A DNA stretch of 60,000 nt, filler included, from Hausera hauseri (Eukaryota), in the NCBI GenBank assembly GCA_046269625.1. It is 12 parts of 12 records of this genome, joined end to end, with 100 filler letters (N's around TTAATTAATTAA, not from the genome) between each part and the next. Parts side by side here need not be neighbours in the genome. Positions count along the whole stretch, not along the records: positions 12,137 to 17,843 come from JBJURY010202415.1; positions 17,944 to 22,023 come from JBJURY010773759.1; positions 22,124 to 26,928 come from JBJURY010429252.1; positions 27,029 to 32,321 come from JBJURY010288169.1; positions 32,422 to 36,814 come from JBJURY010604555.1; positions 36,915 to 41,107 come from JBJURY010708881.1; positions 41,208 to 46,386 come from JBJURY010315052.1; 5 more parts are not named here. One strand, written 5' to 3'. The notes beneath the pieces are model-generated. The model had not been told where the DNA came from and ran no database searches. It saw only the letters and a program-made list of their open reading frames with translations. Shown here piece by piece: positions 1 to 60,000 of this stretch (positions within the stretch are counted from its first letter, which is position 1; the number at the start of each line of letters is the position of its first letter). The position numbers and the translations under genes were made by a program.

Positions 1-324
1 ATTTATCGATTAACCCCCCCTCTATCCGGGGGTCTGTGCCCGATATCCCATTTTCTCCCTACTATCAACCAGATGATGAACATCAATCATCCATTGAAGA
101 TAAATATCCAACTATTTATACACTTGTCTATCATCAACATTTTAAGGCAACAGGGCTATCCATAATGTTAATTTTGGCAGGTTATGCCTTAGAGAACTAT
201 ACAAAATTTATATCGTTAGCAGCATATAAGGCAGTGTCTGCATCTAGGGTCAATTGGTTGAATCGGACACCAACATGTTCGAGTGTGAGAGGGTTCCGGT
301 ACGGCTCTGTCTGCTAATTCTTTT

Positions 325-900
325 CCCCAGGGAGGCTTACGCGGCTAAGTTGACCGCCAAAGCCACAGGACTACGGCATCCATAGTTCTTTGAGCATTAT
401 GAGACCCACTTGTCGATAAGCATGATGCTAAGGAATTTTCCATGTAAAGACCGCCTTTAAATTTTTGTTTGCCATTCGCCAAGGAGGCCTGCAAATCGAA
501 ATTGACCACCAGTTTCGATGGGGCTCAACATTACAACTGTCATTCCTGAGCATTATGAGCAACCACAAGGACTTCGGTATGTATACACCACCTTTATTTT
601 TTTAAGAAAAATATTATCTTGTCCAAAGAGGTCTACACAGCGGAGCTGACCGCCAGATCCGCATGAACTCCGCCTTTCAGTCGTCCTTCACCACTACGAG
701 AGCTACTTATGGACAAGCATGTTGCCAAGGACTTCGTCATGTAAAAGCCGCGCTTTGTCTTTTAATTTGTCTCTTGCCCAAGGAGGCCTACACATCAGAG
801 CTGACCGCCAGAGCTGCAGGGACTCCGTCCTTCAGCCTTTCTTCAGTATTATGAGAGCTACTCTTGGACAACACAAAAATGATGTTAAGGACTTTGCTAC
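325..900 (+). repeat. Four degenerate tandem repeats of about 150 bp upstream of the pPolB pseudogene
   Basis: GAGG..T.C motif followed by GACC(G/A)CCA at 352, 504, 648 and 803 (spacing 152/144/155), each followed by a variant of CATTATGAG and later AAGGA(C/A)TT. Confidence 0.75.
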
Positions 901-1080
901 ATAATCGTAGCTGGAGCGACAGGTCACCAGCATCAACCAAGTCCGGGCTAACATTCGTGAACGTTGATACTTCAGTCTTTGTTCGTTACGGTCGAAATTC
1001 AGATACAAGTATCGGAATAGAAACTACTCTTTCAATCTTACATTCAAGAAAGATAATTTCTGTCCAAAAATATCCAATAT

Positions 1081-4040
1081 AATATATATCCCGGATGCGA
1101 GACTGTATGCGGCGCAGATTACATACTATTCTATTATGATCACAAACATCATTTGAGTCACTTCGCATCAAAATCAAAGAAGGCCATCTATAATGAGCAA
1201 CATAATATTGATGCATCTGCTTCGCAGTATCATGCTTCGCAGTATTCTGCCTCGCATTATGCTGCTGGATCTGGTGCAGCAGCTGCGAAACATCTTAGAG
1301 AATTGAAACGCGCATCAGCATCAGGCGCAGCCACATCATGCGCAGCAGCATCAGGTACGGCCACATCAGATGCACCGGCTCCAACAAAAAGTCAAAGACA
1401 GCGGCCAGTTGATGCGACAGCATTAAAGAGAAAATGCCGCATATATGTTATTGATGCAACTGGCCAAACAACACTCCAAGACTTCCTCTTATATACAAAG
1501 GACGAGACAGAGGGGATTCTCCAGGACAGCATGGCGGAACTCAAAGCCCTTAAGATGAATATGAAACTGGAGGCCACATACATCAACGTTGATGGCGAAG
1601 AATTCAATAGGGCGTTCAAGACCAAAAGTAGACCCATATTGAAAAACACCAATATAGTAGAATGGATGCAAGACACGCACGAGAAGCTGACCCATGAGGC
1701 TGAGGAAAGCCAGGATAAGAAGAGCGGATGGACTCTGGCAACCATCAAGAGACTGCTTATGTACTTGCACAAGTACTCTCCAATGCGAGGCAGTTCTTAT
1801 ATTCAGCTTTCGGAATGGCTCGTAGGGAAAAAGGCATGCATCAATGTTCTTAATGACGACAACAAGTGTTTCTTATATGCCATTCTATCAAAACTCGTAC
1901 GGGATCAACATAATTCTGCACGAGTTTGGCTATATAAGAATGTGCAATACAACTATGACTTCCAATGTATTAAGTTCTCACCATCCATAGATGAAGTCAA
2001 AAAATTCGGACGACTCAACAATATACCAATCAACATCATTGGATTGGATGAGGAGGACAAATTCTATCCCCTGCAGATATGTAATGTTGAATTGGAAGAC
2101 CATAGGGATCGGCTCATTCTAGGTGATGGGAAAAGAAACATTATGTTTGGATTAAGAACTTTGAACGTCTACTCAGATTTCAAATTACGAAACATCATGG
2201 ACAAATAGAAATATGTAAGCGATGTCTGTCTCATTTCAGTGGTGATACAGCAGTGGACAGCTTGCACAGCATAAGATGTACTGTAACAACAATTACTGTG
2301 TAAGGCCAGAATTTCCAAAGGAGGCTTATATTGAATTCACGGAGTTCGAAAAGAAGCTGAAAGTCCCAATAGTTATCTATTGCGACTTTGAAGCGATCCT
2401 GCGTCCGGTTTACAGCTGCACTCCCAGTCCTCGACATAACAGCACAACGGTATACCAATATCATAAACTCTCATTATATTGCATGTATGTTAAAGGACTG
2501 AACAGTGAACCATTTCTATTCAGATGTCCAGGTGGAGCAGCACATTTCATGAAACGACTTGAAGACATGGCTCATAAACTTGAAACATGCTTCAGCAGCA
2601 TAATGATAATATGAGCATGTCGTGGAAACAAGAAGATGAATGGCGCAAGGCAACAACATGTTACTTGTGCTCCAAATCATTCACTAAGAAGAATTATAAA
2701 GCCTGGGATCACTGCCATTTTATTGGAAAATATTGGGGGCGGCATGCAACAACCGAAATCTACGTTGCAAAACATGTATATATGTGCCTGTAGTGTTTCA
2801 TAATCTTAGTGGCTATGATTCCCATTTTATTGCTCGGGAACTGGGCAGCATTGAAGGAAATATTAATGTGATCCCTAATAGTGAGGAAAAATACATTACC
2901 TTTACAAAGCATGTTGGGAAAATCAAGCTTCGCTTCGTAGACAGTTTCCGTTTCATGTAGTCTTCACTTGACAGTTTAGTGAAGAATCGGCCTGCAGAAG
3001 AACTCAAGGAGAAGAAGCGGTTCTTCCCTACTACATTTGATATTTTAAAAAAGGAAAGAAATGCTTCCCTATCATTACATAACATCATGGGAAACACTTG
3101 ATGGGACCTCATTGCTGGCCAAGAAGGACATTGACAATATCTTCTCTGATTGCAATATTAGTGATATGGACTACGAGCATGCTCAAAACGTCTGGCATGC
3201 ATTCCAATGCCGAACATTAGGGAATACAGCTATATATATACCTCAAGATGGACGTGCTGCTTCTGACGGATGTCTTTGAGGGTTTCAAAGATGTTACGAT
3301 AAAGGGCCACGCATTGGATCCGGTTAATTTCCTTACGGCCCCAGGGATGAGTTGTGCAGATATGCTGAGATATACCGGTATTAGGCTGCAGATCAAAAAG
3401 GATTACGACATGACCCTCATGATTGAGACGGGCATTAGGGGCGGAATATGCCAGGCCATTCACCGATATAGCAAGGCCAACAACAAGTATATGGTCCAAT
3501 ATGATCCATCCAAGGAATCATCATATATCATACCTGGATGCCAACAAACTATATAGATAAGCAATGAGCGTCCCATTGCCATATGATAACTTCAAGTGGG
3601 TCAAGCATTCTGAATACATCCCTATACTGGACCTAGATGCCACTGGAGATACGGGATACATACTGGAGGTGGATATGGAATATCCGGCTTCTATCCACAC
3701 AAGGCTCAACAGCTGCCTTTCCTCCCTAAGAGCAAGCCTCGCCCCATGGAAAGTATAGAAAACTGCTCTGCCATCTGGATAGTAGGGAGAGGTATGTAGT
3801 CCACTACATCAAGCTCCAGCAGGAGGTCAGAAATGGACTCCGCATTACTAAAATTTATCAAGACCTGCAGTTCAGCCAGTCCAACTGACTGCAGACCTAC
3901 ATAGATCTCAAAACAAAGCTGTGGACAAATTCCAAGAACGATTTTAAGAAGGACCAGTAAAAGCTGTACAACCGCAGCGTTTTTGGCAAGACCATAGAGA
4001 ATATCCGCAACAGAATCAACATCAAATTGGTCTCTGAGTG
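1081..4040 (+). pseudogene. Polinton/Maverick (adintovirus-like) protein-primed family B DNA polymerase with endonuclease VII-like Zn insert, fragmented
   Basis: SGWTL..KYSPMRGSSYIQL..KKACINVLNDDNKCFLYAI; ExoI IYCDFEAIL; EndoVII-like CYLC..DHCH..GAACN; ExoII VVFHNLSGYDSHFI; ExoIII DVLLLTDVFEGF; IRGGI; motif A YLDANKLY (frameshifted); motif B SVFGKTIENIR. Many frameshifts and stops; truncated after motif B. Confidence 0.92.
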
Positions 4041-4387
4041 AAAGCGAGCAAAGAAGCTATTAGTTCGTATACAGGGATGACGGAATTTCAACAATTGTAT
4101 AAAACCAATAATTTCAATTGGGAAAATACTGTTAGTAGAGAACAACTTGTAGAACACAAATGTATTTTTTTAAAGAAAAAAGCACCAAAAATTACAGCGA
4201 ATTTAAACAACAAATTTTTTTTTAAATATTCTCGAAGTTTTTTTTTAATCAGTCACGAAATGGAAACAATGGTACTAATTCTTTTTTCCCATTTTGATAA
4301 AACCATAGATTTTTTTGATCATTAACACGGAATAGACGACGTGTTGAACTGTTCGGCAAAAAAATGAGTGTTCGACAAAACTTCATT

Positions 4388-4487
4388 NNNNNNNNNNNNN
4401 NNNNNNNNNNNNNNNNNNNNNNNNNNNNNNNTTAATTAATTAANNNNNNNNNNNNNNNNNNNNNNNNNNNNNNNNNNNNNNNNNNNN
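4388..4487. other. Artificial contig spacer N44-TTAATTAATTAA-N44 (stops in all six frames); recurs at 12037, 17844, 22024, 26929, 32322, 36815, 41108, 46387, 50737 and 54860
   Basis: The same 100-bp block occurs 11 times; adjacency across it carries no biological information. Confidence 0.98.
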
Positions 4488-4890
4488 CTCGACAGAAGTG
4501 GAGCTAGTCGGGGCATTACATTAAACAAATCCAAAGGCTCCCAAAATATTGAAAGGAACGGACAACGTATTGAAGAAATGAAGGAAAAAACAGAGGAAAA
4601 GGTACGGAGGTTTATAAAAAGGAAACGTTTTGGGACAGAAACAAAGAAATTCGATTTATAGAAAGTCAAAACGACAGCTTCCATGAATAGGGGATTTTTC
4701 CCTGGAAGGACTGACGGAAAGGCAGATCACGTACGATAAACTACAAGGACGGCCAAGTATAAAAATAAAAATACAAGGTAGATGGGAAGACTGCCTATTG
4801 AACACAAGGGCACAGGTGAACGTAATGAGTAAGAAGATTTTTGAAATATTGATATATGTCCAGCTGCAGAAATCAAACACTCGACCTACT
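4488..4890 (+). mobile_element. Ty3/gypsy gag-protease relic
   Basis: RPSIKIKIQGRWEDCLLNTRAQVNVMSKKIF is a decayed retropepsin LLDTGAxxNV motif. Confidence 0.55.
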
Positions 4891-6498
4891 AAGATGGCGA
4901 TTAGTGTAATTTTCCTACATTTTTCGATCGGTTATTTTCCAGAGGGTGGACCCATTGCCGATTTTTGGGGTTTTCCATCGTTATTCCTTTTTGGAATAGG
5001 TTATTTCTATTCGGACAACTTTAACGAGTAGCACTCGTCATGGGCCTTCGTTTAATATACTACTCGATACTGGATTCCATTCCCAGTGCACACATACATC
5101 AGAGTTTGTATCGCTAGCATTACATCATGAGTTGACAATTTCCGTTCCGTTTGACTATTCATAGACCGAATGTTAATGGATCATCAACCGTTTGTCGATA
5201 ACGTTTGCCAGTTCCTTAAAACCCATAGGCCGGTTCTGTATCACTTTTTCTACATCCCTCTGTGAAGCTGAGTTACATCCAATCGATATCTTTCCTTCAC
5301 CATTCAATGCGCTCTTCGTGTCCCATCATTTCTATGTGCCACACATCACCATTCATCATTTCCTTCTAACGTCCACATTTTTGACATCGTTTCCCAGCTT
5401 CCTGTATGCATCGTACATAATCACCGATGGGATTATTGAAATCTCCATTGTCCAATTGACAAATCCCGTACCTGTGTGCGCATCAAGCACGCTTTCTATT
5501 GGCTATGTTTACTTGTGTAATTCATTTCCATACTGTTTTATATATTATTTTGTATACAATCTGCCCAAATTGGCGGTTCGCAAAAATGTTGCCCAGAGTC
5601 AGCGGGACTTTTAGAAAGAAGAAAAATATTTTTAATTAACTAATTAGTCACAGAGCACTACCTTTGTGATTAACCAATATAACAAGTCAGATGATTGTTT
5701 CCATATTGGAAAATCACGAAGACAGTCATTTATTTTCTTGACATAAATAAATAGTCTTTGAAATAACTTTCAACATTTTTAAAATTGTTTGTATCACTTA
5801 ATTCATTTCTTAAAATCAAATACTCTAACATCATATACCCTGAAGATAATGGTAGGGGAAAAGGTAATCAATGTCAGTATGCTTTAAAAATTGAACAATA
5901 ATTCTTGCATAAATTTAATAAATTCTTGTATTTTAGTCTGGCACAATCAGTGATCAATTTTGATATTTCGGATTATTTAAAAATACGAAAGATATTATGG
6001 CTTGATTAAGAATATTGAATTGTCTAAAGTAATGCAGTCCACAAACCATTTTGATGAAAATCAGGCATCTACAAGCAATGTCAAAGATAACCAAACGTTT
6101 AAATCTTCTTTTCCTTCTGATCTTATTAAGGGAAAAGCGCTTTGCCATATACTGCAGCCAAATAATTCAGTGATTTACAGTCTATTTCTGAGTTACCGCC
6201 GAAGTGGGGTGATATAACTGATGATGTATATCAAGATGCTCAGTGTGGTTGCCCAAAATATAACTGTACAAATATGTTATACAACATGTTTATTCATACG
6301 AAACTTGACTTCTATTTTCTGTCATATTTTTGAGCGGTTTAGGAAGAAGTGAAGTCGCAAGATGCTTTAGAGGTAATTAATTTTGTTTGTAACTAACAGT
6401 CTAACTGTATGATCAATGATATTGCTATTGACATGGTGTTGACGTGGTGTTGACCTAAGATCTCGACTGTTAACTGCAATGACTGCAAATAGCCAACC

Positions 6499-6660
6499 GG
6501 GGACTTCCAACTATGATGTCAATGATCTTGTATATTATGGTAGACTCTGCAGTTACTGGAAAATTTAAAAATGAAAATAAGTGAACTGTTACTTACTAGG
6601 ATGTGATTTTGTTACTGCCAGAGTGATACCCTCTGAAAACCGAGAATAAAGCTATAAAAG
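6499..6660 (+). promoter_or_regulatory. Candidate promoter: NF-kB consensus site plus TATA box upstream of the MATH ORF
   Basis: GGGGACTTCC (6499-6508) fits GGGRNNYYCC; TATAAAAG at 6653-6660, about 100 bp upstream of ATG 6760. Confidence 0.35.
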
Positions 6661-6759
6661 TGTATATATGTGGATATAAACTTCCACGTGTCTTTCCTGT
6701 TCTCAGATTGGTTGGATTTTTGTATATATCACTGTATATTTACTCTGAATTCATTTATT

Positions 6760-7179
6760 ATGAATACCTTCACTTGAAGATTAGAAAACTTTAAGGATCA
6801 CAAGAACAGTGTTACAATATACAGTGATGCCTTCAGTCCTCTGCAGAACTATTTCTGTATTCGAGTTTATCCGGATGGTGATGGTATCGGAAAAAATACC
6901 AATTTATCAGTATTCTTCGCAATTGTGAAAGGTAAACACGACTATACTTTGCAATGGCATTTCCTTTGGGCAATTGAAATGTTCTTACTGAATGGAAAAG
7001 GTGAAGTGATCTGCTATGACAAAATGAAAGCAGACAGCAAATCAGTACGTTACATAAAACCAGAAAACGTATGCAACATAACAAGTGAATTCCCAACATT
7101 TATTCGATTAACAAAACTGGAACCTCTTCCTTTGGTAAATGTCGACACTTTAATCGTAAAATTAGATTTGTATCACTAA
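6760..7179 (+). pseudogene. Stand-alone TRAF-type MATH domain ORF (about 139 codons) with one in-frame TGA at codon 6
   Basis: MNTFT*RLENF..YFCIRVYPDGDGIGKNTNLSVFFAIVKGKHDYTLQWHF..SEFPTFI..DTLIVKLD matches the TRAF-C pattern (CxRxYxNGDGxGKGTHLSxFFxxMxGxYDxxLxWPF..GCPxF..DDTIFIK). TGA at 6775-6777 replaces the conserved Trp. Confidence 0.8.
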
Positions 7180-9207
7180 TCAAACAGCCAGAAATGCCAC
7201 GTAACAGAAAACTATTTCTGTATGAGCCACAGAAATTTCCCGATTTGAACAACTAACAGAAACATGTCTTTGCAGTGACGCGTGTTTTGTAATGAAAGGA
7301 GAATGAATTCTTTGTAAATGTTGTGCATTAGTGAATATTTATTCCTCGGTCTCATTTATTTGTAACAAACACGTACAATTTCTGTTATAATGCGATTACT
7401 TTCTGGACATTGCGTTTTTATGGGACGACATTTACAACACAGCCAAATGACCACACATAAGAAATGGAGTATCTACTCTATTTTCATTACATACAACACA
7501 AATAAGCTGACATTTTATTACTTTGTCCAATATTTTTCTTTTACATTATTTAATTCAAAACAGAATATTTCAACAGTATTGAAGTAATCTGTATCATACA
7601 GTCGATGAATATTACTATCAACTGCTTTCCACCATCTTGCATAACTCTAGAATTGATAATCCATCAAAATTGCTTTAACTGTTCCTCTATTTCCATAATA
7701 GTTTAACCAACACCATATACCTCTCATAAATACCGTTTTTGTACAAAATTCAATTTTTTTCGCGCTCTTGAATCTATACAGTACACCCACTTGTGTGTAT
7801 TCCTCACAACTATGTATGCGTACCATCCCCACCATATTAATCATGTGTGTATCAATTTCTCTCACACATTACTCATGTCCAAACTAGTTAGTTTCAACTC
7901 CTCACAGGGAGGGTTGGGGCTTGATCCAGTGCGCTCACTTCTATCTATTAGCAGCACAAACCTCATTTTTCTACTGTTTGTATAATGATTTGGTCAGTAA
8001 GAAGCATCCCGACGAGTGTCCAAAATGTTGATAAGTTTCTAATGAGAGAGCTTAGCAATGAACTGATTTTCAATTTTTAGTTCTTCTGTCCAATTAATTT
8101 TAATAACATGTACCTGTCAAATGCTTTCATCAGTAACTTCAACTTTCATATTAGACACTCTTTTCCCAACTTACTAATCAGGTATACGGTATTTAATCTC
8201 ATATCTTCATCTTGATCTGCACATATAACAAGAAGCAACTGATTTAAATGGGAAAAAATGCATTTCGTTGAAAAGATTTGCCAATAACTTTTCCTTCAAA
8301 ACAAATGATTAAAATAATAAAAAATCGATAAATTTGATTTATGGAATTCAATAAAAATGATTATTGTGATACAACAAACGTCAATACCAATTAGAAAAGT
8401 GGAGATGTTATTCTAATACAAAATTACTACAAATTCAGAAATGTACCCCTACTGTAGTATGTTGCATGTCATCACTGAGTCGTGAATGAGTTATTAGAAA
8501 GTAGGTCAATGTCTGCAAATATTTCATTTAGCTTTGTGTTTGAATTTTATTTTTATTGTAATCATAATTGTAAATAATCCATATTTGCATCAGTGAACAG
8601 ATCAATTTGAATAATATCTGATGGGTTTGTAATTTTCATATTTCACAAAATAATCAATATTTTGTGTAGTTGGGCAAATTTTAATGATTTAGCCAATCTA
8701 AAATTGTTGATCTATTTATAGTAACAACATTTTTATAATCAATTAAAGGAACATTTACTTGGTGATATAAAATGGTCAGTTCTATTGATTCTTTTTGTTA
8801 CTTTACTTATTGTGTTCAGTGTTACCACCATTGTTGATGATCATTACCGTGACTGTTGCTATATGTAATATTACTCATCAATTCTGAATTTTAAATCTGA
8901 AATGACAGCCATTTTAACTTCACAATAAAATGTCTGACAGAATTTTCTAATATGACCTTATCAAATCAAATGAAATAAAATTACAAATGCCAAATAATAA
9001 TGAGATAATAATTTAATTCCGTAGAAATATTCGAATAAATAAAAGCATCCAATTATGATAAACATTCGAAATTTATGTCAATAAACAACAAATTTATGGC
9101 GCATCAAAAATATTTACAAATCAACAAAACTATTCTGCATATTTTGACAATGAATGTCATTTGATAAGTCATTTGTACATTTCTACAAATTGCCAACAGC
9201 ACCATTG

Positions 9208-11345
9208 TCATCTGTCTGCACCTCCTACTGCTCCTATTGATTGAGAATGTCCACTGTATTCCTGTTGTGCTATTTTGTCAATAGAGTCCATATTTTGTCT
9301 ATTTTCATTGAATATTTCATGTTCCAGCAATGCTGCACAATTTGGTCGGTCGTCAGGATTGACTTGGAGACACAATGTTACAAATTCATTCAATGTCGTA
9401 CTCAATGTTGATGGAAATTCGAATTCCAATTTCTGTTTTGTGTACAACTGCATGGCAACTGCTGGTGCAGACATTCCATGAAAAGGAGGGCGACCTACAG
9501 CAGAACAATTAAACAATAGAAAACTATCACAAACCAGTTGTAATTTCTACAAGTGTGGCCCCAAATGACCACACATCACATTTCAGTCCATAATTTGGTT
9601 TGCGGTTGTTCATAATGTCACCCATGACCTCAATGGCCATGTAGTTCCATGTCGTTACTTGTGTCTTGGCACCTTCATTTTCTAATTTCCCTGTGTCACC
9701 CTCCAGACATTTGGATACACCAAAATCAGTTAATTTAACTGACTCATTCTCATCAAGAAGGACGTTGGCACCTTTCAAATCTCGATGAATTATTTTGTGG
9801 TCATGGAGATATTTCAGTCCTTGTAGAATCTCCTGGGACAGTCGCACAATTTTTGATTCTACCAATGGATGATGGTCATTCAAATGAGATGTGAGAGATT
9901 CCTGAATGTATGCAGTCAAATGATGGATATGACAACATTATTGCTACCTTCATACAGTCCATCATGATGTAGAAGAAGTCGTCGTCCTCAAAAAATTGTC
10001 GAAATTGAATAATTCGATTGTGTCGTCCAATTCGTGCAGCAACAAGCACTTCCGTTTTGTAACTGTCACTTCCTGTCAATTCAATTTGTTTAACAGCAAA
10101 TATTTCGTCACTATTCGCAATGCGGCATTTGTAGACAGAACCGTAACTGCCACGGCCGAGGTGTCCGCCACCAATTTTAGTCACATTTGTCTCATATCTA
10201 AGCAAAATGATGATAATTAAACAGGAACAATCCATACGGCAGTACGACAGCATAATGGATGACATCATCAATGCTTCTGATGCTGGTGTCGTTATTGACT
10301 ATGCCGTTGTTACTGACCAACAATATTCTGCATCCAGTACCATCAATGAATGACGATACCTTACGAATGACATCTGCTGCATCCTTACATTCATTACATA
10401 ACATTGCCAACATAGTCCCATCATCTGTGATGCTGCGTACCAAAATGTACCGCTGACTGACCCTACACAAATTAATTGACAACATCAATACATTGTGTTA
10501 CCATTGAGATATGAATTCTGCTGTCCTATGCTGCATATTGGCTATTTTTGGTATAAAATGGACGTTACTTATACATTTCTGAATAACTGTCACTTGTCCT
10601 TCTTGTACCACATTTTGACTGACCAATTTATGATGCCCATCTTTGTCATAGAACATCAGCAATTGGCTTCTCATCGATACCAATCTGGTGAATTGTTCAT
10701 CACAAATTTGTCAATGAAGGAACATTTTGTTATACCTTCTCATCCACTTCATTGCCATACATTCATCCCATTTATCATCAGAAATGACCATTTGCAATTG
10801 TGCACGATACTCCATCTTCAGAAAGTCAATAAATACATCTTTCATGTCCTTAATTGTCATGTTCTGCATCATCAGTATGTTCACAGACTCTGCTGCATTG
10901 TCAATTCTGTCCTCCATGTGATGCAAATTGACACAAACTAACAAATGTTGTCTAAATGTGTAATTTCAATGCAAATTACACCACAACACAAAATTACATC
11001 CAATTTGTGTGTATCACTGATGTTTTCAATTGCAATTCAATATCAAATGAGTTTGTCGAATTTCCACTAATTTCATGACGAATTATGTCAATGTCCCAGT
11101 GCCGCAATTTCCTCACAATATCTTCTACATCATCACCAGCAGCAACGTATTCCTCATAGCACAATTCATCACAGACCAATGGAATTACACCAGCAGATGA
11201 CATAACAAATCTAACATGGGAATATTCATTTAACATGTGGACAACAATTCGTACTGTTGCAGAGATGGTGAGTTGCAAATTATGACTGGTCTTGTCAATG
11301 AATGAAGATTTTCTTGAATAGTTCTGACGTCACTGATTACGTCAT
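9208..11345 (-). CDS. MAP3K/STE11-like Ser/Thr kinase (about 593 aa) with an unassigned N-terminal region; 9 exons
   Basis: GRGSYGSVY, FAVK, HRDLKGANVLL, DFG, DVWSFG, RPPF, RP. GT-AG introns at 11291-11340, 11211-11254, 10952-10997, 10685-10735, 10463-10501, 10198-10237, 9902-9947 and 9495-9534 give one 1782-nt open frame. The first exon is least certain (alternative in-frame ATG at 11430). Confidence 0.88.
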
Positions 11346-11866
11346 AAATTTTGTATTGTCGGAATGCGATGGAAAATTGAGTGAAATGGAAAATTTTGTA
11401 TTCCTTTAAAATAAATGAAAATTGTGACATGAATTCGTGAAATATATTTGTTTAAATAAATAGATAAAACTATTTTGAATTAATTTCATTGATTATTTAA
11501 AATTGGTAAATCATTACATAAAATTCAAATTGGATATTTAAAATTTGATTTGATATCAATCTTAAAAATAGTGGCTCAGATAAATAAATAATATTTATTT
11601 TAAATTTGTTTCAAAAATTGGAATTAAAATAAATGATTTTTTAAAAACTTTAAAACTAGTCCACAGAACTCTGGCTTGTTCCGTTAACAAGAATTCGCAT
11701 AACTGGCCGTGGGAAAAATTTGTATGCATGAATCATCTTCCAGCCATCGTTTTGCTTCATCCGTAAATGAGCCATCAAATTGCCGAAGTGTGGCATCGTA
11801 GTATTTCCGGAAGTGTTCGTAATAGTCCGGAGGACTCGAATTACCCGGTTCCATGGTTCTAGAAAT

Positions 11867-11950
11867 AGTTGTATTATGAGGGCTATGGGCCGGCCCCTCA
11901 AATTTTTAAAAAAAATTTAAAGACCGACTCATATCCCTCATAATACAACT
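11867..11950. repeat. Imperfect 27-bp inverted repeat (hairpin, possible MITE or palindromic repeat)
   Basis: AGTTGTATTATGAGGGCTATGGGCCGG (11867-11893) pairs with CCGACTCATATCCCTCATAATACAACT (11924-11950), 3 mismatches. Confidence 0.8.
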
Positions 11951-12136
11951 ACTCCCAACAGTTCAATTATAAAAATATTCAATAAAAAATGAGCGCAAAT
12001 AATTCTGATTGTAAATTTTGTGAAATAGGTCTAATTNNNNNNNNNNNNNNNNNNNNNNNNNNNNNNNNNNNNNNNNNNNNTTAATTAATTAANNNNNNNN
12101 NNNNNNNNNNNNNNNNNNNNNNNNNNNNNNNNNNNN

Positions 12137-12862
12137 ATTCCAAGCAGGTCCATTAACAAAATTTTATCGTTACACTTGCATAAAAAATATCTCTTGGCTA
12201 TATGGGCGCCGTACAAGTTGACTGAAGAACATAATGTAAACAGAATGGATGGCGCAAGGGCATTATTGAATACTTTTTCGAGGCGGATTATGAATAGAGT
12301 TATCGTTACAGACGAAAAGTGGATATATTTCGACTGTGTTTCCTATTACTGAACAATGTCTTTGACTGGATAACACAGGAGATCGTCCCAAAGTTGCCCG
12401 GTAAAAATGGATGAATAGGAAGTGTTTGCGGCTTATGGCGTGCAATTTTTTATCAATTGTTAAACTACGACGAAACTGTCAACGCGGAAATTTATGCTGA
12501 GTTCTTATATGATATGATTCAACGCTTCCAACATATAATTCCACTCTTGACAGCTGAAAATATGCTACCTATGCATGACAATGCACGCCCCCATACAGCG
12601 GGAGTTATAACATAATTTTTAGAAAGGCATCATTTAGTCACAATACCACAAGAACCACATTAACCAGATTTCAACCTTCAATATCGATACGTATTTCGTA
12701 ATTATAAAGTTTTTAGGCGCGGTATGAATTTTGATAAACTTGATAACGTACGGAACTCGGTTGATCAATATGTAGCAACTTTTACATCATCTGATTTCAA
12801 CAAGCAATACAGAGAGCTTAAAGAACATCTTCAAAATGTTATTAATTTGAATTGGGATTAGC
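12137..12862 (+). mobile_element. mariner (Tc1/mariner) transposase relic
   Basis: WAPYKLTEEH (WVPHEL-like), VIVTDEKWIY, MHDNARPHTA, PH*PDFN (YSPDL-like); stops and frameshifts. Confidence 0.85.
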
Positions 12863-12999
12863 TGTAAATTGATTGATTCATATTCACTACAATAATTTAT
12901 AGTACATTTACATCTTTCTGTATTTTTCATTAACAACTCATAATGAAACCAAAATAAAATTTATTGTAGAAACAAATGTATTTCAAATTAACTCAGAAT

Positions 13000-15900
13000 T
13001 ACAATTTTTATGTTGTTAAGCGAAATGTTCAATGGCGAACCCTATATCTTCCTTATTAATACATCAGAAAATACTCCTGACATCAAACTATTGCTTAAGG
13101 CAGGCGGAATTATCCCTATAGCCCATGACATCGCAGCCTTTCTCATGAATGAGAAGAAAACTACCACTAATCCTTCTACAGAAAAACCCCTTCAATCTTA
13201 CTGCAAGGGCACTAAATCCCGTTTCCTGTCTGATAAATAGAACAGACGATAATCCATATCATCCAATGACATTGATTAAGTCTTTTTCGTCGTCGTTAGA
13301 AATATTCAACTTTCTTGGACTACTATGGAAAGCTTCACTTTCCTACTGCCCGATGTCACTGATAGCACTTAAGCTTCTTATGAAAAACATCTGCAATTTA
13401 GAGATCATCTTCAGCACTTATTTCTGATGATCCCACTATATCTATTTCCATTTCCACGCCTCTCCCTCAAAAAGCTACTCGACCAACAGATTTAGACAAA
13501 TCCAATAACGAAATAGATGAAAGTCATTATATCTCTGAACTAGATTCCACGATCAATACCTTGGACAACTCCGTCCCTCGTATATACAAAGACTGCAGTA
13601 CTTGCCAATCAGCTCCTGAAAATCTTACATGGTTCTCCGATACTGACATGAACATTTTCGGTAATTAAATTGTGGAATTGCATCCAGACGCTCCATATTT
13701 TAGTTCAAATCATATGCCCTTCCTGTTTCCCTTTCCAGACGATGCAAATACAGACCTAGCCGGCTTTTCTGCTAATGAACTGGACCGTGCCTCTATTGCT
13801 AAGCATATATTTATCCATATTTTTCACTCCAATCATTAGATGCTGGGGTACATCTCGCGTGAGCTTATGTTCTTGAGCCACTTAGGAACCGTGAATTCAA
13901 ACTAATTGCTAAATATTTCATGAAGGGGCTTTTGGGAACTTTTGCATCTGTCTTCCGTATTGGCGACCTAACTTTCCAAAAATCCTTCCCTATTCCGTTT
14001 GATCGCCAACCGCCGTCAAATAAAAACGACTCCTGCCACTTTATTATCGGTTACATGCTGGGTTTCACCAATGGGTCCAGTATCATTTCCGTAAACACCA
14101 TGCACATTCGTGAAACCCTTGCTCACTTACGAGTCCAGGACACATATAGCTACTCTCACCTGGAACTCTCGGGTCATGGTCAATCAGATAATCTTACGTT
14201 AAACCACCTAGTACAAATTTAAAAAGTTCGAAGGTTTTATGGCACAAAATTCATGCTGCCTGCCGACATCTCCTCAAATCCCCTAGACCCACCTTCTTCA
14301 TCATACATCAATACTGTCATTCATCATGCAATTTCATATCATATAGGAGTCAAATTTGAGCAGAACGACATGTCTTCTTTGCCAGAACTCGATGAACCTT
14401 AACTCGAATGCTGAACATATCACTGAATTCCACAAACCAAACATGCGATACTCCGTGAAAAGCATTACAATCTCTAAAAAAGATTTAAGTAAGCAGTGAC
14501 TAAGTATGTGGCCTATGGAGCTCTACATATATCACCACTGTACTGGAAAAGCTCCTGGATAGCTCTATATCAACTCCATGAATGGTCCAGCCGCTTTATC
14601 TAGTAATGCAGAAGCATAATTTAAACACTTCCCCTTTGAAGAATTCCCCCACTGGCAGATATTAATCTGGCCTATAAATTTTAACCCGACTCATTGGATA
14701 CTTTTTGTTGCCCATCGCAATCTTCGCTTCTGCTCTATTATAGACCTTATTATAGTCCTTACTTCCTGACCACGATAATATCGTTCGAAAGCTTAAAACC
14801 CTCCTCCATCACTTTTCCTTCGTCTCACTGTCCGACGATCTTGGCTTTATAAGAGCAACTGACTATCCTCTTTAGTCCATCCCTGAAGTTGTGGATTCCT
14901 CGTCCTCCAATACGCTACTCACTTTTTGAGAAGCAATGACAGTCTTGTATTTCCAAATTGCAATTTCAAAGATTTAAAATCCGAAGTAAACAATTTAATA
15001 AAGTTCGAACTTAAAATTCAGTCTTCCATCCCTTCTAAATTTACTGTAACCCATCCTGCCTTAGAAGCGGCTCCTGATTTTCTTGGCCAGCTATCTACGG
15101 ACCCACCTTCCTACTAGATAAAACCCAGAGAACTGTTGCCTCTCTCTACCCGTCAAAAGAGAAGCGGCCCAGGCACCCTGCAGCGAACATCACACCGGCA
15201 CCTGACTTCAACGCATAGCGAGCTTAGAAACATAAACCCAAGAAAACCTTCCACACATTGGTCGATAAAGCCCAGAGAAGATATCATAAACCACTGTTCA
15301 TAAACTGAGTTCCATATCGAGGATCTCTCCTTCGCATTCATTAATCTGCCTCATATCCCTGTCCTTGTTACTTCCAACTCTATCACTTCTGAGATAATGA
15401 AAGAAGCCTTCCAGGACTTCTCAGATTCTACATCTGGATCTGACGGTAAAAAATACAAACACTGGAAGCTTCTTGACCCTCACCACACCTTTAATTTAGC
15501 TTGTTCAACCATATAATCACCATTCACTCAACGGCGCCAATCCTTAATCCCAAAAACAGGTAAAGAATTCACTCACCTGGTTTCCTCTTGGCGACCTATT
15601 ACAGTACTCAGCACAGCGTACCGATTATTTATAAGAATCCTCAACCAACGTTTCAATTTATGGCTCAAGGAAATTTACCTAATCTACACGTTGCAAAAAG
15701 GCATAGAAGAGGATAATGCGTGTGCTGAGCAAAACATACTTTTAACTTCACACCACAAAGAGACCTTACGAACCGAAACAGGATTTGCGGGTAGCCTTTC
15801 TTTCAGTACCGCATTCACTTCTTACTCATATCCTACAGAAAATGGGAATTTTGACCTCCTCTTGTTCTTTAATATCTTCACTGTACTTTAACTATTCTAC

Positions 15901-16750
15901 AATTAAATGAGGACATTCCCTACTGCGCCTGTATAGAAGAGTTAAGCAAGATTGTCCACTCTCAATGACTCTATTCTGCCTCACCATTAACTTTCTTTTA
16001 AGAGAAGCAATTACCTTCCTTAAAGATCCTGTCTTTCTTTACGGGCACCAGCTTAATGCGTTTTCTTACGCAAATGGTTTAGTCCTTATAGCTAAAACGG
16101 CGGAAGACCTTCAACACGTAGTCAATCACATAGGTGGACTTGCCAAAAAGGTCAATCTTATCTTTAATCCATCAAAGTGCGGCTACTGCTGTATGAAGCA
16201 AAGGATCCCAAATTGAACATATCAGTCTTAGAAAAGTCCATGCCCAATATTGACGAAGCGGGTTTCTATATGCACTTGGAGGTACCCTTTAGACACGTCA
16301 AACCCCTCATAACATGTTGAAGCAGGCTCTGGATGAGTGGTTAGTTACCTCATCTTCTGAATTGCATCCTGCGTAGAAGATACATGTCCATAAACTTTTT
16401 TATTCTCGCGTTTTGAGTTTCATTTTAGAATGAGATTTCTGCATGACCAGGTCCCTTCGCGCACTAAAAGGGTCAAAATCGACCACTTCGACAAATCCTT
16501 CTATAACTCACTAAGATCATTTCCCTTTGTGGGCGCGGTTAACTCTGGTCTAAACCTTATTTCCTCCACCGATAACTACACCCTATGCGCGATCGTCCAG
16601 GACTTTCAATACCTTAACAGCCCAGATGATATGATTTGAAAAGTAGCGAAGGCATCTATATTAGCTGAGGTCAGCTACAGGTTGAGAACCAAAAATCTAT
16701 CATATATTGACGCCCTTATGTGGCTGAGAAACTTCATTTAGACTGTCACC
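13000..16750 (+). mobile_element. Degraded non-LTR retrotransposon, R2/NeSL/R4-like
   Basis: RT-region motifs GSDG..Y.HWK, SSWRPITVLSTAYRLF, LQKG..CAEQN, VKQDCPLS, AFSYANGLVLIA (YADD equivalent) and FNPSKC at 15430-16200. The 5' boundary is approximate. Confidence 0.75.
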
Positions 16751-17224
16751 AATCATTGCGAGACATGATGGGTGAAGATCTAACTGCTCAACCATTTGCT
16801 GCCTATATATACACTTTTGACAGTGCATATCTTCTTATTTCATATTGTATTTCTTTTTTCTGCATTCCAGTTTTTCTTTTGCACTTTCTATACATGACTC
16901 CTTGACGCTCTCTGCCATTTCATTTCTCTTGATCCACCTTCCAGCTCTGCTATAAATCTGTTTGATAAAGCGTCTGTAAATTCTTGCCAGAACTTTCTCA
17001 AGTATTGTAGCTTTCCTTGCCAACCTGAGTGGATTTACTTGTTTCCGTTACTGTATGCGCATTCCATATTTTTTTCATAAATTTCCCCGTAGTCGCATTC
17101 GCATTTAGTTCGTTTTTCGCACTATTGGTTTCTTTAACAGTTATATTTTTTTGAAGAGAGTAACGTCGTCAACCTCAAGTCTAACCATCTTCCTCCATAC
17201 GGGCTTGAGACCGGCAGGATTACC

Positions 17225-17485
17225 TGTTGGTGACCTGGGCGGAAAGATGAGGTGAAAGTGGATAGGAGACACATTACACAGGGAGAAAACAGTACCAGAC
17301 ACGTTTTACCATGTAACCACTAAGAACTGATGAGAGTCAGGACACCCAGAACAGCCTTGAGAAGGTCCATAGACAAAGAAATTAATGCAACAAAGAGATC
17401 ATGGCGCCTTATAAAGATAAATGCATTAGATCGGAAATGGAATTCTGCAATGTGACACCAATGGAACGAACGGGACTTAGTAGTA
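17225..17485 (+). mobile_element. RTE-clade LINE 3' end relic
   Basis: R*KWIGDTLHR..PRTALRRSIDKE..W..ALDRKW followed by a TAG/TAA repeat tail. Confidence 0.5.
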
Positions 17486-18397
17486 ATAATGTGTTACCAA
17501 CTAACGAAGCAAACATTTGACACTAAGCGCAGGTTAAAAAAACAAAAAAAAAGGTATAGCAACCAAATAGCAGCAGTGCTATATCGAGCTAACTCATTTC
17601 CATGACAGTGATAAAGAAATATTACTCTGAAAAGTCACCACATTCTTTATAAGCGGTTTGCTAGTTATTTTATGTTATGTTAATGAGCCATCCTCACTGC
17701 ATATCACATTAACTCTATAAGTGTTCCAAACTCATGGCTAATGGCAACAGGGGTAGGAAATATGCTGCAATCAGATAATATTGTTAGTACTGAAGAAAGA
17801 AAAACGACGATATAAACATATTCAAGCAACAACAAAAAAAATGNNNNNNNNNNNNNNNNNNNNNNNNNNNNNNNNNNNNNNNNNNNNTTAATTAATTAAN
17901 NNNNNNNNNNNNNNNNNNNNNNNNNNNNNNNNNNNNNNNNNNNAATCAGAAAGAATTAAGGCACTGGCTAGGACTTTGTGGATATTACGCAACTTATGTG
18001 CCAGATAACTCGAAAATCAATGTCTCTTTATATCGCTTACTTAAAAAGGGAATCAAGTGGAAATGGACAGACGTCGAACAGAAAGCCTTCGACGAAATGA
18101 AGAAAATTTTAACAAGTGAACCTGCTTTGCGATATCCAGATTTTAACTTATCTTTCATAATTAAGACCGACGCCAGCTACCGTCATACGTATACTGTCGA
18201 CAGTAGTGGCTAAGGACCAAAAAGATTGAGACGCATTCTTGGAAAAAACTCAATTTGCAATTAATACCACACCAAACCCAGCGACAGGATTCACACCATT
18301 TTTCATGATGTATGGACGTGAAGCCGTGCTACCCACGGACTTAGGAATGGTGCCATACGCAGTTAATACCGAGGACTTATAACAGAATTTTGCAGAA

Positions 18398-20041
18398 ATG
18401 TTACAAACGCGATTGCAAAAGTGTTGGGAAATCGCTAAGGAATTATCCCGAGAATATCAAGAACAGTTCAAGACGCAATATGATAAGAGAGCAAAACCGC
18501 ATGATATAGAACAAGGAAATTGGGTTTATGTGCATTATCCAGTAGCCAAAAAAGGCACCTCGCTGAAATTAACTCGCACGGGTAGAGGACCCTATGCAGT
18601 CACCCGAGTGACGCCGACTACAGTATATATCAACAAGAATGGAAAAGAAGAAGTTGTATCAGTACAGAGGGTTGTCAAGACGGAAATACGACCCAATAAA
18701 CGTTACAGTTTACGCCAGCGAAAGATAAAAACTTCTTCAATAGTTACTAGATCGATATCTTATGTACAAATAGTATTAGCCTTGTCATTAATTGTTTCGT
18801 ATATACCTACAGTGAAAGCAAGCGCCAAACAAAAGGATATCCGGAATTTACAGACACTCAGAATACGGGACATGGATTGGAGAAAGCCATGTGCATGGTT
18901 CGAATCAGATCGTCCTATTCAGAGACACATAGGATTTCAGATAACATTTATAACGACTGGAAATGAAATGAGTGTATTCGATTTTCCATACGGACACCAT
19001 AGGAGATGCTGTAACCTAGAATTCGGGAAAGTCTATAAATATAGCTTCCAGCCATTTTATTTATATAAGTTTGGAGCTCAAGCCGACATAGCCTCAGAGC
19101 TCACAATACAAATGCCACAGCAAAAGGACACTAATCAGGAAAAGACGAACGAGATAATTCGAAGCACTGATCCGATCAACAGACTCTTAGATGATAATAT
19201 TATTGGAATTCACGAGGATTTGAGAAACCAATGCATTCGGATTAAGACCAAATTTGGATTACCGGAAGACAAGGAAATCTTAGTCCAGTTTACGCCATTT
19301 AACACTTCTATTCCTAGACCGGCGTATTGTTCGTTGGCAAAGCGACGTCCCACCGTATGCTGTGTAATACAATTTGGACAAATGTACCAACTACAATTTG
19401 ATTTGTACGATACTTATCCATGTGAACGAAGTGTTTTCTTAAGAGGATATCGCCCAAAGAACGGAATATGGGAACTTCCACTTCCCACCACTACGAGAAA
19501 ACCATCCACGACGCCGAGTACAACTCGCAGTATTACGATTATCACTACGAACGAAATGTTAGGAAGTATACCGGTCAAAATCCTAACGAAGGGCGACAGA
19601 ATTCTATTCTACGCTGAAGAAACTTTAAATAAAGACGTCAAAATTGAGTGTCGCACCTTGCATACTAACCCAGTTGTGATTTTGAAAAAGAATAGTTTGG
19701 GAACGGTGTACAAATCGTTACGACCACAACATGAGCATATAATCAGAATGACCGCGGAGGGTAAGAACCCTAAAACCTTTACAGTACGAAATCTTGGTAG
19801 TAAAATTGTAGTAATGTCGTATAATGATATTAGTACTCGAAACGTGTTCACGACGCAAAGTTCTACTGAACCGAGTAATTTACCAATAATAAATATATTT
19901 GGTGTGTCAATTTCCGTTCTTGTCATAATAACAGCGATGACTGTTCTAGTCTCCAAAAATTGTAATAAACGCGGTAAAAATCGAAAGGGAGATAATTGGG
20001 AAAAAGGCAACCTAGACGGACTTTATGATAGCATAACCTGA
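18398..20041 (+). CDS. Integrase C-terminus fused in frame to signal peptide, three FN3-like modules, Thr-rich stalk, TM and a short Tyr-motif tail
   Basis: Hydrophobic SISYVQIVLALSLIVSYIPTVKAS from 18752; CCNLEFGKVYKYSF / CCVIQFGQMYQLQF / KSLRPQHEHIIRMTA; PTTTRKPSTTPSTT; TM IINIFGVSISVLVIITAMTVLVS; tail ends LYDSIT. The FN3 call is by motif only. Confidence 0.75.
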   Translation: MLQTRLQKCWEIAKELSREYQEQFKTQYDKRAKPHDIEQGNWVYVHYPVAKKGTSLKLTRTGRGPYAVTRVTPTTVYINKNGKEEVVSVQRVVKTEIRPNKRYSLRQRKIKTSSIVTRSISYVQIVLALSLIVSYIPTVKASAKQKDIRNLQTLRIRDMDWRKPCAWFESDRPIQRHIGFQITFITTGNEMSVFDFPYGHHRRCCNLEFGKVYKYSFQPFYLYKFGAQADIASELTIQMPQQKDTNQEKTNEIIRSTDPINRLLDDNIIGIHEDLRNQCIRIKTKFGLPEDKEILVQFTPFNTSIPRPAYCSLAKRRPTVCCVIQFGQMYQLQFDLYDTYPCERSVFLRGYRPKNGIWELPLPTTTRKPSTTPSTTRSITIITTNEMLGSIPVKILTKGDRILFYAEETLNKDVKIECRTLHTNPVVILKKNSLGTVYKSLRPQHEHIIRMTAEGKNPKTFTVRNLGSKIVVMSYNDISTRNVFTTQSSTEPSNLPIINIFGVSISVLVIITAMTVLVSKNCNKRGKNRKGDNWEKGNLDGLYDSIT

Positions 20042-20146
20042 CAATTACAGATCGGGTTATCCTATCATCAGACAGATAAAATGTTTTGTTTCAAAACGAT
20101 GATCTGTCTTAGGATTAACCTTTATTTTTATTTCAGCAGAGTAAGT

Positions 20147-22023
20147 ATGGCCGAGAAGGTGAAGAATTCCTCAAACAGTTCCAGTTTTGACATTGACAGT
20201 TTCTTGCAACAGCATGTTACGGTCCTAAAACCGTTATCCAAAAGCCTATACCGACAAATCGGGGAAAACCTGAAAAATACTAATTACCGAGAATTCACCA
20301 AAGAGAGCGAAATACCAAACGGGCTAAAATGGGGTCTAGAAGAGAACAGACTGGTCCGATTATGCGCTATGAGAAATCCCAAGGATGTACGAGTGTATCA
20401 CTTGAGGGACCTAATTCCTTATGAGCCAACACATCAGCAATTGTATATACATGTCGCTGATGGAGAAATTCAGTACAGGATTGTGGGACAATCCTGGAGT
20501 ACACAAAAGTGACAACAGTGGAAGTTTAGTACATATGAGCTGTGCTGTTTTAGCCTCATGAACTATGCGCTAGAGTTCAGAATTGCAGACATTCCCACTA
20601 AAATTATGATTGAGATGACATGGAGAACTGAGTTTATAAAGCCATTACCCCCGCTAATCTATATACAGAAACCTTCGCAAGATGATATTGAGCAGAACGG
20701 AGAATCATATAGAGTAGTCCCAGATGGACGGAATACCCGAATAATGGCAGTAAATTATTGAAAAAAAGATGATGGATGGTACTTTTCGATTGAAATCTCC
20801 ATTAGGAACACGAACGGAGAAGAGGTCCTGAACAAGATAATTGCGCCTCGGATTAGAATCAAAGACACTTTCCCAGACGTTACGGGAATTACTAAGCCTC
20901 AACTGGAGAAAGGAAAAGATTTTCTGGAGATACAAGAAGATATCAGCCACTGTCTTTATGGATACGTTGTTACTGGATTTCGAGTCCACGAGGCACTAGA
21001 ACGATTAGGAGTTAGACAGGAGTATATAGCCGGAATCCGAGAAATAAGCCGAAACCCTGCTGTCGTAAGTCAAGTGGAAAACACCTTAATGCGGAAAAGA
21101 GGATGTTTGCTTCCCGCATCAGCATCAGTCGAATAACAGTTTAAAATGATACTTGAAGCCATGAGTGGCGAGGGATTTAAATTTCCAAAATTAATGACAG
21201 CGAGTCAACGAACTAGCTACATCAAAAATGTCTATGACCATTTACGATGGGATCACGAATGGAAACCCAGAGAATCCATACAGAATGCAATATCCGACAA
21301 TAATCCTAAACTATTGATACAAAAATTCCGAAAAGGATTTAGTGACTACCCAAGTTATAGGCAAGTCGAACCTCAAAGACCGAACCACATGAAGGTAACC
21401 ATCCAGAACCAACGAAAACCCTCCACTAGTAAAAATTACGATGAATCAATACCGAAATCGGATGTTATAGAAAACCTAAAGGGCAGAAGACGAAAACTTC
21501 CTTCCTGGATTATATTCACAAAAAGAGGAGCAAAACCAGCAATGGACAAACAGACGAGAAGAGACCAATGATACATAACCAGATGTCAGAAGGACCCTCG
21601 AACAATCAAAAGGAAACATAGAATCAAGAGAAAGAGGAAAAGAAAGTGAAAAACCGTTAGTAATCAAGAAAGCCCAATCACTTAGATCAGAAGTTAATGT
21701 TCTTAGAAAAAGATGGGACAAGGATATTCCAATTGTAGTTACAGAATTTGGTGAAGTAAAAGAGTACAAGAAAATTTTGGTTATGGCTGAATATTACAGT
21801 AAACGAAAGATCAAAGAGGCTGTATTTTATGTGTCCACTGTTCCCCGAAGAATAGTGAGTGGAAACGGATATGCTAAAGAGGATTATACTATAGGCCGAT
21901 ACGTAGCCCCAATATTTCAATCAAAAAGCGGCACTAATAGGTTAACCATTCCTGTGGATACCCAAGTCAGAATTCAATTAAAGAGACTGTATAAAAGAAC
22001 CGGAATACCCGATCTGGACAAAC
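20147..22023 (+). pseudogene. Large unknown accessory ORF of the gypsy element (>600 codons), interrupted and running off the contig
   Basis: ORFs 20081/20147, 20558 and 21146 are in one frame, broken only by single stops (TGA 20510, TGA 20759, TAA about 21134). A frameshift near 21570 leads into the frame of ORF 21777. Confidence 0.6.
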
Positions 22024-25000
22024 NNNNNNNNNNNNNNNNNNNNNNNNNNNNNNNNNNNNNNNNNNNNTTAATTAATTAANNNNNNNNNNNNNNNNNNNNN
22101 NNNNNNNNNNNNNNNNNNNNNNNCATGTAAGTTTAGAAAAAAAAACTTTTTAAGACTCTGAACTGTGAAAAACATTGATCCAACTGAAAAACGTTTTAAT
22201 GTTTAAAAACTAAACTTTTTGATTTTAAGAGCCATTTATTCAAAGGAGTTGAAAACTTAATGCAAAATGTGTAATTTTTTTAGTTTGACTTATTTCTGTG
22301 AATAATAGTTTGTTAGTGTGTTAAAGAATAGGATAAATAACAACATCTGTATGTTATATATCTTATTACGTGCTGCATTTTGATTGGCTGCTGAATTTGT
22401 AATATAAAGTCATGAAAGGCATCAGCAGGGCAGAAGTCTTGCACCCGAGAGTAACTCAGTCTTTAGACGTCACTTTCCTTTTGTTTTGAATATGTTTGTT
22501 TTGTTTCCATTGAAGTTCAGTAAAGTCACAAAACTAAATGACTGGATTCAAGACTTATTCTGAAGAAACGTGTCGCGTCAGAAAGAACTTTTTGGGTGTT
22601 GAACTAGTGAGGGCTGGTGGCACTCACATTAATTATTGAAGTTTATTCAGTAATAATAAATAATAACTGTTAGTTTCAGCTCTGCTTTTATTGTGAAAGT
22701 CATGACTTTAACTATGAGCTGAACATCAAGTGTGTCAGAGTTTCCAAGTAAATGACACAAAGTTTAATATTTGATGTTCAATGAAAGACCAGAAGAAGAA
22801 AACAGAGATTGTCATGAAGCTCCTCAGTGGATCAGTAAAATATCAGCCTTATGTCGACACTTTAGTGTCACCACAACTTTCACATCACATTCATCTCAGC
22901 ACTAAACTAAATAAACACCTAGCATTCCTTGAAGGAATGCATATCACCCGCCACCTTTCATTACAGGAACAACACTTAGACTGGACTCTGATCAGACTTT
23001 TTAACAGACATTGGACCTTCTTCAAAACAAACTTCAGAATTTATCACATCTATTTTCCTGTTAGGTGTGAGAGTTGAAACTCTTTAACTTTTATAAATAT
23101 AGATTTCATAAATGACAAACTGTGTTTTCATGTATTTGTATTTAGTTCAGAATAGTTTAGATAAAGTTTGACAAGTAAAAGTATTTTAGATTTGAACCAG
23201 AGCTGACTGAAAATGGACCAGATTGTATGAAATAACCCTTTAGCTAGCAGCTGGAATCAGAAGCTAACTTCAGGTGGTCCTGTGGTGAGACCAGGTTTTT
23301 CTTCAGTCCTGTCGTCTCCTCTGAGACAGATTATTTTATTGTTTGTGGAAAACGATGCATGTTGCTCAGAGTTCATTTATCACAGCCAATGGATGTCTCT
23401 GAACAGAGTTTAAACTACTTTCTCCTCACACTGACATTTAGGAATGGATCTTTGTTGAGCTCTTGCTGACGACGTCTGGTTTAAAAAATATACAAAAAAC
23501 TGGTAATTATTTATTTTTTATTGTCACAGATTTGATTATTTTATTTATCTAATCATGAAAACAAAATTAAACCATTTTAAATAGCTGTTTATCTTTTTGA
23601 AGTTCTAATATTTCAAATAAATATTTTGTATTTAAACTACGAATGAAATAAATAAAATAGTTATTTTTTGTTTCAAATGCTCGTTCCTGATGAGAAAGTC
23701 CAATTATCAAAACCAACATGAAGCCATTTAAAAGTCTACATGTTGGGCTCATGTTCAGGAAAAAGTTGCATTAAATATATCCATCAATGTATTAAAATAA
23801 AAGATATAAAATCTAAAAGCTGTAGTTTCAGAACTCTGCTCTTTTTTCTTGCATGGTGTTTTTCTAAATCCAGATGTTTCTTTGTGCTGCACTGATGTTT
23901 CTTTGTGTGACTGAAGACAGTCTACGATCCTCTGAACAGAAGAGAACATCATGGTGTGCTGCTTTCTTTCAGGCTTCACTACAAGTTTAGTTCAAGGTCC
24001 GTGGGAAATTTGACAACACAGAACCAGTGAAGTCTGAATGTTTCTGACAGATTGATTCTGACAAACGAGGAGACAGGAAACCTTCAAATGAACAAGCAAA
24101 AGAGAAAAATATCCCCCGCTGCCTTTCATGTCAGAGTTTTACATTCAAATCATCTGATGTTGAGAAATGACAAAGTTTGAGTCATTTTTGTGTTTGTTAA
24201 GATTATTTAGATGTGGAGGCCAACTCAATATGAACAGGCATCAAAAGTTATTAATTAGATATACATCAATCAATAATGTTTACACACTGCGCTGTTGACA
24301 TGAATTACCATGTTCAGGTCTCCACAGCGTTGCGGATATCAAATGTGAGTGTTGCCGGACGGTGTTGGGTTGGAAATACGAACAGGCATTTGAACCCAGT
24401 CAGAAATACAAAGAAGGAAAGTTTATCATTGAAGTTGCCCACCTCATTAAAGACACGAATTGGGATGACATTCAGCCTTCGTCGAGTTTCCAATGTAGCT
24501 CGCCGACGTTTTCATCTCCATCGTCTTCATCTCCCTTGTCTCCAACATTTAGCGGTTTGCTTGAGAATGACATAAACAGTGGTGATAACACGACTGATAC
24601 CAACGCTCCAAATATGCCTTCTCCCGGACAGTCTGTTTAGTTTCATTTTTTTTCTTTCCAAAGCACTCTTTCTCGTTTTTTTTTCTAATTTCGAACAAAT
24701 CGACTTATGCTGCAAAATCCACTGAGAAAAAAGTATATGGACCGAACAAAAAACTGGAGTGTATAAGAAACTATTTGTTTATTTGACCATTTTTAATGAC
24801 TGAAATGTGAATATCCCATTTTATTTTTTTTGTTCTGTTCAGTTAAGTTCACAAAATCGACGAACTACCTCTGTACGATACGTTTATTTGTCGGTCTGTC
24901 TCTTTATTTTTTGTGTATTTGTTTTTTTGGACCATTGGATTTATTATCAAAATATAGAGGTAGTATTGCGTAATGTATTTGTTTTACGTACCCAACTCAA

Positions 25001-27028
25001 AATTGTATAAAAAGAATACTTTATTATTAACGATATGTTTATTATTTATTGACTCATTTGTAAAGTATAATTTGTGACTAGAGGATAAGATAGTTGTTAT
25101 GGGTTGTGAATTTAGATTATAGATAAGTTGACGATTTAATTATTTGAAAATGTTATTACCAATAAATTCTTTTGTTGCATAGTACTTCACCATTTTCTTT
25201 TGAAATCACTATTTCAAGGTTACTTATGAATTCTGCGCGAATCTAGATTTATTCCTAATTTCTCCTCTACGTTAACACACTTCATGACCTTACAGAGAAA
25301 GCAAACCACAAGCAGTACGATTGACTAACGTAAACCATACTGAATTACGCGTTTCTGCTAAACTATATTCTCGTATACTGTCTGACAAAAGAAGATTACT
25401 AAATGTCAGTGATTACGTAAAGAAAAACAACAGCTGGGTATTTTCTGTGTGAACTTGTTAATTAATGTGACGTGGTATTCATACATTAAAATTCATCACA
25501 CAATCCAAGTTATTGTGTGAATGTTACGTGAATGTCGACCGTTTTACTAGTTTTCTTCCTTCGCTTGGTTTATAGTTTTTTTCTGTCTCCTCCGAACATA
25601 AACTGGGTGTGGCCGCAGTTAATGATTGTTATTTCTTGTCCTGTTGCGGGTGAAGCGATGCTGCGTGCATGTTGTTCAAGTGGCTGGTAATATTGACTTC
25701 ATTGCTTATCGTTTGTACGTGATGGTGTGACTTCCGTGTCGTTTCTTTAAACCTGCCTTGCTCCAACTGACAGTGGCAGCCGCTGCCTTGACGAGAATCT
25801 CCACTGAAGGTCCTGGTCTGGTTATGTGATCTCGAAATGACTGACTTTGGTTGATATAATGTTAGAACGCGTGTAATATTAATGTCTTTCCCCGTTACAG
25901 TTAATATGAGTGGTTTGAGTGAATGTTACACAACGGTGATGAAAACTACACAGAAAGTAAATTCATTTCATAGTGGCATCATCTCCTACTCAACTTTTTG
26001 CGTGCAAATCTTTAGGTATGCTAGACCTATGGCCCATCTTCAGGATTAAACTGACACTCTTCACTCCAGCATCTCCTGTGATGCAGTAACATATAAAAGC
26101 TTGAGGCGTACTTGTAATGCCTGTGAGAATACATACAGTATTAAAGACTGAAGAGATTACAGAATGTCAAGATTGTGCCTTTAGAAAATTGCTTATACCA
26201 GTGCCGTAACAGTTTAGGTTTTATGTGTGAATGAGATATAATGTATCTTCTGCCGATTACTCATTTTTTTAAAATATCAGCTGTAATATTTTGTGAAATT
26301 TCAGTTACTGGTGTAAGCCAGGAGTAGCAGATAACGTATTTCATTCTTGTGCGTTGTCTTTACTTGATATTTTCCTAGCAGTGAAAATGTTAAAAACATA
26401 GCCGATTATGTGGCACCAATTCTTGTCGGATATGATCAGTTACACGACTTCAGGCATTTGTATAAAAAAACAGAAGGACTGACCACACTAAGTAAAATGG
26501 AAAAAAAACTTACGACAAAGTTATTCCTATTAGACGGGGTTTGGGCAAAAGGTGAGATGAATATGAGTAAACATAGCTTTATGGATTTTTACAAATAATA
26601 ATAAGGACGAAAATAAGTCATACAATCATATTATCATTATTTTTCAAAATGAAAATGTCTATCCCAGCTCACAAAAGGTGATAAAAAAAGGTAACAACTA
26701 CGGTAGCAGCAAGTCATTACGATCTAAGTTTCCCAGAGAAAGACTCAGTTTAATCACTTCTGGCCGATTCTGAAACAAAACTTGTTAACATAAATTCCTA
26801 CACTCATAACAATATCAACCTACCGACGTGAATATTTCATCCGATAATAACACCGTCAAAAAGAAGCCAAGTGTGAACTTTCATTTCCAGTACATTCCTG
26901 AAACAAATCATTTGTTTAAAGATAACAGNNNNNNNNNNNNNNNNNNNNNNNNNNNNNNNNNNNNNNNNNNNNTTAATTAATTAANNNNNNNNNNNNNNNN
27001 NNNNNNNNNNNNNNNNNNNNNNNNNNNN

Positions 27029-27746
27029 AATAAGAATGCCACATAGGATGGATATTTAGAGATTGGTCATTTTCCATGACTATGAAGAGGAAAAACCTTT
27101 ACATGAAATCTACAAGTTGGCATGCAAGTCAGCGATTGCTATATGGGGTCGAACCAGAATGCCGATTCAACTAATAGACGCATGCATCAGAAAGCTGAAA
27201 AAACTACATGAAAAGTATTTATCCATAAAGAAACATAGAACTAGGCAACGGGAAGGTGATAGACAGAATGAAGAAATCTGTAAAACTAAACTCAAACAGC
27301 TGTTCGATATTGCTACAAAAGATGTTTTGATTCAACTCAAAAATGAAGTTCGAGAATTTCTACAAAAGCAAAGGAACGTGTTTTCTTTCAGTATGAGTGA
27401 ATTTGACCTTCAAACAACTTTTAAAAAATTCAGAGAGCGTAAGAAAAAGAAAGCCATGGCAAAAGTAAGATATGCAGAAAGGCAGACGAAAGCAATTTCC
27501 AGTCCAACATCGGAATTTTCTTCAGTACCATCTACTGAGTATGAAAGCGAAGATGAATATCGATCTTTGAAATCGGTGTATATTGAGGTTGCCACTAATG
27601 ATGCAGTAATAGAAACACCTAAGAATATCTTTACATCCCTTGTAGTTGTTGGTGCTCTGGATAGATTTAATCTTTCTGACCCCAGTGCGGTATTTGTTGC
27701 AGGAACCATTATTCAGGCTCTTGGTCATGAGATTCTTGACACAACA
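27029..27746 (+). mobile_element. DDD/E DNA transposase N-terminal half (Sola2-like; family label tentative)
   Basis: IWGRTRMP..KLKKL..QLFDIA..EVREFLQKQR..ALDRFNLSD..ALGHEILDTT. Confidence 0.75.
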
Positions 27747-27959
27747 TGCAGTGCTCACATTAGGCATAAAACACATAGATGTGTAATTTATTTTTTGTTT
27801 AAATAATCATGTCTAGTTTTGTGCTTTTTTCAGTCAGAATTGTTATGTTATTGTTACATATCGTATTATCTGACTGCTACTCAAATTCCCTTTACGTATA
27901 AATCTTTTATGAAAACAACTTCAAGTTTATTTTATTGAGTGACAAGTTTATAAAATTTT

Positions 27960-30420
27960 ATAATGGAAACATCTCAATTGTATGTGATTATTATGTCGAA
28001 AGATGTCAATTTGCAAATCATTAGATCGTAATTATTTCATCAATTTCTATGATGATAAAAAGATTGCCAAATCGAAAATCGTACGGGGATCACAAATGGA
28101 ACATACAATGAAAACCCGTTAGATTACTCCATGCAACGTTTAACGGGAGTTGAGGAAATCGAAACCAAATTCTTTTAGTTCTAAGTATCGTCCGGTGGCA
28201 TTTCGTTTAAGGAATTCAAACAGCTGATCATTGAGAATCCAATTGAAAGTTTGTGCCATAGGAACAATATCCTGAATTTGTACAAATATGACATCATGGA
28301 TCCAGAATCAATAGTGTCAGAAATAAACCAAAGGGATTCCGAAAAAGCCCTAGTAGGTCAGGCTCGACTGTTGGAAAACTCGTACATGCACGGTGGACAT
28401 ATTTAGTTTTAATGAGCGAACTCCGCAGTCAATTTTTGGACATTAAAATTGTCAGTCATCTTCGTTTAAAATGTTCTGTAAAGGCACATCCAAAAATCAC
28501 CCAAGAAAATATTGCATCAAACTCTACCGTTTGGCGTAATATGTATCGATCTAATCATAGACTAAAATCTCAATCTGGATTCGAAATAAAAATTTGGAAA
28601 TTTCGTCCTTGAAATTGCTGAAGTTTTGTTTATTGTCGCTGGTAAAAATTTCTCACCCGTCGAAGCGACATATTACAAATTATCCGAATGGATGACTTCC
28701 GAGTAAGGTTCTGAGATAATGGCACAGCTTTTTAATCTTTATCAAAATTCTTTGTCAGTGATGTTAAAACTAATGTTCAATGTCTTTTTCGACAAAATTG
28801 GAAGGTACTTCGAGTTCAAGACATTCCGTTCCATAATTATTGATGTTAAACTATGTTTGAGAGATATTGCCATTGAAAATTTTGATTACTTACAGTGCAT
28901 TCTAAACTTCTTATCTGGACAAATAAACGTGGAACAAATAAAGAATGTAATATTTCCCTTGTTAAACTATTTTCGAATTTACCTAATACACGTGGAGATT
29001 TGAGGGAAACATTTCTGTCGACATCATCAAGGTTAATTAGTATGCTCAACAGTATTGCTGAATTTATGGTCACTCTTGCTCCTTTTGGATGGAATTCACC
29101 ATCATTTTCTAAGATCAGATGCTCTTTTGTTTGTGTTCTTCTGCAGTTAGAATCATATTGGAATTCTACTACAGTTTCTTCTGATGTCACAGATTTTAAT
29201 ATATGTCTTCGACATCTAGCTGCCTTGTCAAATTGCATCCAATCAGACTGTGACTTGCTTATGGATGTCCTTGAAAAATTTGTTCACCATGATATTGTCA
29301 TTGTTAAACACACCGAGTCCCAACTTCATTTATTTTGGTATCAAAAAATAAATAGCATTTCTTTGTTTCATTGGGATAAGTTACAGAAGTAATCCGAATT
29401 CGTCAGCCATGTTATCGAAAAACTTTGGACAAAATTTGCGAACGAGTCTCACGACAAATTCTCAAATCCATTTATTTGAAACACTCCTGATTTTTCTAAA
29501 CTACAGTATGTCAGACTACTTAAATCTTAATAAAAGTCCATTAACATTCTTTAAAATGTTGATTCGAGTTATCGATGAATTCGGTATACTGGCAGTTTTC
29601 TATTCAGGTGAATGTATTGATATATTCTCTAAAGACCTGTTTGATAAATTACATTTGACCATATTTGAGTCTACAACAGGAACAGTGATCAGAACTCTCT
29701 GTACTCTTGAAAGTATACCGTTAGTGAAACGTTATGTCAATAAGAAACATTTGATGAATCTGTTATTGAATCCAAGAATTTTTTTGCCACAAGTTTTTGC
29801 TGTCAATGTTGAAGTTTGTTCGAAAAAGCTTCTGAACATTTTGTTGAATTTCACTAGAGATTTTCTGTTTTACATTCTCTATGTAAATGGAAAACATAGT
29901 AGAAATTCGTACTAATTTCTCAGACCTTTACAATGAATTTTTGTCTCAAATGTTAAAGGGATTTATACCAATATCTACCAAACTCGCTGAGTATAACTAC
30001 GACTTGCTGCATGGAGTAGAATCTACCATACGTCCTTCAACAACTGTTAATTCTTGGTGTGGGCATTTCAGTTCAACCATTTCTCAAATGTCGCGTCTAA
30101 AATTTTTCTGTTCGTGCTTACCGGCACGTGCTTACATTCTTGATCTAATACCGCATAATCATCGCTTCATTGTTGAACTCATCACAGTCTGAAAGATCTT
30201 TCTTGATACATTATTTAATGAAATTCGCTCAAAGGGCAATTTAAGCTTGCCGTCGATTGTGAAAATCAAAATCTGTTTATTATTGAGTATGGCCATTTTA
30301 CTCTTCTCAACAGTATGGTGTCTTACGTTTACCTGTCTAATTCAAATATGAAACAACGTGTCAGCATTTGCGATCCACAAATCCTCTATTTTACAAAGAA
30401 ATCCAATCAATTGACCAAGC
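27960..30420 (+). pseudogene. Unidentified Leu-rich, helical-looking host-type gene fragment, possibly with about 25-nt introns
   Basis: Chain of close or overlapping plus-strand ORFs (28412, 28719, 28895, 29409, 29887). GT-AG 25-mers at 28703-28727 and 29899-29923 link open frames. A full model could not be resolved. Confidence 0.4.
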
Positions 30421-30639
30421 AACAACACGGTGCGACAGACACAGCTTGAATCATTGATTCACTTCCAAGTATCAATACTTCAAATTTTTATACAATGTCC
30501 TTCGTCCTTTGGCTAAACAAACGCCCCAAACAAAAAATATTAGAACATCTAACCAACAATATGACACAATTGTCTGTTGATAATAATCAGACTACTGTAA
30601 TTTCAATCAAAACTTATCAACAACTCATAATATCACTCA

Positions 30640-31300
30640 CACTACCACCGAGTCAGATGCTGCGTATGAGCCTAGGTCCCCTAATGGAGTTTATTCCCCC
30701 CTATATTTCGGTGCCACTGCAGCGTCGCTCCATCCTCGGTTTCTTGTCCCAGGTCCCACTGTTATTTATTTTTTCTTTCAAGATAAACATTTACATACAT
30801 TTCACACACACAAACTACGCCACAACATTTATACTCTTTCATCACAAATTACCTTCCTTTTAAAAATGTCTACCTTCATCTCAATGGTTTCCTTCTTCAA
30901 CCCACAGAAGATTCATCTTTTACCACGCCTTACCAGTCTTTTTCTTCCATCATATCTATCACATCTCACCTTTTGGTGGCTCCGACTCTAATCTACACAA
31001 AACATAAAAAGCCACATACCATCCAAATAATACATTTGCCGAAATCAAATACCAATTCTTCTTTCCAGTACGTGGAATTCTTTCTTAACAACGAAAACTC
31101 GCCACGCACTTGGCTTGACTTTCACTCACGTTGGGTCAACGCACATAATTTTACTGACCCATTTCTTAAGGCCAACAGCCTGCTTGTTTATTTACCCTCT
31201 ACTTAAAGTCTCGTTTGTCAAATCTGTTTGAAATATTCGCTGAAGCTGATCGTACAATCCTCTCTACGCTGCAATACTTAAACTTACTGAATTATCTTTT
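30640..31300 (+). mobile_element. Ty3/gypsy (Mag/CsRn1-like) leader and gag N-terminal relic
   Basis: FFLNNENSPRTWLDFHSRWVNAHNFTDPFLKANSLLVYLP resembles the gag at 36915-37330; the leader shares ATAAACATTTACA with that copy. Confidence 0.6.
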
Positions 31301-31447
31301 GTAATGGATGCAGATTTGGGGATGTTGCAACCCCGGTATTCTAGGAGTGTAGTGAAACACCCCAAAAAGTAAGCAAGTTTTTATTTCAGTGCACCTTTTT
31401 CACCTCTTTCAAGGCGAATTACTACATAACAATAATCCTAAAAAACA

Positions 31448-32321
31448 CTATCTAGAAGTTCGATCAGACGATGTCGAATGCAAGTTAGAAGAGATGTCGC
31501 AACAACAGAAGAAACAAAAATTTCCTTTAGTGGTCCTCTTCTTGTACACTGGGATGGAAAATTGTTATAAGATATAGATGGATCAAAGGTAGACCTATGT
31601 GCTATCATTGTTCCTGGAAATGGGGATAAAACGTAACTGGGTATATCAAAGATAGGAATAGGAACAGAAGAGACACAGACAAGTGATTGTGTTGATGCTG
31701 TCAAGAAATGAAACCTAAGTTAAAACATAAAAGGTCATGTCTTTGATACAACAGCAAGCAATACAAGACTTCTCAAAGGAGCTTGTGTCCGACTTAAAAT
31801 TTTTTTGAGAATTGCATTAGTTTGGATCTTGTGTCACCATCATGTAATGTAAATCATGCTGCATGACGTCTTCTGTTGTCTGTTTGACTGAACCGAAAGC
31901 CTACAAACAAAACATTTCAAGCGATTTCAGAAGCAGTGACCATTGATAAATCAGTCGTATTTTGCTAATGCAAGTGATGATTTCTTTCACGATTCTATAC
32001 TAGGCAACCTACATCGGGGAATGCTCGATTATGTGCTTCGTGAACCTAAAACACAACAAACACGTGATGATTATCACGAAATATTGCACTTGTCTCTCTT
32101 TTCCTTGGTTAACAATACCCTGGTAAAGTAATTCGAGCACCGGAGTTTACACATCACGCGCAGTGGATAGGGTGAGCTATTTACGTACTGAAGTTATTCA
32201 TATTCAGAACACAGTCCCAGATGACAGCATAGAAACTCAGCGACATACCAAAGTTGGTTTTTTGTCAGTCTTATGTATGTCAAATAATAGAATGAAGCGC
32301 CAATTTAGGACGGCATACAAT
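31448..32321 (+). mobile_element. Catalytic C-terminal half of the same Sola2-like transposase, decayed
   Basis: LSRSSIRRCR..LLVHWDGKLL..VFDTTASNT..GACVRL..CHHHVM..RDDYHEILHL..HHAQWIG*AIYVLK. Confidence 0.8.
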
Positions 32322-32421
32322 NNNNNNNNNNNNNNNNNNNNNNNNNNNNNNNNNNNNNNNNNNNNTTAATTAATTAANNNNNNNNNNNNNNNNNNNNNNN
32401 NNNNNNNNNNNNNNNNNNNNN

Positions 32422-33560
32422 ACCTGACATATTTCCATAGCTAATACAACCGGCGTGGTTGATAATCGAAAATAAATAGGGGTTTAGAATTCTCCTGCTT
32501 TGATTTCTAGTGTAGTTCTTGATGTTAGTATAGCTTCTTTGAAATTTACACTACCATATGTTTCATGTTCAGATCTAAGTTGAATTTTTCCTTGAGCCAT
32601 ATGTATAAACATATTTTTATATAGAAATTTTAATCCAAGGATAGTGCTTAATTTAACATCATATAGTATTTTGTTAATCCGAACAATTTGAAAGGTTCGG
32701 TTATTTGTTGTCATTGTTTTTAGATTATTATGTAAGAATTTTGCCTCGGGGAACAAGACATCGTCTGTGGATTTAACAAATTCCAATATCGTATTATAAA
32801 ATTGGGGTGGGAAGGTATTTTTTGGTTCTTGATGGTATTTGACAAATTTATTAGATAGTTCTTTTCATGTTCTATTTAATATTATGTCTTGTTAGCATTC
32901 TTACACATTCGGGGTTATTGAATCTTGCAATTTGAGACATTTGTCGAGTGGAAGATAATCAATTTTTTACTCCTTTTCGTCGTATTTCTATCACCGATTT
33001 TATTTTCTGGATATTAGTGGAAATTGTTTTTATGGTAATTGTCGCTAGAATACCTCTTATCGTAGGTGGCTGAATTGGATTGCTAAAAGAGAATATTGAT
33101 TGTATCGACTGCGATGGTAGCACGACCATTCTTTTAGGATTTGCTATTACTGATTTGATTGATTGGTCTGAATCTGATTCATCGGATGATTTATCTAGAT
33201 CAACATCTACTTCCATGTTTATCGGAAGATTATCCCTTTGTTTAGGGCTGTTGTCTGGAGTTAATACTGAATCGGATTTTAATACATTCACTTTTTATAG
33301 AAGATATATCAATATAATAAAATTTTCTTAATAGTGTAACGTCTTTAATAGAGTAGGTGGTTACCAAATATGTTTTCTGCTGGCGGTTTTCTACTGGTCT
33401 TTTAGACCTTGTATAAGGTGTCGTGCTTTTGTTTTCACATTTGACTGTTGGTATGCAAAGCTTACTTATTTCTTGTGTGTGTAAGTTTGGGTTTGTATGT
33501 AATATTAGATTTTTTAATTTCCCAAACGTCCATTTCCCACTCCATACCATAATCTGGTTT
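32422..33560 (-). mobile_element. Probable LTR-retrotransposon gag-pro relic
   Basis: Chain of minus-strand ORFs (33550, 33291, 32786) with PINMEVD and protease-like TILGLKFL; no intact catalytic motif seen. Confidence 0.35.
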
Positions 33561-34041
33561 GCTATTTACTAAACATATTAAACTAGTGGAAAGTAATAGA
33601 GTTTTATTTATTTTATTTCGTTTTTTTTGCAAGTAAAGTCAGACCCTGGAGTCAGACTGCTGGCTGAAATAAAAGCACCTTTTTTCTGTCTCCTCTCCCT
33701 CGTCCTTTCAGTAATAACATCTCTGTGAAGCAGCTTTTTAGTGGACATTCGCATTTCTGTGCTTGAGCATACTCCAGGTTCACCAGATCTAGCTTCGTTC
33801 AATTTCTGTCTGTGCTTGAAAGTAATAAATTCATTAAGTGAACATATTTTCAGTCAGTGGAAAAGGTGAAAGCAAAAACCAACAACAGGAGATAACTCTA
33901 TTCACTGTAACCAAGGCTTAAAAGAAAAACTAAATCAGATACAAAGACAAGACAAAATTGTTCGTCTCCGGAATCATGAAAGTCAACTACACTAACAACA
34001 CAATACAATAAACATTTGATACTTGCTAAGAAATTCATTTA

Positions 34042-34262
34042 AAAAGAATTGTTCCTGGAATCAGAAGAATCATCGTGAGATGATTATTTAATTGATATTT
34101 CTAACTCCAATTTAATACAGTTTAGACTAAGGAAACTACCATTAATTAACAGAATTATTCGAAGAAAAGATTGTTCTTTGATCAGAAGAATCATCGTGAG
34201 ACGATAATTTAGCTGATTATCTTAACTTACATTTAATACAGAGTATCATTAATTGACGGAAT
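34042..34262 (+). repeat. Imperfect tandem duplication of about 120 bp
   Basis: TTGTTC..ATCAGAAGAATCATCGTGAGA..TTTAATACAG..CATTAATT occurs twice, starting near 34042 and 34165. Confidence 0.8.
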
Positions 34263-35079
34263 CCGCCGTAAGTTTACCAGTGCGATTAAATTATTACAAA
34301 GCCATTACGATTACTCCTTGAAAAATGAATTCGTACGAGGATAATGAACCTACAACAAGAGAGAATGGTAAATCATTGTGGATTAATTAGCTATTGATAC
34401 CGTTACTGTTGCCACTGATAATTTGTATGAATTTTGTATAAATAAATTTTGTATTAATAATTGAACAATGCATGGGTTGATAGGGATGCCTGACAGCGGA
34501 ACCTGCATCAACGACATTACAAATTAAGAATTTAGATGCGTCATAACTAATGATATGTATTCCACGAAACACGTTTATCTGGATGGCGAATTGTAATTAT
34601 TAAACGAGTCCTTATCGTTTAGAATATGCATGAAAGGTTGGCTTCGAGGATCATAGGTCGTATCGAGTATTGATCACAATCGGATATGTCGAACGAATGT
34701 AAAAGTTGTATATTAATTTCAGTTCGAAGATAGAAATTGTGATTTATATATTGTGATATAATATTGGTGGTAACAAATGATTTCATACATTCTCTGAATG
34801 TGAACTTTTGATTGATAGAAAGAATTTCGACAGAATATATTTATGTAGATTGAGAGAACGTAGACGAGTTTTGATTTTTCATATTAGTATATATGACACT
34901 TAATGAAAAGATATTACTTATGAAATGTTATTGCCAATACTTTAGCACGATGGCGGTTGTTATGAAAGTTGATACAATGATGACGTTGATTATGCTGTGC
35001 GTCAACTAAGACTGAAATTATATGAAACCGATTACATCGTATGAACCATTACAGAAGTCTATAAATGCTCTCTTTTGTA

Positions 35080-35510
35080 TTCTTGTATAAATTGGTTAGC
35101 CAGTGACTCGGAGGAATTCATAACTAACTATGCATGTAATAATGGTAATTTGTAAATAAGTATATAATTGAGAGCGAATAATTTTCTTCCTTGCGTAATT
35201 ACTGTAGATTTATTACAACATGTTGGCCTTACAGGATTCCGACTGTTTGTCTAAGGGTCAACGTAAATCAATGAACCTATGATCGTTAACATTATTTGAT
35301 AACATTGAGGAAAATCAATCATATTAACGCCTTGAGGAAAACGATATGAATTGAGTTGATAAGGAATTAGAGTATGATAGAAAAGATTGGGATTACATGA
35401 AGGGAGAAACTACCGGTCGTACTTGTCACAATAGGGAATGAGCAAATAAATTTATAAATATGACGACGAGATCAATTGAAGAATTTACAATTCAGTTATA
35501 GGTAATAATG
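35080..35510 (+). pseudogene. Possible parvovirus NS1-like SF3 helicase relic
   Basis: Across frameshifts: ALQD..INEPMI..LEENDM..LPVVLVT..RSIEEF, resembling the Walker B / B' / C region; Walker A is not recognisable. Confidence 0.25.
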
Positions 35511-36429
35511 ATTGAAGGGCATAGGAAACATTAATTATTTAGAAACGAAATAATAAGATGCGCGAATACAGATATGTATATTTTGGTACATAGGTCCATA
35601 ACATGCTCCATGTAGCAAATCTGAATCCAAATGAATTTCAGGAACATAATTATTGTTACTATCTTTAGTGATGAAAGAGTGTGAAGTTTATACTGGAATA
35701 ATTTTAGAGGGTTTCTCAATGGAAAATTTGGAAAGACATTAAATATCCCATCCTCTTCAGGTCACTATATCAGTAAAATCCTGCTCCTATATATTTTACC
35801 CATCCTAAGTACAGTCCTTCAACAAGAGCAGAGCTACACAAAGCCCATGTGTCTATGAAGTGCCTGTGTCGTATTGAGGTCCTCTTGGGTTTCCCAATCT
35901 TTCCCCTATCAATCATATGTAAGATCAATTCAAATATCAACTCTGATCCAGTTCAAATTTGCCAGATCACACGAGTTAGTCACAACAGCTGTGGGCGGAC
36001 TTGATACAAAAAAGGATTCAGTGACTGCAACAAACTGCCACATGTATCCAAGCCCAAAGGAGAGCCACATCTTACTTACATGGGAACAGTACTGCCCCTG
36101 TACTTCCAACTCCAAGATACATTTGATTTGATACTTGTAATCATTATAATACAGTCACATTCAGATGCAGATTTATTTAATTTCCACCACTTTGTCTGAC
36201 TGCTTAACTTTTGTTTTGCACAGCTTTCCTTGTAATAATCTGAATATACTAAATTCCGGCATATACTGAGTGTTATGTGTCACACTTGTTTCAGGGCTGA
36301 AAGACCAAATACCAAGCCTCTCAGTCAGAGGGTCTCTCAAAGCTTAGACTGGTTTTCTAAGACAAGTTTCTGAACCGACAAAAAGCATGTATCAGTCAAC
36401 CTGGCTGTAAATGGGTATCTGGAACTGTA

Positions 36430-36814
36430 TGTCATCATCATCCTCTTCTGGTGCAAAGGCTGTCATAAATATATGTTTATCACAGTTCAAGTTGTCGCCA
36501 GTCATACATCTGCTACTGATTGTCCACCGTTCACGCAAACCATCTTTCTATCTTGTCAATTAATTCTTTTACCTGGTATTGTGGTGTCTTTGGAGACTAA
36601 ATTCTTCAGGTGTTCCTTCCCAGCCTGCTTCCTGTAATGCATTTTCATGTGATCTCCTTGCTGCCCCTGGGATTTTCAACCCTCTTGTGAGAAACTACAT
36701 CTTTGTTGCTGTCAAAGAATGTTCTGTTGGTTATTCATATCCAAGACTGACAGCCATATAGCATTATGGATCCAGTGTGACACTGTGGGACTCTTGTTTC
36801 TTAATAGCAATGTT
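36430..36814 (-). mobile_element. RTE-like LINE 3' relic, next to a SINE core-like motif
   Basis: Decayed C-terminal LINE-like coding followed by a short GAT repeat; TCAGTCAACCTGGCTGTAAATGGGTA at about 36390-36420. Confidence 0.4.
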
Positions 36815-36914
36815 NNNNNNNNNNNNNNNNNNNNNNNNNNNNNNNNNNNNNNNNNNNNTTAATTAATTAANNNNNNNNNNNNNNNNNNNNNNNNNNNNNN
36901 NNNNNNNNNNNNNN

Positions 36915-37780
36915 GTAGTTCGGGGTTGTGTTCTTTAGTGACGCCGAGAGTGTGCAGATGTGCCAAAGACGTGCGTAAAAATTCTGATGGTCGTTGTGTG
37001 CCTATAGCATTGTCGTGGGAGAAGCGTTGTATGATCGTGCCCATTGAGGTCTCTGTGATCTCAAGAACAGCGTTGGAAAGTTGTGAATATGGATCAGGAA
37101 GTTCAAAGATTTCAAGCATGTTGTGAATTCGTGTTTTGATATTATTACGGAGTAAGAAGAGGAGATTGTGTGCCTTGGTTAAGGAATCGGTGATATTGTT
37201 TGCCTGTAGCCATAGCTGATGAAATTGCAACCACATTTTTCTGGAGCCTTGGTTGTCAATGAAGAATTTGGTGAAATAAGGAAAGAAGCGAAAAAGGCAG
37301 TAGGTGAAAGGTTATTAACGGAAGTAGGGGTGGGTTTTTGAAGCAGTATTACAGGTTTTGGTTTCATGGTGGTTTTATACGTGGTTTTTATGTTTGGCGA
37401 TGAGTTTATGCCACCGCGGATACGGAAGTGTATGTGGAGGTGGATATAAGTGGAGGAAGGTTGCAGGGTCCCAACGGGAGGTACCGTGGAGCCGTGGTGT
37501 GAGGTAAACGTCAGGTGGGCGAAGAAAAGTGGAGATGACGTTGTAGACAGCCGCAGTGTTTAAGTGTGTTAATGCGGTTGTGTAAATGTTTATTATTTTA
37601 ACAAAGAGGGAATACGGAGATATCATGTAGCCAGGGACGTGTCATGGGGCGTCAGCGAACGGTGCCGCCTGACTCAATGGTATAGGTGGGCGGCCGGGAC
37701 TTCGGTCTCGCCGCGGCGGATCACAAACTCCGGGATAGCCTAGTTCCCCGCATGCAATGTTTCTCCATCGGTCACTTTCG
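36915..37780 (-). mobile_element. Ty3/gypsy (Mag/CsRn1-like) gag with upstream leader or LTR-like segment
   Basis: WLQFHQLWLQANNITDSLTK..PDPYSQLSNAVL..IGTQRPSEFLR (LGDRKPSxxL-type gag); AATAAACATTTACA at 37594-37581. Confidence 0.75.
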
Positions 37781-37799
37781 GATCCGATAGAATGAGTTT

Positions 37800-38657
<858 letters not shown>

Positions 38658-38699
38658 TTAGAACCGTTTCTCAGATTTGACGGGGGCTTTCTTGGTTGT

Positions 38700-40930
38700 T
38701 GTTTGCATGGAGCAGATAAATCCTTGCCTCTGAGTAGCGTTTGTTTCTTAGCTTGTTAGAAGTCGACAACGATCATATTGTTAGTATTCCTACTGGGGGT
38801 CGCATGGATAGTGAGCGACATTTCGTTGTGGGCTTTTTCTGATTTGTATAAACCGATGTCAACAATGCGGTTATTTGTTAATCCATCAGGCATGTGTGCC
38901 TTCCTGCTGTATACCTCAAGATATCTCGGCACCTTACTGGGATCAGCAGAATTGATACCGAAGCGTACACTAAAAATTACTGAGTCCGGTCGCCAGTTGC
39001 TAATGGCCATTGCTACGGGGTTTTTACAAACAACTGTGATACCCGGTTCCTGATTGGCCATGCAACTATTATGTATATACTGTAGAGTATAATTCCAACA
39101 GCCGATCTCTACTGAACGAAACGTCGTCCTACTGTTCAAAGTGCTTGAAAAAATCAACGGATATATGATCACATGATAGGTCATCAAGAAAAACGCTATC
39201 CTGAGTCTTGTGCGGCTTTTGTTGACCCTCTATAATTGTTGTTGGATCATCGGTAATATGTTAAAACACAGGTGCGCGATCCAAACAACAATATAAATAT
39301 GAATTTCTGAATGAGTCGCGTAACCAGTACAACACATCAGAGGTAGGGACCATAGATGCTATAGCAGTGTGACTACATCCGTCATTGATTGTGCGCGATA
39401 TGTCAAACATGTCCAGTGATAGTGGTAGCACTGCCGTGCCTCTCTGCTACACGATAGGCAAATCCGGCCGGCCCAACAGCCAAGCATAACGGTGTGTTAT
39501 TGTGTGCGCAAACGGCTGTCGGTAAACCTGGTTGATGGGGAACAGATGTGCATCTGGTTAGAGTTAGCGGAGGGTCGTTGCCAGTTATATCGAGAAAGTA
39601 GTTGGTATCGACGTACAGATCATCAGCACCCGTTTCCAAAACGACACAGAACGCATATTCGTTATTATCATCGTCAGAATTTTTAAAATTTGAAATGGAT
39701 AAAAATATCAACTTTACATGATTGAAAAATCCCATGTCCGAGTGCCACGAAATAAGGAAGCAACGTTTCTGACACAATTTATGGAAGTTTGGCTGATAGT
39801 TGATCGTTTCCAAACAACTAGACACGGGGAATATATTTAGGATTCGTTTTCCAAGAATTACATCTGAATCATCTAAAGGTTCGGTTCGTATAGTATGGCG
39901 CCAGACTCTTGTCACGTCCTGTGTAATATCACCCGTAAGTACAATTGATTCATTACAACATAATCCCCTGAGCACCAATACGTAACTGGTGAATATTCGA
40001 GGATTCCCCAAAAGATCTCTCAAGCTCCGAATGACTTTGAAAAGTGTTGCATTCTCATATAATGTACGATGATTAACGTTCCGATCGGCAACGCCCTCGT
40101 TACTCAGGTAGGGTACAAATGATTCTGATGTAAACGCATCTGATGTTGGCCATAATTTAATTGCTAATGACGATACAAACGACGACACATTCATCAATTT
40201 AAATGTATCCGTGTAACAATACGGATGTTCGACGATTTCTAATGAGGATACAAAATAAAACTCATTCATTTTTTTTTTCAAATGACTCGACCCGTAGTTT
40301 TTTCACCCCTTTCGGCACGTAGACGATAAAACCTGTTACTAAATTATCATTACGTATCAACGGTGCGTTCATTTTTTGGAATTTATCCACCGCCTCATTT
40401 GTAATTAGAAATTCAAAACATTCGGACAGATTCTGAACACAAAAACCAGCAATGTCGTAGTTATTTAAATCATGGTAATCTCTGAAACTCAAGGAACTCT
40501 GATAACCAAAACTTATGTTTTGATCTCGTCCCAAATGAGTAGCCTTTTGTAATGATACGCTCAACGTATGATATAGAAGTTTATCTAATTTCATCAAATT
40601 ATTGACATTGAATAACTCGACTACTGAATTTTGATTGTGTTCGTTCGAGAATGGGGATGTATCAATATATTCAAACGAATTATTCAACGAATTCGGATCA
40701 TCGCTTTTTGGGTTTAAAATATTCGATAGCGCTGTAACTGTATTAACGAAACATTGATTAATACGCTTCCTTTTACGGCATGCAACTGCATATTTACCTT
40801 TTTAACTTTATTTCCAAAGCTATAGATTTCCAGTAACATGAATGAAACTGTTGGCCAATCTTTATGATGAACTTGGCTAAAAAAGAATCGAAACGATATT
40901 AAAATCCAAATTTTAAAACAGAATAACAAA
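38700..40930 (-). pseudogene. UBR4: Highly divergent UBR4/p600-like internal fragment, with stops and frameshifts
   Basis: Collinear with the UBR4 sequence as I recall it: SVPHQPGLPTAV..NTPLCLAVGP (EVMNHPGLVCC..GVPLVVMVKP); DG..YWLRDS; VDFFKHFEQ*DDVSF..LLELYS (IDFFEH..TDVEF..LLQVYN); VPRYLEVYSR (APSYIEIFGR). The part above about 39900 is not recognisable. Confidence 0.6.
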
Positions 40931-41207
40931 ATGGCTGATGATCTTTTAATTCGACTAAAAGATTTTTATTATTAAAACAATTTTTTTTAATTACATACAA
41001 TGTCACAGAAAATTGATACAAAAGGAAGGAATGTGAATTCGACAATCAATTCTGCTGAGTCATTCCGACTGACGTTTTTTAAAGTAATTCGCAGAATCCT
41101 GAATTTCNNNNNNNNNNNNNNNNNNNNNNNNNNNNNNNNNNNNNNNNNNNNTTAATTAATTAANNNNNNNNNNNNNNNNNNNNNNNNNNNNNNNNNNNNN
41201 NNNNNNN

Positions 41208-44200
41208 GCAAAGGTATCCTTGTATTGTTTTAATATTTTAACTATTCCTTCCTTCTCCCCATCTGTTAGGGTACTATCCTTGCCAAACAAGTCGAAATCA
41301 TTCCAATTAATTGGAGTTTTAACAAATTTTGTTATTTTCTTCTTTTTATCAATATGTCCTTTTAATCTATTTATAGGTTTTGTTTTAAATCGTATGCCAC
41401 ATTCCTTTTTTGGACTCTGCCGTTGTTTTTCCATAAAATCGCACAACTCTTGTACAGTGGAGATAATGGCTTCTGTTGCCTTATTGCCTATATCTTTTAT
41501 AATATACACATAGGCAATTCTTGTACCTTTTCTAAGAATTTTGGGCTTGTTTGAAACATTGGCTATCCGAATAATCACTTGTTGTTCACGGATATTATCA
41601 ATTGTATGAGCTATCCATAATTCGCTCTTGTTCATAAAATTTATATTTGGCTCTATATAAACGTCACCTTCATATCTTTTTTCCACCACTGCTTTAAGTA
41701 CAACTTCTGTTCTGGCTGGAATCAGTACGTCTTCTTTGATAGAGACTGTATCCCTCTTCTCTCTTTTCATCTGTTGAAAAGGTTGAATTTGCTGAGTTTC
41801 TAAATGAATACACATGCCTTTCAGTTTTGCCAACGCATCACAACCAAGTATGGCTTCTGCTACTAATTCATCTGCTATTCTAAATTTTTGTTCGAATTTT
41901 CGATTCGTAATTTTAGTATAACATTTTATTATATCTCGTACTTGTACCTTTGTTCCGAAAGCGCCAACATTCGTAAGATCTTCTGTGGGTTTCTGTAACT
42001 TTTTCTTTAATTGCTCTGGCAACTGTTTGCGAGAGATCATCGAAGCCAATGCTCCTGTGTCTATTATTGCAGTAAGAGGATATCCGTCTATCCAAATTAC
42101 TACTCTTGGAATTACTTTTCCTCCATCTATACTTGTTATCAAAGCCTCTTTTGGGGCCGTTGGATAAAATTTGAGTCTCACGTGCTTCGGATCGTAGTTA
42201 TCTACATCACTAGAACAATGTATATCTATATATTCATTAGGAGACATAAAACATTGTTGTTCCATTGGATATTCACTCCATTGTTTCATTTGGGGAATAT
42301 CCGAAAGTAAGGTTCTTTGTTTCTTACTTCGAGCAGTGATTAAACTCCATGTCTTTTTAGTATGTTCAAGTGATTGAGGTTTTATTTCCTTCACCTTCTT
42401 AGTCGAGTTTATTGGAGATTCATCGTCATCGTTATTTGAATCATTCTTATTTTTCTGCTTCCATTCAGCGTCCTTTTTCATTAGGAAACAGCTAGCTATG
42501 AATGGAATTACGGCGTAGATGATTTTCCATGTACATCCAACAGCTTGTTTTATACCATATCCTTTTGTAATCATAGTTAAAATTGCTTTTATAAAGGCAA
42601 AAATATAATAAAATCCCAACCATCCAGAATTAAACTGACCAAACCACATGTACCATCCCCATGCGGTTGCAAATATATCTTTAGCAATTCGTTTTGCATA
42701 ATCGGGTCCCATTAAGTTTTCCCAATTAGCTTTTCCATCATGATCAGCTAATACTTTCATAGTCATTTCCGTTAGGACTTTTTGTCTTTGCTGAGGAAAC
42801 ATCATCATTCTTCTATGATTTTCCATGTCTTGTTCTGAGTATACTCCCATCTTTACTAGATCCGTCAATGGTTTATATGTTTGTTCGGTCTTCAAGTTAA
42901 TAAGACTAATTCTACGCGGCGGCGTAATCTGTTCCCTTTTTGGCATTCTTACCCAAAAATTATCGCTCAGTCTAAATGCTGGCGACATTGTGTATGTACA
43001 ATTTTGATGTATGTATGGTTTTTCTGTCGGGTCCAACAATATCCGAGTAATTGGTTGTAAAAATCGTGGTTTCTCTTTATACCAAACAGGTAACTCCATA
43101 GTGCAGTCCGTGGTTGGTCTTAATTTGACTGCTACCTTCGTGCACTCAAAGGTAACGAGTGTTTCTCCCATTGTTCGTGCAAATTTTCCTTCCGCATCTG
43201 GCGATTCAGCTGGATCTTTTATCACTCCATCTGTTATTGTTGATAAATAGATTCGGTTTCTAATTATCTCTCTATTTAACTTACAGTCGTTTAATATTAT
43301 TTCTCGGTACATGGCATAAATATTTTCTTGCTGGAAGTAATAAATGAAATCGATTTTATTATCGAAATACAAGTGGGGTTTCACTTCTGATTTATCAATT
43401 TTCTTCTTAGCTTTTAGTATCTCTGTGGTAGATAAAAATATTCCTTTATAATTTGTTCGGAATACAGTTTGATCACATCTTCTGGTATCACTTTCCAGTT
43501 TGAATCTCATACCATCCTGAGGATTCGCTAAATATACTACAGTGGGAGTTTCAATCATATCCGATACTCGATCTAATCTACTCTTAGATATTTCCTCTTT
43601 ATACACTCGTCCTTTTGTTTCATTAAACTTTCCTACCTTTAACAAAGCTAACTGACATTGGTCCCGGTCAACTTCATATGACATAATTGATTCACCAGTG
43701 TCGCATTCTTTATTATAGTAATCACATTCAGGAAATGTCATCATCTTTCCTGAAGATAGTTCGAAAAGGGCATCATACTCTCTCAGCTCGACTTGATAGT
43801 CTTCAATAGCCACTATATTATCTAAAATTTCACCGTTGATATTATAAGACTCACCCTTACAATATCCTGTCTTGTCGATTGTTCCAGCCACAAAAATTCT
43901 TTTATTGATAATTTTCCCTTTCTGAGCTTTCAGTCTAATATTACCAATATTAATCTGTTTTGTCACGAAAGCCTCTATGCACATCCTCTTGCTTATAGGA
44001 AGTGGTTCAAACGGAGTAGTTGGTTCGACTATTGCCGAATTTCGATACCAGTAACCACAAATGAAATGGAAATGATTTTTTCGAACAAAGCATTCCTTTA
44101 CTTTAGTTTTCATAAACTCCGACTCTTGATAAACGTAATATTGTTTTTCTGGTATTATAGTTAATGACGCTGGATTAGCAAATGGGCATTTCTCTAGTTT

Positions 44201-44974
44201 TAATAAAGAATATATTGGACCCTCCTTTGCTTGACTACAATCATAAGCGATAATCGAGAGAGCCTTTGGCATTAGGCTAAACAGAAGGAGTATAGGTATA
44301 ACCTTAGTTAACCAGGATAGATCAAATTCTGGTTGTGGATTTCGTTGAATTTCCGATTGTTGAGGTGGACGATGTTCTGTTCGTTGTTGCATGATTGGGG
44401 CTGATTCGTGTATTGCCGTATGAACCAAGCTAATAATCCAACCACCTCTACATTTTACCCATCCTTCAACATTAGCCTTTAACGCTCTCGTAGCGATTTC
44501 TATATTTCTCTCTATCTCTTCTTGATTCGGATTTACACTGTTCATTACTATTATTTTATATAAGAGATAGGACATTGCTGTCACAATTTTATTTCGGGAT
44601 ATGCCAGTTCCCATCATTCTGGATAATATATCTCTTTCCTGGATTTCGTTTATCCTTTCATCTGTAGGAATATCTGCAAATTGTTCACTAATCTTTGCAA
44701 TTTCATTTCTAATACTTTGCATTAATAAATCCGGTATTTGTAGATTGGTATTAAACTCAACAAATGCATTATGCATTCTTGCTAACAGGGTTTGAAATAG
44801 TGTTGTAAGTGATACATTATCTACGTCATATTCGTCCTCCGTTGTTAGTAATCTTTGGACAACTTCGTCATCTCTAGCTTTTCTGCCTTTCAACTGATAA
44901 AGTTTCGTTGTTCCTTTTGGTCTACCACGGTTTCTTTTATCCGTTTGTATTTGCTCTGATATAGGCATATTCAT
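41208..44974 (-). CDS. Polyprotein: AT-hook, helical region, signal peptide, chuvirus-like glycoprotein, TM, retropepsin, pre-RT linker (frame open from 45121)
   Basis: RNRGRPKG; signal WLTKVIPILLLFSLMPKALS|IIAYDC (mature start 44254); Cys-rich ectodomain; WGWYMWFGQFNSGWLGFYYIFAFIKAILT..WKIIYAVIPFIASCFLM (to 42479); AIIDTGALAS (Asp at 42061) and EAILGCD; LTDGEKEGIVKILKQYKDTF. Confidence 0.9.
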
Positions 44975-45054
44975 TCCGGCTTCTACTTGTTCTTGTTGTT
45001 GATGTTCAACTTCTTGTGCCTCTTTTGGTCTAACATCAGTATATATCTCATCAA

Positions 45055-46386
45055 TTATCTCTTGTTCGGTCTGTTTGTAAGTGATGCATACAGGATTATA
45101 TCGGTTTCCCAGATACCTACTTCATATAAGGTTTCATAGTCCATCAGCGTTCGCCCATAGAAGCGTAACTCTAATTCTCCTTGGGGTTGACTTATTTCGT
45201 TAATTTTATGTTTCAACATATCTATTGTATCCAACGATCTCATCCTGAGAGCATGGAAATCTTGATTATATTGTTGGAGAGTAACTATTACTTCGGGGTT
45301 TTCTCCAACTGTCCTCACTCTATCTGCATATCGATAGATTATATACCGTACGATATTTTGATAAGGACTCGTACCGGCAGCATATATTAACAACAAGTCC
45401 AATAAATCAACAAATTGTTGATGGTTAATCGTTGGCATTAATAACATAGATAAATCTTGTCTAAATCGATTGCCATCAATTAATTCTTGGTTGTTATAGC
45501 TAGCTATTTTGCGAACTATTTCTACGCCATTCTGATCTAAGTCCACAGACGAAGATTCATAACTTGGAGATTTCTCCTTTATCTTCTTTTTCCTTATCCT
45601 TTTTATCTTTTCTTTAGGTTCATTTTCTCTGCTTGATTCACTTTTTTCACTTTCACTACCTGTAGATAAGTTGAGTTCTGGGGTTTTCAATTCTTCTTCC
45701 TGTATCAAGGGTTTATCTTTCTTTTTAACCCTTTTCTTCTCGACGTCCGATTCCGATGCGGGAGTCTTTTTGGGTCTACCGATGGGAGCGATGACTGAAT
45801 TTTCATCATTTATTTTCTGTCTTTTCTCACAAATTTGTTGCTCCTTTAGTTCGAAATACAGCTGTTTTAATTCAGCTATCTTATCTTCATCTTCTATTGT
45901 ATTAATCTTACTTTCTTTCAATTTAGATCTGATCTTTTGTTGAAGTTTTTCTATAGTATCTTCGGGTTCTGTGTCAGTGGTTTCATGTTCTTTATCTGTG
46001 TCAGATATATTTCCAATCATTTCGACCTGCTTCTTCCTTTGGTTTGATTGTCCTTGATTAGGGCAGGAACGAGCCATATGTCCATATTTTTGAAATGAAA
46101 AACATAATGGCTGTCCATCTTGATTAACCGGAGGCTTTCTCTTGGCAGATTTCTGAGGTTGGTTTTGCCAAGAAACCTTTTTCTGCTGTTGTTCCGGTTG
46201 GCTAGAATACTTCTGAAAAGGCTTTTGCTGAAAATTTTTCTTTTGTTGAAAATTTTTCGGCTTCTTGTCATCACTTTTGGGATGCTTTTTAATATTCTCG
46301 AGTCTTTCATAATTGACTTCGATTTTTCTGGCCTTACTGACGGCTTCTTTGTAAGTATCCGGATCTGCAACGATAATATAATTTTG
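45055..46386 (-). CDS. Gag C-terminal part, degenerate zinc knuckle, charged linker and ubiquitin-like domain (open from the contig edge)
   Basis: Frame is open from 46386: PDTYKEAVSKARKIE (gypsy capsid end), CFSFQKYGHMARSC (CCHC knuckle with the 2nd Cys as Phe), Ubl LRMRSLDTIDMLKHKI..LRFYGRTLMDYETLYEVGIWETDII at about 45294-45085. Confidence 0.85.
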   Translation of the reverse strand, partial: QNYIIVADPDTYKEAVSKARKIEVNYERLENIKKHPKSDDKKPKNFQQKKNFQQKPFQKYSSQPEQQQKKVSWQNQPQKSAKRKPPVNQDGQPLCFSFQKYGHMARSCPNQGQSNQRKKQVEMIGNISDTDKEHETTDTEPEDTIEKLQQKIRSKLKESKINTIEDEDKIAELKQLYFELKEQQICEKRQKINDENSVIAPIGRPKKTPASESDVEKKRVKKKDKPLIQEEELKTPELNLSTGSESEKSESSRENEPKEKIKRIRKKKIKEKSPSYESSSVDLDQNGVEIVRKIASYNNQELIDGNRFRQDLSMLLMPTINHQQFVDLLDLLLIYAAGTSPYQNIVRYIIYRYADRVRTVGENPEVIVTLQQYNQDFHALRMRSLDTIDMLKHKINEISQPQGELELRFYGRTLMDYETLYEVGIWETDIILYASLTNRPNKR

Positions 46387-46605
46387 NNNNNNNNNNNNNN
46401 NNNNNNNNNNNNNNNNNNNNNNNNNNNNNNTTAATTAATTAANNNNNNNNNNNNNNNNNNNNNNNNNNNNNNNNNNNNNNNNNNNNCACACGCTCAGACA
46501 GACACAAACTCACAGGTAGTTAAGGACATACCAGACGATTTGGAAGTGGTTGTTACTTATTTGTTCTCTTGCAACAATCTCTACGTGTTGTCTGCATCCA
46601 GTGAC

Positions 46606-46612
46606 GTTGTTT

Positions 46613-46668
<56 letters not shown>
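46606..46668 (+). repeat. (GTT)n microsatellite
   Basis: About 18 perfect GTT units at 46615-46668. Confidence 0.97.
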
Positions 46669-47236
46669 CGAACTCCACATCACCGAGCATCACCTCTTGA
46701 GAAGGGCTGTTGCAGTGATAAGGACTGTGGAGGAGGGTAGCTCAGCTGTTCCGGTTGTGCTCAGGAGGTGGACCGAGTTCCTCCAGACAGTAATGCAATA
46801 CTTGACCTCCTAGAAGTCATCCAACACACAACTGGGGGCCATTTCGAGAGTCCGCCCGTAGGTTTACTTACCCTTGCCCAGTGACACAGCTTGGGACTAT
46901 GAATCGTCAGCCATTGGTTAATGTGTATCAGGACCGGCTATTCGTCACCAACAACACAGTATCTCGGTCTCCATCCAGTGACGTAATCTAGTCTCCCTTG
47001 TTGTTGAGGGGTAGCGCCTAGGTTGTCTCCTTTGGGTTGCATAGAATCGTGGCTATGCTGTTTGACTTGTGGTTGTAACAAGGCGCTGTCGTAGATTCAG
47101 TGTTTGCCGATTCGATTCCCGGAGTGGCCAATTTCCTTTGTGTTTTTCCATCTGTTGTCCAGTCTGTTCTTCGTCTTAACTACTTCTTTCGGTCCTATTC
47201 ATACATTTAATATTTGTTTGTTTATGTCATTCTCAA

Positions 47237-47305
47237 GGAGCCCCGATAGCCTAGTGATTAGTGAGCTCTCTTTCGATCGTGTGGTCAGAACTTCAATCCC
47301 AGCTT
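47237..47305 (+). mobile_element. tRNA-derived SINE head (degenerate)
   Basis: A-box-like TAGCCTAGTG and B-box-like TTCAATCCC at tRNA spacing; no complete cloverleaf. Confidence 0.5.
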
Positions 47306-48324
47306 GAATTTTTCTGACCAAAACGGTTTCAGGGGTCCAGAAAAAAAAAAAAACGAGTACCACAGAAAGTGGCCAGAAAAGTAAAGTCCGCCTGGCGTTA
47401 TGCTGAACACATTCCTAATAACGTACCGTTGGTCTATGAAAAAATGTGAACATTAACTCCATGTTCCCTTATACGTCTTTAAGGCATGAATGCGCCCCCG
47501 CCCCCCCCTTCCACCTCCTATGTCATTCGCTAATTTTACATTTTCTATGAAAATTTCTCAACCGCGCCTCAGTAAATTTTCAATTCCGACAAATTTAAAT
47601 TCCCTGTCCTATATATCTTTTTATTATTGTATGCGTGCGCGTGTGTGTGCGTGAGTGCGTGCATGCGTGCGTGCGTGTATGTGTTTATCTCTGTATCAGT
47701 TCGTTTTAGTGTCCGGGGAGGACTCGTGTCTTACACATACTACTTTGGCCAGTAATGTTCTGCTCATCCGTATTGATTATAAGATTGTATATTTTCGTGG
47801 AGTCAGTAAGTCGTGTTTTTTAATCCTGTACTGGCTTCACTTCTGACACGAACCTTTTTTTAATCTATTTGGGAGGGGAGGGGGGCGTGTGGCACAGAGA
47901 TTTTAAATCTCTTCTTTCAGGTCGTTTAGTTTGTAGATGAAACAATTATGCTCTATTTATTATTATTTTTAATTAATAAGTTTTCTTGTAAAACACAGAC
48001 ACATAAATATTTTCACGCTGTTTAGCTAGATTATGTTCATGTACCAGAAAGACATATGCAAGTGCAATCTATTGTAAATAAATGTTTGTTTTATTATTAA
48101 CAGTCGACAAGTTCGTAACGCCACTGCCGCGACATGTCGGTGTGTCAATAGCGAGTTACTTGAGCACATTTTCCTTCCTCTTAGTAAGTTAGTTAATTAT
48201 TTGCACCTAAAGGCGTATACCAGAATGTGCAGTTGGTTCCAATACTTTTCATTAACCAATGGCACATATCAGGTTATGTGGATTGCATAACGCCAGGCCG
48301 CATTAACTTTCACAGAGAATTACT

Positions 48325-48465
48325 CCGGTTCCCAATTTTGAGGATGGGTGGACACTAACTCCACGTTTTGGTTATAACAATTTACAACCTGCCACTGCTG
48401 GATGTTGAACCCATGACCACGTGATTGGCAAACCAGTACATTAGCCACTACGCTACCGCGGCTAC
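48325..48465 (-). mobile_element. tRNA(Gly-GCC-like)-derived SINE with core domain
   Basis: GCGGTAGCGTAGTGG..TTGCCAA..GGGTTCAACATCC followed by GTCCACCCATC..AAATTGGGAACC. Confidence 0.6.
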
Positions 48466-49779
48466 ACGTGTTATAAGTAGGTACTGTACAATATGAATAA
48501 CTGCTGCCCTGATATTTAAAACTGTTGTTGTCTGCCAAATTAAATTTTACCTCATTTTTTTTTTTACAAATGCTTATTAAAATAACGGAGAAACATTACT
48601 GTGATAACTAAGTTTTAAGGTTAATTGCTATATTCAGTTATGTTACATACAACTGAAGACTGAGGTCCTGTGTATGGACGACCCAAAGCCGCCTCTAACA
48701 GTGCCTCTGACGAATCATTGCTAGCAAAAAACCTCTGCCTACGTCCAAGTGGTGTCTCCTGGTAATGGAAGAGAAACCTGCCGACTAACGGGTGGAATCT
48801 CGGGATGATCCCCAGCTGTGAGATGGATCACTTTCAGGAGGCCAAGTATTACATTACCACCTGAAGGACATGAAGGACCTGGGTCCACCCACTAGACACC
48901 ACCGGGTCACCAAAAAGGCTCAGCTACCCTCTTTCACAGTCCTTCTTAGGACTACAACATCCCATCTCATCCAGAAGCGCCGATACTCTGTGATGTGGAA
49001 ATCGATCAACAACAATAATTTTACAATTTAAAAGGAGCACAGCTGAAGATGTTATCTCTCAAAACTATTCATTATCTTAAGGTTTTTATCGCCGAGAGAA
49101 GCATCTTAAAACAATACATACAACACATTCAATTTTAATGCTCCGTCTGTGGAAGTATTTCCAGCCAAACTTTCTGCTCTCATTTATATAAATGCTGTAG
49201 TACTGAAGCACTAAAACAAACTGAATCCACAGACTATAGCAAGATGCAGACATTGCACATACCAACATGAGACAGTGGAGCACCACCTGCTGTCTTGCGC
49301 CGCAGTTCGGGAAACACAACAGACTCTGCTACCAGACAACCCAACACACACAGTGTTCTAAACGACAACACAATGCTCCTCATTAAAAAAAATTGCACAG
49401 TACCACATAATGCCATCAAGTCAACAAGACCTAACGCTCGATGACTGGGGATCAAGGACAAGACGAGACTTAATCAGCGTAGAAAGATCAACTGAACTGT
49501 AAGTTAAAACATCCCCACCCCCCTTCTTACAATTTTAAATACAGAAGAAACCAAGTTGCCGGTCTTGCTCTTTGTTGTTCTTTTTTGTTTTTGTTCAAAA
49601 CTGTAAATTTTCTTAATCTCGTTTTCGTATGACAAAGAATCTTAAAACAGAACAGGCAATACAACTTTTATCATTGATGGACCCTAGTCCTGAACCTTGC
49701 CTTTTGATTATTTTGTAGCTGTTCCATGCACAGTTCATAAGGCAGCGCTGGTAACATTATTACCACGTACCACGTCCTT

Positions 49780-50160
49780 AACAGAACTTCACTCATATCA
49801 CATCCAGTTAAAAAAAACCGTGTCTTGTTAGCTCGCTTCTTCCAACTTCCTGTTCAGAGTTTCTTTAATGTCTCGTGTCCAACGTTGTCTTGGTCGACCT
49901 TGATCTCGTGTGCTAGAAACATGCCTCCAAAGTTTGTTTTTCCAGGCCATCATAGAGATGGTGGCAGTTTATGAGGCAGTTTTCTGTGATATTCAGTTCT
50001 TGCAAAATGTCTTTGTTTTTTTCTTTCTGTTCATGATATTCTGAAGATTCTTTTTTCTGACACTCTGTTTCGAAGCGTTCAATATATTTCTTTATTGTTT
50101 ATGCAATGATCAATCATTCACATCCGTAGATCGCTAAAGGTAATATGCAAGAATATTTGT
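49780..50160 (-). mobile_element. RTE-clade LINE 3' relic
   Basis: LAIYGCE*..ERFE..QGRPRQRWTRDIKE on the minus strand. Confidence 0.6.
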
Positions 50161-50836
50161 TGGATGTCATAAGCTGGTAACACGAAAGCATTTATATCGA
50201 TTTCCTTACCTCATATGGGCGAATGTGGAGCTATCTGAATGGACGTTTCTTTACTTACTATCACACTTCAGAAAATGTCTACTCACCAAGCCAGGACTAA
50301 ACATACTGACCAAGACCTTCCAACACTTCCACGTAGTGTGCCCTAGAAACAGAAGCAATTCTGTCCAACGATGGAAGGATCGACCATGGTCCCCAGTTAA
50401 GAGGTGGATCACTAGGAGCCCAAGCATTGCACTAATGCCTGGAGGACTACGCTCCACTGGGACTGCAGAAATGCTCAACGCAACCGCTCCTGTGTCCTTC
50501 TTAGGACTACATCCCTTGTCAAGGCTCATCCAGAAGAGCTGACGCTCAGCAATGAGGAGTTCAAATAACAAGAACAACATTACAGCCAAACCAAGGAAAT
50601 TGTTGTGACGGAAGTATTTAGAATTCAAACATAACAAAGACAGCTCCCGAAGTGAAGAAGGGGTTTAAACCAAGATCAAGACGTGGTGATAAATGGGGTT
50701 GAAAGCTACGACGGCCCACGCAGCACAGCTTGGGATNNNNNNNNNNNNNNNNNNNNNNNNNNNNNNNNNNNNNNNNNNNNTTAATTAATTAANNNNNNNN
50801 NNNNNNNNNNNNNNNNNNNNNNNNNNNNNNNNNNNN

Positions 50837-52020
50837 CATACTACTTGGCGTTGTAAGAGTCGAAAGATGGCCTTGGCACCAGGATGATGCAACTAATGGA
50901 TGTTGTTGAATGCTTCTTTTTAAAGCAATTCAGAAAGGATGACTTTAAAATTATTAGGCTTGGAGGTGTCAAAGGCCACACCGTCAATGGTTTTGCACGA
51001 TTTAAAAGATTTAAGAATGTCAGTGGGTGGATTGTTTTGTTGAAATTTGGATTGAGGAAAAATTGGTGTAAAATCAATCGAGTTGACCGATCGGGGCAAA
51101 AAGTCAGCTACTAAATTGTCGACTTTGTTTAAGTGCTTAATTTCAAAATTAAATGTGGAAAAATACGATATTTGCCTCTCCTGACGTAGAGAAAGAGATT
51201 TCATAATTAGAATTTGAAGCAAGGGCTTGTGGTCCGTTTGTATTGTAAAGGCTCGAGCGGTTAGCAGATGCTTAAACTGTTTTACGGCAAGGACTATTGC
51301 AAGCAACTTTCTGTTAAAAATGGAATATCGTTGCTCTTGTGCCGTAAATTTTTGAATGAAGAATTCTAATGGCTTATGGGATCCATTTTTGACTTGATGG
51401 AAAACAGCACCTGCAGCTGTTGTGGATGCATCCGTGGTTAAGAAGAGTTCTGCATGGGATTCTGAATAGGCCAGGATTTCCGCGGTTTTTAGATTATCTC
51501 TAGGGTGGTCGAAAGCGTTGACTAGTTTGCCGGTGCATTGAATGGGCTGTTTTTTCTTGCCAGAGCTTAGTGATGCAAATGGAGCGGTTAGAGTGGGGCA
51601 GTGTGGAAGATACTTATGAATAAAGGGCAAGGTTCCGAGGAAGGAACGCACCTCTGTGGATGTACGTGGTACTTGCATGTTTTTGAGCAGTGTGATGCGT
51701 TCTGGCTAAGGCGAATGTCCGGAGGAACTAACAACATGTCCTAGGAAGTTGACCTTATGTTGATAAATGGAGCATTTAGAAAAATTGATTTGCAAGTTGT
51801 TTTGGTGCAAGCACTGGAAGATTAGACATAAGTGTTCGGAGTGTTGTTTTGAGGAAGATGGTGCAATTAAGATACCATCGATATAGGGATAAGCAAAGTC
51901 TAAACCTGAGAGAAGTGTATCAATATGCTTCTGAAAGGTCTGAGAAGCGCTACGGAGTCCGAAGGGCATGAAAAGATATTCAAAAGGGCCGAAAGGTGTA
52001 ATGACAGCTGTGAGGCCCTG
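50837..52020 (-). mobile_element. Ty3/gypsy (Mag/CsRn1-like) pol relic: RT and RNase H
   Basis: MPFGLRSASQTFQK..YPYIDGILIA..INFSKC..VNFLGH; VRSFLG; LTTDAS..QRYSIFNRKLLAI..TDHKPL..NLVADFL. Confidence 0.92.
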
Positions 52021-52099
52021 AAATTTTGAAAGAATTTGGGTACGATAAATTTGACTTTGACTTCAATGACTATTAATTCATATTGGCTTACAATCATTT

Positions 52100-53000
52100 T
52101 GTCGAATCTACTTTCAGCTGTTGACAAAACATATAATTATCGCTGCACATGAATTGTGGTGGGGCCCGAGTCCGCGGCACCACAATTTCTGCTTGTAGAG
52201 AACCTGCCATCTGGATAATGTCATGTGACACATTTACTTGTGATTGCACATCAGACACTACCTTTAACATGCTTTCTTTGCAGATAGCCCAGGTAATGCA
52301 TTTGGATGAGATAGCAGCGGGTTGTTCGTCTTCATTGACATATGGTTCCTCCAATATAGTTCCTTGGAGTACGGTTGTTTCCCAATCAAACGACAACTCG
52401 TCATTTGCAGGTGCATCACTGTCGATGACTATGAATTCCTCAGCCGTCATTGAGTTGTCATATTCAAGATGCAGTCCAAGTATGAGTTCTGTCAGAGTGA
52501 GATCATCCTCATCCTCCTCTATGGTCTGCACTATGTCTTGAAAACCACATCTTGCGAAACAGCGTTCAATTGTTGAAGCCTTGATGTAACGTACATCATC
52601 TCTAATCCAGTAGCATACATCCAGGATAGAGTCAGACTTTGCCAAGCCGTCACCCGAAGTCTGTGTGTCAATGGCACTCCCAACACAGCGAAGATGGGAT
52701 TTTTGATAAATCATTTTCAAGCCTTGTATTATTCCCTGGTCTAGTGGCTGCAGCAGGGCTATAGTATTTGCGGGTAAAAAGAGAAGCTTGACATTTCCGA
52801 AGTGGCTATCGCTCACATGAGAGTGAGTGTTGCCAATAATGAGTAAAACACGGCGGCTCGACCGGTGCATCTTATCGCTGAATGACGATAACCATTCGCG
52901 GAACAGTAAACATGTTATCCTAGCCTTTTTGTTCCATCTCCAGGTTACATATACCGTTACAAGATTCTTGAAGCTGCGGTGTGAATACGACTTTCCAATG
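52100..53000 (-). mobile_element. pogo/Tigger (DDE_1) transposase C-terminal part; one catalytic Asp appears lost
   Basis: WRWNKKARIT..RRVLLIIGNTHSH (LxxDN read as GN)..VKLLFLPANTIALLQPLDQGIIQGLK..TIERCFARCGF. Confidence 0.9.
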
Positions 53001-53295
53001 ATCAGTGACAATAGGTAGATGAGAGCACGCAGCACTACCCTCGGAGGAAAAATTGATGTGGTTCGCGGATGAGTCATGGGGTAGAAAAAACGATACACGC
53101 ACGCACTATTAATAGGGCGGTGATGGGAGACACACAGTTACGAGAGTGATACCAGAAGCAGGCGTACTGTACGGTTTTTAAATAGGTGTGCAAATTCGAA
53201 TTTGGCGCTCAAAATTTTCTGTTTAAATAATGGTGGTTTGGTATAAATATGGGTGTGCAAATAGCATGGCGTTGTTTTAACAAATAGTACGACAA

Positions 53296-53604
53296 ATGGT
53301 ATGTTTTTTATATTCTGTTCAGCGAAATTATCTATATACTTAGAATTACAAAATAGATTTAGGAGCTGGAATTAAACGGCTCACAAATGAAATATGCAGT
53401 GGGAAAATAGATTGTGTCCAATTTCTAAGTGAACTGGATCATGAACAATTTTTATCAAAGGAAGAATATGTGGAACATGTTGTTCGATCTACATTAACGG
53501 CACTCATTAAAGACGAATTTAGAAAAAGACAGAGAAATGTTTTACTTGTGTGTAGTATTCTTACTGGTGCATTTGTAATATTTTTGTCTAAATTTGTTCG
53601 ATAA
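53296..53604 (+). CDS. Small 87-aa tail-anchored membrane protein, 2 exons
   Basis: ATG 53296-53298, intron GTATGT..ACTTAG 53299-53343 (45 nt, contains the only in-frame stop), exon 2 open to TAA with overlapping AATAAA; C-terminal VLLVCSILTGAFVIFLS flanked by basic residues. Confidence 0.6.
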
Positions 53605-53743
53605 TAAATGTTAACCTTTGTATGTTATAAATGTTCACAATACTAAAACAGCATAAATGAAGCGTATTTACAATGATTAAAAACCTTATTAACAAACACA
53701 GTAAAGAATGAAATATTTATTGATACAAAATATAATCACACAA

Positions 53744-54200
53744 TTATACAATAATGTCCATATGCGACACTTTTGTTCTTGTCAATCCACTGGCGTTTGT
53801 TGTCAAACGGGTCCAAGGCCTTTTTCTCAATTGAATTGTCATGAGCTGGTGATTTTTAGTCCCAATTCGTTCGTAGTCCACCATCGTCCCACAACCGGTT
53901 TCATAAGCATTTAGGTAGTTGTCGAACTGTAAGTCTGCCTGCAGGAGATTGATCCCTTTGCATTTGAGGACTAGTCTGCTTTGAGTTTTCAATGCATACG
54001 ATTTAGGCCATAGGAAAATCCCCTCTTGATACTCGACAAAGCCCTTGCTTTCGTCTTTAAATTTGCCTATGAGAGATGCGAAACGACTTGAGTACAGCGG
54101 ATCCCTTTTATCATATTTCGAAGTGTCTAGCTGCTCATTAGCTCTCATTGCTGTCAGGAGCTGTGTTCGCAAATCAACACCATAGCATTCGAGAAAGAAG
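53744..54200 (-). pseudogene. Polinton/adintovirus-type pPolB C-terminal fragment
   Basis: LDTSKYDKRDPLYS..LIGKFKDESKG..FLWPKSYALK..KCKGI..FDNYLN. Confidence 0.88.
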
Positions 54201-54671
54201 CTGACGCTTATATATCTCCAACTACATATAATTCAGTTCATACATGCACAAATTGGAGAGATCAAGTTCGGCCTACTCGATAGTAAGTAGATGTGGCATC
54301 TTCCGGCCATATCCCCATTGAAGGAAGGAAATAAGTAGTTCGGAGATGAGTCATGAGGTAGAAAAAATGATAAAAACATACACGTTTAATATGAAAGAGA
54401 AAATGGAAAATGGATACACACAAGCACGTGTACTGCATGGATTCGGGCAGTAAGGAAAATTTTGAATTTCGTGCGAAAAAATTTGTTTTAATTTCGGTAG
54501 TGAACAAAGGAATTTCTGGCCTGATCGTGGTTTCACTATTTCCACCCCATTTTCTTAATCTGATTGGTCGGTTTGAGGCAAAAATTGTTTACATTTTCTA
54601 TAAATACCCATATGAAAGTGTCACTTATGAAAATGTCTCAACCACATATCTTGACATCATTTAAGTCGAAA

Positions 54672-54859
54672 ATGACAGTTTATAAAGCAGTGATTAAATT
54701 GAAACAAGAAGATATTCAGCAAGGATTACATCAATTGCATGCTCTGTTTACAACTACAGATGATTTAGCATATATAGCACCGGAGATTCTGTTGGAGGTA
54801 ATACAAAGCAGATTGATTATTGTTAGTCCTATGATAGAGAAAATAATCAGAATGACATA
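54672..54859 (+). CDS. Unknown small ORF, truncated by the contig end
   Basis: AAAATGACAG start context downstream of the second promoter-like module; open to the contig edge. Confidence 0.35.
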
Positions 54860-54959
54860 NNNNNNNNNNNNNNNNNNNNNNNNNNNNNNNNNNNNNNNNN
54901 NNNTTAATTAATTAANNNNNNNNNNNNNNNNNNNNNNNNNNNNNNNNNNNNNNNNNNNN

Positions 54960-57900
54960 AAACGAACGAAAAAACGAACGAACGAACGAATGAATCAACG
55001 GAAGAACGAACGAAAGAATGAATGATCGAGAGAACATATGAACGACCAAAAGATCGAAAGAACGAACGAAACAGCGAAAGAACGAAGGCAGGAAGGAACG
55101 AAAGAACGAAAGAACGAACGAACGAAAGAACAAATGAACAAATGAAAGAACGAATGAACAGTGGTAAGAACGAAAGAACGAATGAACAGAGGAAAGAACG
55201 AACGAACGAACGAATGAGAGAACGAAAGAACGAAGGAACGAAAGAAAGAACGAACGAAGGAAGAAACGAACGAACGAAAAAACGAACGAACGAACGAATG
55301 AATCAACGGAAGGACGAACGAAAGAACGAATGAACAGAGGAAAGAACAAAAGAAAGAATGAACGATGGAACGAACTAAAGAAAGAACGAACTCACGAATG
55401 AATGAAAGAACGACTGAACGAACTCACGAAGAAACGAACGAAGGATCGAAAGAACGAAAGAAAGAACGAAGTATGAAGGAAAGAAGGGAAGAATGAACGA
55501 AAGAATGAAAGAACGAAGGAATGAAGGAACGAGCTCACGAAAGAACGAACCAAGGAACGAAAGAACGAACGAACGAACGAAAGAAGGAAAGAACGAATGA
55601 AGAAAGGAAAGAAAAAAATGACGGACGAACGAACGAACGAACGAAGGAAGGAGCGCACGAACGTACGAAAGAACGAGCGAAGTAACGAAAGAACGAAAGA
55701 ACGAATAAATGAACGAATGATCGAACGAACGAACGAACAAATGAGAGACACAAAAGAACGAGCGAACGAAAGAAAGAACGAACGAACGAAGAAAGGAACG
55801 AACGAAAGAACGAACGAACTAACGAATGAATCAACGGAAGAACGAACGAAAGAATGAATGATCGAGAGAACAAATGAACGACCAAAAGATCAAAAGAACG
55901 AACGAAACAGCAAAAGAACGAAGGCAGGAAAAAACGAAAGAACGAAAGAACGAACGAACGAAAAAACAAATGAACGAATGAAAGAACGAAGAAACGACCG
56001 AATGAATGAACGAACGAACTCACGAAAGAACTCACAAACGAACGAAAGAACGAATGAACAGAGGAAAGAACGAAAAAACGAACGAACGAACGAATGAATC
56101 AACGGAAGAACGAACGAAAGAATGAACGAAAGAACGCACGAACGAACGAACAAACGAACTCACGAACGAACGACCGAACGAATGAAAGAACGAATGAACA
56201 AAGAAGTAAACGAAATAAAGGACGATCGAACGAACGAAGGAAGGAAGGAGCGAACGAACGTACGAAAGAAAGAACGAACGAAGGAAGAAACGAACGAACG
56301 AACGAATGAATCAACGGAAGAACGAACGAAAGAATGAATGATCGAGAGAACAAATGAACGACCGAAAGATCGAAAGAACGAACGAAGCAGCGAAAGAACG
56401 AAGGCAGGAAGGAACGACCGAATTAATGAACGAACGAACTCACGAACGAACTCACGAACGAACGAAAGAACGAATGAAAAGAGGAAAGAACGAAAGAACG
56501 GACGAACGGACGAACAAAAGAACGAACGAACGAACGAACAAATGAACGAATAAAGGAATGAAAGAAGAAAGGAACAAACGAACGAACAAATGAACGAAGA
56601 AACGAAAGAACGAGTAATCTAAAGAAAGAATGAAGGAAGGAATGAAGTCACGAATGAACGAACGAATGAAGTAACGATCGAACGAACTCATGAAGAAAGG
56701 AACGAAGGAACGAAAGAACGAGCTATTGAACGAACGAAAGAAGGAAAGAAGGAACGAAGGAACGAAAGAACGAACTCAAGAATGAACGAAAGAACGCACG
56801 AACGAACGAACAAACGAACTCACGAACGAACGACCGAACGAAGGAAAAAACGAATGAACAAAGAAATGAACGAAATAAAGGACGATCGAACGAACGAAGG
56901 AAGGAAGGAGCGAACGAACGTACGAAAGAAAGCACGAAGGAACGAGAAAACTAACGAAAGAAAGAACGAAAGAACAAATGACAAAACAAAGGAACGAACA
57001 AAGGAACGAACGAAGGAACGAACGACCGAACGAACGATCGAAAGAAGGAGCGAAGGAAAGTACGAACGAAGGAACGAACGAACGAACGCACGAACGAACA
57101 AACGAACGAACGAACGAAGGAACGAAAGAACGAAAGAACGAACGAAAGAACGAATGAATGAACGAATGATCGAACAAACGAACGAACGAATGAGAGAACG
57201 AAAGAACAAAGGAACGAAAGAACGAAAGAAAGAACGAACAAAGGAAGAAACGAACGAACGAAAAAACGAACGAACGAACGAATGAATCAACGGAAGAACG
57301 AGCGAAAGAATGAATGATCGAGAGAACAAATGAACGACCAAAAGATCGAAAGAACGAACGAAACAGAGAAAAAACGAAGGCAGGAAGGAACGACCGAATG
57401 AATGAACGAACGAACTCACGAACGAACGAAAGAACGAATGAACAGAGGAAAGAACGATAGAACGAATGAAAGAAGGAACGAACTAAAGAAAGAACGAACT
57501 CCCGAATGAAAGAAAGAACGACGAAACGAACTCACGAAGAAACGAACGAAGGAACGAAAGAACGAAAAAAAGAACGAAGGAACGAAGGAAAGAAGGGAAG
57601 AATGAACGAAAGAATGAACGAACGAACGAAGGAAGGAAGGAGCGCACGAACGTACGAAAGAAAGAACGACGGAACGAACAAACGAACGAAGGAAAGAACG
57701 AACGAACGAACGAACGAATGGAAGACCGATTGAAGGAACGAACAGACGATGGAAAGAACGAAGGAACAAACGAAGGAACGAAAGAACGAAAGAACGAACG
57801 AAAGAACGAAAGAACGAAAGAACAAACGAAAGAACGTATGAATGAACGAATGAATGAACGAATGATCGAACGAACGAACGAATGATCGAACGAAAGAAGG

Positions 57901-60000
57901 AAAGAAGGAACGAATGCACGGAAGAACGAACTCAAGAATGAACGATAGAACGAAAGAACGCACGAAGGAACGAACGAGCGCACGAAGGAACGAACGAAGG
58001 AACGAAAGAACGACGGAACGAACTCACGAAGAAACGAAAGATGAAACGAAAGAACGAAAGAAATTACGAATGAACGAACGAAGGGAAGAATGAACGAAAG
58101 AATGAACGAACGAACGAACGAACAGAAGAAAGAACGAAAGAACGAATGAAAGAGGGAACGAACTAAAGAAAGAAAGAACTCACGAATGAACGAAAGAACG
58201 AAAGAAGGAACTCACGAAGGAACGAAAGGACAAACGAAGGAACGAACTCACGAACGAAGGAAAGAACGACCGAACGAACGAAATAAAGAACAATTGAAGG
58301 AACGAACAGACGATAGAAAAAACGAAGGAACAAATGAACGAACGAAAGAACGAGCGAAGGAACGAAAGAACGAAAGAACGAAAGAATGAAGGAAAGAACG
58401 AATGAATGAACGAATGATCGAACGAATGAGAGAACGAAAAAACGAAGGAACGAAAGAACAAAAGAAAGAACGAACGAACGAAGAAACGAACGAACGAACG
58501 AATGAATCAGCGGAAGAACGAACGAACGAATGAATGATCGATAGAACAAATGAACGACCAAAAGATCGAAAGAACGAACGAAACAGCGAAAGAACGAAAG
58601 CAGGAAGGAACGAAAGAACGAAAGAACGAACGAACGAAAGAACAAATGAACGAATGAAAGAACGAATGAACAGTGGAAAGAACGAAAGAACGAATGAACA
58701 GAGGAAAGCACGAACGAACGAACGAATGAGAGAACGAAAGAACGAAGGAACGAAAGAACGAAAGAAAGAACGAACGAAGGAAGAAACAAACGAACGAAAA
58801 AACGAACGAACGAACGAATGAATCAACGGAAGAACGAACGAAAGAATGAATGATCGAGAGAACAAATGAACGACCAAAAGATCGAAAGAACGAACGAAAC
58901 AGAAAAAGAACGGAGGCAGGAAGGAACGACCGAATGAATGAACGAACGAACTCACGAACGAACTCACAAACGAAGGAAAGAACGAATGAACAGAGGAAAG
59001 AACGATAGAACGAATGAAAGAAGGAACGAACTAAAGAAAGAACGAACTCACGAATGAACGAAAGAACGACGGAACGAACTCACGAAGAAACGAACGAAGG
59101 AACGAAAGAACGAGCTATTGAACGAACGAAAGAAGGAAAGAAGGAACGAATGAACGAAAGAACGAACTCAAGAATGAACGAAAGAACGCACGAACGAACG
59201 AACAAACGAACTCACGAACGAACAAACGAACGAAGGAAAGAACGATTGAAGGAACGAACAGACGCAGGAAAAAACGAAGGAACGAATCAACGAACGAACT
59301 ATCGAAAGAACGAGCGAAAGAAAGAAAGAACTAAAGAACGATTGAACGAAAGAACGCACGACCGGACGAACTCACGAACTCACGAACTCACGAACTCATG
59401 AACGAAAGAACGAATGAACAGAGGAAAGAACGAAAGAACGAATGAAAGAAGAAACGAATTAAAGAAAGAACGAACTCACGAATGAACGAAAGAACGACGG
59501 AACGAACTCACGAAGAAACGAAAGAAGGAAAGAAAGAACGGAAGAAAGTACGAAGGAACGAAGGGAAGAATGAACGAAAGAATGAACGAACGAACGAAGG
59601 AAGGAACGAAATCACGAAAGAACGAAGGAATGAAAGAAGGAACTCACGAAGGAACGAAAGAAGGAACGAAAGAAAAAACGAAGGAACGAACGAACGAACG
59701 AACGAACGAACGAACGAACGAACGAACGAAAGAACGGACGGACGAACGATCGAACGGACGAAGGAGCGAACGAATAAAGGAACGATCAAAGGAACAAACG
59801 AAGGAACGATCTAAAGAGCGAACGAAAGAATGAACAAAAGAACGAAAAAACGAATAAACGAAGGAACGAACGAATGAGAGAACGAAAAAACGAACGAAAG
59901 AAAAAAGGAACGAAGGAAGAAACAAACGAACGAAAAAACGAACGAACGAACGAATGAATCAACGGAAGAACGAACGAAAGAATGAATGATCGAGAGAACA
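54960..60000 (+). repeat. Degenerate (GAAC/GAAA/GAAT/GAAG)n tetranucleotide satellite with higher-order blocks
   Basis: More than 5 kb of strongly purine-rich AACG-type units; marker ATGATCGA(G/T)AGAAC at 55022, 55858, 56338, 57314, 58534, 58850 and 59986. Confidence 0.97.

Follow-up and report, generated by a model that had tools for sequence, protein, structure and literature searches.

Do two contigs that lie far apart in the analyzed window belong to one family of giant enveloped retroelements, or to two related ones? The window, a stretch of 60,000 nucleotides from Hausera hauseri, consists of 12 contigs with artificial N/TTAATTAATTAA spacers between them, so that their order in it is artificial, as the initial annotation had already stated. 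That annotation took contig B (positions 41208-46386, minus strand) and contig A (17944-22023, plus strand) for possible halves of one family, B stopping just before the reverse transcriptase (RT) core and A starting just after it, with separate fusion and attachment proteins on a combined map. To our knowledge, enveloped LTR retroelements are generally thought to carry one env. Between the two contigs, we found neither DNA nor protein similarity, and neither of them contains an LTR or the RT core. The features of contig B, in coding order, are as follows.

46063..46104 (-): gag zinc knuckle, its second Cys replaced in this copy; the gag start lies beyond the contig
45301..45531 (-): conserved helical domain just ahead of the ubiquitin-like domain (Ubl), aligning with L002 (2 copies) and L003
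45094..45258 (-): ubiquitin/SUMO-like domain (Pfam ubiquitin, E 4.6e-5, below the Pfam cut-off)
44912..44938 (-): AT-hook-like motif, RGRP (from the sequence)
44438..44725 (-): Bcl-2-like domain, BH1-BH2 region (Pfam Bcl-2, E 8e-4, below cut-off)
44255..44320 (-): predicted internal signal peptide ahead of the G ectodomain (hydropathy; P0001 residues 267-283 hydrophobic)
42374..44254 (-): fusion glycoprotein G of the chuvirus/Monjiviricetes type, gB-like, class III (Pfam PF24664, E 1.8e-80)
~42569-42619 (-): G membrane anchor (hydropathy; P0001 834-850)
41816..42109 (-): aspartic protease (PR) with DTGA intact (Pfam RVP, E 1.1e-9)
41208..41815 (-): linker at the position of Burro's dUTPase-like domain, running to the contig end before RT; it aligns with relatives and is named by position only

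As first described, the internal signal and the membrane protein G of contig B share a 1303-codon frame (P0001) with the protease, and the contig terminates in ..ILKQYKDTF, directly ahead of RT. This copy alone has a frame break near 45.1 kb; in the sibling P0004, which has a Pfam zf-CCHC match and the gag N-terminus, one frame runs from gag to G. Signal-peptidase cleavage before G was predicted from the -3/-1 rule, and the topology of the G chain is likewise only predicted, because a second hydrophobic stretch follows the anchor. The ubiquitin-like and Bcl-2-like domains fall below the Pfam cut-offs, yet they stand in the published Burro order and are conserved in relatives. The Bcl-2-like domain, which was absent from the earlier map, sits between G and the AT-hook-like motif (motifs similar to RGRP are seen by eye in P0007, P0009, P0155, and L003). 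A six-sequence profile of this domain has Bcl-2 as its best natural PDB match (E 0.0028), after two designed repeat proteins; a PDB sequence search with the contig B region alone gave no match. The helical domain at 45301..45531 has no convincing match in PDB or Pfam, and a TFIIS-N-like identity was unsupported in these searches. The linker has no Pfam dUTPase match, nor does contig B show MATH, BIR, or ankyrin domains. Run X1 has 21,823 contigs that match contig B at 80% identity or more and run X2 has 2,491, with 30 of 30 bins covered; such contig depth does not equal copy number, and the window itself may derive from run X1.

Contig A carries a different set of modules.

17944..18177 (+): RT thumb/connection plus 38 residues from the start of RNase H (Pfam RT_RNaseH_2 positions 1-38, E 1.1e-10)
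18178..18180 (+): deletion junction with frame change; the rest of RNase H, the integrase zinc finger, and the catalytic core are gone
18179..18754 (+): integrase, from the last part of the core through the GPY/F-type C-terminal domain, with 2 in-frame stops
18755..18820 (+): second internal signal peptide, predicted (hydropathy; P0002 124-145)
18833..19465 (+): a pair of beta-rich units in the ectodomain that resemble FN3 in motif only (Atlas lead 0.80-0.83)
19481..19543 (+): Thr/Ser-rich (mucin-like) spacer (from the sequence)
19547..19855 (+): beta-sandwich domain, FN3-like/Ig-like, with homologs behind the integrase in G-carrying relatives
19880..20041 (+): membrane anchor, followed by a short, basic tail on the cytoplasmic side and a stop (hydropathy 2.52; P0002 499-515)
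20147..21571 (+): ORFx, an ISG20/REX4-type exonuclease-like relic with 3 stops (core ~20732-21259)
21582..22023 (+): ORFy, without a stop before the contig ends and with no Pfam match

The first residues of contig A, QKELRHWLGLCGYY, belong to the RT thumb, and its signal and membrane anchor lie, as claimed, in the same frame as the integrase tail (551 codons, P0002). The contig does not hold the RNase H-integrase (RH-IN) unit that had been read there: 38 residues of RNase H are followed by a frame change into the end of the integrase core. The stretch that is gone amounts to 344-389 residues (1.0-1.2 kb) and is present in the 8 relatives measured; the junction may instead be an assembly chimera. 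Against FN3-cargo elements, the integrase tail reaches 87-108 bits, and against three plain animal gypsy elements 76 bits; it gives less than 30 bits or no match against 8 gypsy loci of the viral collection. Scans of that collection with P0002, A1, A2, and A6 yielded no relatives; word-index protein searches with P0002 (303-965 and 966-2755 residues), which are weak evidence, returned nothing, and a PDB sequence search with P0002 had no match. ORFx was correctly noted, but it is a relic. Its nearest solved structures are the DEDDh-type ISG20L2/ISG20, and L001 and L002 each have a downstream ORF that it matches (E 6e-6 and 9e-5 with 4 loci; 2e-5 and 3e-4 with 16 loci). These two ORFs keep D and E of the first motif and H and D of the last; in contig A, the alignment shows the catalytic acidic residues and His to be lost, and the protein is catalytically dead.

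The initial guess of an FN3 domain in contig A holds as a predicted fold. A profile built from 8 domains of 5 relatives scores 16.8 bits on the domain at 19547..19855, against a maximum of 9.1 in 1000 shuffles, and among 202 window peptides this domain is its sole match under E 1 (E 1.1e-4). The AF2 model (pLDDT 77) is a seven-stranded Ig-like sandwich with FN3 as the nearest fold; for this predicted model, Foldseek places the FNIII of integrin beta4 on top (best E 2.5e-3), while VIA gives FN3 a Z of 7.6 (rmsd 2.8, 85 aligned), tied with the bacterial Ig-like DUF3244 (Z 8.1). The PDB entries that the profile matches are receptors and matrix proteins with FN3 domains (best E 0.0066), and the Pfam fn3 model matches 0 of the 9 members of the FN3-like set. 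Overall, these fold scores are moderate. The two units at 18833..19465 show a weak profile match (E 0.05), and their single-sequence fold is unreliable (pLDDT 35.6).

Two natural relatives, L001 and L002, each a single contig, carry B-type and A-type modules in cis. The proposed map gag-Ubl-G-PR-RT-RH-IN-FN3/TM-ORFx is found complete in L002, where it spans 13.4 kb, and from Ubl onward in L001. In L002, one frame of 3703 codons encodes Gag, Ubl, the Bcl-2-like domain, signal, G, anchor, PR, RT, RH, IN, signal, FN3-like domain, and anchor, and a separate exonuclease ORF follows. An LTR pair was not found in L001 or L002. A signal-like stretch after the integrase and a C-terminal hydrophobic stretch exist in all seven G-carrying relatives whose frame extends past the integrase (P0007, P0008, P0018, P0155, L001, L002, and L004; the L001 signal was assigned by eye and is under the threshold), and five of the seven have an FN3-like domain. 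Because the membrane proteins of the other two (P0018 and L004) do not match the FN3 profile, the post-integrase cargo is not constant.

Whether contigs A and B themselves belong together is a separate matter. Their matching ends say little on linkage, because RT, the most shared stretch among the many copies, would break short-read assemblies, and both contigs would then stop there. The gap between them was expected to be about 1 kb of RT, but in eight of the nine relatives examined it measures 247 codons (~0.74 kb), with L002 outside the count. Relative to P0008, the distance to the core relatives is 1.79 (95% interval, 1.46-2.23) for contig A Pol, based on ~240 Pol columns, versus 1.18 (1.05-1.33) for contig B G and 0.99 (0.78-1.28) for the B PR-linker, a comparison that involves different genes. 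In the RT thumb and the start of RNase H, contig A is 37-42% identical to the core relatives, which are 59-78% identical among themselves; other G-carriers reach 45-58%. With no more than 5 stops over its 1319 codons, contig A would seem too little decayed for neutral decay to explain the excess Pol distance. A fast-evolving or swapped Pol within one family would give the same distances.

The trees leave the placement divided. In free trees, contig A lies outside the FN3-cargo clade and is at best sister to all G-carriers (84/84), which raises the possibility that its own family lacks G; AU tests do not reject its nesting inside the clade (p 0.10-0.19). Contig B G forms a long branch, and the PR-linker tree is poorly resolved. 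The second Pol tree was calculated without L006, L010, and L012, which are near-copies of L007, and without L011, P0016, P0022, and the window's other gypsy element, which have no usable integrase block. GC3 was rejected as a family test, as it climbs from 5' to 3' inside single elements too. Also in favor of different families, six such elements are reported from one planarian genome, the six env pairs compared being 32-38% identical, one 64% (PMC13524379).

On these sequence comparisons, contigs A and B probably come from different families. The reading that we favor, and consider reasonably likely, is that B is a partial Burro-type giant gypsy element and that A, a copy with an internal deletion, stems from a related element that is probably of another family; natural relatives carry both module sets in one frame, which host signal peptidase would cut into a fusion protein and a predicted FN3 protein, likely for cell attachment. 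That one family, with the map gag-Ubl-Bcl-2-G-PR-RT-RH-IN-FN3/TM-exonuclease and an unusually diverged Pol, gave rise to both A and B appears unlikely; such a family would agree with the complementary modules in cis in L001 and L002, with the alignment scores, which bring both contigs nearer to one and the same core group than to P0018/L004, with the AU tests, and with a GC3 difference (0.30 versus 0.38) that is mirrored within L001 and L002, but the relative distances of A Pol and B G/PR-linker do not overlap and the identity of A to the core falls far short of that among core members. Still less probable is a G-less lineage that took up or kept FN3/anchor and exonuclease, with an FN3 protein that would act by itself, for instance as a decoy receptor or in contacts between cells. 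That no free tree puts A Pol within the G-carrying clade would fit this, as would L013, the closest integrase match of contig A, in which G is out of view because the sequence is cut off upstream of the protease, and the FN3 frame, open over 551 codons between flanks with stops (0 of 5 stops, not significant at a roughly estimated p of ~0.07). On the other hand, G is present in five of the five FN3-cargo elements with a visible upstream part, the support for excluding A is low, and the A branch is long. A direct comparison of the ectodomains of contig A and L013 gave no match.

Hydropathy suggests a chain that would cross the endoplasmic reticulum membrane in alternation, with G and FN3 lumenal and Gag and Pol cytosolic. 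Signal peptidase would free both ectodomain N termini, the Bcl-2-like domain would be left tail-anchored like cellular Bcl-2, and the integrase would stay tethered to the membrane until released by the element's protease. A division of labor, in which G is the fusogen and the FN3 protein, produced 1:1 with it, binds host cell surfaces, has in our estimate a little less than an even chance. More tentatively, Burro-type elements might be retrovirus-like agents with two glycoproteins. Host signal peptidase would split their single giant polyprotein to yield a fusogen captured from an RNA virus, located upstream of Pol, and an FN3 attachment protein of host-like character, located downstream of the integrase; fusion and attachment would be divided as in paramyxo- and herpesviruses, and a tail-anchored Bcl-2 homologue would keep the producing cell alive. 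We hold it about equally possible that the FN3 protein is host-modulating or merely anchoring cargo, like Burro's Bcl-2-like, ubiquitin-like, and ankyrin cargo: post-integrase cargo varies among clades, L001 has a further signal-FN3-anchor cassette ahead of RT, the nearest folds include cytokine and growth-factor receptors, and rhabdovirus-type class III fusogens bind receptors unaided. The type I topology, the Thr-rich stalk, and the in-frame coproduction with G speak rather for a protein of the particle surface. A complex of L002 G with its own FN3 pair, predicted without alignments, scored 0.00, a value that speaks neither for nor against contact.

The two-protein layout of the natural relatives weighs more than the claim of one family for contigs A and B, which is probably wrong. 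If true, a second membrane protein that is conserved, fused behind the integrase, and folded like host adhesion domains would amount to a modular entry system with viral and cellular donors. Burro elements are abundant in planarians, where RNAi is routine, and the two-protein idea is testable there.

Among known systems, the giant enveloped layout that had been proposed is real, but its kind is already known: the planarian giant gypsy elements Burro1-4/GYPSM1 are described with gag, CCHC, Ubi/SUMO-like and BCL2-like domains, an in-frame env between gag and pol, PR, a dUTPase-like domain, and RT; the env resembles mononegavirus fusion proteins, and the polyproteins, with ankyrins, come near 4,900 residues (PMC6431247). 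Long LTRs, a total length over 30 kb, and high copy numbers also mark elements of this type. Contig B has the same domain order as this description of Burro, with env in the gag-PR frame, and the relative P0155 has a polyprotein of 4844 residues. Contig A shares the FN3-like cargo and the exonuclease ORF with the Burro-like G-carrying relatives; a signal peptide, FN3, and membrane anchor after the integrase and an exonuclease ORF are not named in the Burro section of that paper (PMC6431247). GAG-ENV-POL errantiviruses with an HSV/gB-type env occur in Nematoda, Bryozoa, and Platyhelminthes and, like contig B, have this env upstream of pol; by eye, the contig B G motifs YVYQES, ELRE, C-x-TGES, DGMRF, and TNY-x-G also appear in the planarian C1a rows (PMC13524379). 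The words fibronectin, Bcl-2, and ubiquitin do not occur in the main text of that paper, nor fibronectin and Burro in its supplements. In a literature search mainly at the level of titles and abstracts, FN3 or a second membrane protein was not described for Burro or gB-env-type elements, and an FN3-like membrane protein after the integrase is apparently undescribed in such elements. Mosquito elements with a chuvirus glycoprotein encode the same PF24664 fusion protein as contig B, but they belong to the BEL/Pao superfamily, whereas contig B has a gypsy-order pol with env upstream (PMC7642597). Bdelloid rotifer LTR elements share with the contig A type a 3'-5' exonuclease ORF downstream of pol; their ORF3 is of the DEDDy type and takes the place of env, whereas the relatives of ORFx are of the DEDDh type, with catalytic residues lost in contig A, and the exonuclease ORF here stands alongside env (PMC5408684).

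The window consists of 12 contigs of an animal genome, not linked to one another and separated by artificial spacers. The initial annotation proposed that two of these contigs, here A and B, are halves of one giant enveloped retroelement family. Their ends are as it described, since B ends just before the reverse transcriptase (RT) core and A starts in the RT thumb. The features concerned are as follows:

17944-22023 (+): contig A
18700-18730 (+): RY-x-LR-x-R motif between the integrase tail and the signal peptide of A
20147-21571 (+): exonuclease-like ORF of A (ORFx)
41208-46386 (-): contig B
45301-45531 (-): conserved helical domain of B, without a convincing PDB or Pfam match

On its minus strand, contig B carries the end of gag, in which the zinc knuckle is damaged, followed by the helical domain, a ubiquitin-like domain (Ubl) and a frame break. 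The subsequent 1,303-codon frame encodes an AT-hook-like motif, a Bcl-2-like domain, a signal peptide, a Monjiviricetes-type fusion glycoprotein (G; E = 1.8e-80) with its own anchor behind it, a protease (PR), and a linker that closes the contig just short of RT. Because a sibling protein, P0004 (G 85% identical), reads from gag into G in a single frame, the frame break is peculiar to the contig B copy. B probably belongs to a large, diverged repeat family; 21,823 contigs of sequencing run X1, mostly at 80 to 95% identity, and 2,491 of run X2 aligned to it, counts that do not represent copy number. The helical domain always precedes Ubl, also in the related loci L003 (1723-1956) and L002 (1624-1842 and 2380-2610), the latter having the pair twice.

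After the RT thumb, contig A keeps 38 residues of RNase H, and a frame change then leads directly into the end of the integrase core. The lost stretch, about 1.0 to 1.2 kb long, includes the catalytic region of integrase, and this copy therefore cannot be autonomous. The integrase tail continues in frame into a signal peptide and a beta-rich ectodomain of about 350 residues that includes a Thr-rich stretch; an anchor and a short tail follow. As annotated, both contigs have a signal peptide and an anchored membrane protein inside the Pol-containing frame. The FN3 assignment holds by predicted fold for the third ectodomain unit: it is modelled as a seven-stranded sandwich (pLDDT 77), and most of the solved structures closest to it are FN3 domains. 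Units 1 and 2 are FN3-like by motif alone. ORFx, with X placed at its three stops, aligns with downstream ORFs of the related loci L001 and L002, and a profile of these three sequences matches ISG20L2 (E = 3e-16); the catalytic exonuclease residues are lost in A. The RY-x-LR-x-R motif, present in most relatives too, may resemble chromatin-binding motifs of foamy-virus Gag.

The proposed combined map, of which A retains the RNase H-integrase part only in remnants, is complete in cis in L002. One 3,703-codon frame of this locus encodes gag, Ubl, a Bcl-2-like domain, G, two proteases, RT, RNase H, integrase, a signal, two FN3-like domains and an anchor; a 222-codon ORF and the exonuclease ORF follow, for a total of 13.4 kb without LTRs. 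L001 has the same layout from Ubl onward. A metagenome scan gave four loci, and when 1.84 billion proteins were queried with the Bcl-2-G region of B, 966 matched; in the long proteins among the best 150 of these 966, G lies upstream of PR. All seven G-carrying relatives that reach past integrase have a signal-like stretch and a terminal hydrophobic stretch there, with an FN3-like domain in five and other cargo in two (P0018 and L004). When 202 peptides of the window were searched with a profile from the five FN3-cargo relatives, the domain of A alone scored below E = 1; its 16.8 bits compare with at most 9.1 in 1,000 shuffles. FN3-like domains are also present in L013, the best integrase match of A, which was located in a separate search via the integrase tail.

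L001 has an additional signal-FN3-like-anchor cassette between its proteases, upstream of RT (4750-5320), and hence three FN3-like domains in two cassettes. Exonuclease-like stretches upstream of G in the polyprotein occur in two related proteins, P0012 (400-760; weak profile scores, best E = 0.035) and P0018 (115-295; by eye only). The related protein P0008 and loci L013 to L016 are animal gypsy elements filed within bacterial metagenome-assembled genomes, most likely as eukaryotic contamination.

For A and B being one family speaks the occurrence of their complementary modules in cis in L001 and L002. The complementary ends add little, because repeats would often break where their copies have most in common, and the two contigs share no sequence. 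G of B nests with the Ubl/Bcl-2-bearing group (support 95/90). In free trees, the Pol remnants of A (about 240 columns) form a long branch outside the FN3-cargo clade, and after removal of another long branch they are sister to all G-carriers (84/84), although AU tests do not reject nesting of A in that clade (p = 0.10 to 0.19). The distances to four core relatives, expressed as multiples of that of P0008, speak against a single family: they are 1.79 (1.46 to 2.23) for A versus 1.18 (1.05 to 1.33) for G and 0.99 (0.78 to 1.28) for PR-linker of B. Rescaling to P0018 or L004 keeps this order, with slight overlap for PR-linker versus P0018. Five stops in 1,319 codons of A would imply only a few percent of decay, too little for its excess distance. 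GC3, also considered, does not discriminate. We consider it unlikely that A and B belong to one family, and far less likely still that they stem from one insertion.

The alternating signal and anchor segments are predicted to place G and the FN3 domains in the lumen and Gag and Pol in the cytosol. Signal peptidase would free both ectodomains, leaving the Bcl-2-like domain tail-anchored, and integrase would stay tethered until the element's own protease acts. For an FN3 protein of type I topology that has a stalk and is produced 1:1 with a fusogen, attachment or adhesion may be the simplest function, at slightly less than even chances; a role in host modulation or as a decoy is nearly as likely.

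Other contigs of the window contain the following:

1057-2208 (+) and 53747-54232 (-): frames without a match in a Pfam search, which we take to resemble fragments of Polinton-type DNA polymerase regions; the second also has a match in the contig at 4488-12036
9879-10298 (-): protein kinase fragment (Pfam E = 2.2e-13)
50923-53137 (-): unrelated gypsy RNase H fragment (Pfam E = 1.8e-24) adjoining a DDE_1 transposase (E = 6.7e-27)
54960-60000: 5-kb low-complexity simple-repeat array, source of many spurious long frames

The giant enveloped element itself is already known. For such elements, no description of a post-integrase FN3 membrane protein or of an ISG20-type exonuclease ORF was found in the literature searched, which did not extend to Repbase entries, figures or the first paper on Burro. 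The related protein P0155 combines in a single frame of 4,844 residues G, seven protease-like stretches, ankyrins, C2H2 fingers, an internal signal/anchor pair, Pol and an FN3-like tail, and is near Burro1, as described in PMC6431247, in size and content. Motifs in G of contig B resemble, by eye, those of planarian elements, and on this likeness the host is probably a flatworm. The published domain order of the planarian giant gypsy elements Burro/GYPSM1 matches that of B, including env in frame between gag and pol (PMC6431247), and gag-env-pol elements with a gB-type env are also reported from nematodes, bryozoans and flatworms (PMC13524379). Contig B is thus a new member of an already described type of element.

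Follow-up and report, generated by a model that had tools for sequence, protein, structure and literature searches.

Domain order along the contig

The window analysed here, 60,000 nt of joined Hausera hauseri DNA, includes contig JBJURY010315052.1, which occupies exactly positions 41208-46386 (5,179 bp) between N spacers and carries a retroelement on the minus strand, to which all features below refer. An open-frame scan of the contig identified a frame without stops from 45118 to 41210, comprising 1,303 codons; in 300 simulated sequences of similar dinucleotide composition, frames reached at most 239 codons. This frame encodes, in order, a Bcl-2-like domain, an internal signal peptide, a 592-aa glycoprotein, a linker and a retropepsin, and in the H. 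hauseri copy a different frame, upstream, encodes Gag and a ubiquitin-like domain. The initial annotation had described a frame of about 3.9 kb running from the signal peptide; the frame is indeed open, but it starts ~0.8 kb upstream of the signal peptide, where a Bcl-2-like domain had been overlooked. The contig opens within the last part of the capsid domain and terminates before the expected RT. Since it ends within an ORF on both sides, the LTR, tRNA primer-binding site, RT, RNase H and integrase lie outside the sequence read.

The end of the Ty3/gypsy capsid domain (46288-46386) aligned with residues 156-188 of a close relative, P0001, the remaining Gag lying beyond the contig. Residues 20-175 of P0001 matched the capsid regions of P0005 (E 3e-20) and P0006 (E 4e-14), both of which gave weak matches to Retrotrans_gag / Ty3_capsid. 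Gag and a CCHC zinc knuckle share one ORF in P0001 and P0005-P0007, and the P0001 knuckle is intact (zf-CCHC E 2.5e-4). A Gag with a zinc knuckle had been placed upstream of Env from the start, and that is where it lies (knuckle, 46063-46104), but in the frameshifted H. hauseri copy it is not in frame with Env and the knuckle is degenerate, with CX2CX4HX4C unmatched and one ligand absent. A helical module (45307-45519) follows, which aligned in the H. hauseri copy, P0001, P0005 and P0007 and twice in P0006 (MAFFT, chosen stretches) and matched P0005 by BLASTP (E 5e-6). The ubiquitin-like domain (45076-45306), disrupted where the frame shifts near 45.1 kb and continuous in P0001, matched Pfam ubiquitin below the curated cut-off (E 4.6e-5), and 55 of its 56 PDB matches were ubiquitin, ubiquitin fusions or variants, or ISG15 (best E 0.0016). 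In the Bcl-2-like domain (44438-44725) the BH2 motif W..GGW is kept and BH1 is altered; Pfam Bcl-2 was matched under the cut-off (E 0.0009-0.007) in 3/3 aligned members. With a three-sequence profile, the best 60 of 101 PDB matches were all Bcl-2/Bcl-xL (best E 3e-4); the stretch had no PDB match as a single sequence, and none was found among the best 60 PDB matches of the mixed profile A2.

A signal peptide is predicted at 44255-44311 (hydropathy peak 2.15), and a hydrophobic stretch precedes the AYDC motif in 5/5 aligned sequences. The mature Env starts with IIAYDC at 44254 and runs 592 aa to 42479. Its ectodomain (42629-44254) is of the gB/chuvirus type (class III fusogen family), as assigned by Pfam Monjiviricetes_fusion (PF24664; aa 274-915, E 1.8e-80 to 1.9e-75), and is followed by a membrane region (42479-42625) with a conserved strong hydrophobic segment at 42569-42625 and a weaker second one at 42479-42535. 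The retropepsin, an aspartic protease with a DTGA active site (41816-42109; RVP aa 1004-1101, E 1.8e-10 to 1.1e-9), has IIDTGA at aa 1018. The end of the signal peptide, IIAYDC, the extent of Env and IIDTGA all fell where the initial annotation had put them; its statement that the glycoprotein runs straight into the retropepsin did not stand, as a variable linker of ~120 residues in open frame (42110-42478) separates membrane region and protease. A possible dUTPase-like domain follows at 41492-41746: dUTPases made up three of its five PDB matches, all weak (E 0.42-1.2), Pfam gave no match, and the stretch is common to P0159, P0010 and P0009, where it lies between protease and RT. The last part, 41208-41491, is open to the contig end and, judging by the order in relatives, would be the linker before RT.

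Conservation and predicted structure of Env

All 14 Env cysteines were invariant in four sequences sharing 35-37% identity, and the signal and membrane layout was kept as well, suggesting that the fold of Env has long been under selection. In Kyte-Doolittle 19-mer maxima, the first hydrophobic segment of the membrane region scored 1.61 in the H. hauseri copy and 1.97-2.42 in three relatives; the second scored 1.73 and 1.26-1.31, respectively, and was weak in 3/3 relatives. Taken alone, the higher value of the second segment in this copy would allow two membrane passes and a protease in the lumen, which speaks against the one-pass topology proposed below.

The AlphaFold model of Env had a mean pLDDT of 30.3 alone and 38.7 with eight sequences, being confident only at residues ~253-363. 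Foldseek with this low-confidence model returned chu-like virus glycoproteins at the top (E 1.2e-14, at TM-scores of only 0.1-0.2), and the other matches were rhabdo- and orthomyxo-type glycoproteins and herpes gB (E 1.6e-3). Env had no match in the PDB by sequence, a search of the ESM Atlas returned no usable match, and of the 59 pattern matches to Env in IMG/VR and the 321 in JGI metagenomes, none was confirmed as a relative.

The two closest copies, H. hauseri and P0001, are broken or cut short, as might be expected if the element were a purely intracellular retrotransposon whose Env is no longer fusogenic and has another role or none. This reading sits poorly with the 14/14 cysteines and the signal and membrane layout retained at 35-37% identity, and we regard it as unlikely.

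The frame break, relatives and genomic copies

Because the frameshift cuts the ubiquitin-like domain, the H. hauseri copy itself likely cannot make the full protein. P0001 reads through from Gag to Env in one frame and spans both H. hauseri frames back to back, at 64% and 82% identity. A programmed frameshift or splice point near 45.1 kb, which would yield Gag by itself and less Env-Pol, as in an ordinary gypsy element, would agree with the ~65-base overlap of the two frames in a -1 relation and would solve the problem of Gag excess. However, P0001 lacks a break at the corresponding place, alignment of four relatives shows that the break takes away the final strand of the ubiquitin-like domain, zero slippery heptamers were in register with the upstream frame, and at the break the H. 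hauseri stretch is unlike the contigs of other copies from both runs, making a programmed event very improbable. Differences by codon position (19 third, 10 first and 9 second; 38 among the 40 listed of 921 rows) were too few to use.

Env was followed by protease in one chain in 12 of the 14 long relatives scanned, and the gypsy order Env-PR-RT-RH-IN was present in 6 of the 14, a set in which P0012/P0155 and P0015/P0159 are cluster mates and not independent. Three of three further relatives had the order capsid-knuckle-Env-protease. Pfam, P0001 and the relatives' order together bear out the initial reading: the element is of Gypsy type, and in its one polyprotein a chuvirus-related Env of class III type sits between Gag and protease. 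On the contig itself, Ty3/gypsy Pol is represented by the protease alone, with PR-RT-RH-IN seen in those six relatives; gypsy membership of the H. hauseri copy would thus be drawn from relatives at 24-38% Env identity, a point against the explanation favoured below. P0005-P0007 terminate after the protease(s), without RT, so the family members may not all be a single protein. Of 25 relatives whose clusters were looked up, one carries a Flavobacteriaceae MAG label and is probably host DNA in the bin.

In an Env tree of 62 sequences (midpoint root; 45 of 117 short matches used), the H. hauseri Env grouped (support 0.993) with three fragments and every one of the 16 long polyprotein Envs, and 42 stand-alone glycoproteins, at ≤23% identity, lay outside this clade. 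One cluster of stand-alone glycoproteins includes wasp proteins. This grouping with polyprotein Envs and not with stand-alone glycoproteins suggests that Env was likely inherited rather than freshly captured, and casts doubt on the direct capture from a chuvirus assumed at first. A new lineage with a recently captured chuvirus glycoprotein in a novel gag-env-pro-pol order would find some encouragement in the modelled fold, for which the nearest viral folds appear to be chu-like virus glycoproteins, and in the Env identity gap, with no full-length match between 38% and 82%. Against it stand the tree, the agreement of the ubiquitin-like and Bcl-2-like cargo with Burro elements, and a gag-env-pol order already published, as the available text of PMC6431247 and PMC13524379 describes. 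Env is neither nested among viral stand-alone glycoproteins nor a stand-alone gene, as an Anakin-type recent capture would have it, and is in frame with the protease. We judge such a new lineage with a novel gene order highly improbable.

The element family is present in many genomic copies: two runs yielded 19,063 and 2,142 family contig pieces at 85-99+% identity, spread over all 30 bins, where read or contig depth of family pieces is not a copy number. Depth of related pieces falls at 42385-42442, within the linker, and diverged copies bridge the membrane region and the protease side. In run X2, one 763-nt contig covers 42443-42662, and 42443 is connected to 42007 by a joint of equal depth (39.1); joints in run X1 connect 42449 to 42152 and 42605 to 42357. 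With thousands of diverged pieces, some of them bridging Env to protease, the family is multi-copy and the junction no chimera. Misassembly that joined an endogenous viral glycoprotein to a gypsy fragment, or the collapse of many copies into one mosaic, could be imagined for a short, fragmented contig of a high-copy family whose sequence may blend copies and which no listed piece covers whole, but the bridging contig and joints, the mere 1-3% of placed pieces that continue unlike the stretch, and the recurrence of the same order in independent proteins leave it barely credible. By tblastn, neither the frame nor P0001/P0005-P0007 matched the other retroelement pieces in the window (17944-18380 and 50920-52062); these queries lack RT, and the pieces therefore cannot be assigned to the element.

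Burro-like elements and a model of the polyprotein

The initial annotation knew of no element with this gene order. In the available text of Arkhipova & Yushenova 2019 (PMC6431247), however, planarian Burro/GYPSM1 elements carry env in frame between gag and pol, in the order Gag, ubiquitin-like, Bcl-2, mononegavirus-like Env, protease, dUTPase-like and RT. That text presents Burro1-4/GYPSM1 as gypsy-like LTR retrotransposons of Schmidtea mediterranea, with a Burro-like element in Dugesia tigrina (citing Grohme 2018 and Jurka 2007); they are LTR-bounded and up to 30 kb in the planarian genome, with a 4,873-aa Burro ORF and giant ORFs of ~4,900-5,100 aa bearing MATH, BIR and ankyrin cargo. As far as described there, they share with the H. 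hauseri family a mononegavirus-like Env in frame between a Bcl-2-like domain and the protease, a ubiquitin/SUMO-like domain before the Bcl-2-like domain and the latter before Env, and many copies. The single Burro ORF also includes Gag with CCHC knuckles and a post-protease dUTPase-like stretch; in the present family the knuckle is intact in P0001 but degenerate in the H. hauseri copy, and the dUTPase-like match is weak. Compared by description, the H. hauseri element is far more compact, with one knuckle and Env from residue ~810 of P0001. MATH, BIR and ankyrin had zero Pfam matches in the H. hauseri frames or P0001, and ankyrin matches occurred only in relatives P0006 and P0155. As a giant ORF with such cargo was not found, we refer to the element as Burro-like, not as Burro proper.

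The earlier view, which placed captured env genes 3' of pol, proved incomplete, since the accessible parts of PMC6431247 and PMC13524379 describe GAG-ENV-POL elements. The latter (Chary & Hayashi, eLife 2026) reports them, in the portions available, from Platyhelminthes, Nematoda and Bryozoa; its errantiviruses with HSV/gB-type ENV include Smed_errantivirus_1-6 of group Platyhelminthes_C1a, and share with the H. hauseri element the gag, env, pol order, an HSV/gB-type (class III) Env and multiple copies. By eye, the six Schmidtea C1a sequences presented there and the H. hauseri Env agree in their motifs and cysteines, whereas the insect, branchiopod, bryozoan and cnidarian Env rows shown lack those motifs and cysteines together. 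The article treats GAG, ENV and POL as ORFs and nowhere uses "in-frame", "fused", "frameshift" or "dUTPase". It also relays, in the same available text, non-canonical nematode ERVs (Sacco et al. 2022), metaviruses that likewise have an RNA-virus-type glycoprotein ahead of pol. In Jingchuvirales glycoprotein EVEs, a chuvirus-related glycoprotein is linked to an LTR element, according to the accessible text of Dezordi 2023 (PMC10084718). Gene order and cargo are thus already in print, and the H. hauseri element is a compact further example.

Anakin BEL/Pao elements, attributed to Dezordi in 2020, reportedly also link a chuvirus-related glycoprotein to an LTR element. The Anakin env is a separate gene downstream. 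The two differ in that Anakin belongs to BEL/Pao and the present element to gypsy, and the H. hauseri Env stands apart from stand-alone glycoproteins. Troyka was rejected as a match, having no envelope in the available text of PMC12440569.

The H. hauseri copy is very probably a decayed, truncated member of a multi-copy, Ty3/gypsy-type, Burro-like GAG-ENV-POL family, whose intact members likely encode one polyprotein, predicted to pass through the ER membrane, in which Gag is followed by the ubiquitin-like and Bcl-2-like domains, the signal peptide, gB-type Env, the protease, a dUTPase-like stretch and RT-RNase H-integrase. Host signal peptidase and the element's own protease would be the cutters. 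The Gag, ubiquitin-like and Bcl-2-like parts would remain cytosolic, the internal signal would direct Env to the lumen, and a single true transmembrane pass would bring protease and Pol back to the cytosol. The signal remnant left by cleavage would anchor the Gag-Bcl-2 part to the membrane beside Env, an arrangement that would promote the budding of enveloped particles able to pass from one host cell to another; both processing and infectivity are inferred. Several points count against this explanation: both structure models are poor, and the ubiquitin and Bcl-2 matches are under Pfam cut-offs. Retroviruses do not make Gag, Env and Pol in equal amounts. A single frame would yield equal Gag, Env and Pol, unlike retroviruses, which by analogy weighs against a one-polyprotein model.

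A bolder proposal, which we offer tentatively and consider doubtful, is that of a minimal Burro in a non-planarian host. The cut Env signal peptide would here be a tail anchor fixing the Gag-ubiquitin-Bcl-2 half to the ER, one helix that places at the budding site both the capsid and a viral Bcl-2 mimic blocking cell death, in a flavivirus-style infectious assembly. No tests of processing or particles were found in the available text of the literature on GAG-ENV-POL elements. If both hold true, this would be a retroelement assembling like a flavivirus, with its own death-blocking module. Env identity in the lineage has dropped to 24-38%, yet the helical-ubiquitin-like / Bcl-2-like / Env / protease core persists, an argument for a single-polyprotein design that is both old and workable.

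Reading frames and domains of the element

The element (positions 41208 to 46386, minus strand) is one entire contig of the window, which is a series of 4- to 7.5-kb contigs separated by N spacers. Two minus-strand frames, each open at a contig end, span it: an upstream frame of 443 codons (46386 to 45058) and a long downstream frame of 1,303 codons (45118 to 41210). The longest frame in simulated sequence of the same make-up was 239 codons (300 trials). The element is a real feature of known kind. Pfam searches of the long frame returned Monjiviricetes_fusion at aa 274 to 915 (E 1.8e-80) and a retroviral protease at aa 1004 to 1101 (E 1.1e-9), and we confirmed the signal peptide, AYDC start, 592-aa glycoprotein and DTGA motif placed there by the initial annotation. 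Env had been described as running straight into the protease; the frame is indeed open throughout, but some 120 linker residues lie between the membrane region and the protease. A Bcl-2-like domain preceding the signal peptide had been overlooked. This domain is weak in Pfam (E 0.0009 to 0.007), retains the BH2 tryptophan motif and has an altered BH1; with a profile built from the window and the relative proteins P0001 and P0006, the best 60 of 101 PDB matches were all Bcl-2 or Bcl-xL (best E 3e-4). The upstream frame ends in a ubiquitin-like domain (Pfam E 4.6e-5, with PDB matches too), and a faint hint of a dUTPase-like stretch follows the protease (E 0.42).

The proposed Gag-Env polyprotein is out of frame in the window copy but continuous from capsid to Env in P0001, the one close relative, which terminates inside Env. 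P0001 aligns to the upstream frame through its residue 524 (64% identity) and to the long frame from residue 525 (82%), and therefore reads capsid-knuckle-ubiquitin-like-Bcl-2-like-Env unbroken. Because the frame break interrupts the ubiquitin-like domain, the knuckle is degenerate and other copies differ from the window at the break site, the window copy is best read as decayed.

The Env-protease join in copies and relatives

The initial annotation had itself raised the possibility that the Env-protease join was an assembly chimera. Two public runs contain the element, and the better match of the two may be its source. When contig pieces from these runs were placed on the element at 85% likeness, 19,063 and 2,142 pieces covered all 30 bins, mostly at 85 to 99% identity, and the element thus belongs to a large, diverse repeat family. 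No single piece among them spanned the entire element. A 763-nt contig from run X2 sits on the membrane region, and an equal-depth joint connects it to the protease 435 bases further; contigs from run X1 bridge the two similarly. Of four long matches from a first protein search, three were new, and all three carried capsid, knuckle(s), Env and protease in a single chain. A separate, full HMMER search gave 1,010 matches at E ≤ 0.001. Among 14 long relatives scanned, Env was followed by protease in 12 (two pairs being cluster mates), with RT, RNase H and integrase continuing after the protease in six; two ended before any protease. Given the bridging contigs and this recurrent order, a chimera is very unlikely.

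The window copy has a single protease domain, and tandem domains follow Env in P0005, P0006, P0007, P0009 and P0155, with two, two and four DTG sites in the first three and two and up to six Pfam stretches in the others. P0006 also contains two helical-plus-ubiquitin-like modules (residues ~500 to 930), the second ending in di-glycine, as ubiquitin does; this possible host-protease cleavage site is missing at the matching place in P0001. The Env-PR-RT-RH-IN polyprotein P0010 (NCBI HBK71150.1) carries a label that traces it to a Flavobacteriaceae MAG, but it is probably animal DNA mis-binned there.

Ancestry of Env and known elements

An Env tree (62 regions, 574 columns, FastTree, midpoint root) took in all 16 long matches and the 45 of 117 short ones with sufficient cover. 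One clade (support 0.993) joined the window Env to three fragments and to every one of the 16 polyprotein Envs, its identity to these being 24 to 38%, and 42 stand-alone glycoproteins fell outside the clade, at 23% or less. Ectodomain cysteines were invariant at 14 of 14 positions across four sequences. A low-confidence structure model ranked chu-like virus glycoproteins first, followed by rhabdo- and orthomyxo-type proteins and herpes gB; at TM-scores of 0.1 to 0.2, these matches indicate kinship, and the fold itself stays putative. Env is therefore chuvirus-related, but its clade with polyprotein Envs, apart from stand-alone glycoproteins, suggests that it was long inherited within the retroelement lineage.

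The initial annotation did not know the gene order from described elements. Chary & Hayashi (2026, PMC13524379) already report that Nematoda, Bryozoa and Platyhelminthes carry GAG-ENV-POL elements whose Env is of gB type, citing Sacco et al. 2022 for the nematode elements; their six Schmidtea sequences have Env motifs in common with the window Env, as judged by eye. Planarian Burro elements (Arkhipova & Yushenova 2019, PMC6431247) have the same domain order and likely the same mode of working, but their giant size and MATH/BIR/ankyrin cargo are absent from the seen part of the window element. For this reason the element is placed, on its predicted domains, within the GAG-ENV-POL group as a compact, Burro-like form and not as Burro proper.

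Proposed processing and other features of the window

Drawing on general knowledge of ER polyprotein handling and on the anatomy of the element, we propose that the N-terminal half of the polyprotein would remain cytosolic, the internal signal would deliver Env into the lumen and a single membrane pass would return protease and Pol to the cytosol. The window membrane region has two hydrophobic segments of similar score. Three relatives, by contrast, have a strong first segment (1.97 to 2.42) and a weak second one (1.26 to 1.31), a pattern that speaks for a single true pass together with a helix on the membrane surface. The Env N-terminus would be released by signal peptidase, leaving the Gag-ubiquitin-like-Bcl-2-like part tail-anchored, and the protease would cleave the remaining junctions. 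Stoichiometry sits badly with this one-protein model, as a single frame yields no Gag excess. Since the P0005, P0006 and P0007 chains stop after their proteases, some family members may reach pol by recoding.

A second retroelement contig, not linked to the element, lies at 17944 to 20041 (plus strand) and begins with a remnant of RT-RNase H (E 1e-10). As judged by eye, the remnant is followed by a stretch resembling an integrase tail, which continues in the same frame through a signal-like hydrophobic segment and a domain of ~400 aa that bears a Thr/Ser-rich stalk and ends with a membrane segment at the C-terminus. Positions 1057 to 2208 (plus) and 53744 to 54232 (minus) presumably resemble pieces of Polinton/adintovirus-type DNA polymerase genes, and a Pfam search of both gave no match. 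Three tightly packed frames of 179, 299 and 157 aa at 38756 to 40801 (minus) had no above-noise Pfam match. On the minus strand at 50920 to 52062 and 52094 to 53137, decayed gypsy RT/RNase H (E 3.6e-15 and 1.8e-24) adjoins a DDE_1 transposase (E 6.7e-27), and positions 54960 to 60000 form a ~5-kb purine-rich tandem array of short period.

Follow-up and report, generated by a model that had tools for sequence, protein, structure and literature searches.

Cargo cassette of a compact Burro-like Ty3/gypsy Gag-Env-Pol element from Hausera hauseri, with a ubiquitin-like domain fused to a helix bundle as a probable docking module

Burro/GYPSM1 elements are giant planarian gypsy-like LTR retrotransposons, for which the accessible text of Arkhipova and Yushenova (2019, PMC6431247) gives Gag, CCHC knuckles, a Ubi2/SUMO-like domain, a BCL2-like domain, an in-frame mononegavirus-like Env, a protease and a dUTPase-like domain. 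A preliminary description of the locus treated here had named extra domains between gag and pol in Burro, correctly so, as the Ubi2/SUMO-like and BCL2-like domains are published at this place in the same text. The IAP cargo domain of Burro1 is reported, second-hand, to protect planarian stem cells (PMC13465017, accessible part). GAG-ENV-POL errantiviruses with an HSV/gB-type Env were described from Platyhelminthes, Nematoda and Bryozoa (Chary and Hayashi, PMC13524379, accessible part). The layout reported below is already published for planarian Burro, and the present element is, judged by its domain order, a compact Burro-like relative.

The window, i.e. the whole stretch of DNA that was analysed, comprises 60,000 nucleotides of spacer-joined contigs from Hausera hauseri (GCA_046269625.1). 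Positions 41208-46386 are one 5179-base contig, the ends of which fall inside Gag and before the reverse transcriptase. Two long frames were found on its minus strand: a Gag frame, which enters at the contig end and stops at 45055, and an Env frame, which opens at 45121 and continues to the other end. The element reads in the order Gag, helix bundle, ubiquitin-like domain (Ubl), AT-hook, Bcl-2-like domain, gB-type Env, protease and dUTPase-like stretch, with the features as follows (P0002 is a sister copy).

46051..46386, minus strand: C-terminal part of Gag, truncated by the contig end; 80-84% identity to P0002
~46104-46063, minus strand: zinc knuckle in Gag, second Cys missing in the window copy; the P0002 knuckle scores zf-CCHC
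45532..46050, minus strand: charged low-complexity linker with 39 K+R and 39 D+E among its 173 residues
45769..45780, minus strand: AT-hook-like motif 1, GRPK, kept in P0002
~45310..45522, minus strand: five-helix domain directly ahead of the Ubl, from the P0002 model
45074..45294, minus strand: Ubl, beta-grasp, lacking Gly-Gly and with Arg in place of Ile44; its last strand is encoded in the Env frame; from Pfam, PDB matches and the P0002 model
45055..45121, minus strand: overlap of the Gag and Env frames, containing the break; from the frame map and P0002 alignment
44903..44944, minus strand: AT-hook motif 2, core RGRP at 44929-44918; 14/14 residues identical in P0002
44426..44824, minus strand: likely Bcl-2-like domain behind the AT-hook; BH2-like GGW retained, BH1 (NWGR) degenerate
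44249..44326, minus strand: internal hydrophobic signal segment on the N-side of Env, from a hydropathy scan; the PF24664 match begins here
42479..44248, minus strand: gB-type Env (class III, chuvirus/mononegavirus-like), PF24664 E=1.8e-80
42625-42569 and 42535-42479, minus strand: Env hydrophobic segments, from a hydropathy scan
42152..42166, minus strand: YP/PTAP motif in the Env tail directly ahead of the protease, either resembling a late domain or marking a site where the protease cleaves
41816..42109, minus strand: retroviral-type aspartic protease, PF00077 E=1.1e-9
41492..41746, minus strand: dUTPase-like stretch after the protease, a weak call (a PDB search at E<=10 gave 4 matches, each of them a dUTPase, with E 0.21-1.7)

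The element is a multi-copy, envelope-bearing retroelement of the Ty3/gypsy type, and the copy in the window is broken and dead. Contigs of at least 80% likeness to it numbered 21,823 in run X1, which may be the source of the window itself, and 2,491 in run X2. Its Env, gB-type by the PF24664 match, is a trait in common with the GAG-ENV-POL gB-type errantiviruses; it also shares with Burro the succession of Ubl and BCL2-like domain before Env and of a dUTPase-like stretch after the protease, the BCL2 and dUTPase calls being weak. Elsewhere in the window, neighbouring contigs bear a gypsy RNase H relic (PF17917, 50923-51705) and a DDE_1 transposase relic (52097-53137), positions 54960-60000 hold a purine-rich tandem repeat of ~5 kb with 8- and 12-base steps, and plus-strand frames of 383 and 552 codons (1057-2208 and 18383-20041) gave no Pfam match at E<=0.01.

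We read the stretch between Gag and Env as the cargo cassette of a compact Burro-like Ty3/gypsy Gag-Env-Pol polyprotein, in which the bundle-fused Ubl is likely a non-conjugated docking module for host proteins and not a stand-in for budding ubiquitin; the probability of this reading is put at roughly 0.55.

The identification of the Ubl as a real, non-conjugatable ubiquitin-fold domain in the cargo of a Burro-type element is very probably right. Compared with PF00240, it scored E=4.6e-5 at 23.5 bits, just missing the curated cut-off of 25.4, and in a PDB sequence search (E<=1) ubiquitin-fold proteins made up 60/60 among the matches listed (best 60 of 72), the identity to ubiquitin-fold structures being 14-20%. 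The model of P0002, whose Ubl is 77% identical to that of the window, consists of a five-helix bundle and a beta-grasp (pLDDT 89), the latter with the beta-beta-alpha-beta-beta arrangement and ~1.5-2 Å from ubiquitin. A C-terminal Gly-Gly, as a conjugatable modifier carries, was absent from 9/9 aligned family Ubl domains, and none of 17 Gag-Env linkers contained an LRGG-type motif. At the Ile44 position the nine domains have R, H, T, T, D, D, Q, W and I, with Ile in one of them and Arg in the window, and the hydrophobic patch expected of a ubiquitin mimic for ESCRT was thus not found.

In the preliminary description, a ubiquitin-like peptide without terminal Gly-Gly and an AT-hook had been assigned to 44910..45294. 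The peptide is present on the minus strand, with the Ubl starting at 45294 as it said; the alignment with ubiquitin agrees with the PF00240 and PDB matches, the missing Gly-Gly holds throughout the family, the profile search and fold prediction returned a beta-grasp, and the domain is conserved in related elements. Its last six residues (after 'VGIW') turned out to be an off-frame translation. The interval does contain the Ubl and the AT-hook, which lie in different frames here, but misses the neighbouring helix bundle and Bcl-2-like domain.

Relatives were collected with the Env frame, which gave 979 proteins at E<=0.001; from the best 150 of these 979, 15 proteins were examined together with P0154. 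This search yielded P0001, a full polyprotein of 3700 residues. A DNA pattern derived from Env returned 17 metagenome loci, of which two proved genuine elements, L006 and L010 (P0001 lies on the latter), with no LTR pair within either sequence as retrieved; viral-contig and genome-contig collections gave no relative. L006, absent from the first profile building, scored E=5e-14 with the Ubl profile and 2e-17 with the Bcl-2-like profile. Under leave-one-out testing, the Ubl profile still found both repeats of P0001 as well as P0006, P0007, P0010 and L006; the window and P0002 were recovered only weakly (E 0.2-0.3), and P0026 was missed.

An Env tree of 24 rows contained a clade of 11 (support 95/93) that holds all carriers of a Ubl, Bcl-2-like domain or AT-hook; the Ubl occurs in 7 members, and the other 4 begin too near Env to judge. 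Outside this clade, P0009, P0015 and P0020 likewise possess a knuckle, a linker and this type of Env, yet carry no cargo. A reverse transcriptase tree of 8 rows was compatible with the Env clade, without settling P0006 and P0014. The cargo is modular, as P0001 carries two bundle-Ubl units and no Bcl-2-like domain was found in P0006 or P0007. The cassette was likely acquired within one sub-lineage, after the envelope, its modules being duplicated or lost singly.

Further features were observed in the relatives. A separate downstream ORF in L010 (12085-13470) and L006 (10617-11384) matched a DEDD-type exonuclease (PF00929, E=0.001 and 0.003, under cut-off), and exonuclease-like stretches were seen by eye in the Gag-Env linker of P0010 and at the start of P0016. 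In P0001, P0005, P0006, P0154 and L006 the open frame continues past the integrase into a second signal-plus-transmembrane protein. Protease-like domains are repeated in tandem in P0154 (as many as 7 stretches), P0007, P0003 and P0005, along with C2H2 fingers and ankyrin repeats that lie between Env and reverse transcriptase. P0006 (HBK71150.1) is filed under a Flavobacteriaceae MAG as a hypothetical protein and is probably a eukaryotic contamination of the bin.

The Ubl is one half of a two-domain unit and not free-standing, and its helical half lies outside assigned families. In the P0002 model the helices span residues 2-12, 18-29, 35-39, 42-49 and 56-72 at pLDDT ~90, and the bundles of window and P0002 are 72% identical. 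A bundle profile recovered held-out P0001 (E=2.6e-5), P0007 (0.0013) and window/P0002 (0.04), but not P0006 or P0010. Pfam and PDB sequence searches gave nothing relevant for the helical part; one bundle repeat matched calmodulin (E=0.018), which was taken as chance. Atlas features for the bundle-Ubl reached a maximum score of 0.84, i.e. lead level only, and word-index searches with bundle-Ubl alignments returned seeds only (3 among 7993 longer candidates, 0 among 958 of near length), which is weak evidence.

Both AT-hook motifs lie where the preliminary description had sited them, GRPK at 45780-45769 and RGRP at 44929-44918, the latter as a core with basic flanks. No Pfam AT-hook match was reported for the window; the 14/14 residues of motif 2 shared with P0002 compare with 60% identity in the linker preceding it. 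A similar motif occurs in P0005, P0007 and P0008, and AT-hooks were found in 5/17 linkers, with ~0.01 or less expected in each (linker shuffles yielded <0.01 RGRP/GRPK motifs); four carriers of bundle or Ubl have none.

The domain behind the AT-hook is likely Bcl-2-like, on the basis of sequence profiles and a structural model. It matched PF00452 at E=0.00077 (under cut-off), and the Bcl-2-like profile matched Bcl-xL at E=0.025. A Foldseek search with a model of pLDDT 49.8 returned the Bcl-2 family in 42/42 among the matches listed, at E>=0.04 and none <=0.001, and the VIA comparison was a tie. The domain is 89% identical in P0002.

Other roles of the Ubl were weighed against docking of a non-conjugated module. 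It is unlikely that the Ubl brings the polyprotein, or its products, to the proteasome or p97, as in ubiquilin/Rad23, for turnover of Gag, or that it serves as a decoy for host ubiquitin/SUMO enzymes. An early family profile did match ubiquilin UBLs best (E=7e-5), but a better alignment matched ubiquitin and ISG15 first; moreover, Rpn10 and Rpn13 bind via an Ile44-type patch, which is mostly lost here, and proteasome docking leaves the fixed fusion to the helix bundle unexplained. In favour of such a link, Burro bears further domains of the ubiquitin system, MATH and BIR (PMC6431247, accessible text).

That the Ubl is a passenger, i.e. a captured host sequence with a spacer or folding role only, is quite improbable. 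Rapid divergence (the family Ubl domains are mutually 13-28% identical) and the enveloped relatives that do without a Ubl would fit a passenger, but a fold-compatible sequence is retained across elements with Env only ~35% identical, and the Ubl was duplicated jointly with the helix bundle in P0001. Identity to P0002 is also 72-82% here, compared with 47-62% in three of five stretches of the linker (the other two 80 and 92%), which in P0002 counts ~600 residues between Gag and Env.

The preliminary description had proposed a built-in budding signal accompanying the captured envelope, the Ubl acting as a ubiquitin mimic that brings ESCRT to Gag. The Ubl does lie together with Gag ahead of the Env signal segment, where it would be cytosolic, none of the 17 Gag-Env linkers contains a late motif, and fused ubiquitin is able to replace late domains, a rescue that requires L8 and I44 (PMC2958808, accessible part). 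The proposal is nevertheless highly doubtful, given the Arg that replaces Ile44 in the window, the Ile retained in a single family domain, the three Ubl-less relatives with the same Env (P0009, P0015, P0020), and the motifs in the Env tail: PTAP, YPxL or PPxY occurred there in 7/13 elements vs 1.2 expected from shuffles (P0003 and P0016 were dropped, having no anchor), and the window copy has a PTAP. A Tyr-Pro motif, chosen after data inspection, lay <=50 residues ahead of the first protease in 8/13 elements vs 1.6 expected, namely in the window (42166-42152, overlapping PTAP), P0005-P0009, P0015 and P0020. Retroviral-type protease prefers Tyr-Pro cleavage sites, and the motif may be a late domain or such a site. 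As a budding signal the Ubl would matter little, since the evidence points against it.

Another long shot is that the bundle is a captured domain of the TFIIS N-terminal type (TND, LEDGF-IBD-like) and forms, with the AT-hooks, an element-encoded, Gag-borne tether resembling LEDGF. The helix pattern recalls that of TFIIS. TNDs are five-helix bundles (PMC9987994), and LEDGF, a five-helix TND/IBD joined to AT-hooks, tethers HIV integrase (PMC5053271, PMC9987994; accessible parts of both). Were it true, the integration complex of the element would be steered by such a tether to AT-rich, transcribed chromatin, with no host cofactor needed. The reading is held this low because no TND/IBD match was obtained by sequence or fold, the structure-comparison lists being filled by Ubl matches, and because AT-hooks are absent from the four bundle/Ubl carriers.

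P0002 follows the Gag frame to residue 427 (~45106) and then the Env frame from its residue 6, gapless and 82% identical to the window over the Env frame, so that the break of the window copy falls within the Ubl, at about 45110-45105 and ahead of the last strand. Env stands in frame between Gag and Pol in P0002, P0001 and L006, with one break in the window copy, and the length of the site varies in 7 X1 contigs and 1 X2 contig, which are not all the contigs covering it. A programmed -1 frameshift, yielding a short Gag with the Ubl at its end and, less often, the full polyprotein, was rejected as scarcely credible, for although the Env frame is -1 relative to the Gag frame and the overlap contains a GGGAAAC heptamer, this heptamer does not sit in the phase that a slip from the Gag frame would require, six relatives (P0002, P0001, L006, P0006, P0007 and P0010) are open across the site, other copies vary in length there, the zinc knuckle of the window copy is damaged as well, and the shift would remove the central last strand of the Ubl.

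The loss of Ile44, the enveloped relatives without Ubl and the late motifs in Env tails together lead to the preferred reading, in which the bundle-Ubl serves for docking and never undergoes conjugation. By the topology of the polyprotein, Gag and the cassette, which precede the Env signal segment, would remain cytosolic, and the element protease would cut Gag and the cassette pieces apart. Carrying the basic linker and AT-hooks, the bundle-Ubl piece might then enter the nucleus and grip AT-rich DNA and chromatin or ubiquitin/SUMO-system proteins, possibly holding the incoming complex to chromatin by analogy with MLV p12. The Bcl-2-like piece would stay anchored in the membrane by the Env signal segment at its C-terminus and could dampen host cell death, and particle release, if any, would proceed via the motifs in the Env tail.

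Among known systems, integral Ubls (ubiquilin/Dsk2/Rad23, coronavirus nsp3, pestivirus inserts) likewise place a beta-grasp within a longer protein. Coronavirus nsp3 contains a Ubl, and the pestivirus inserts are true ubiquitin, cleaved by host enzymes after Gly-Gly; the latter differ from the element Ubl, which has neither Gly-Gly nor Ile44 and only its 14-20% identity to ubiquitin-fold structures. MLV p12, itself inside Gag, tethers the incoming complex to chromatin (PMC5053271, accessible part). With p12 and LEDGF/p75 the element has in common a Gag-linked basic segment and AT-hooks beside a five-helix bundle, the likeness of this bundle to the LEDGF/p75 TND/IBD being one of helix count and pattern only. 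The errantiviruses of Chary and Hayashi share the Gag-Env-Pol order and the gB-type Env, and the Env rows of Smed_errantivirus_1 and _2 (PMC13524379, supplementary file 3, accessible part) resemble the window Env by eye, unscored; ubiquitin, Bcl and AT-hook have 0 mentions in the accessible text and searchable supplement text of that paper, figures aside. The literature searched yielded no mention of the bundle-Ubl fusion, of AT-hooks in these elements or of cargo modules being gained and lost, while primary papers, figures and supplements may contain them. Burro/GYPSM1, compared by its published description, is one polyprotein with the same order minus bundle and AT-hook; the accessible text of PMC6431247 mentions no five-helix domain fused to the Ubl and has 0 occurrences of 'AT-hook'. 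No MATH_TRAF, Smc, BIR or ankyrin match was obtained in the 5.2 kb contig; ankyrin repeats, a Burro feature, occur in P0154 (4844 aa), of the same Env clade as the window element. Burro is giant, whereas the linker of the window element is much more compact, and this family packs the Ubl/Bcl-2-like cargo known from Burro into a small and modular layout, whose natural relatives with two, one or no copies of each module offer ready comparisons for cargo function.
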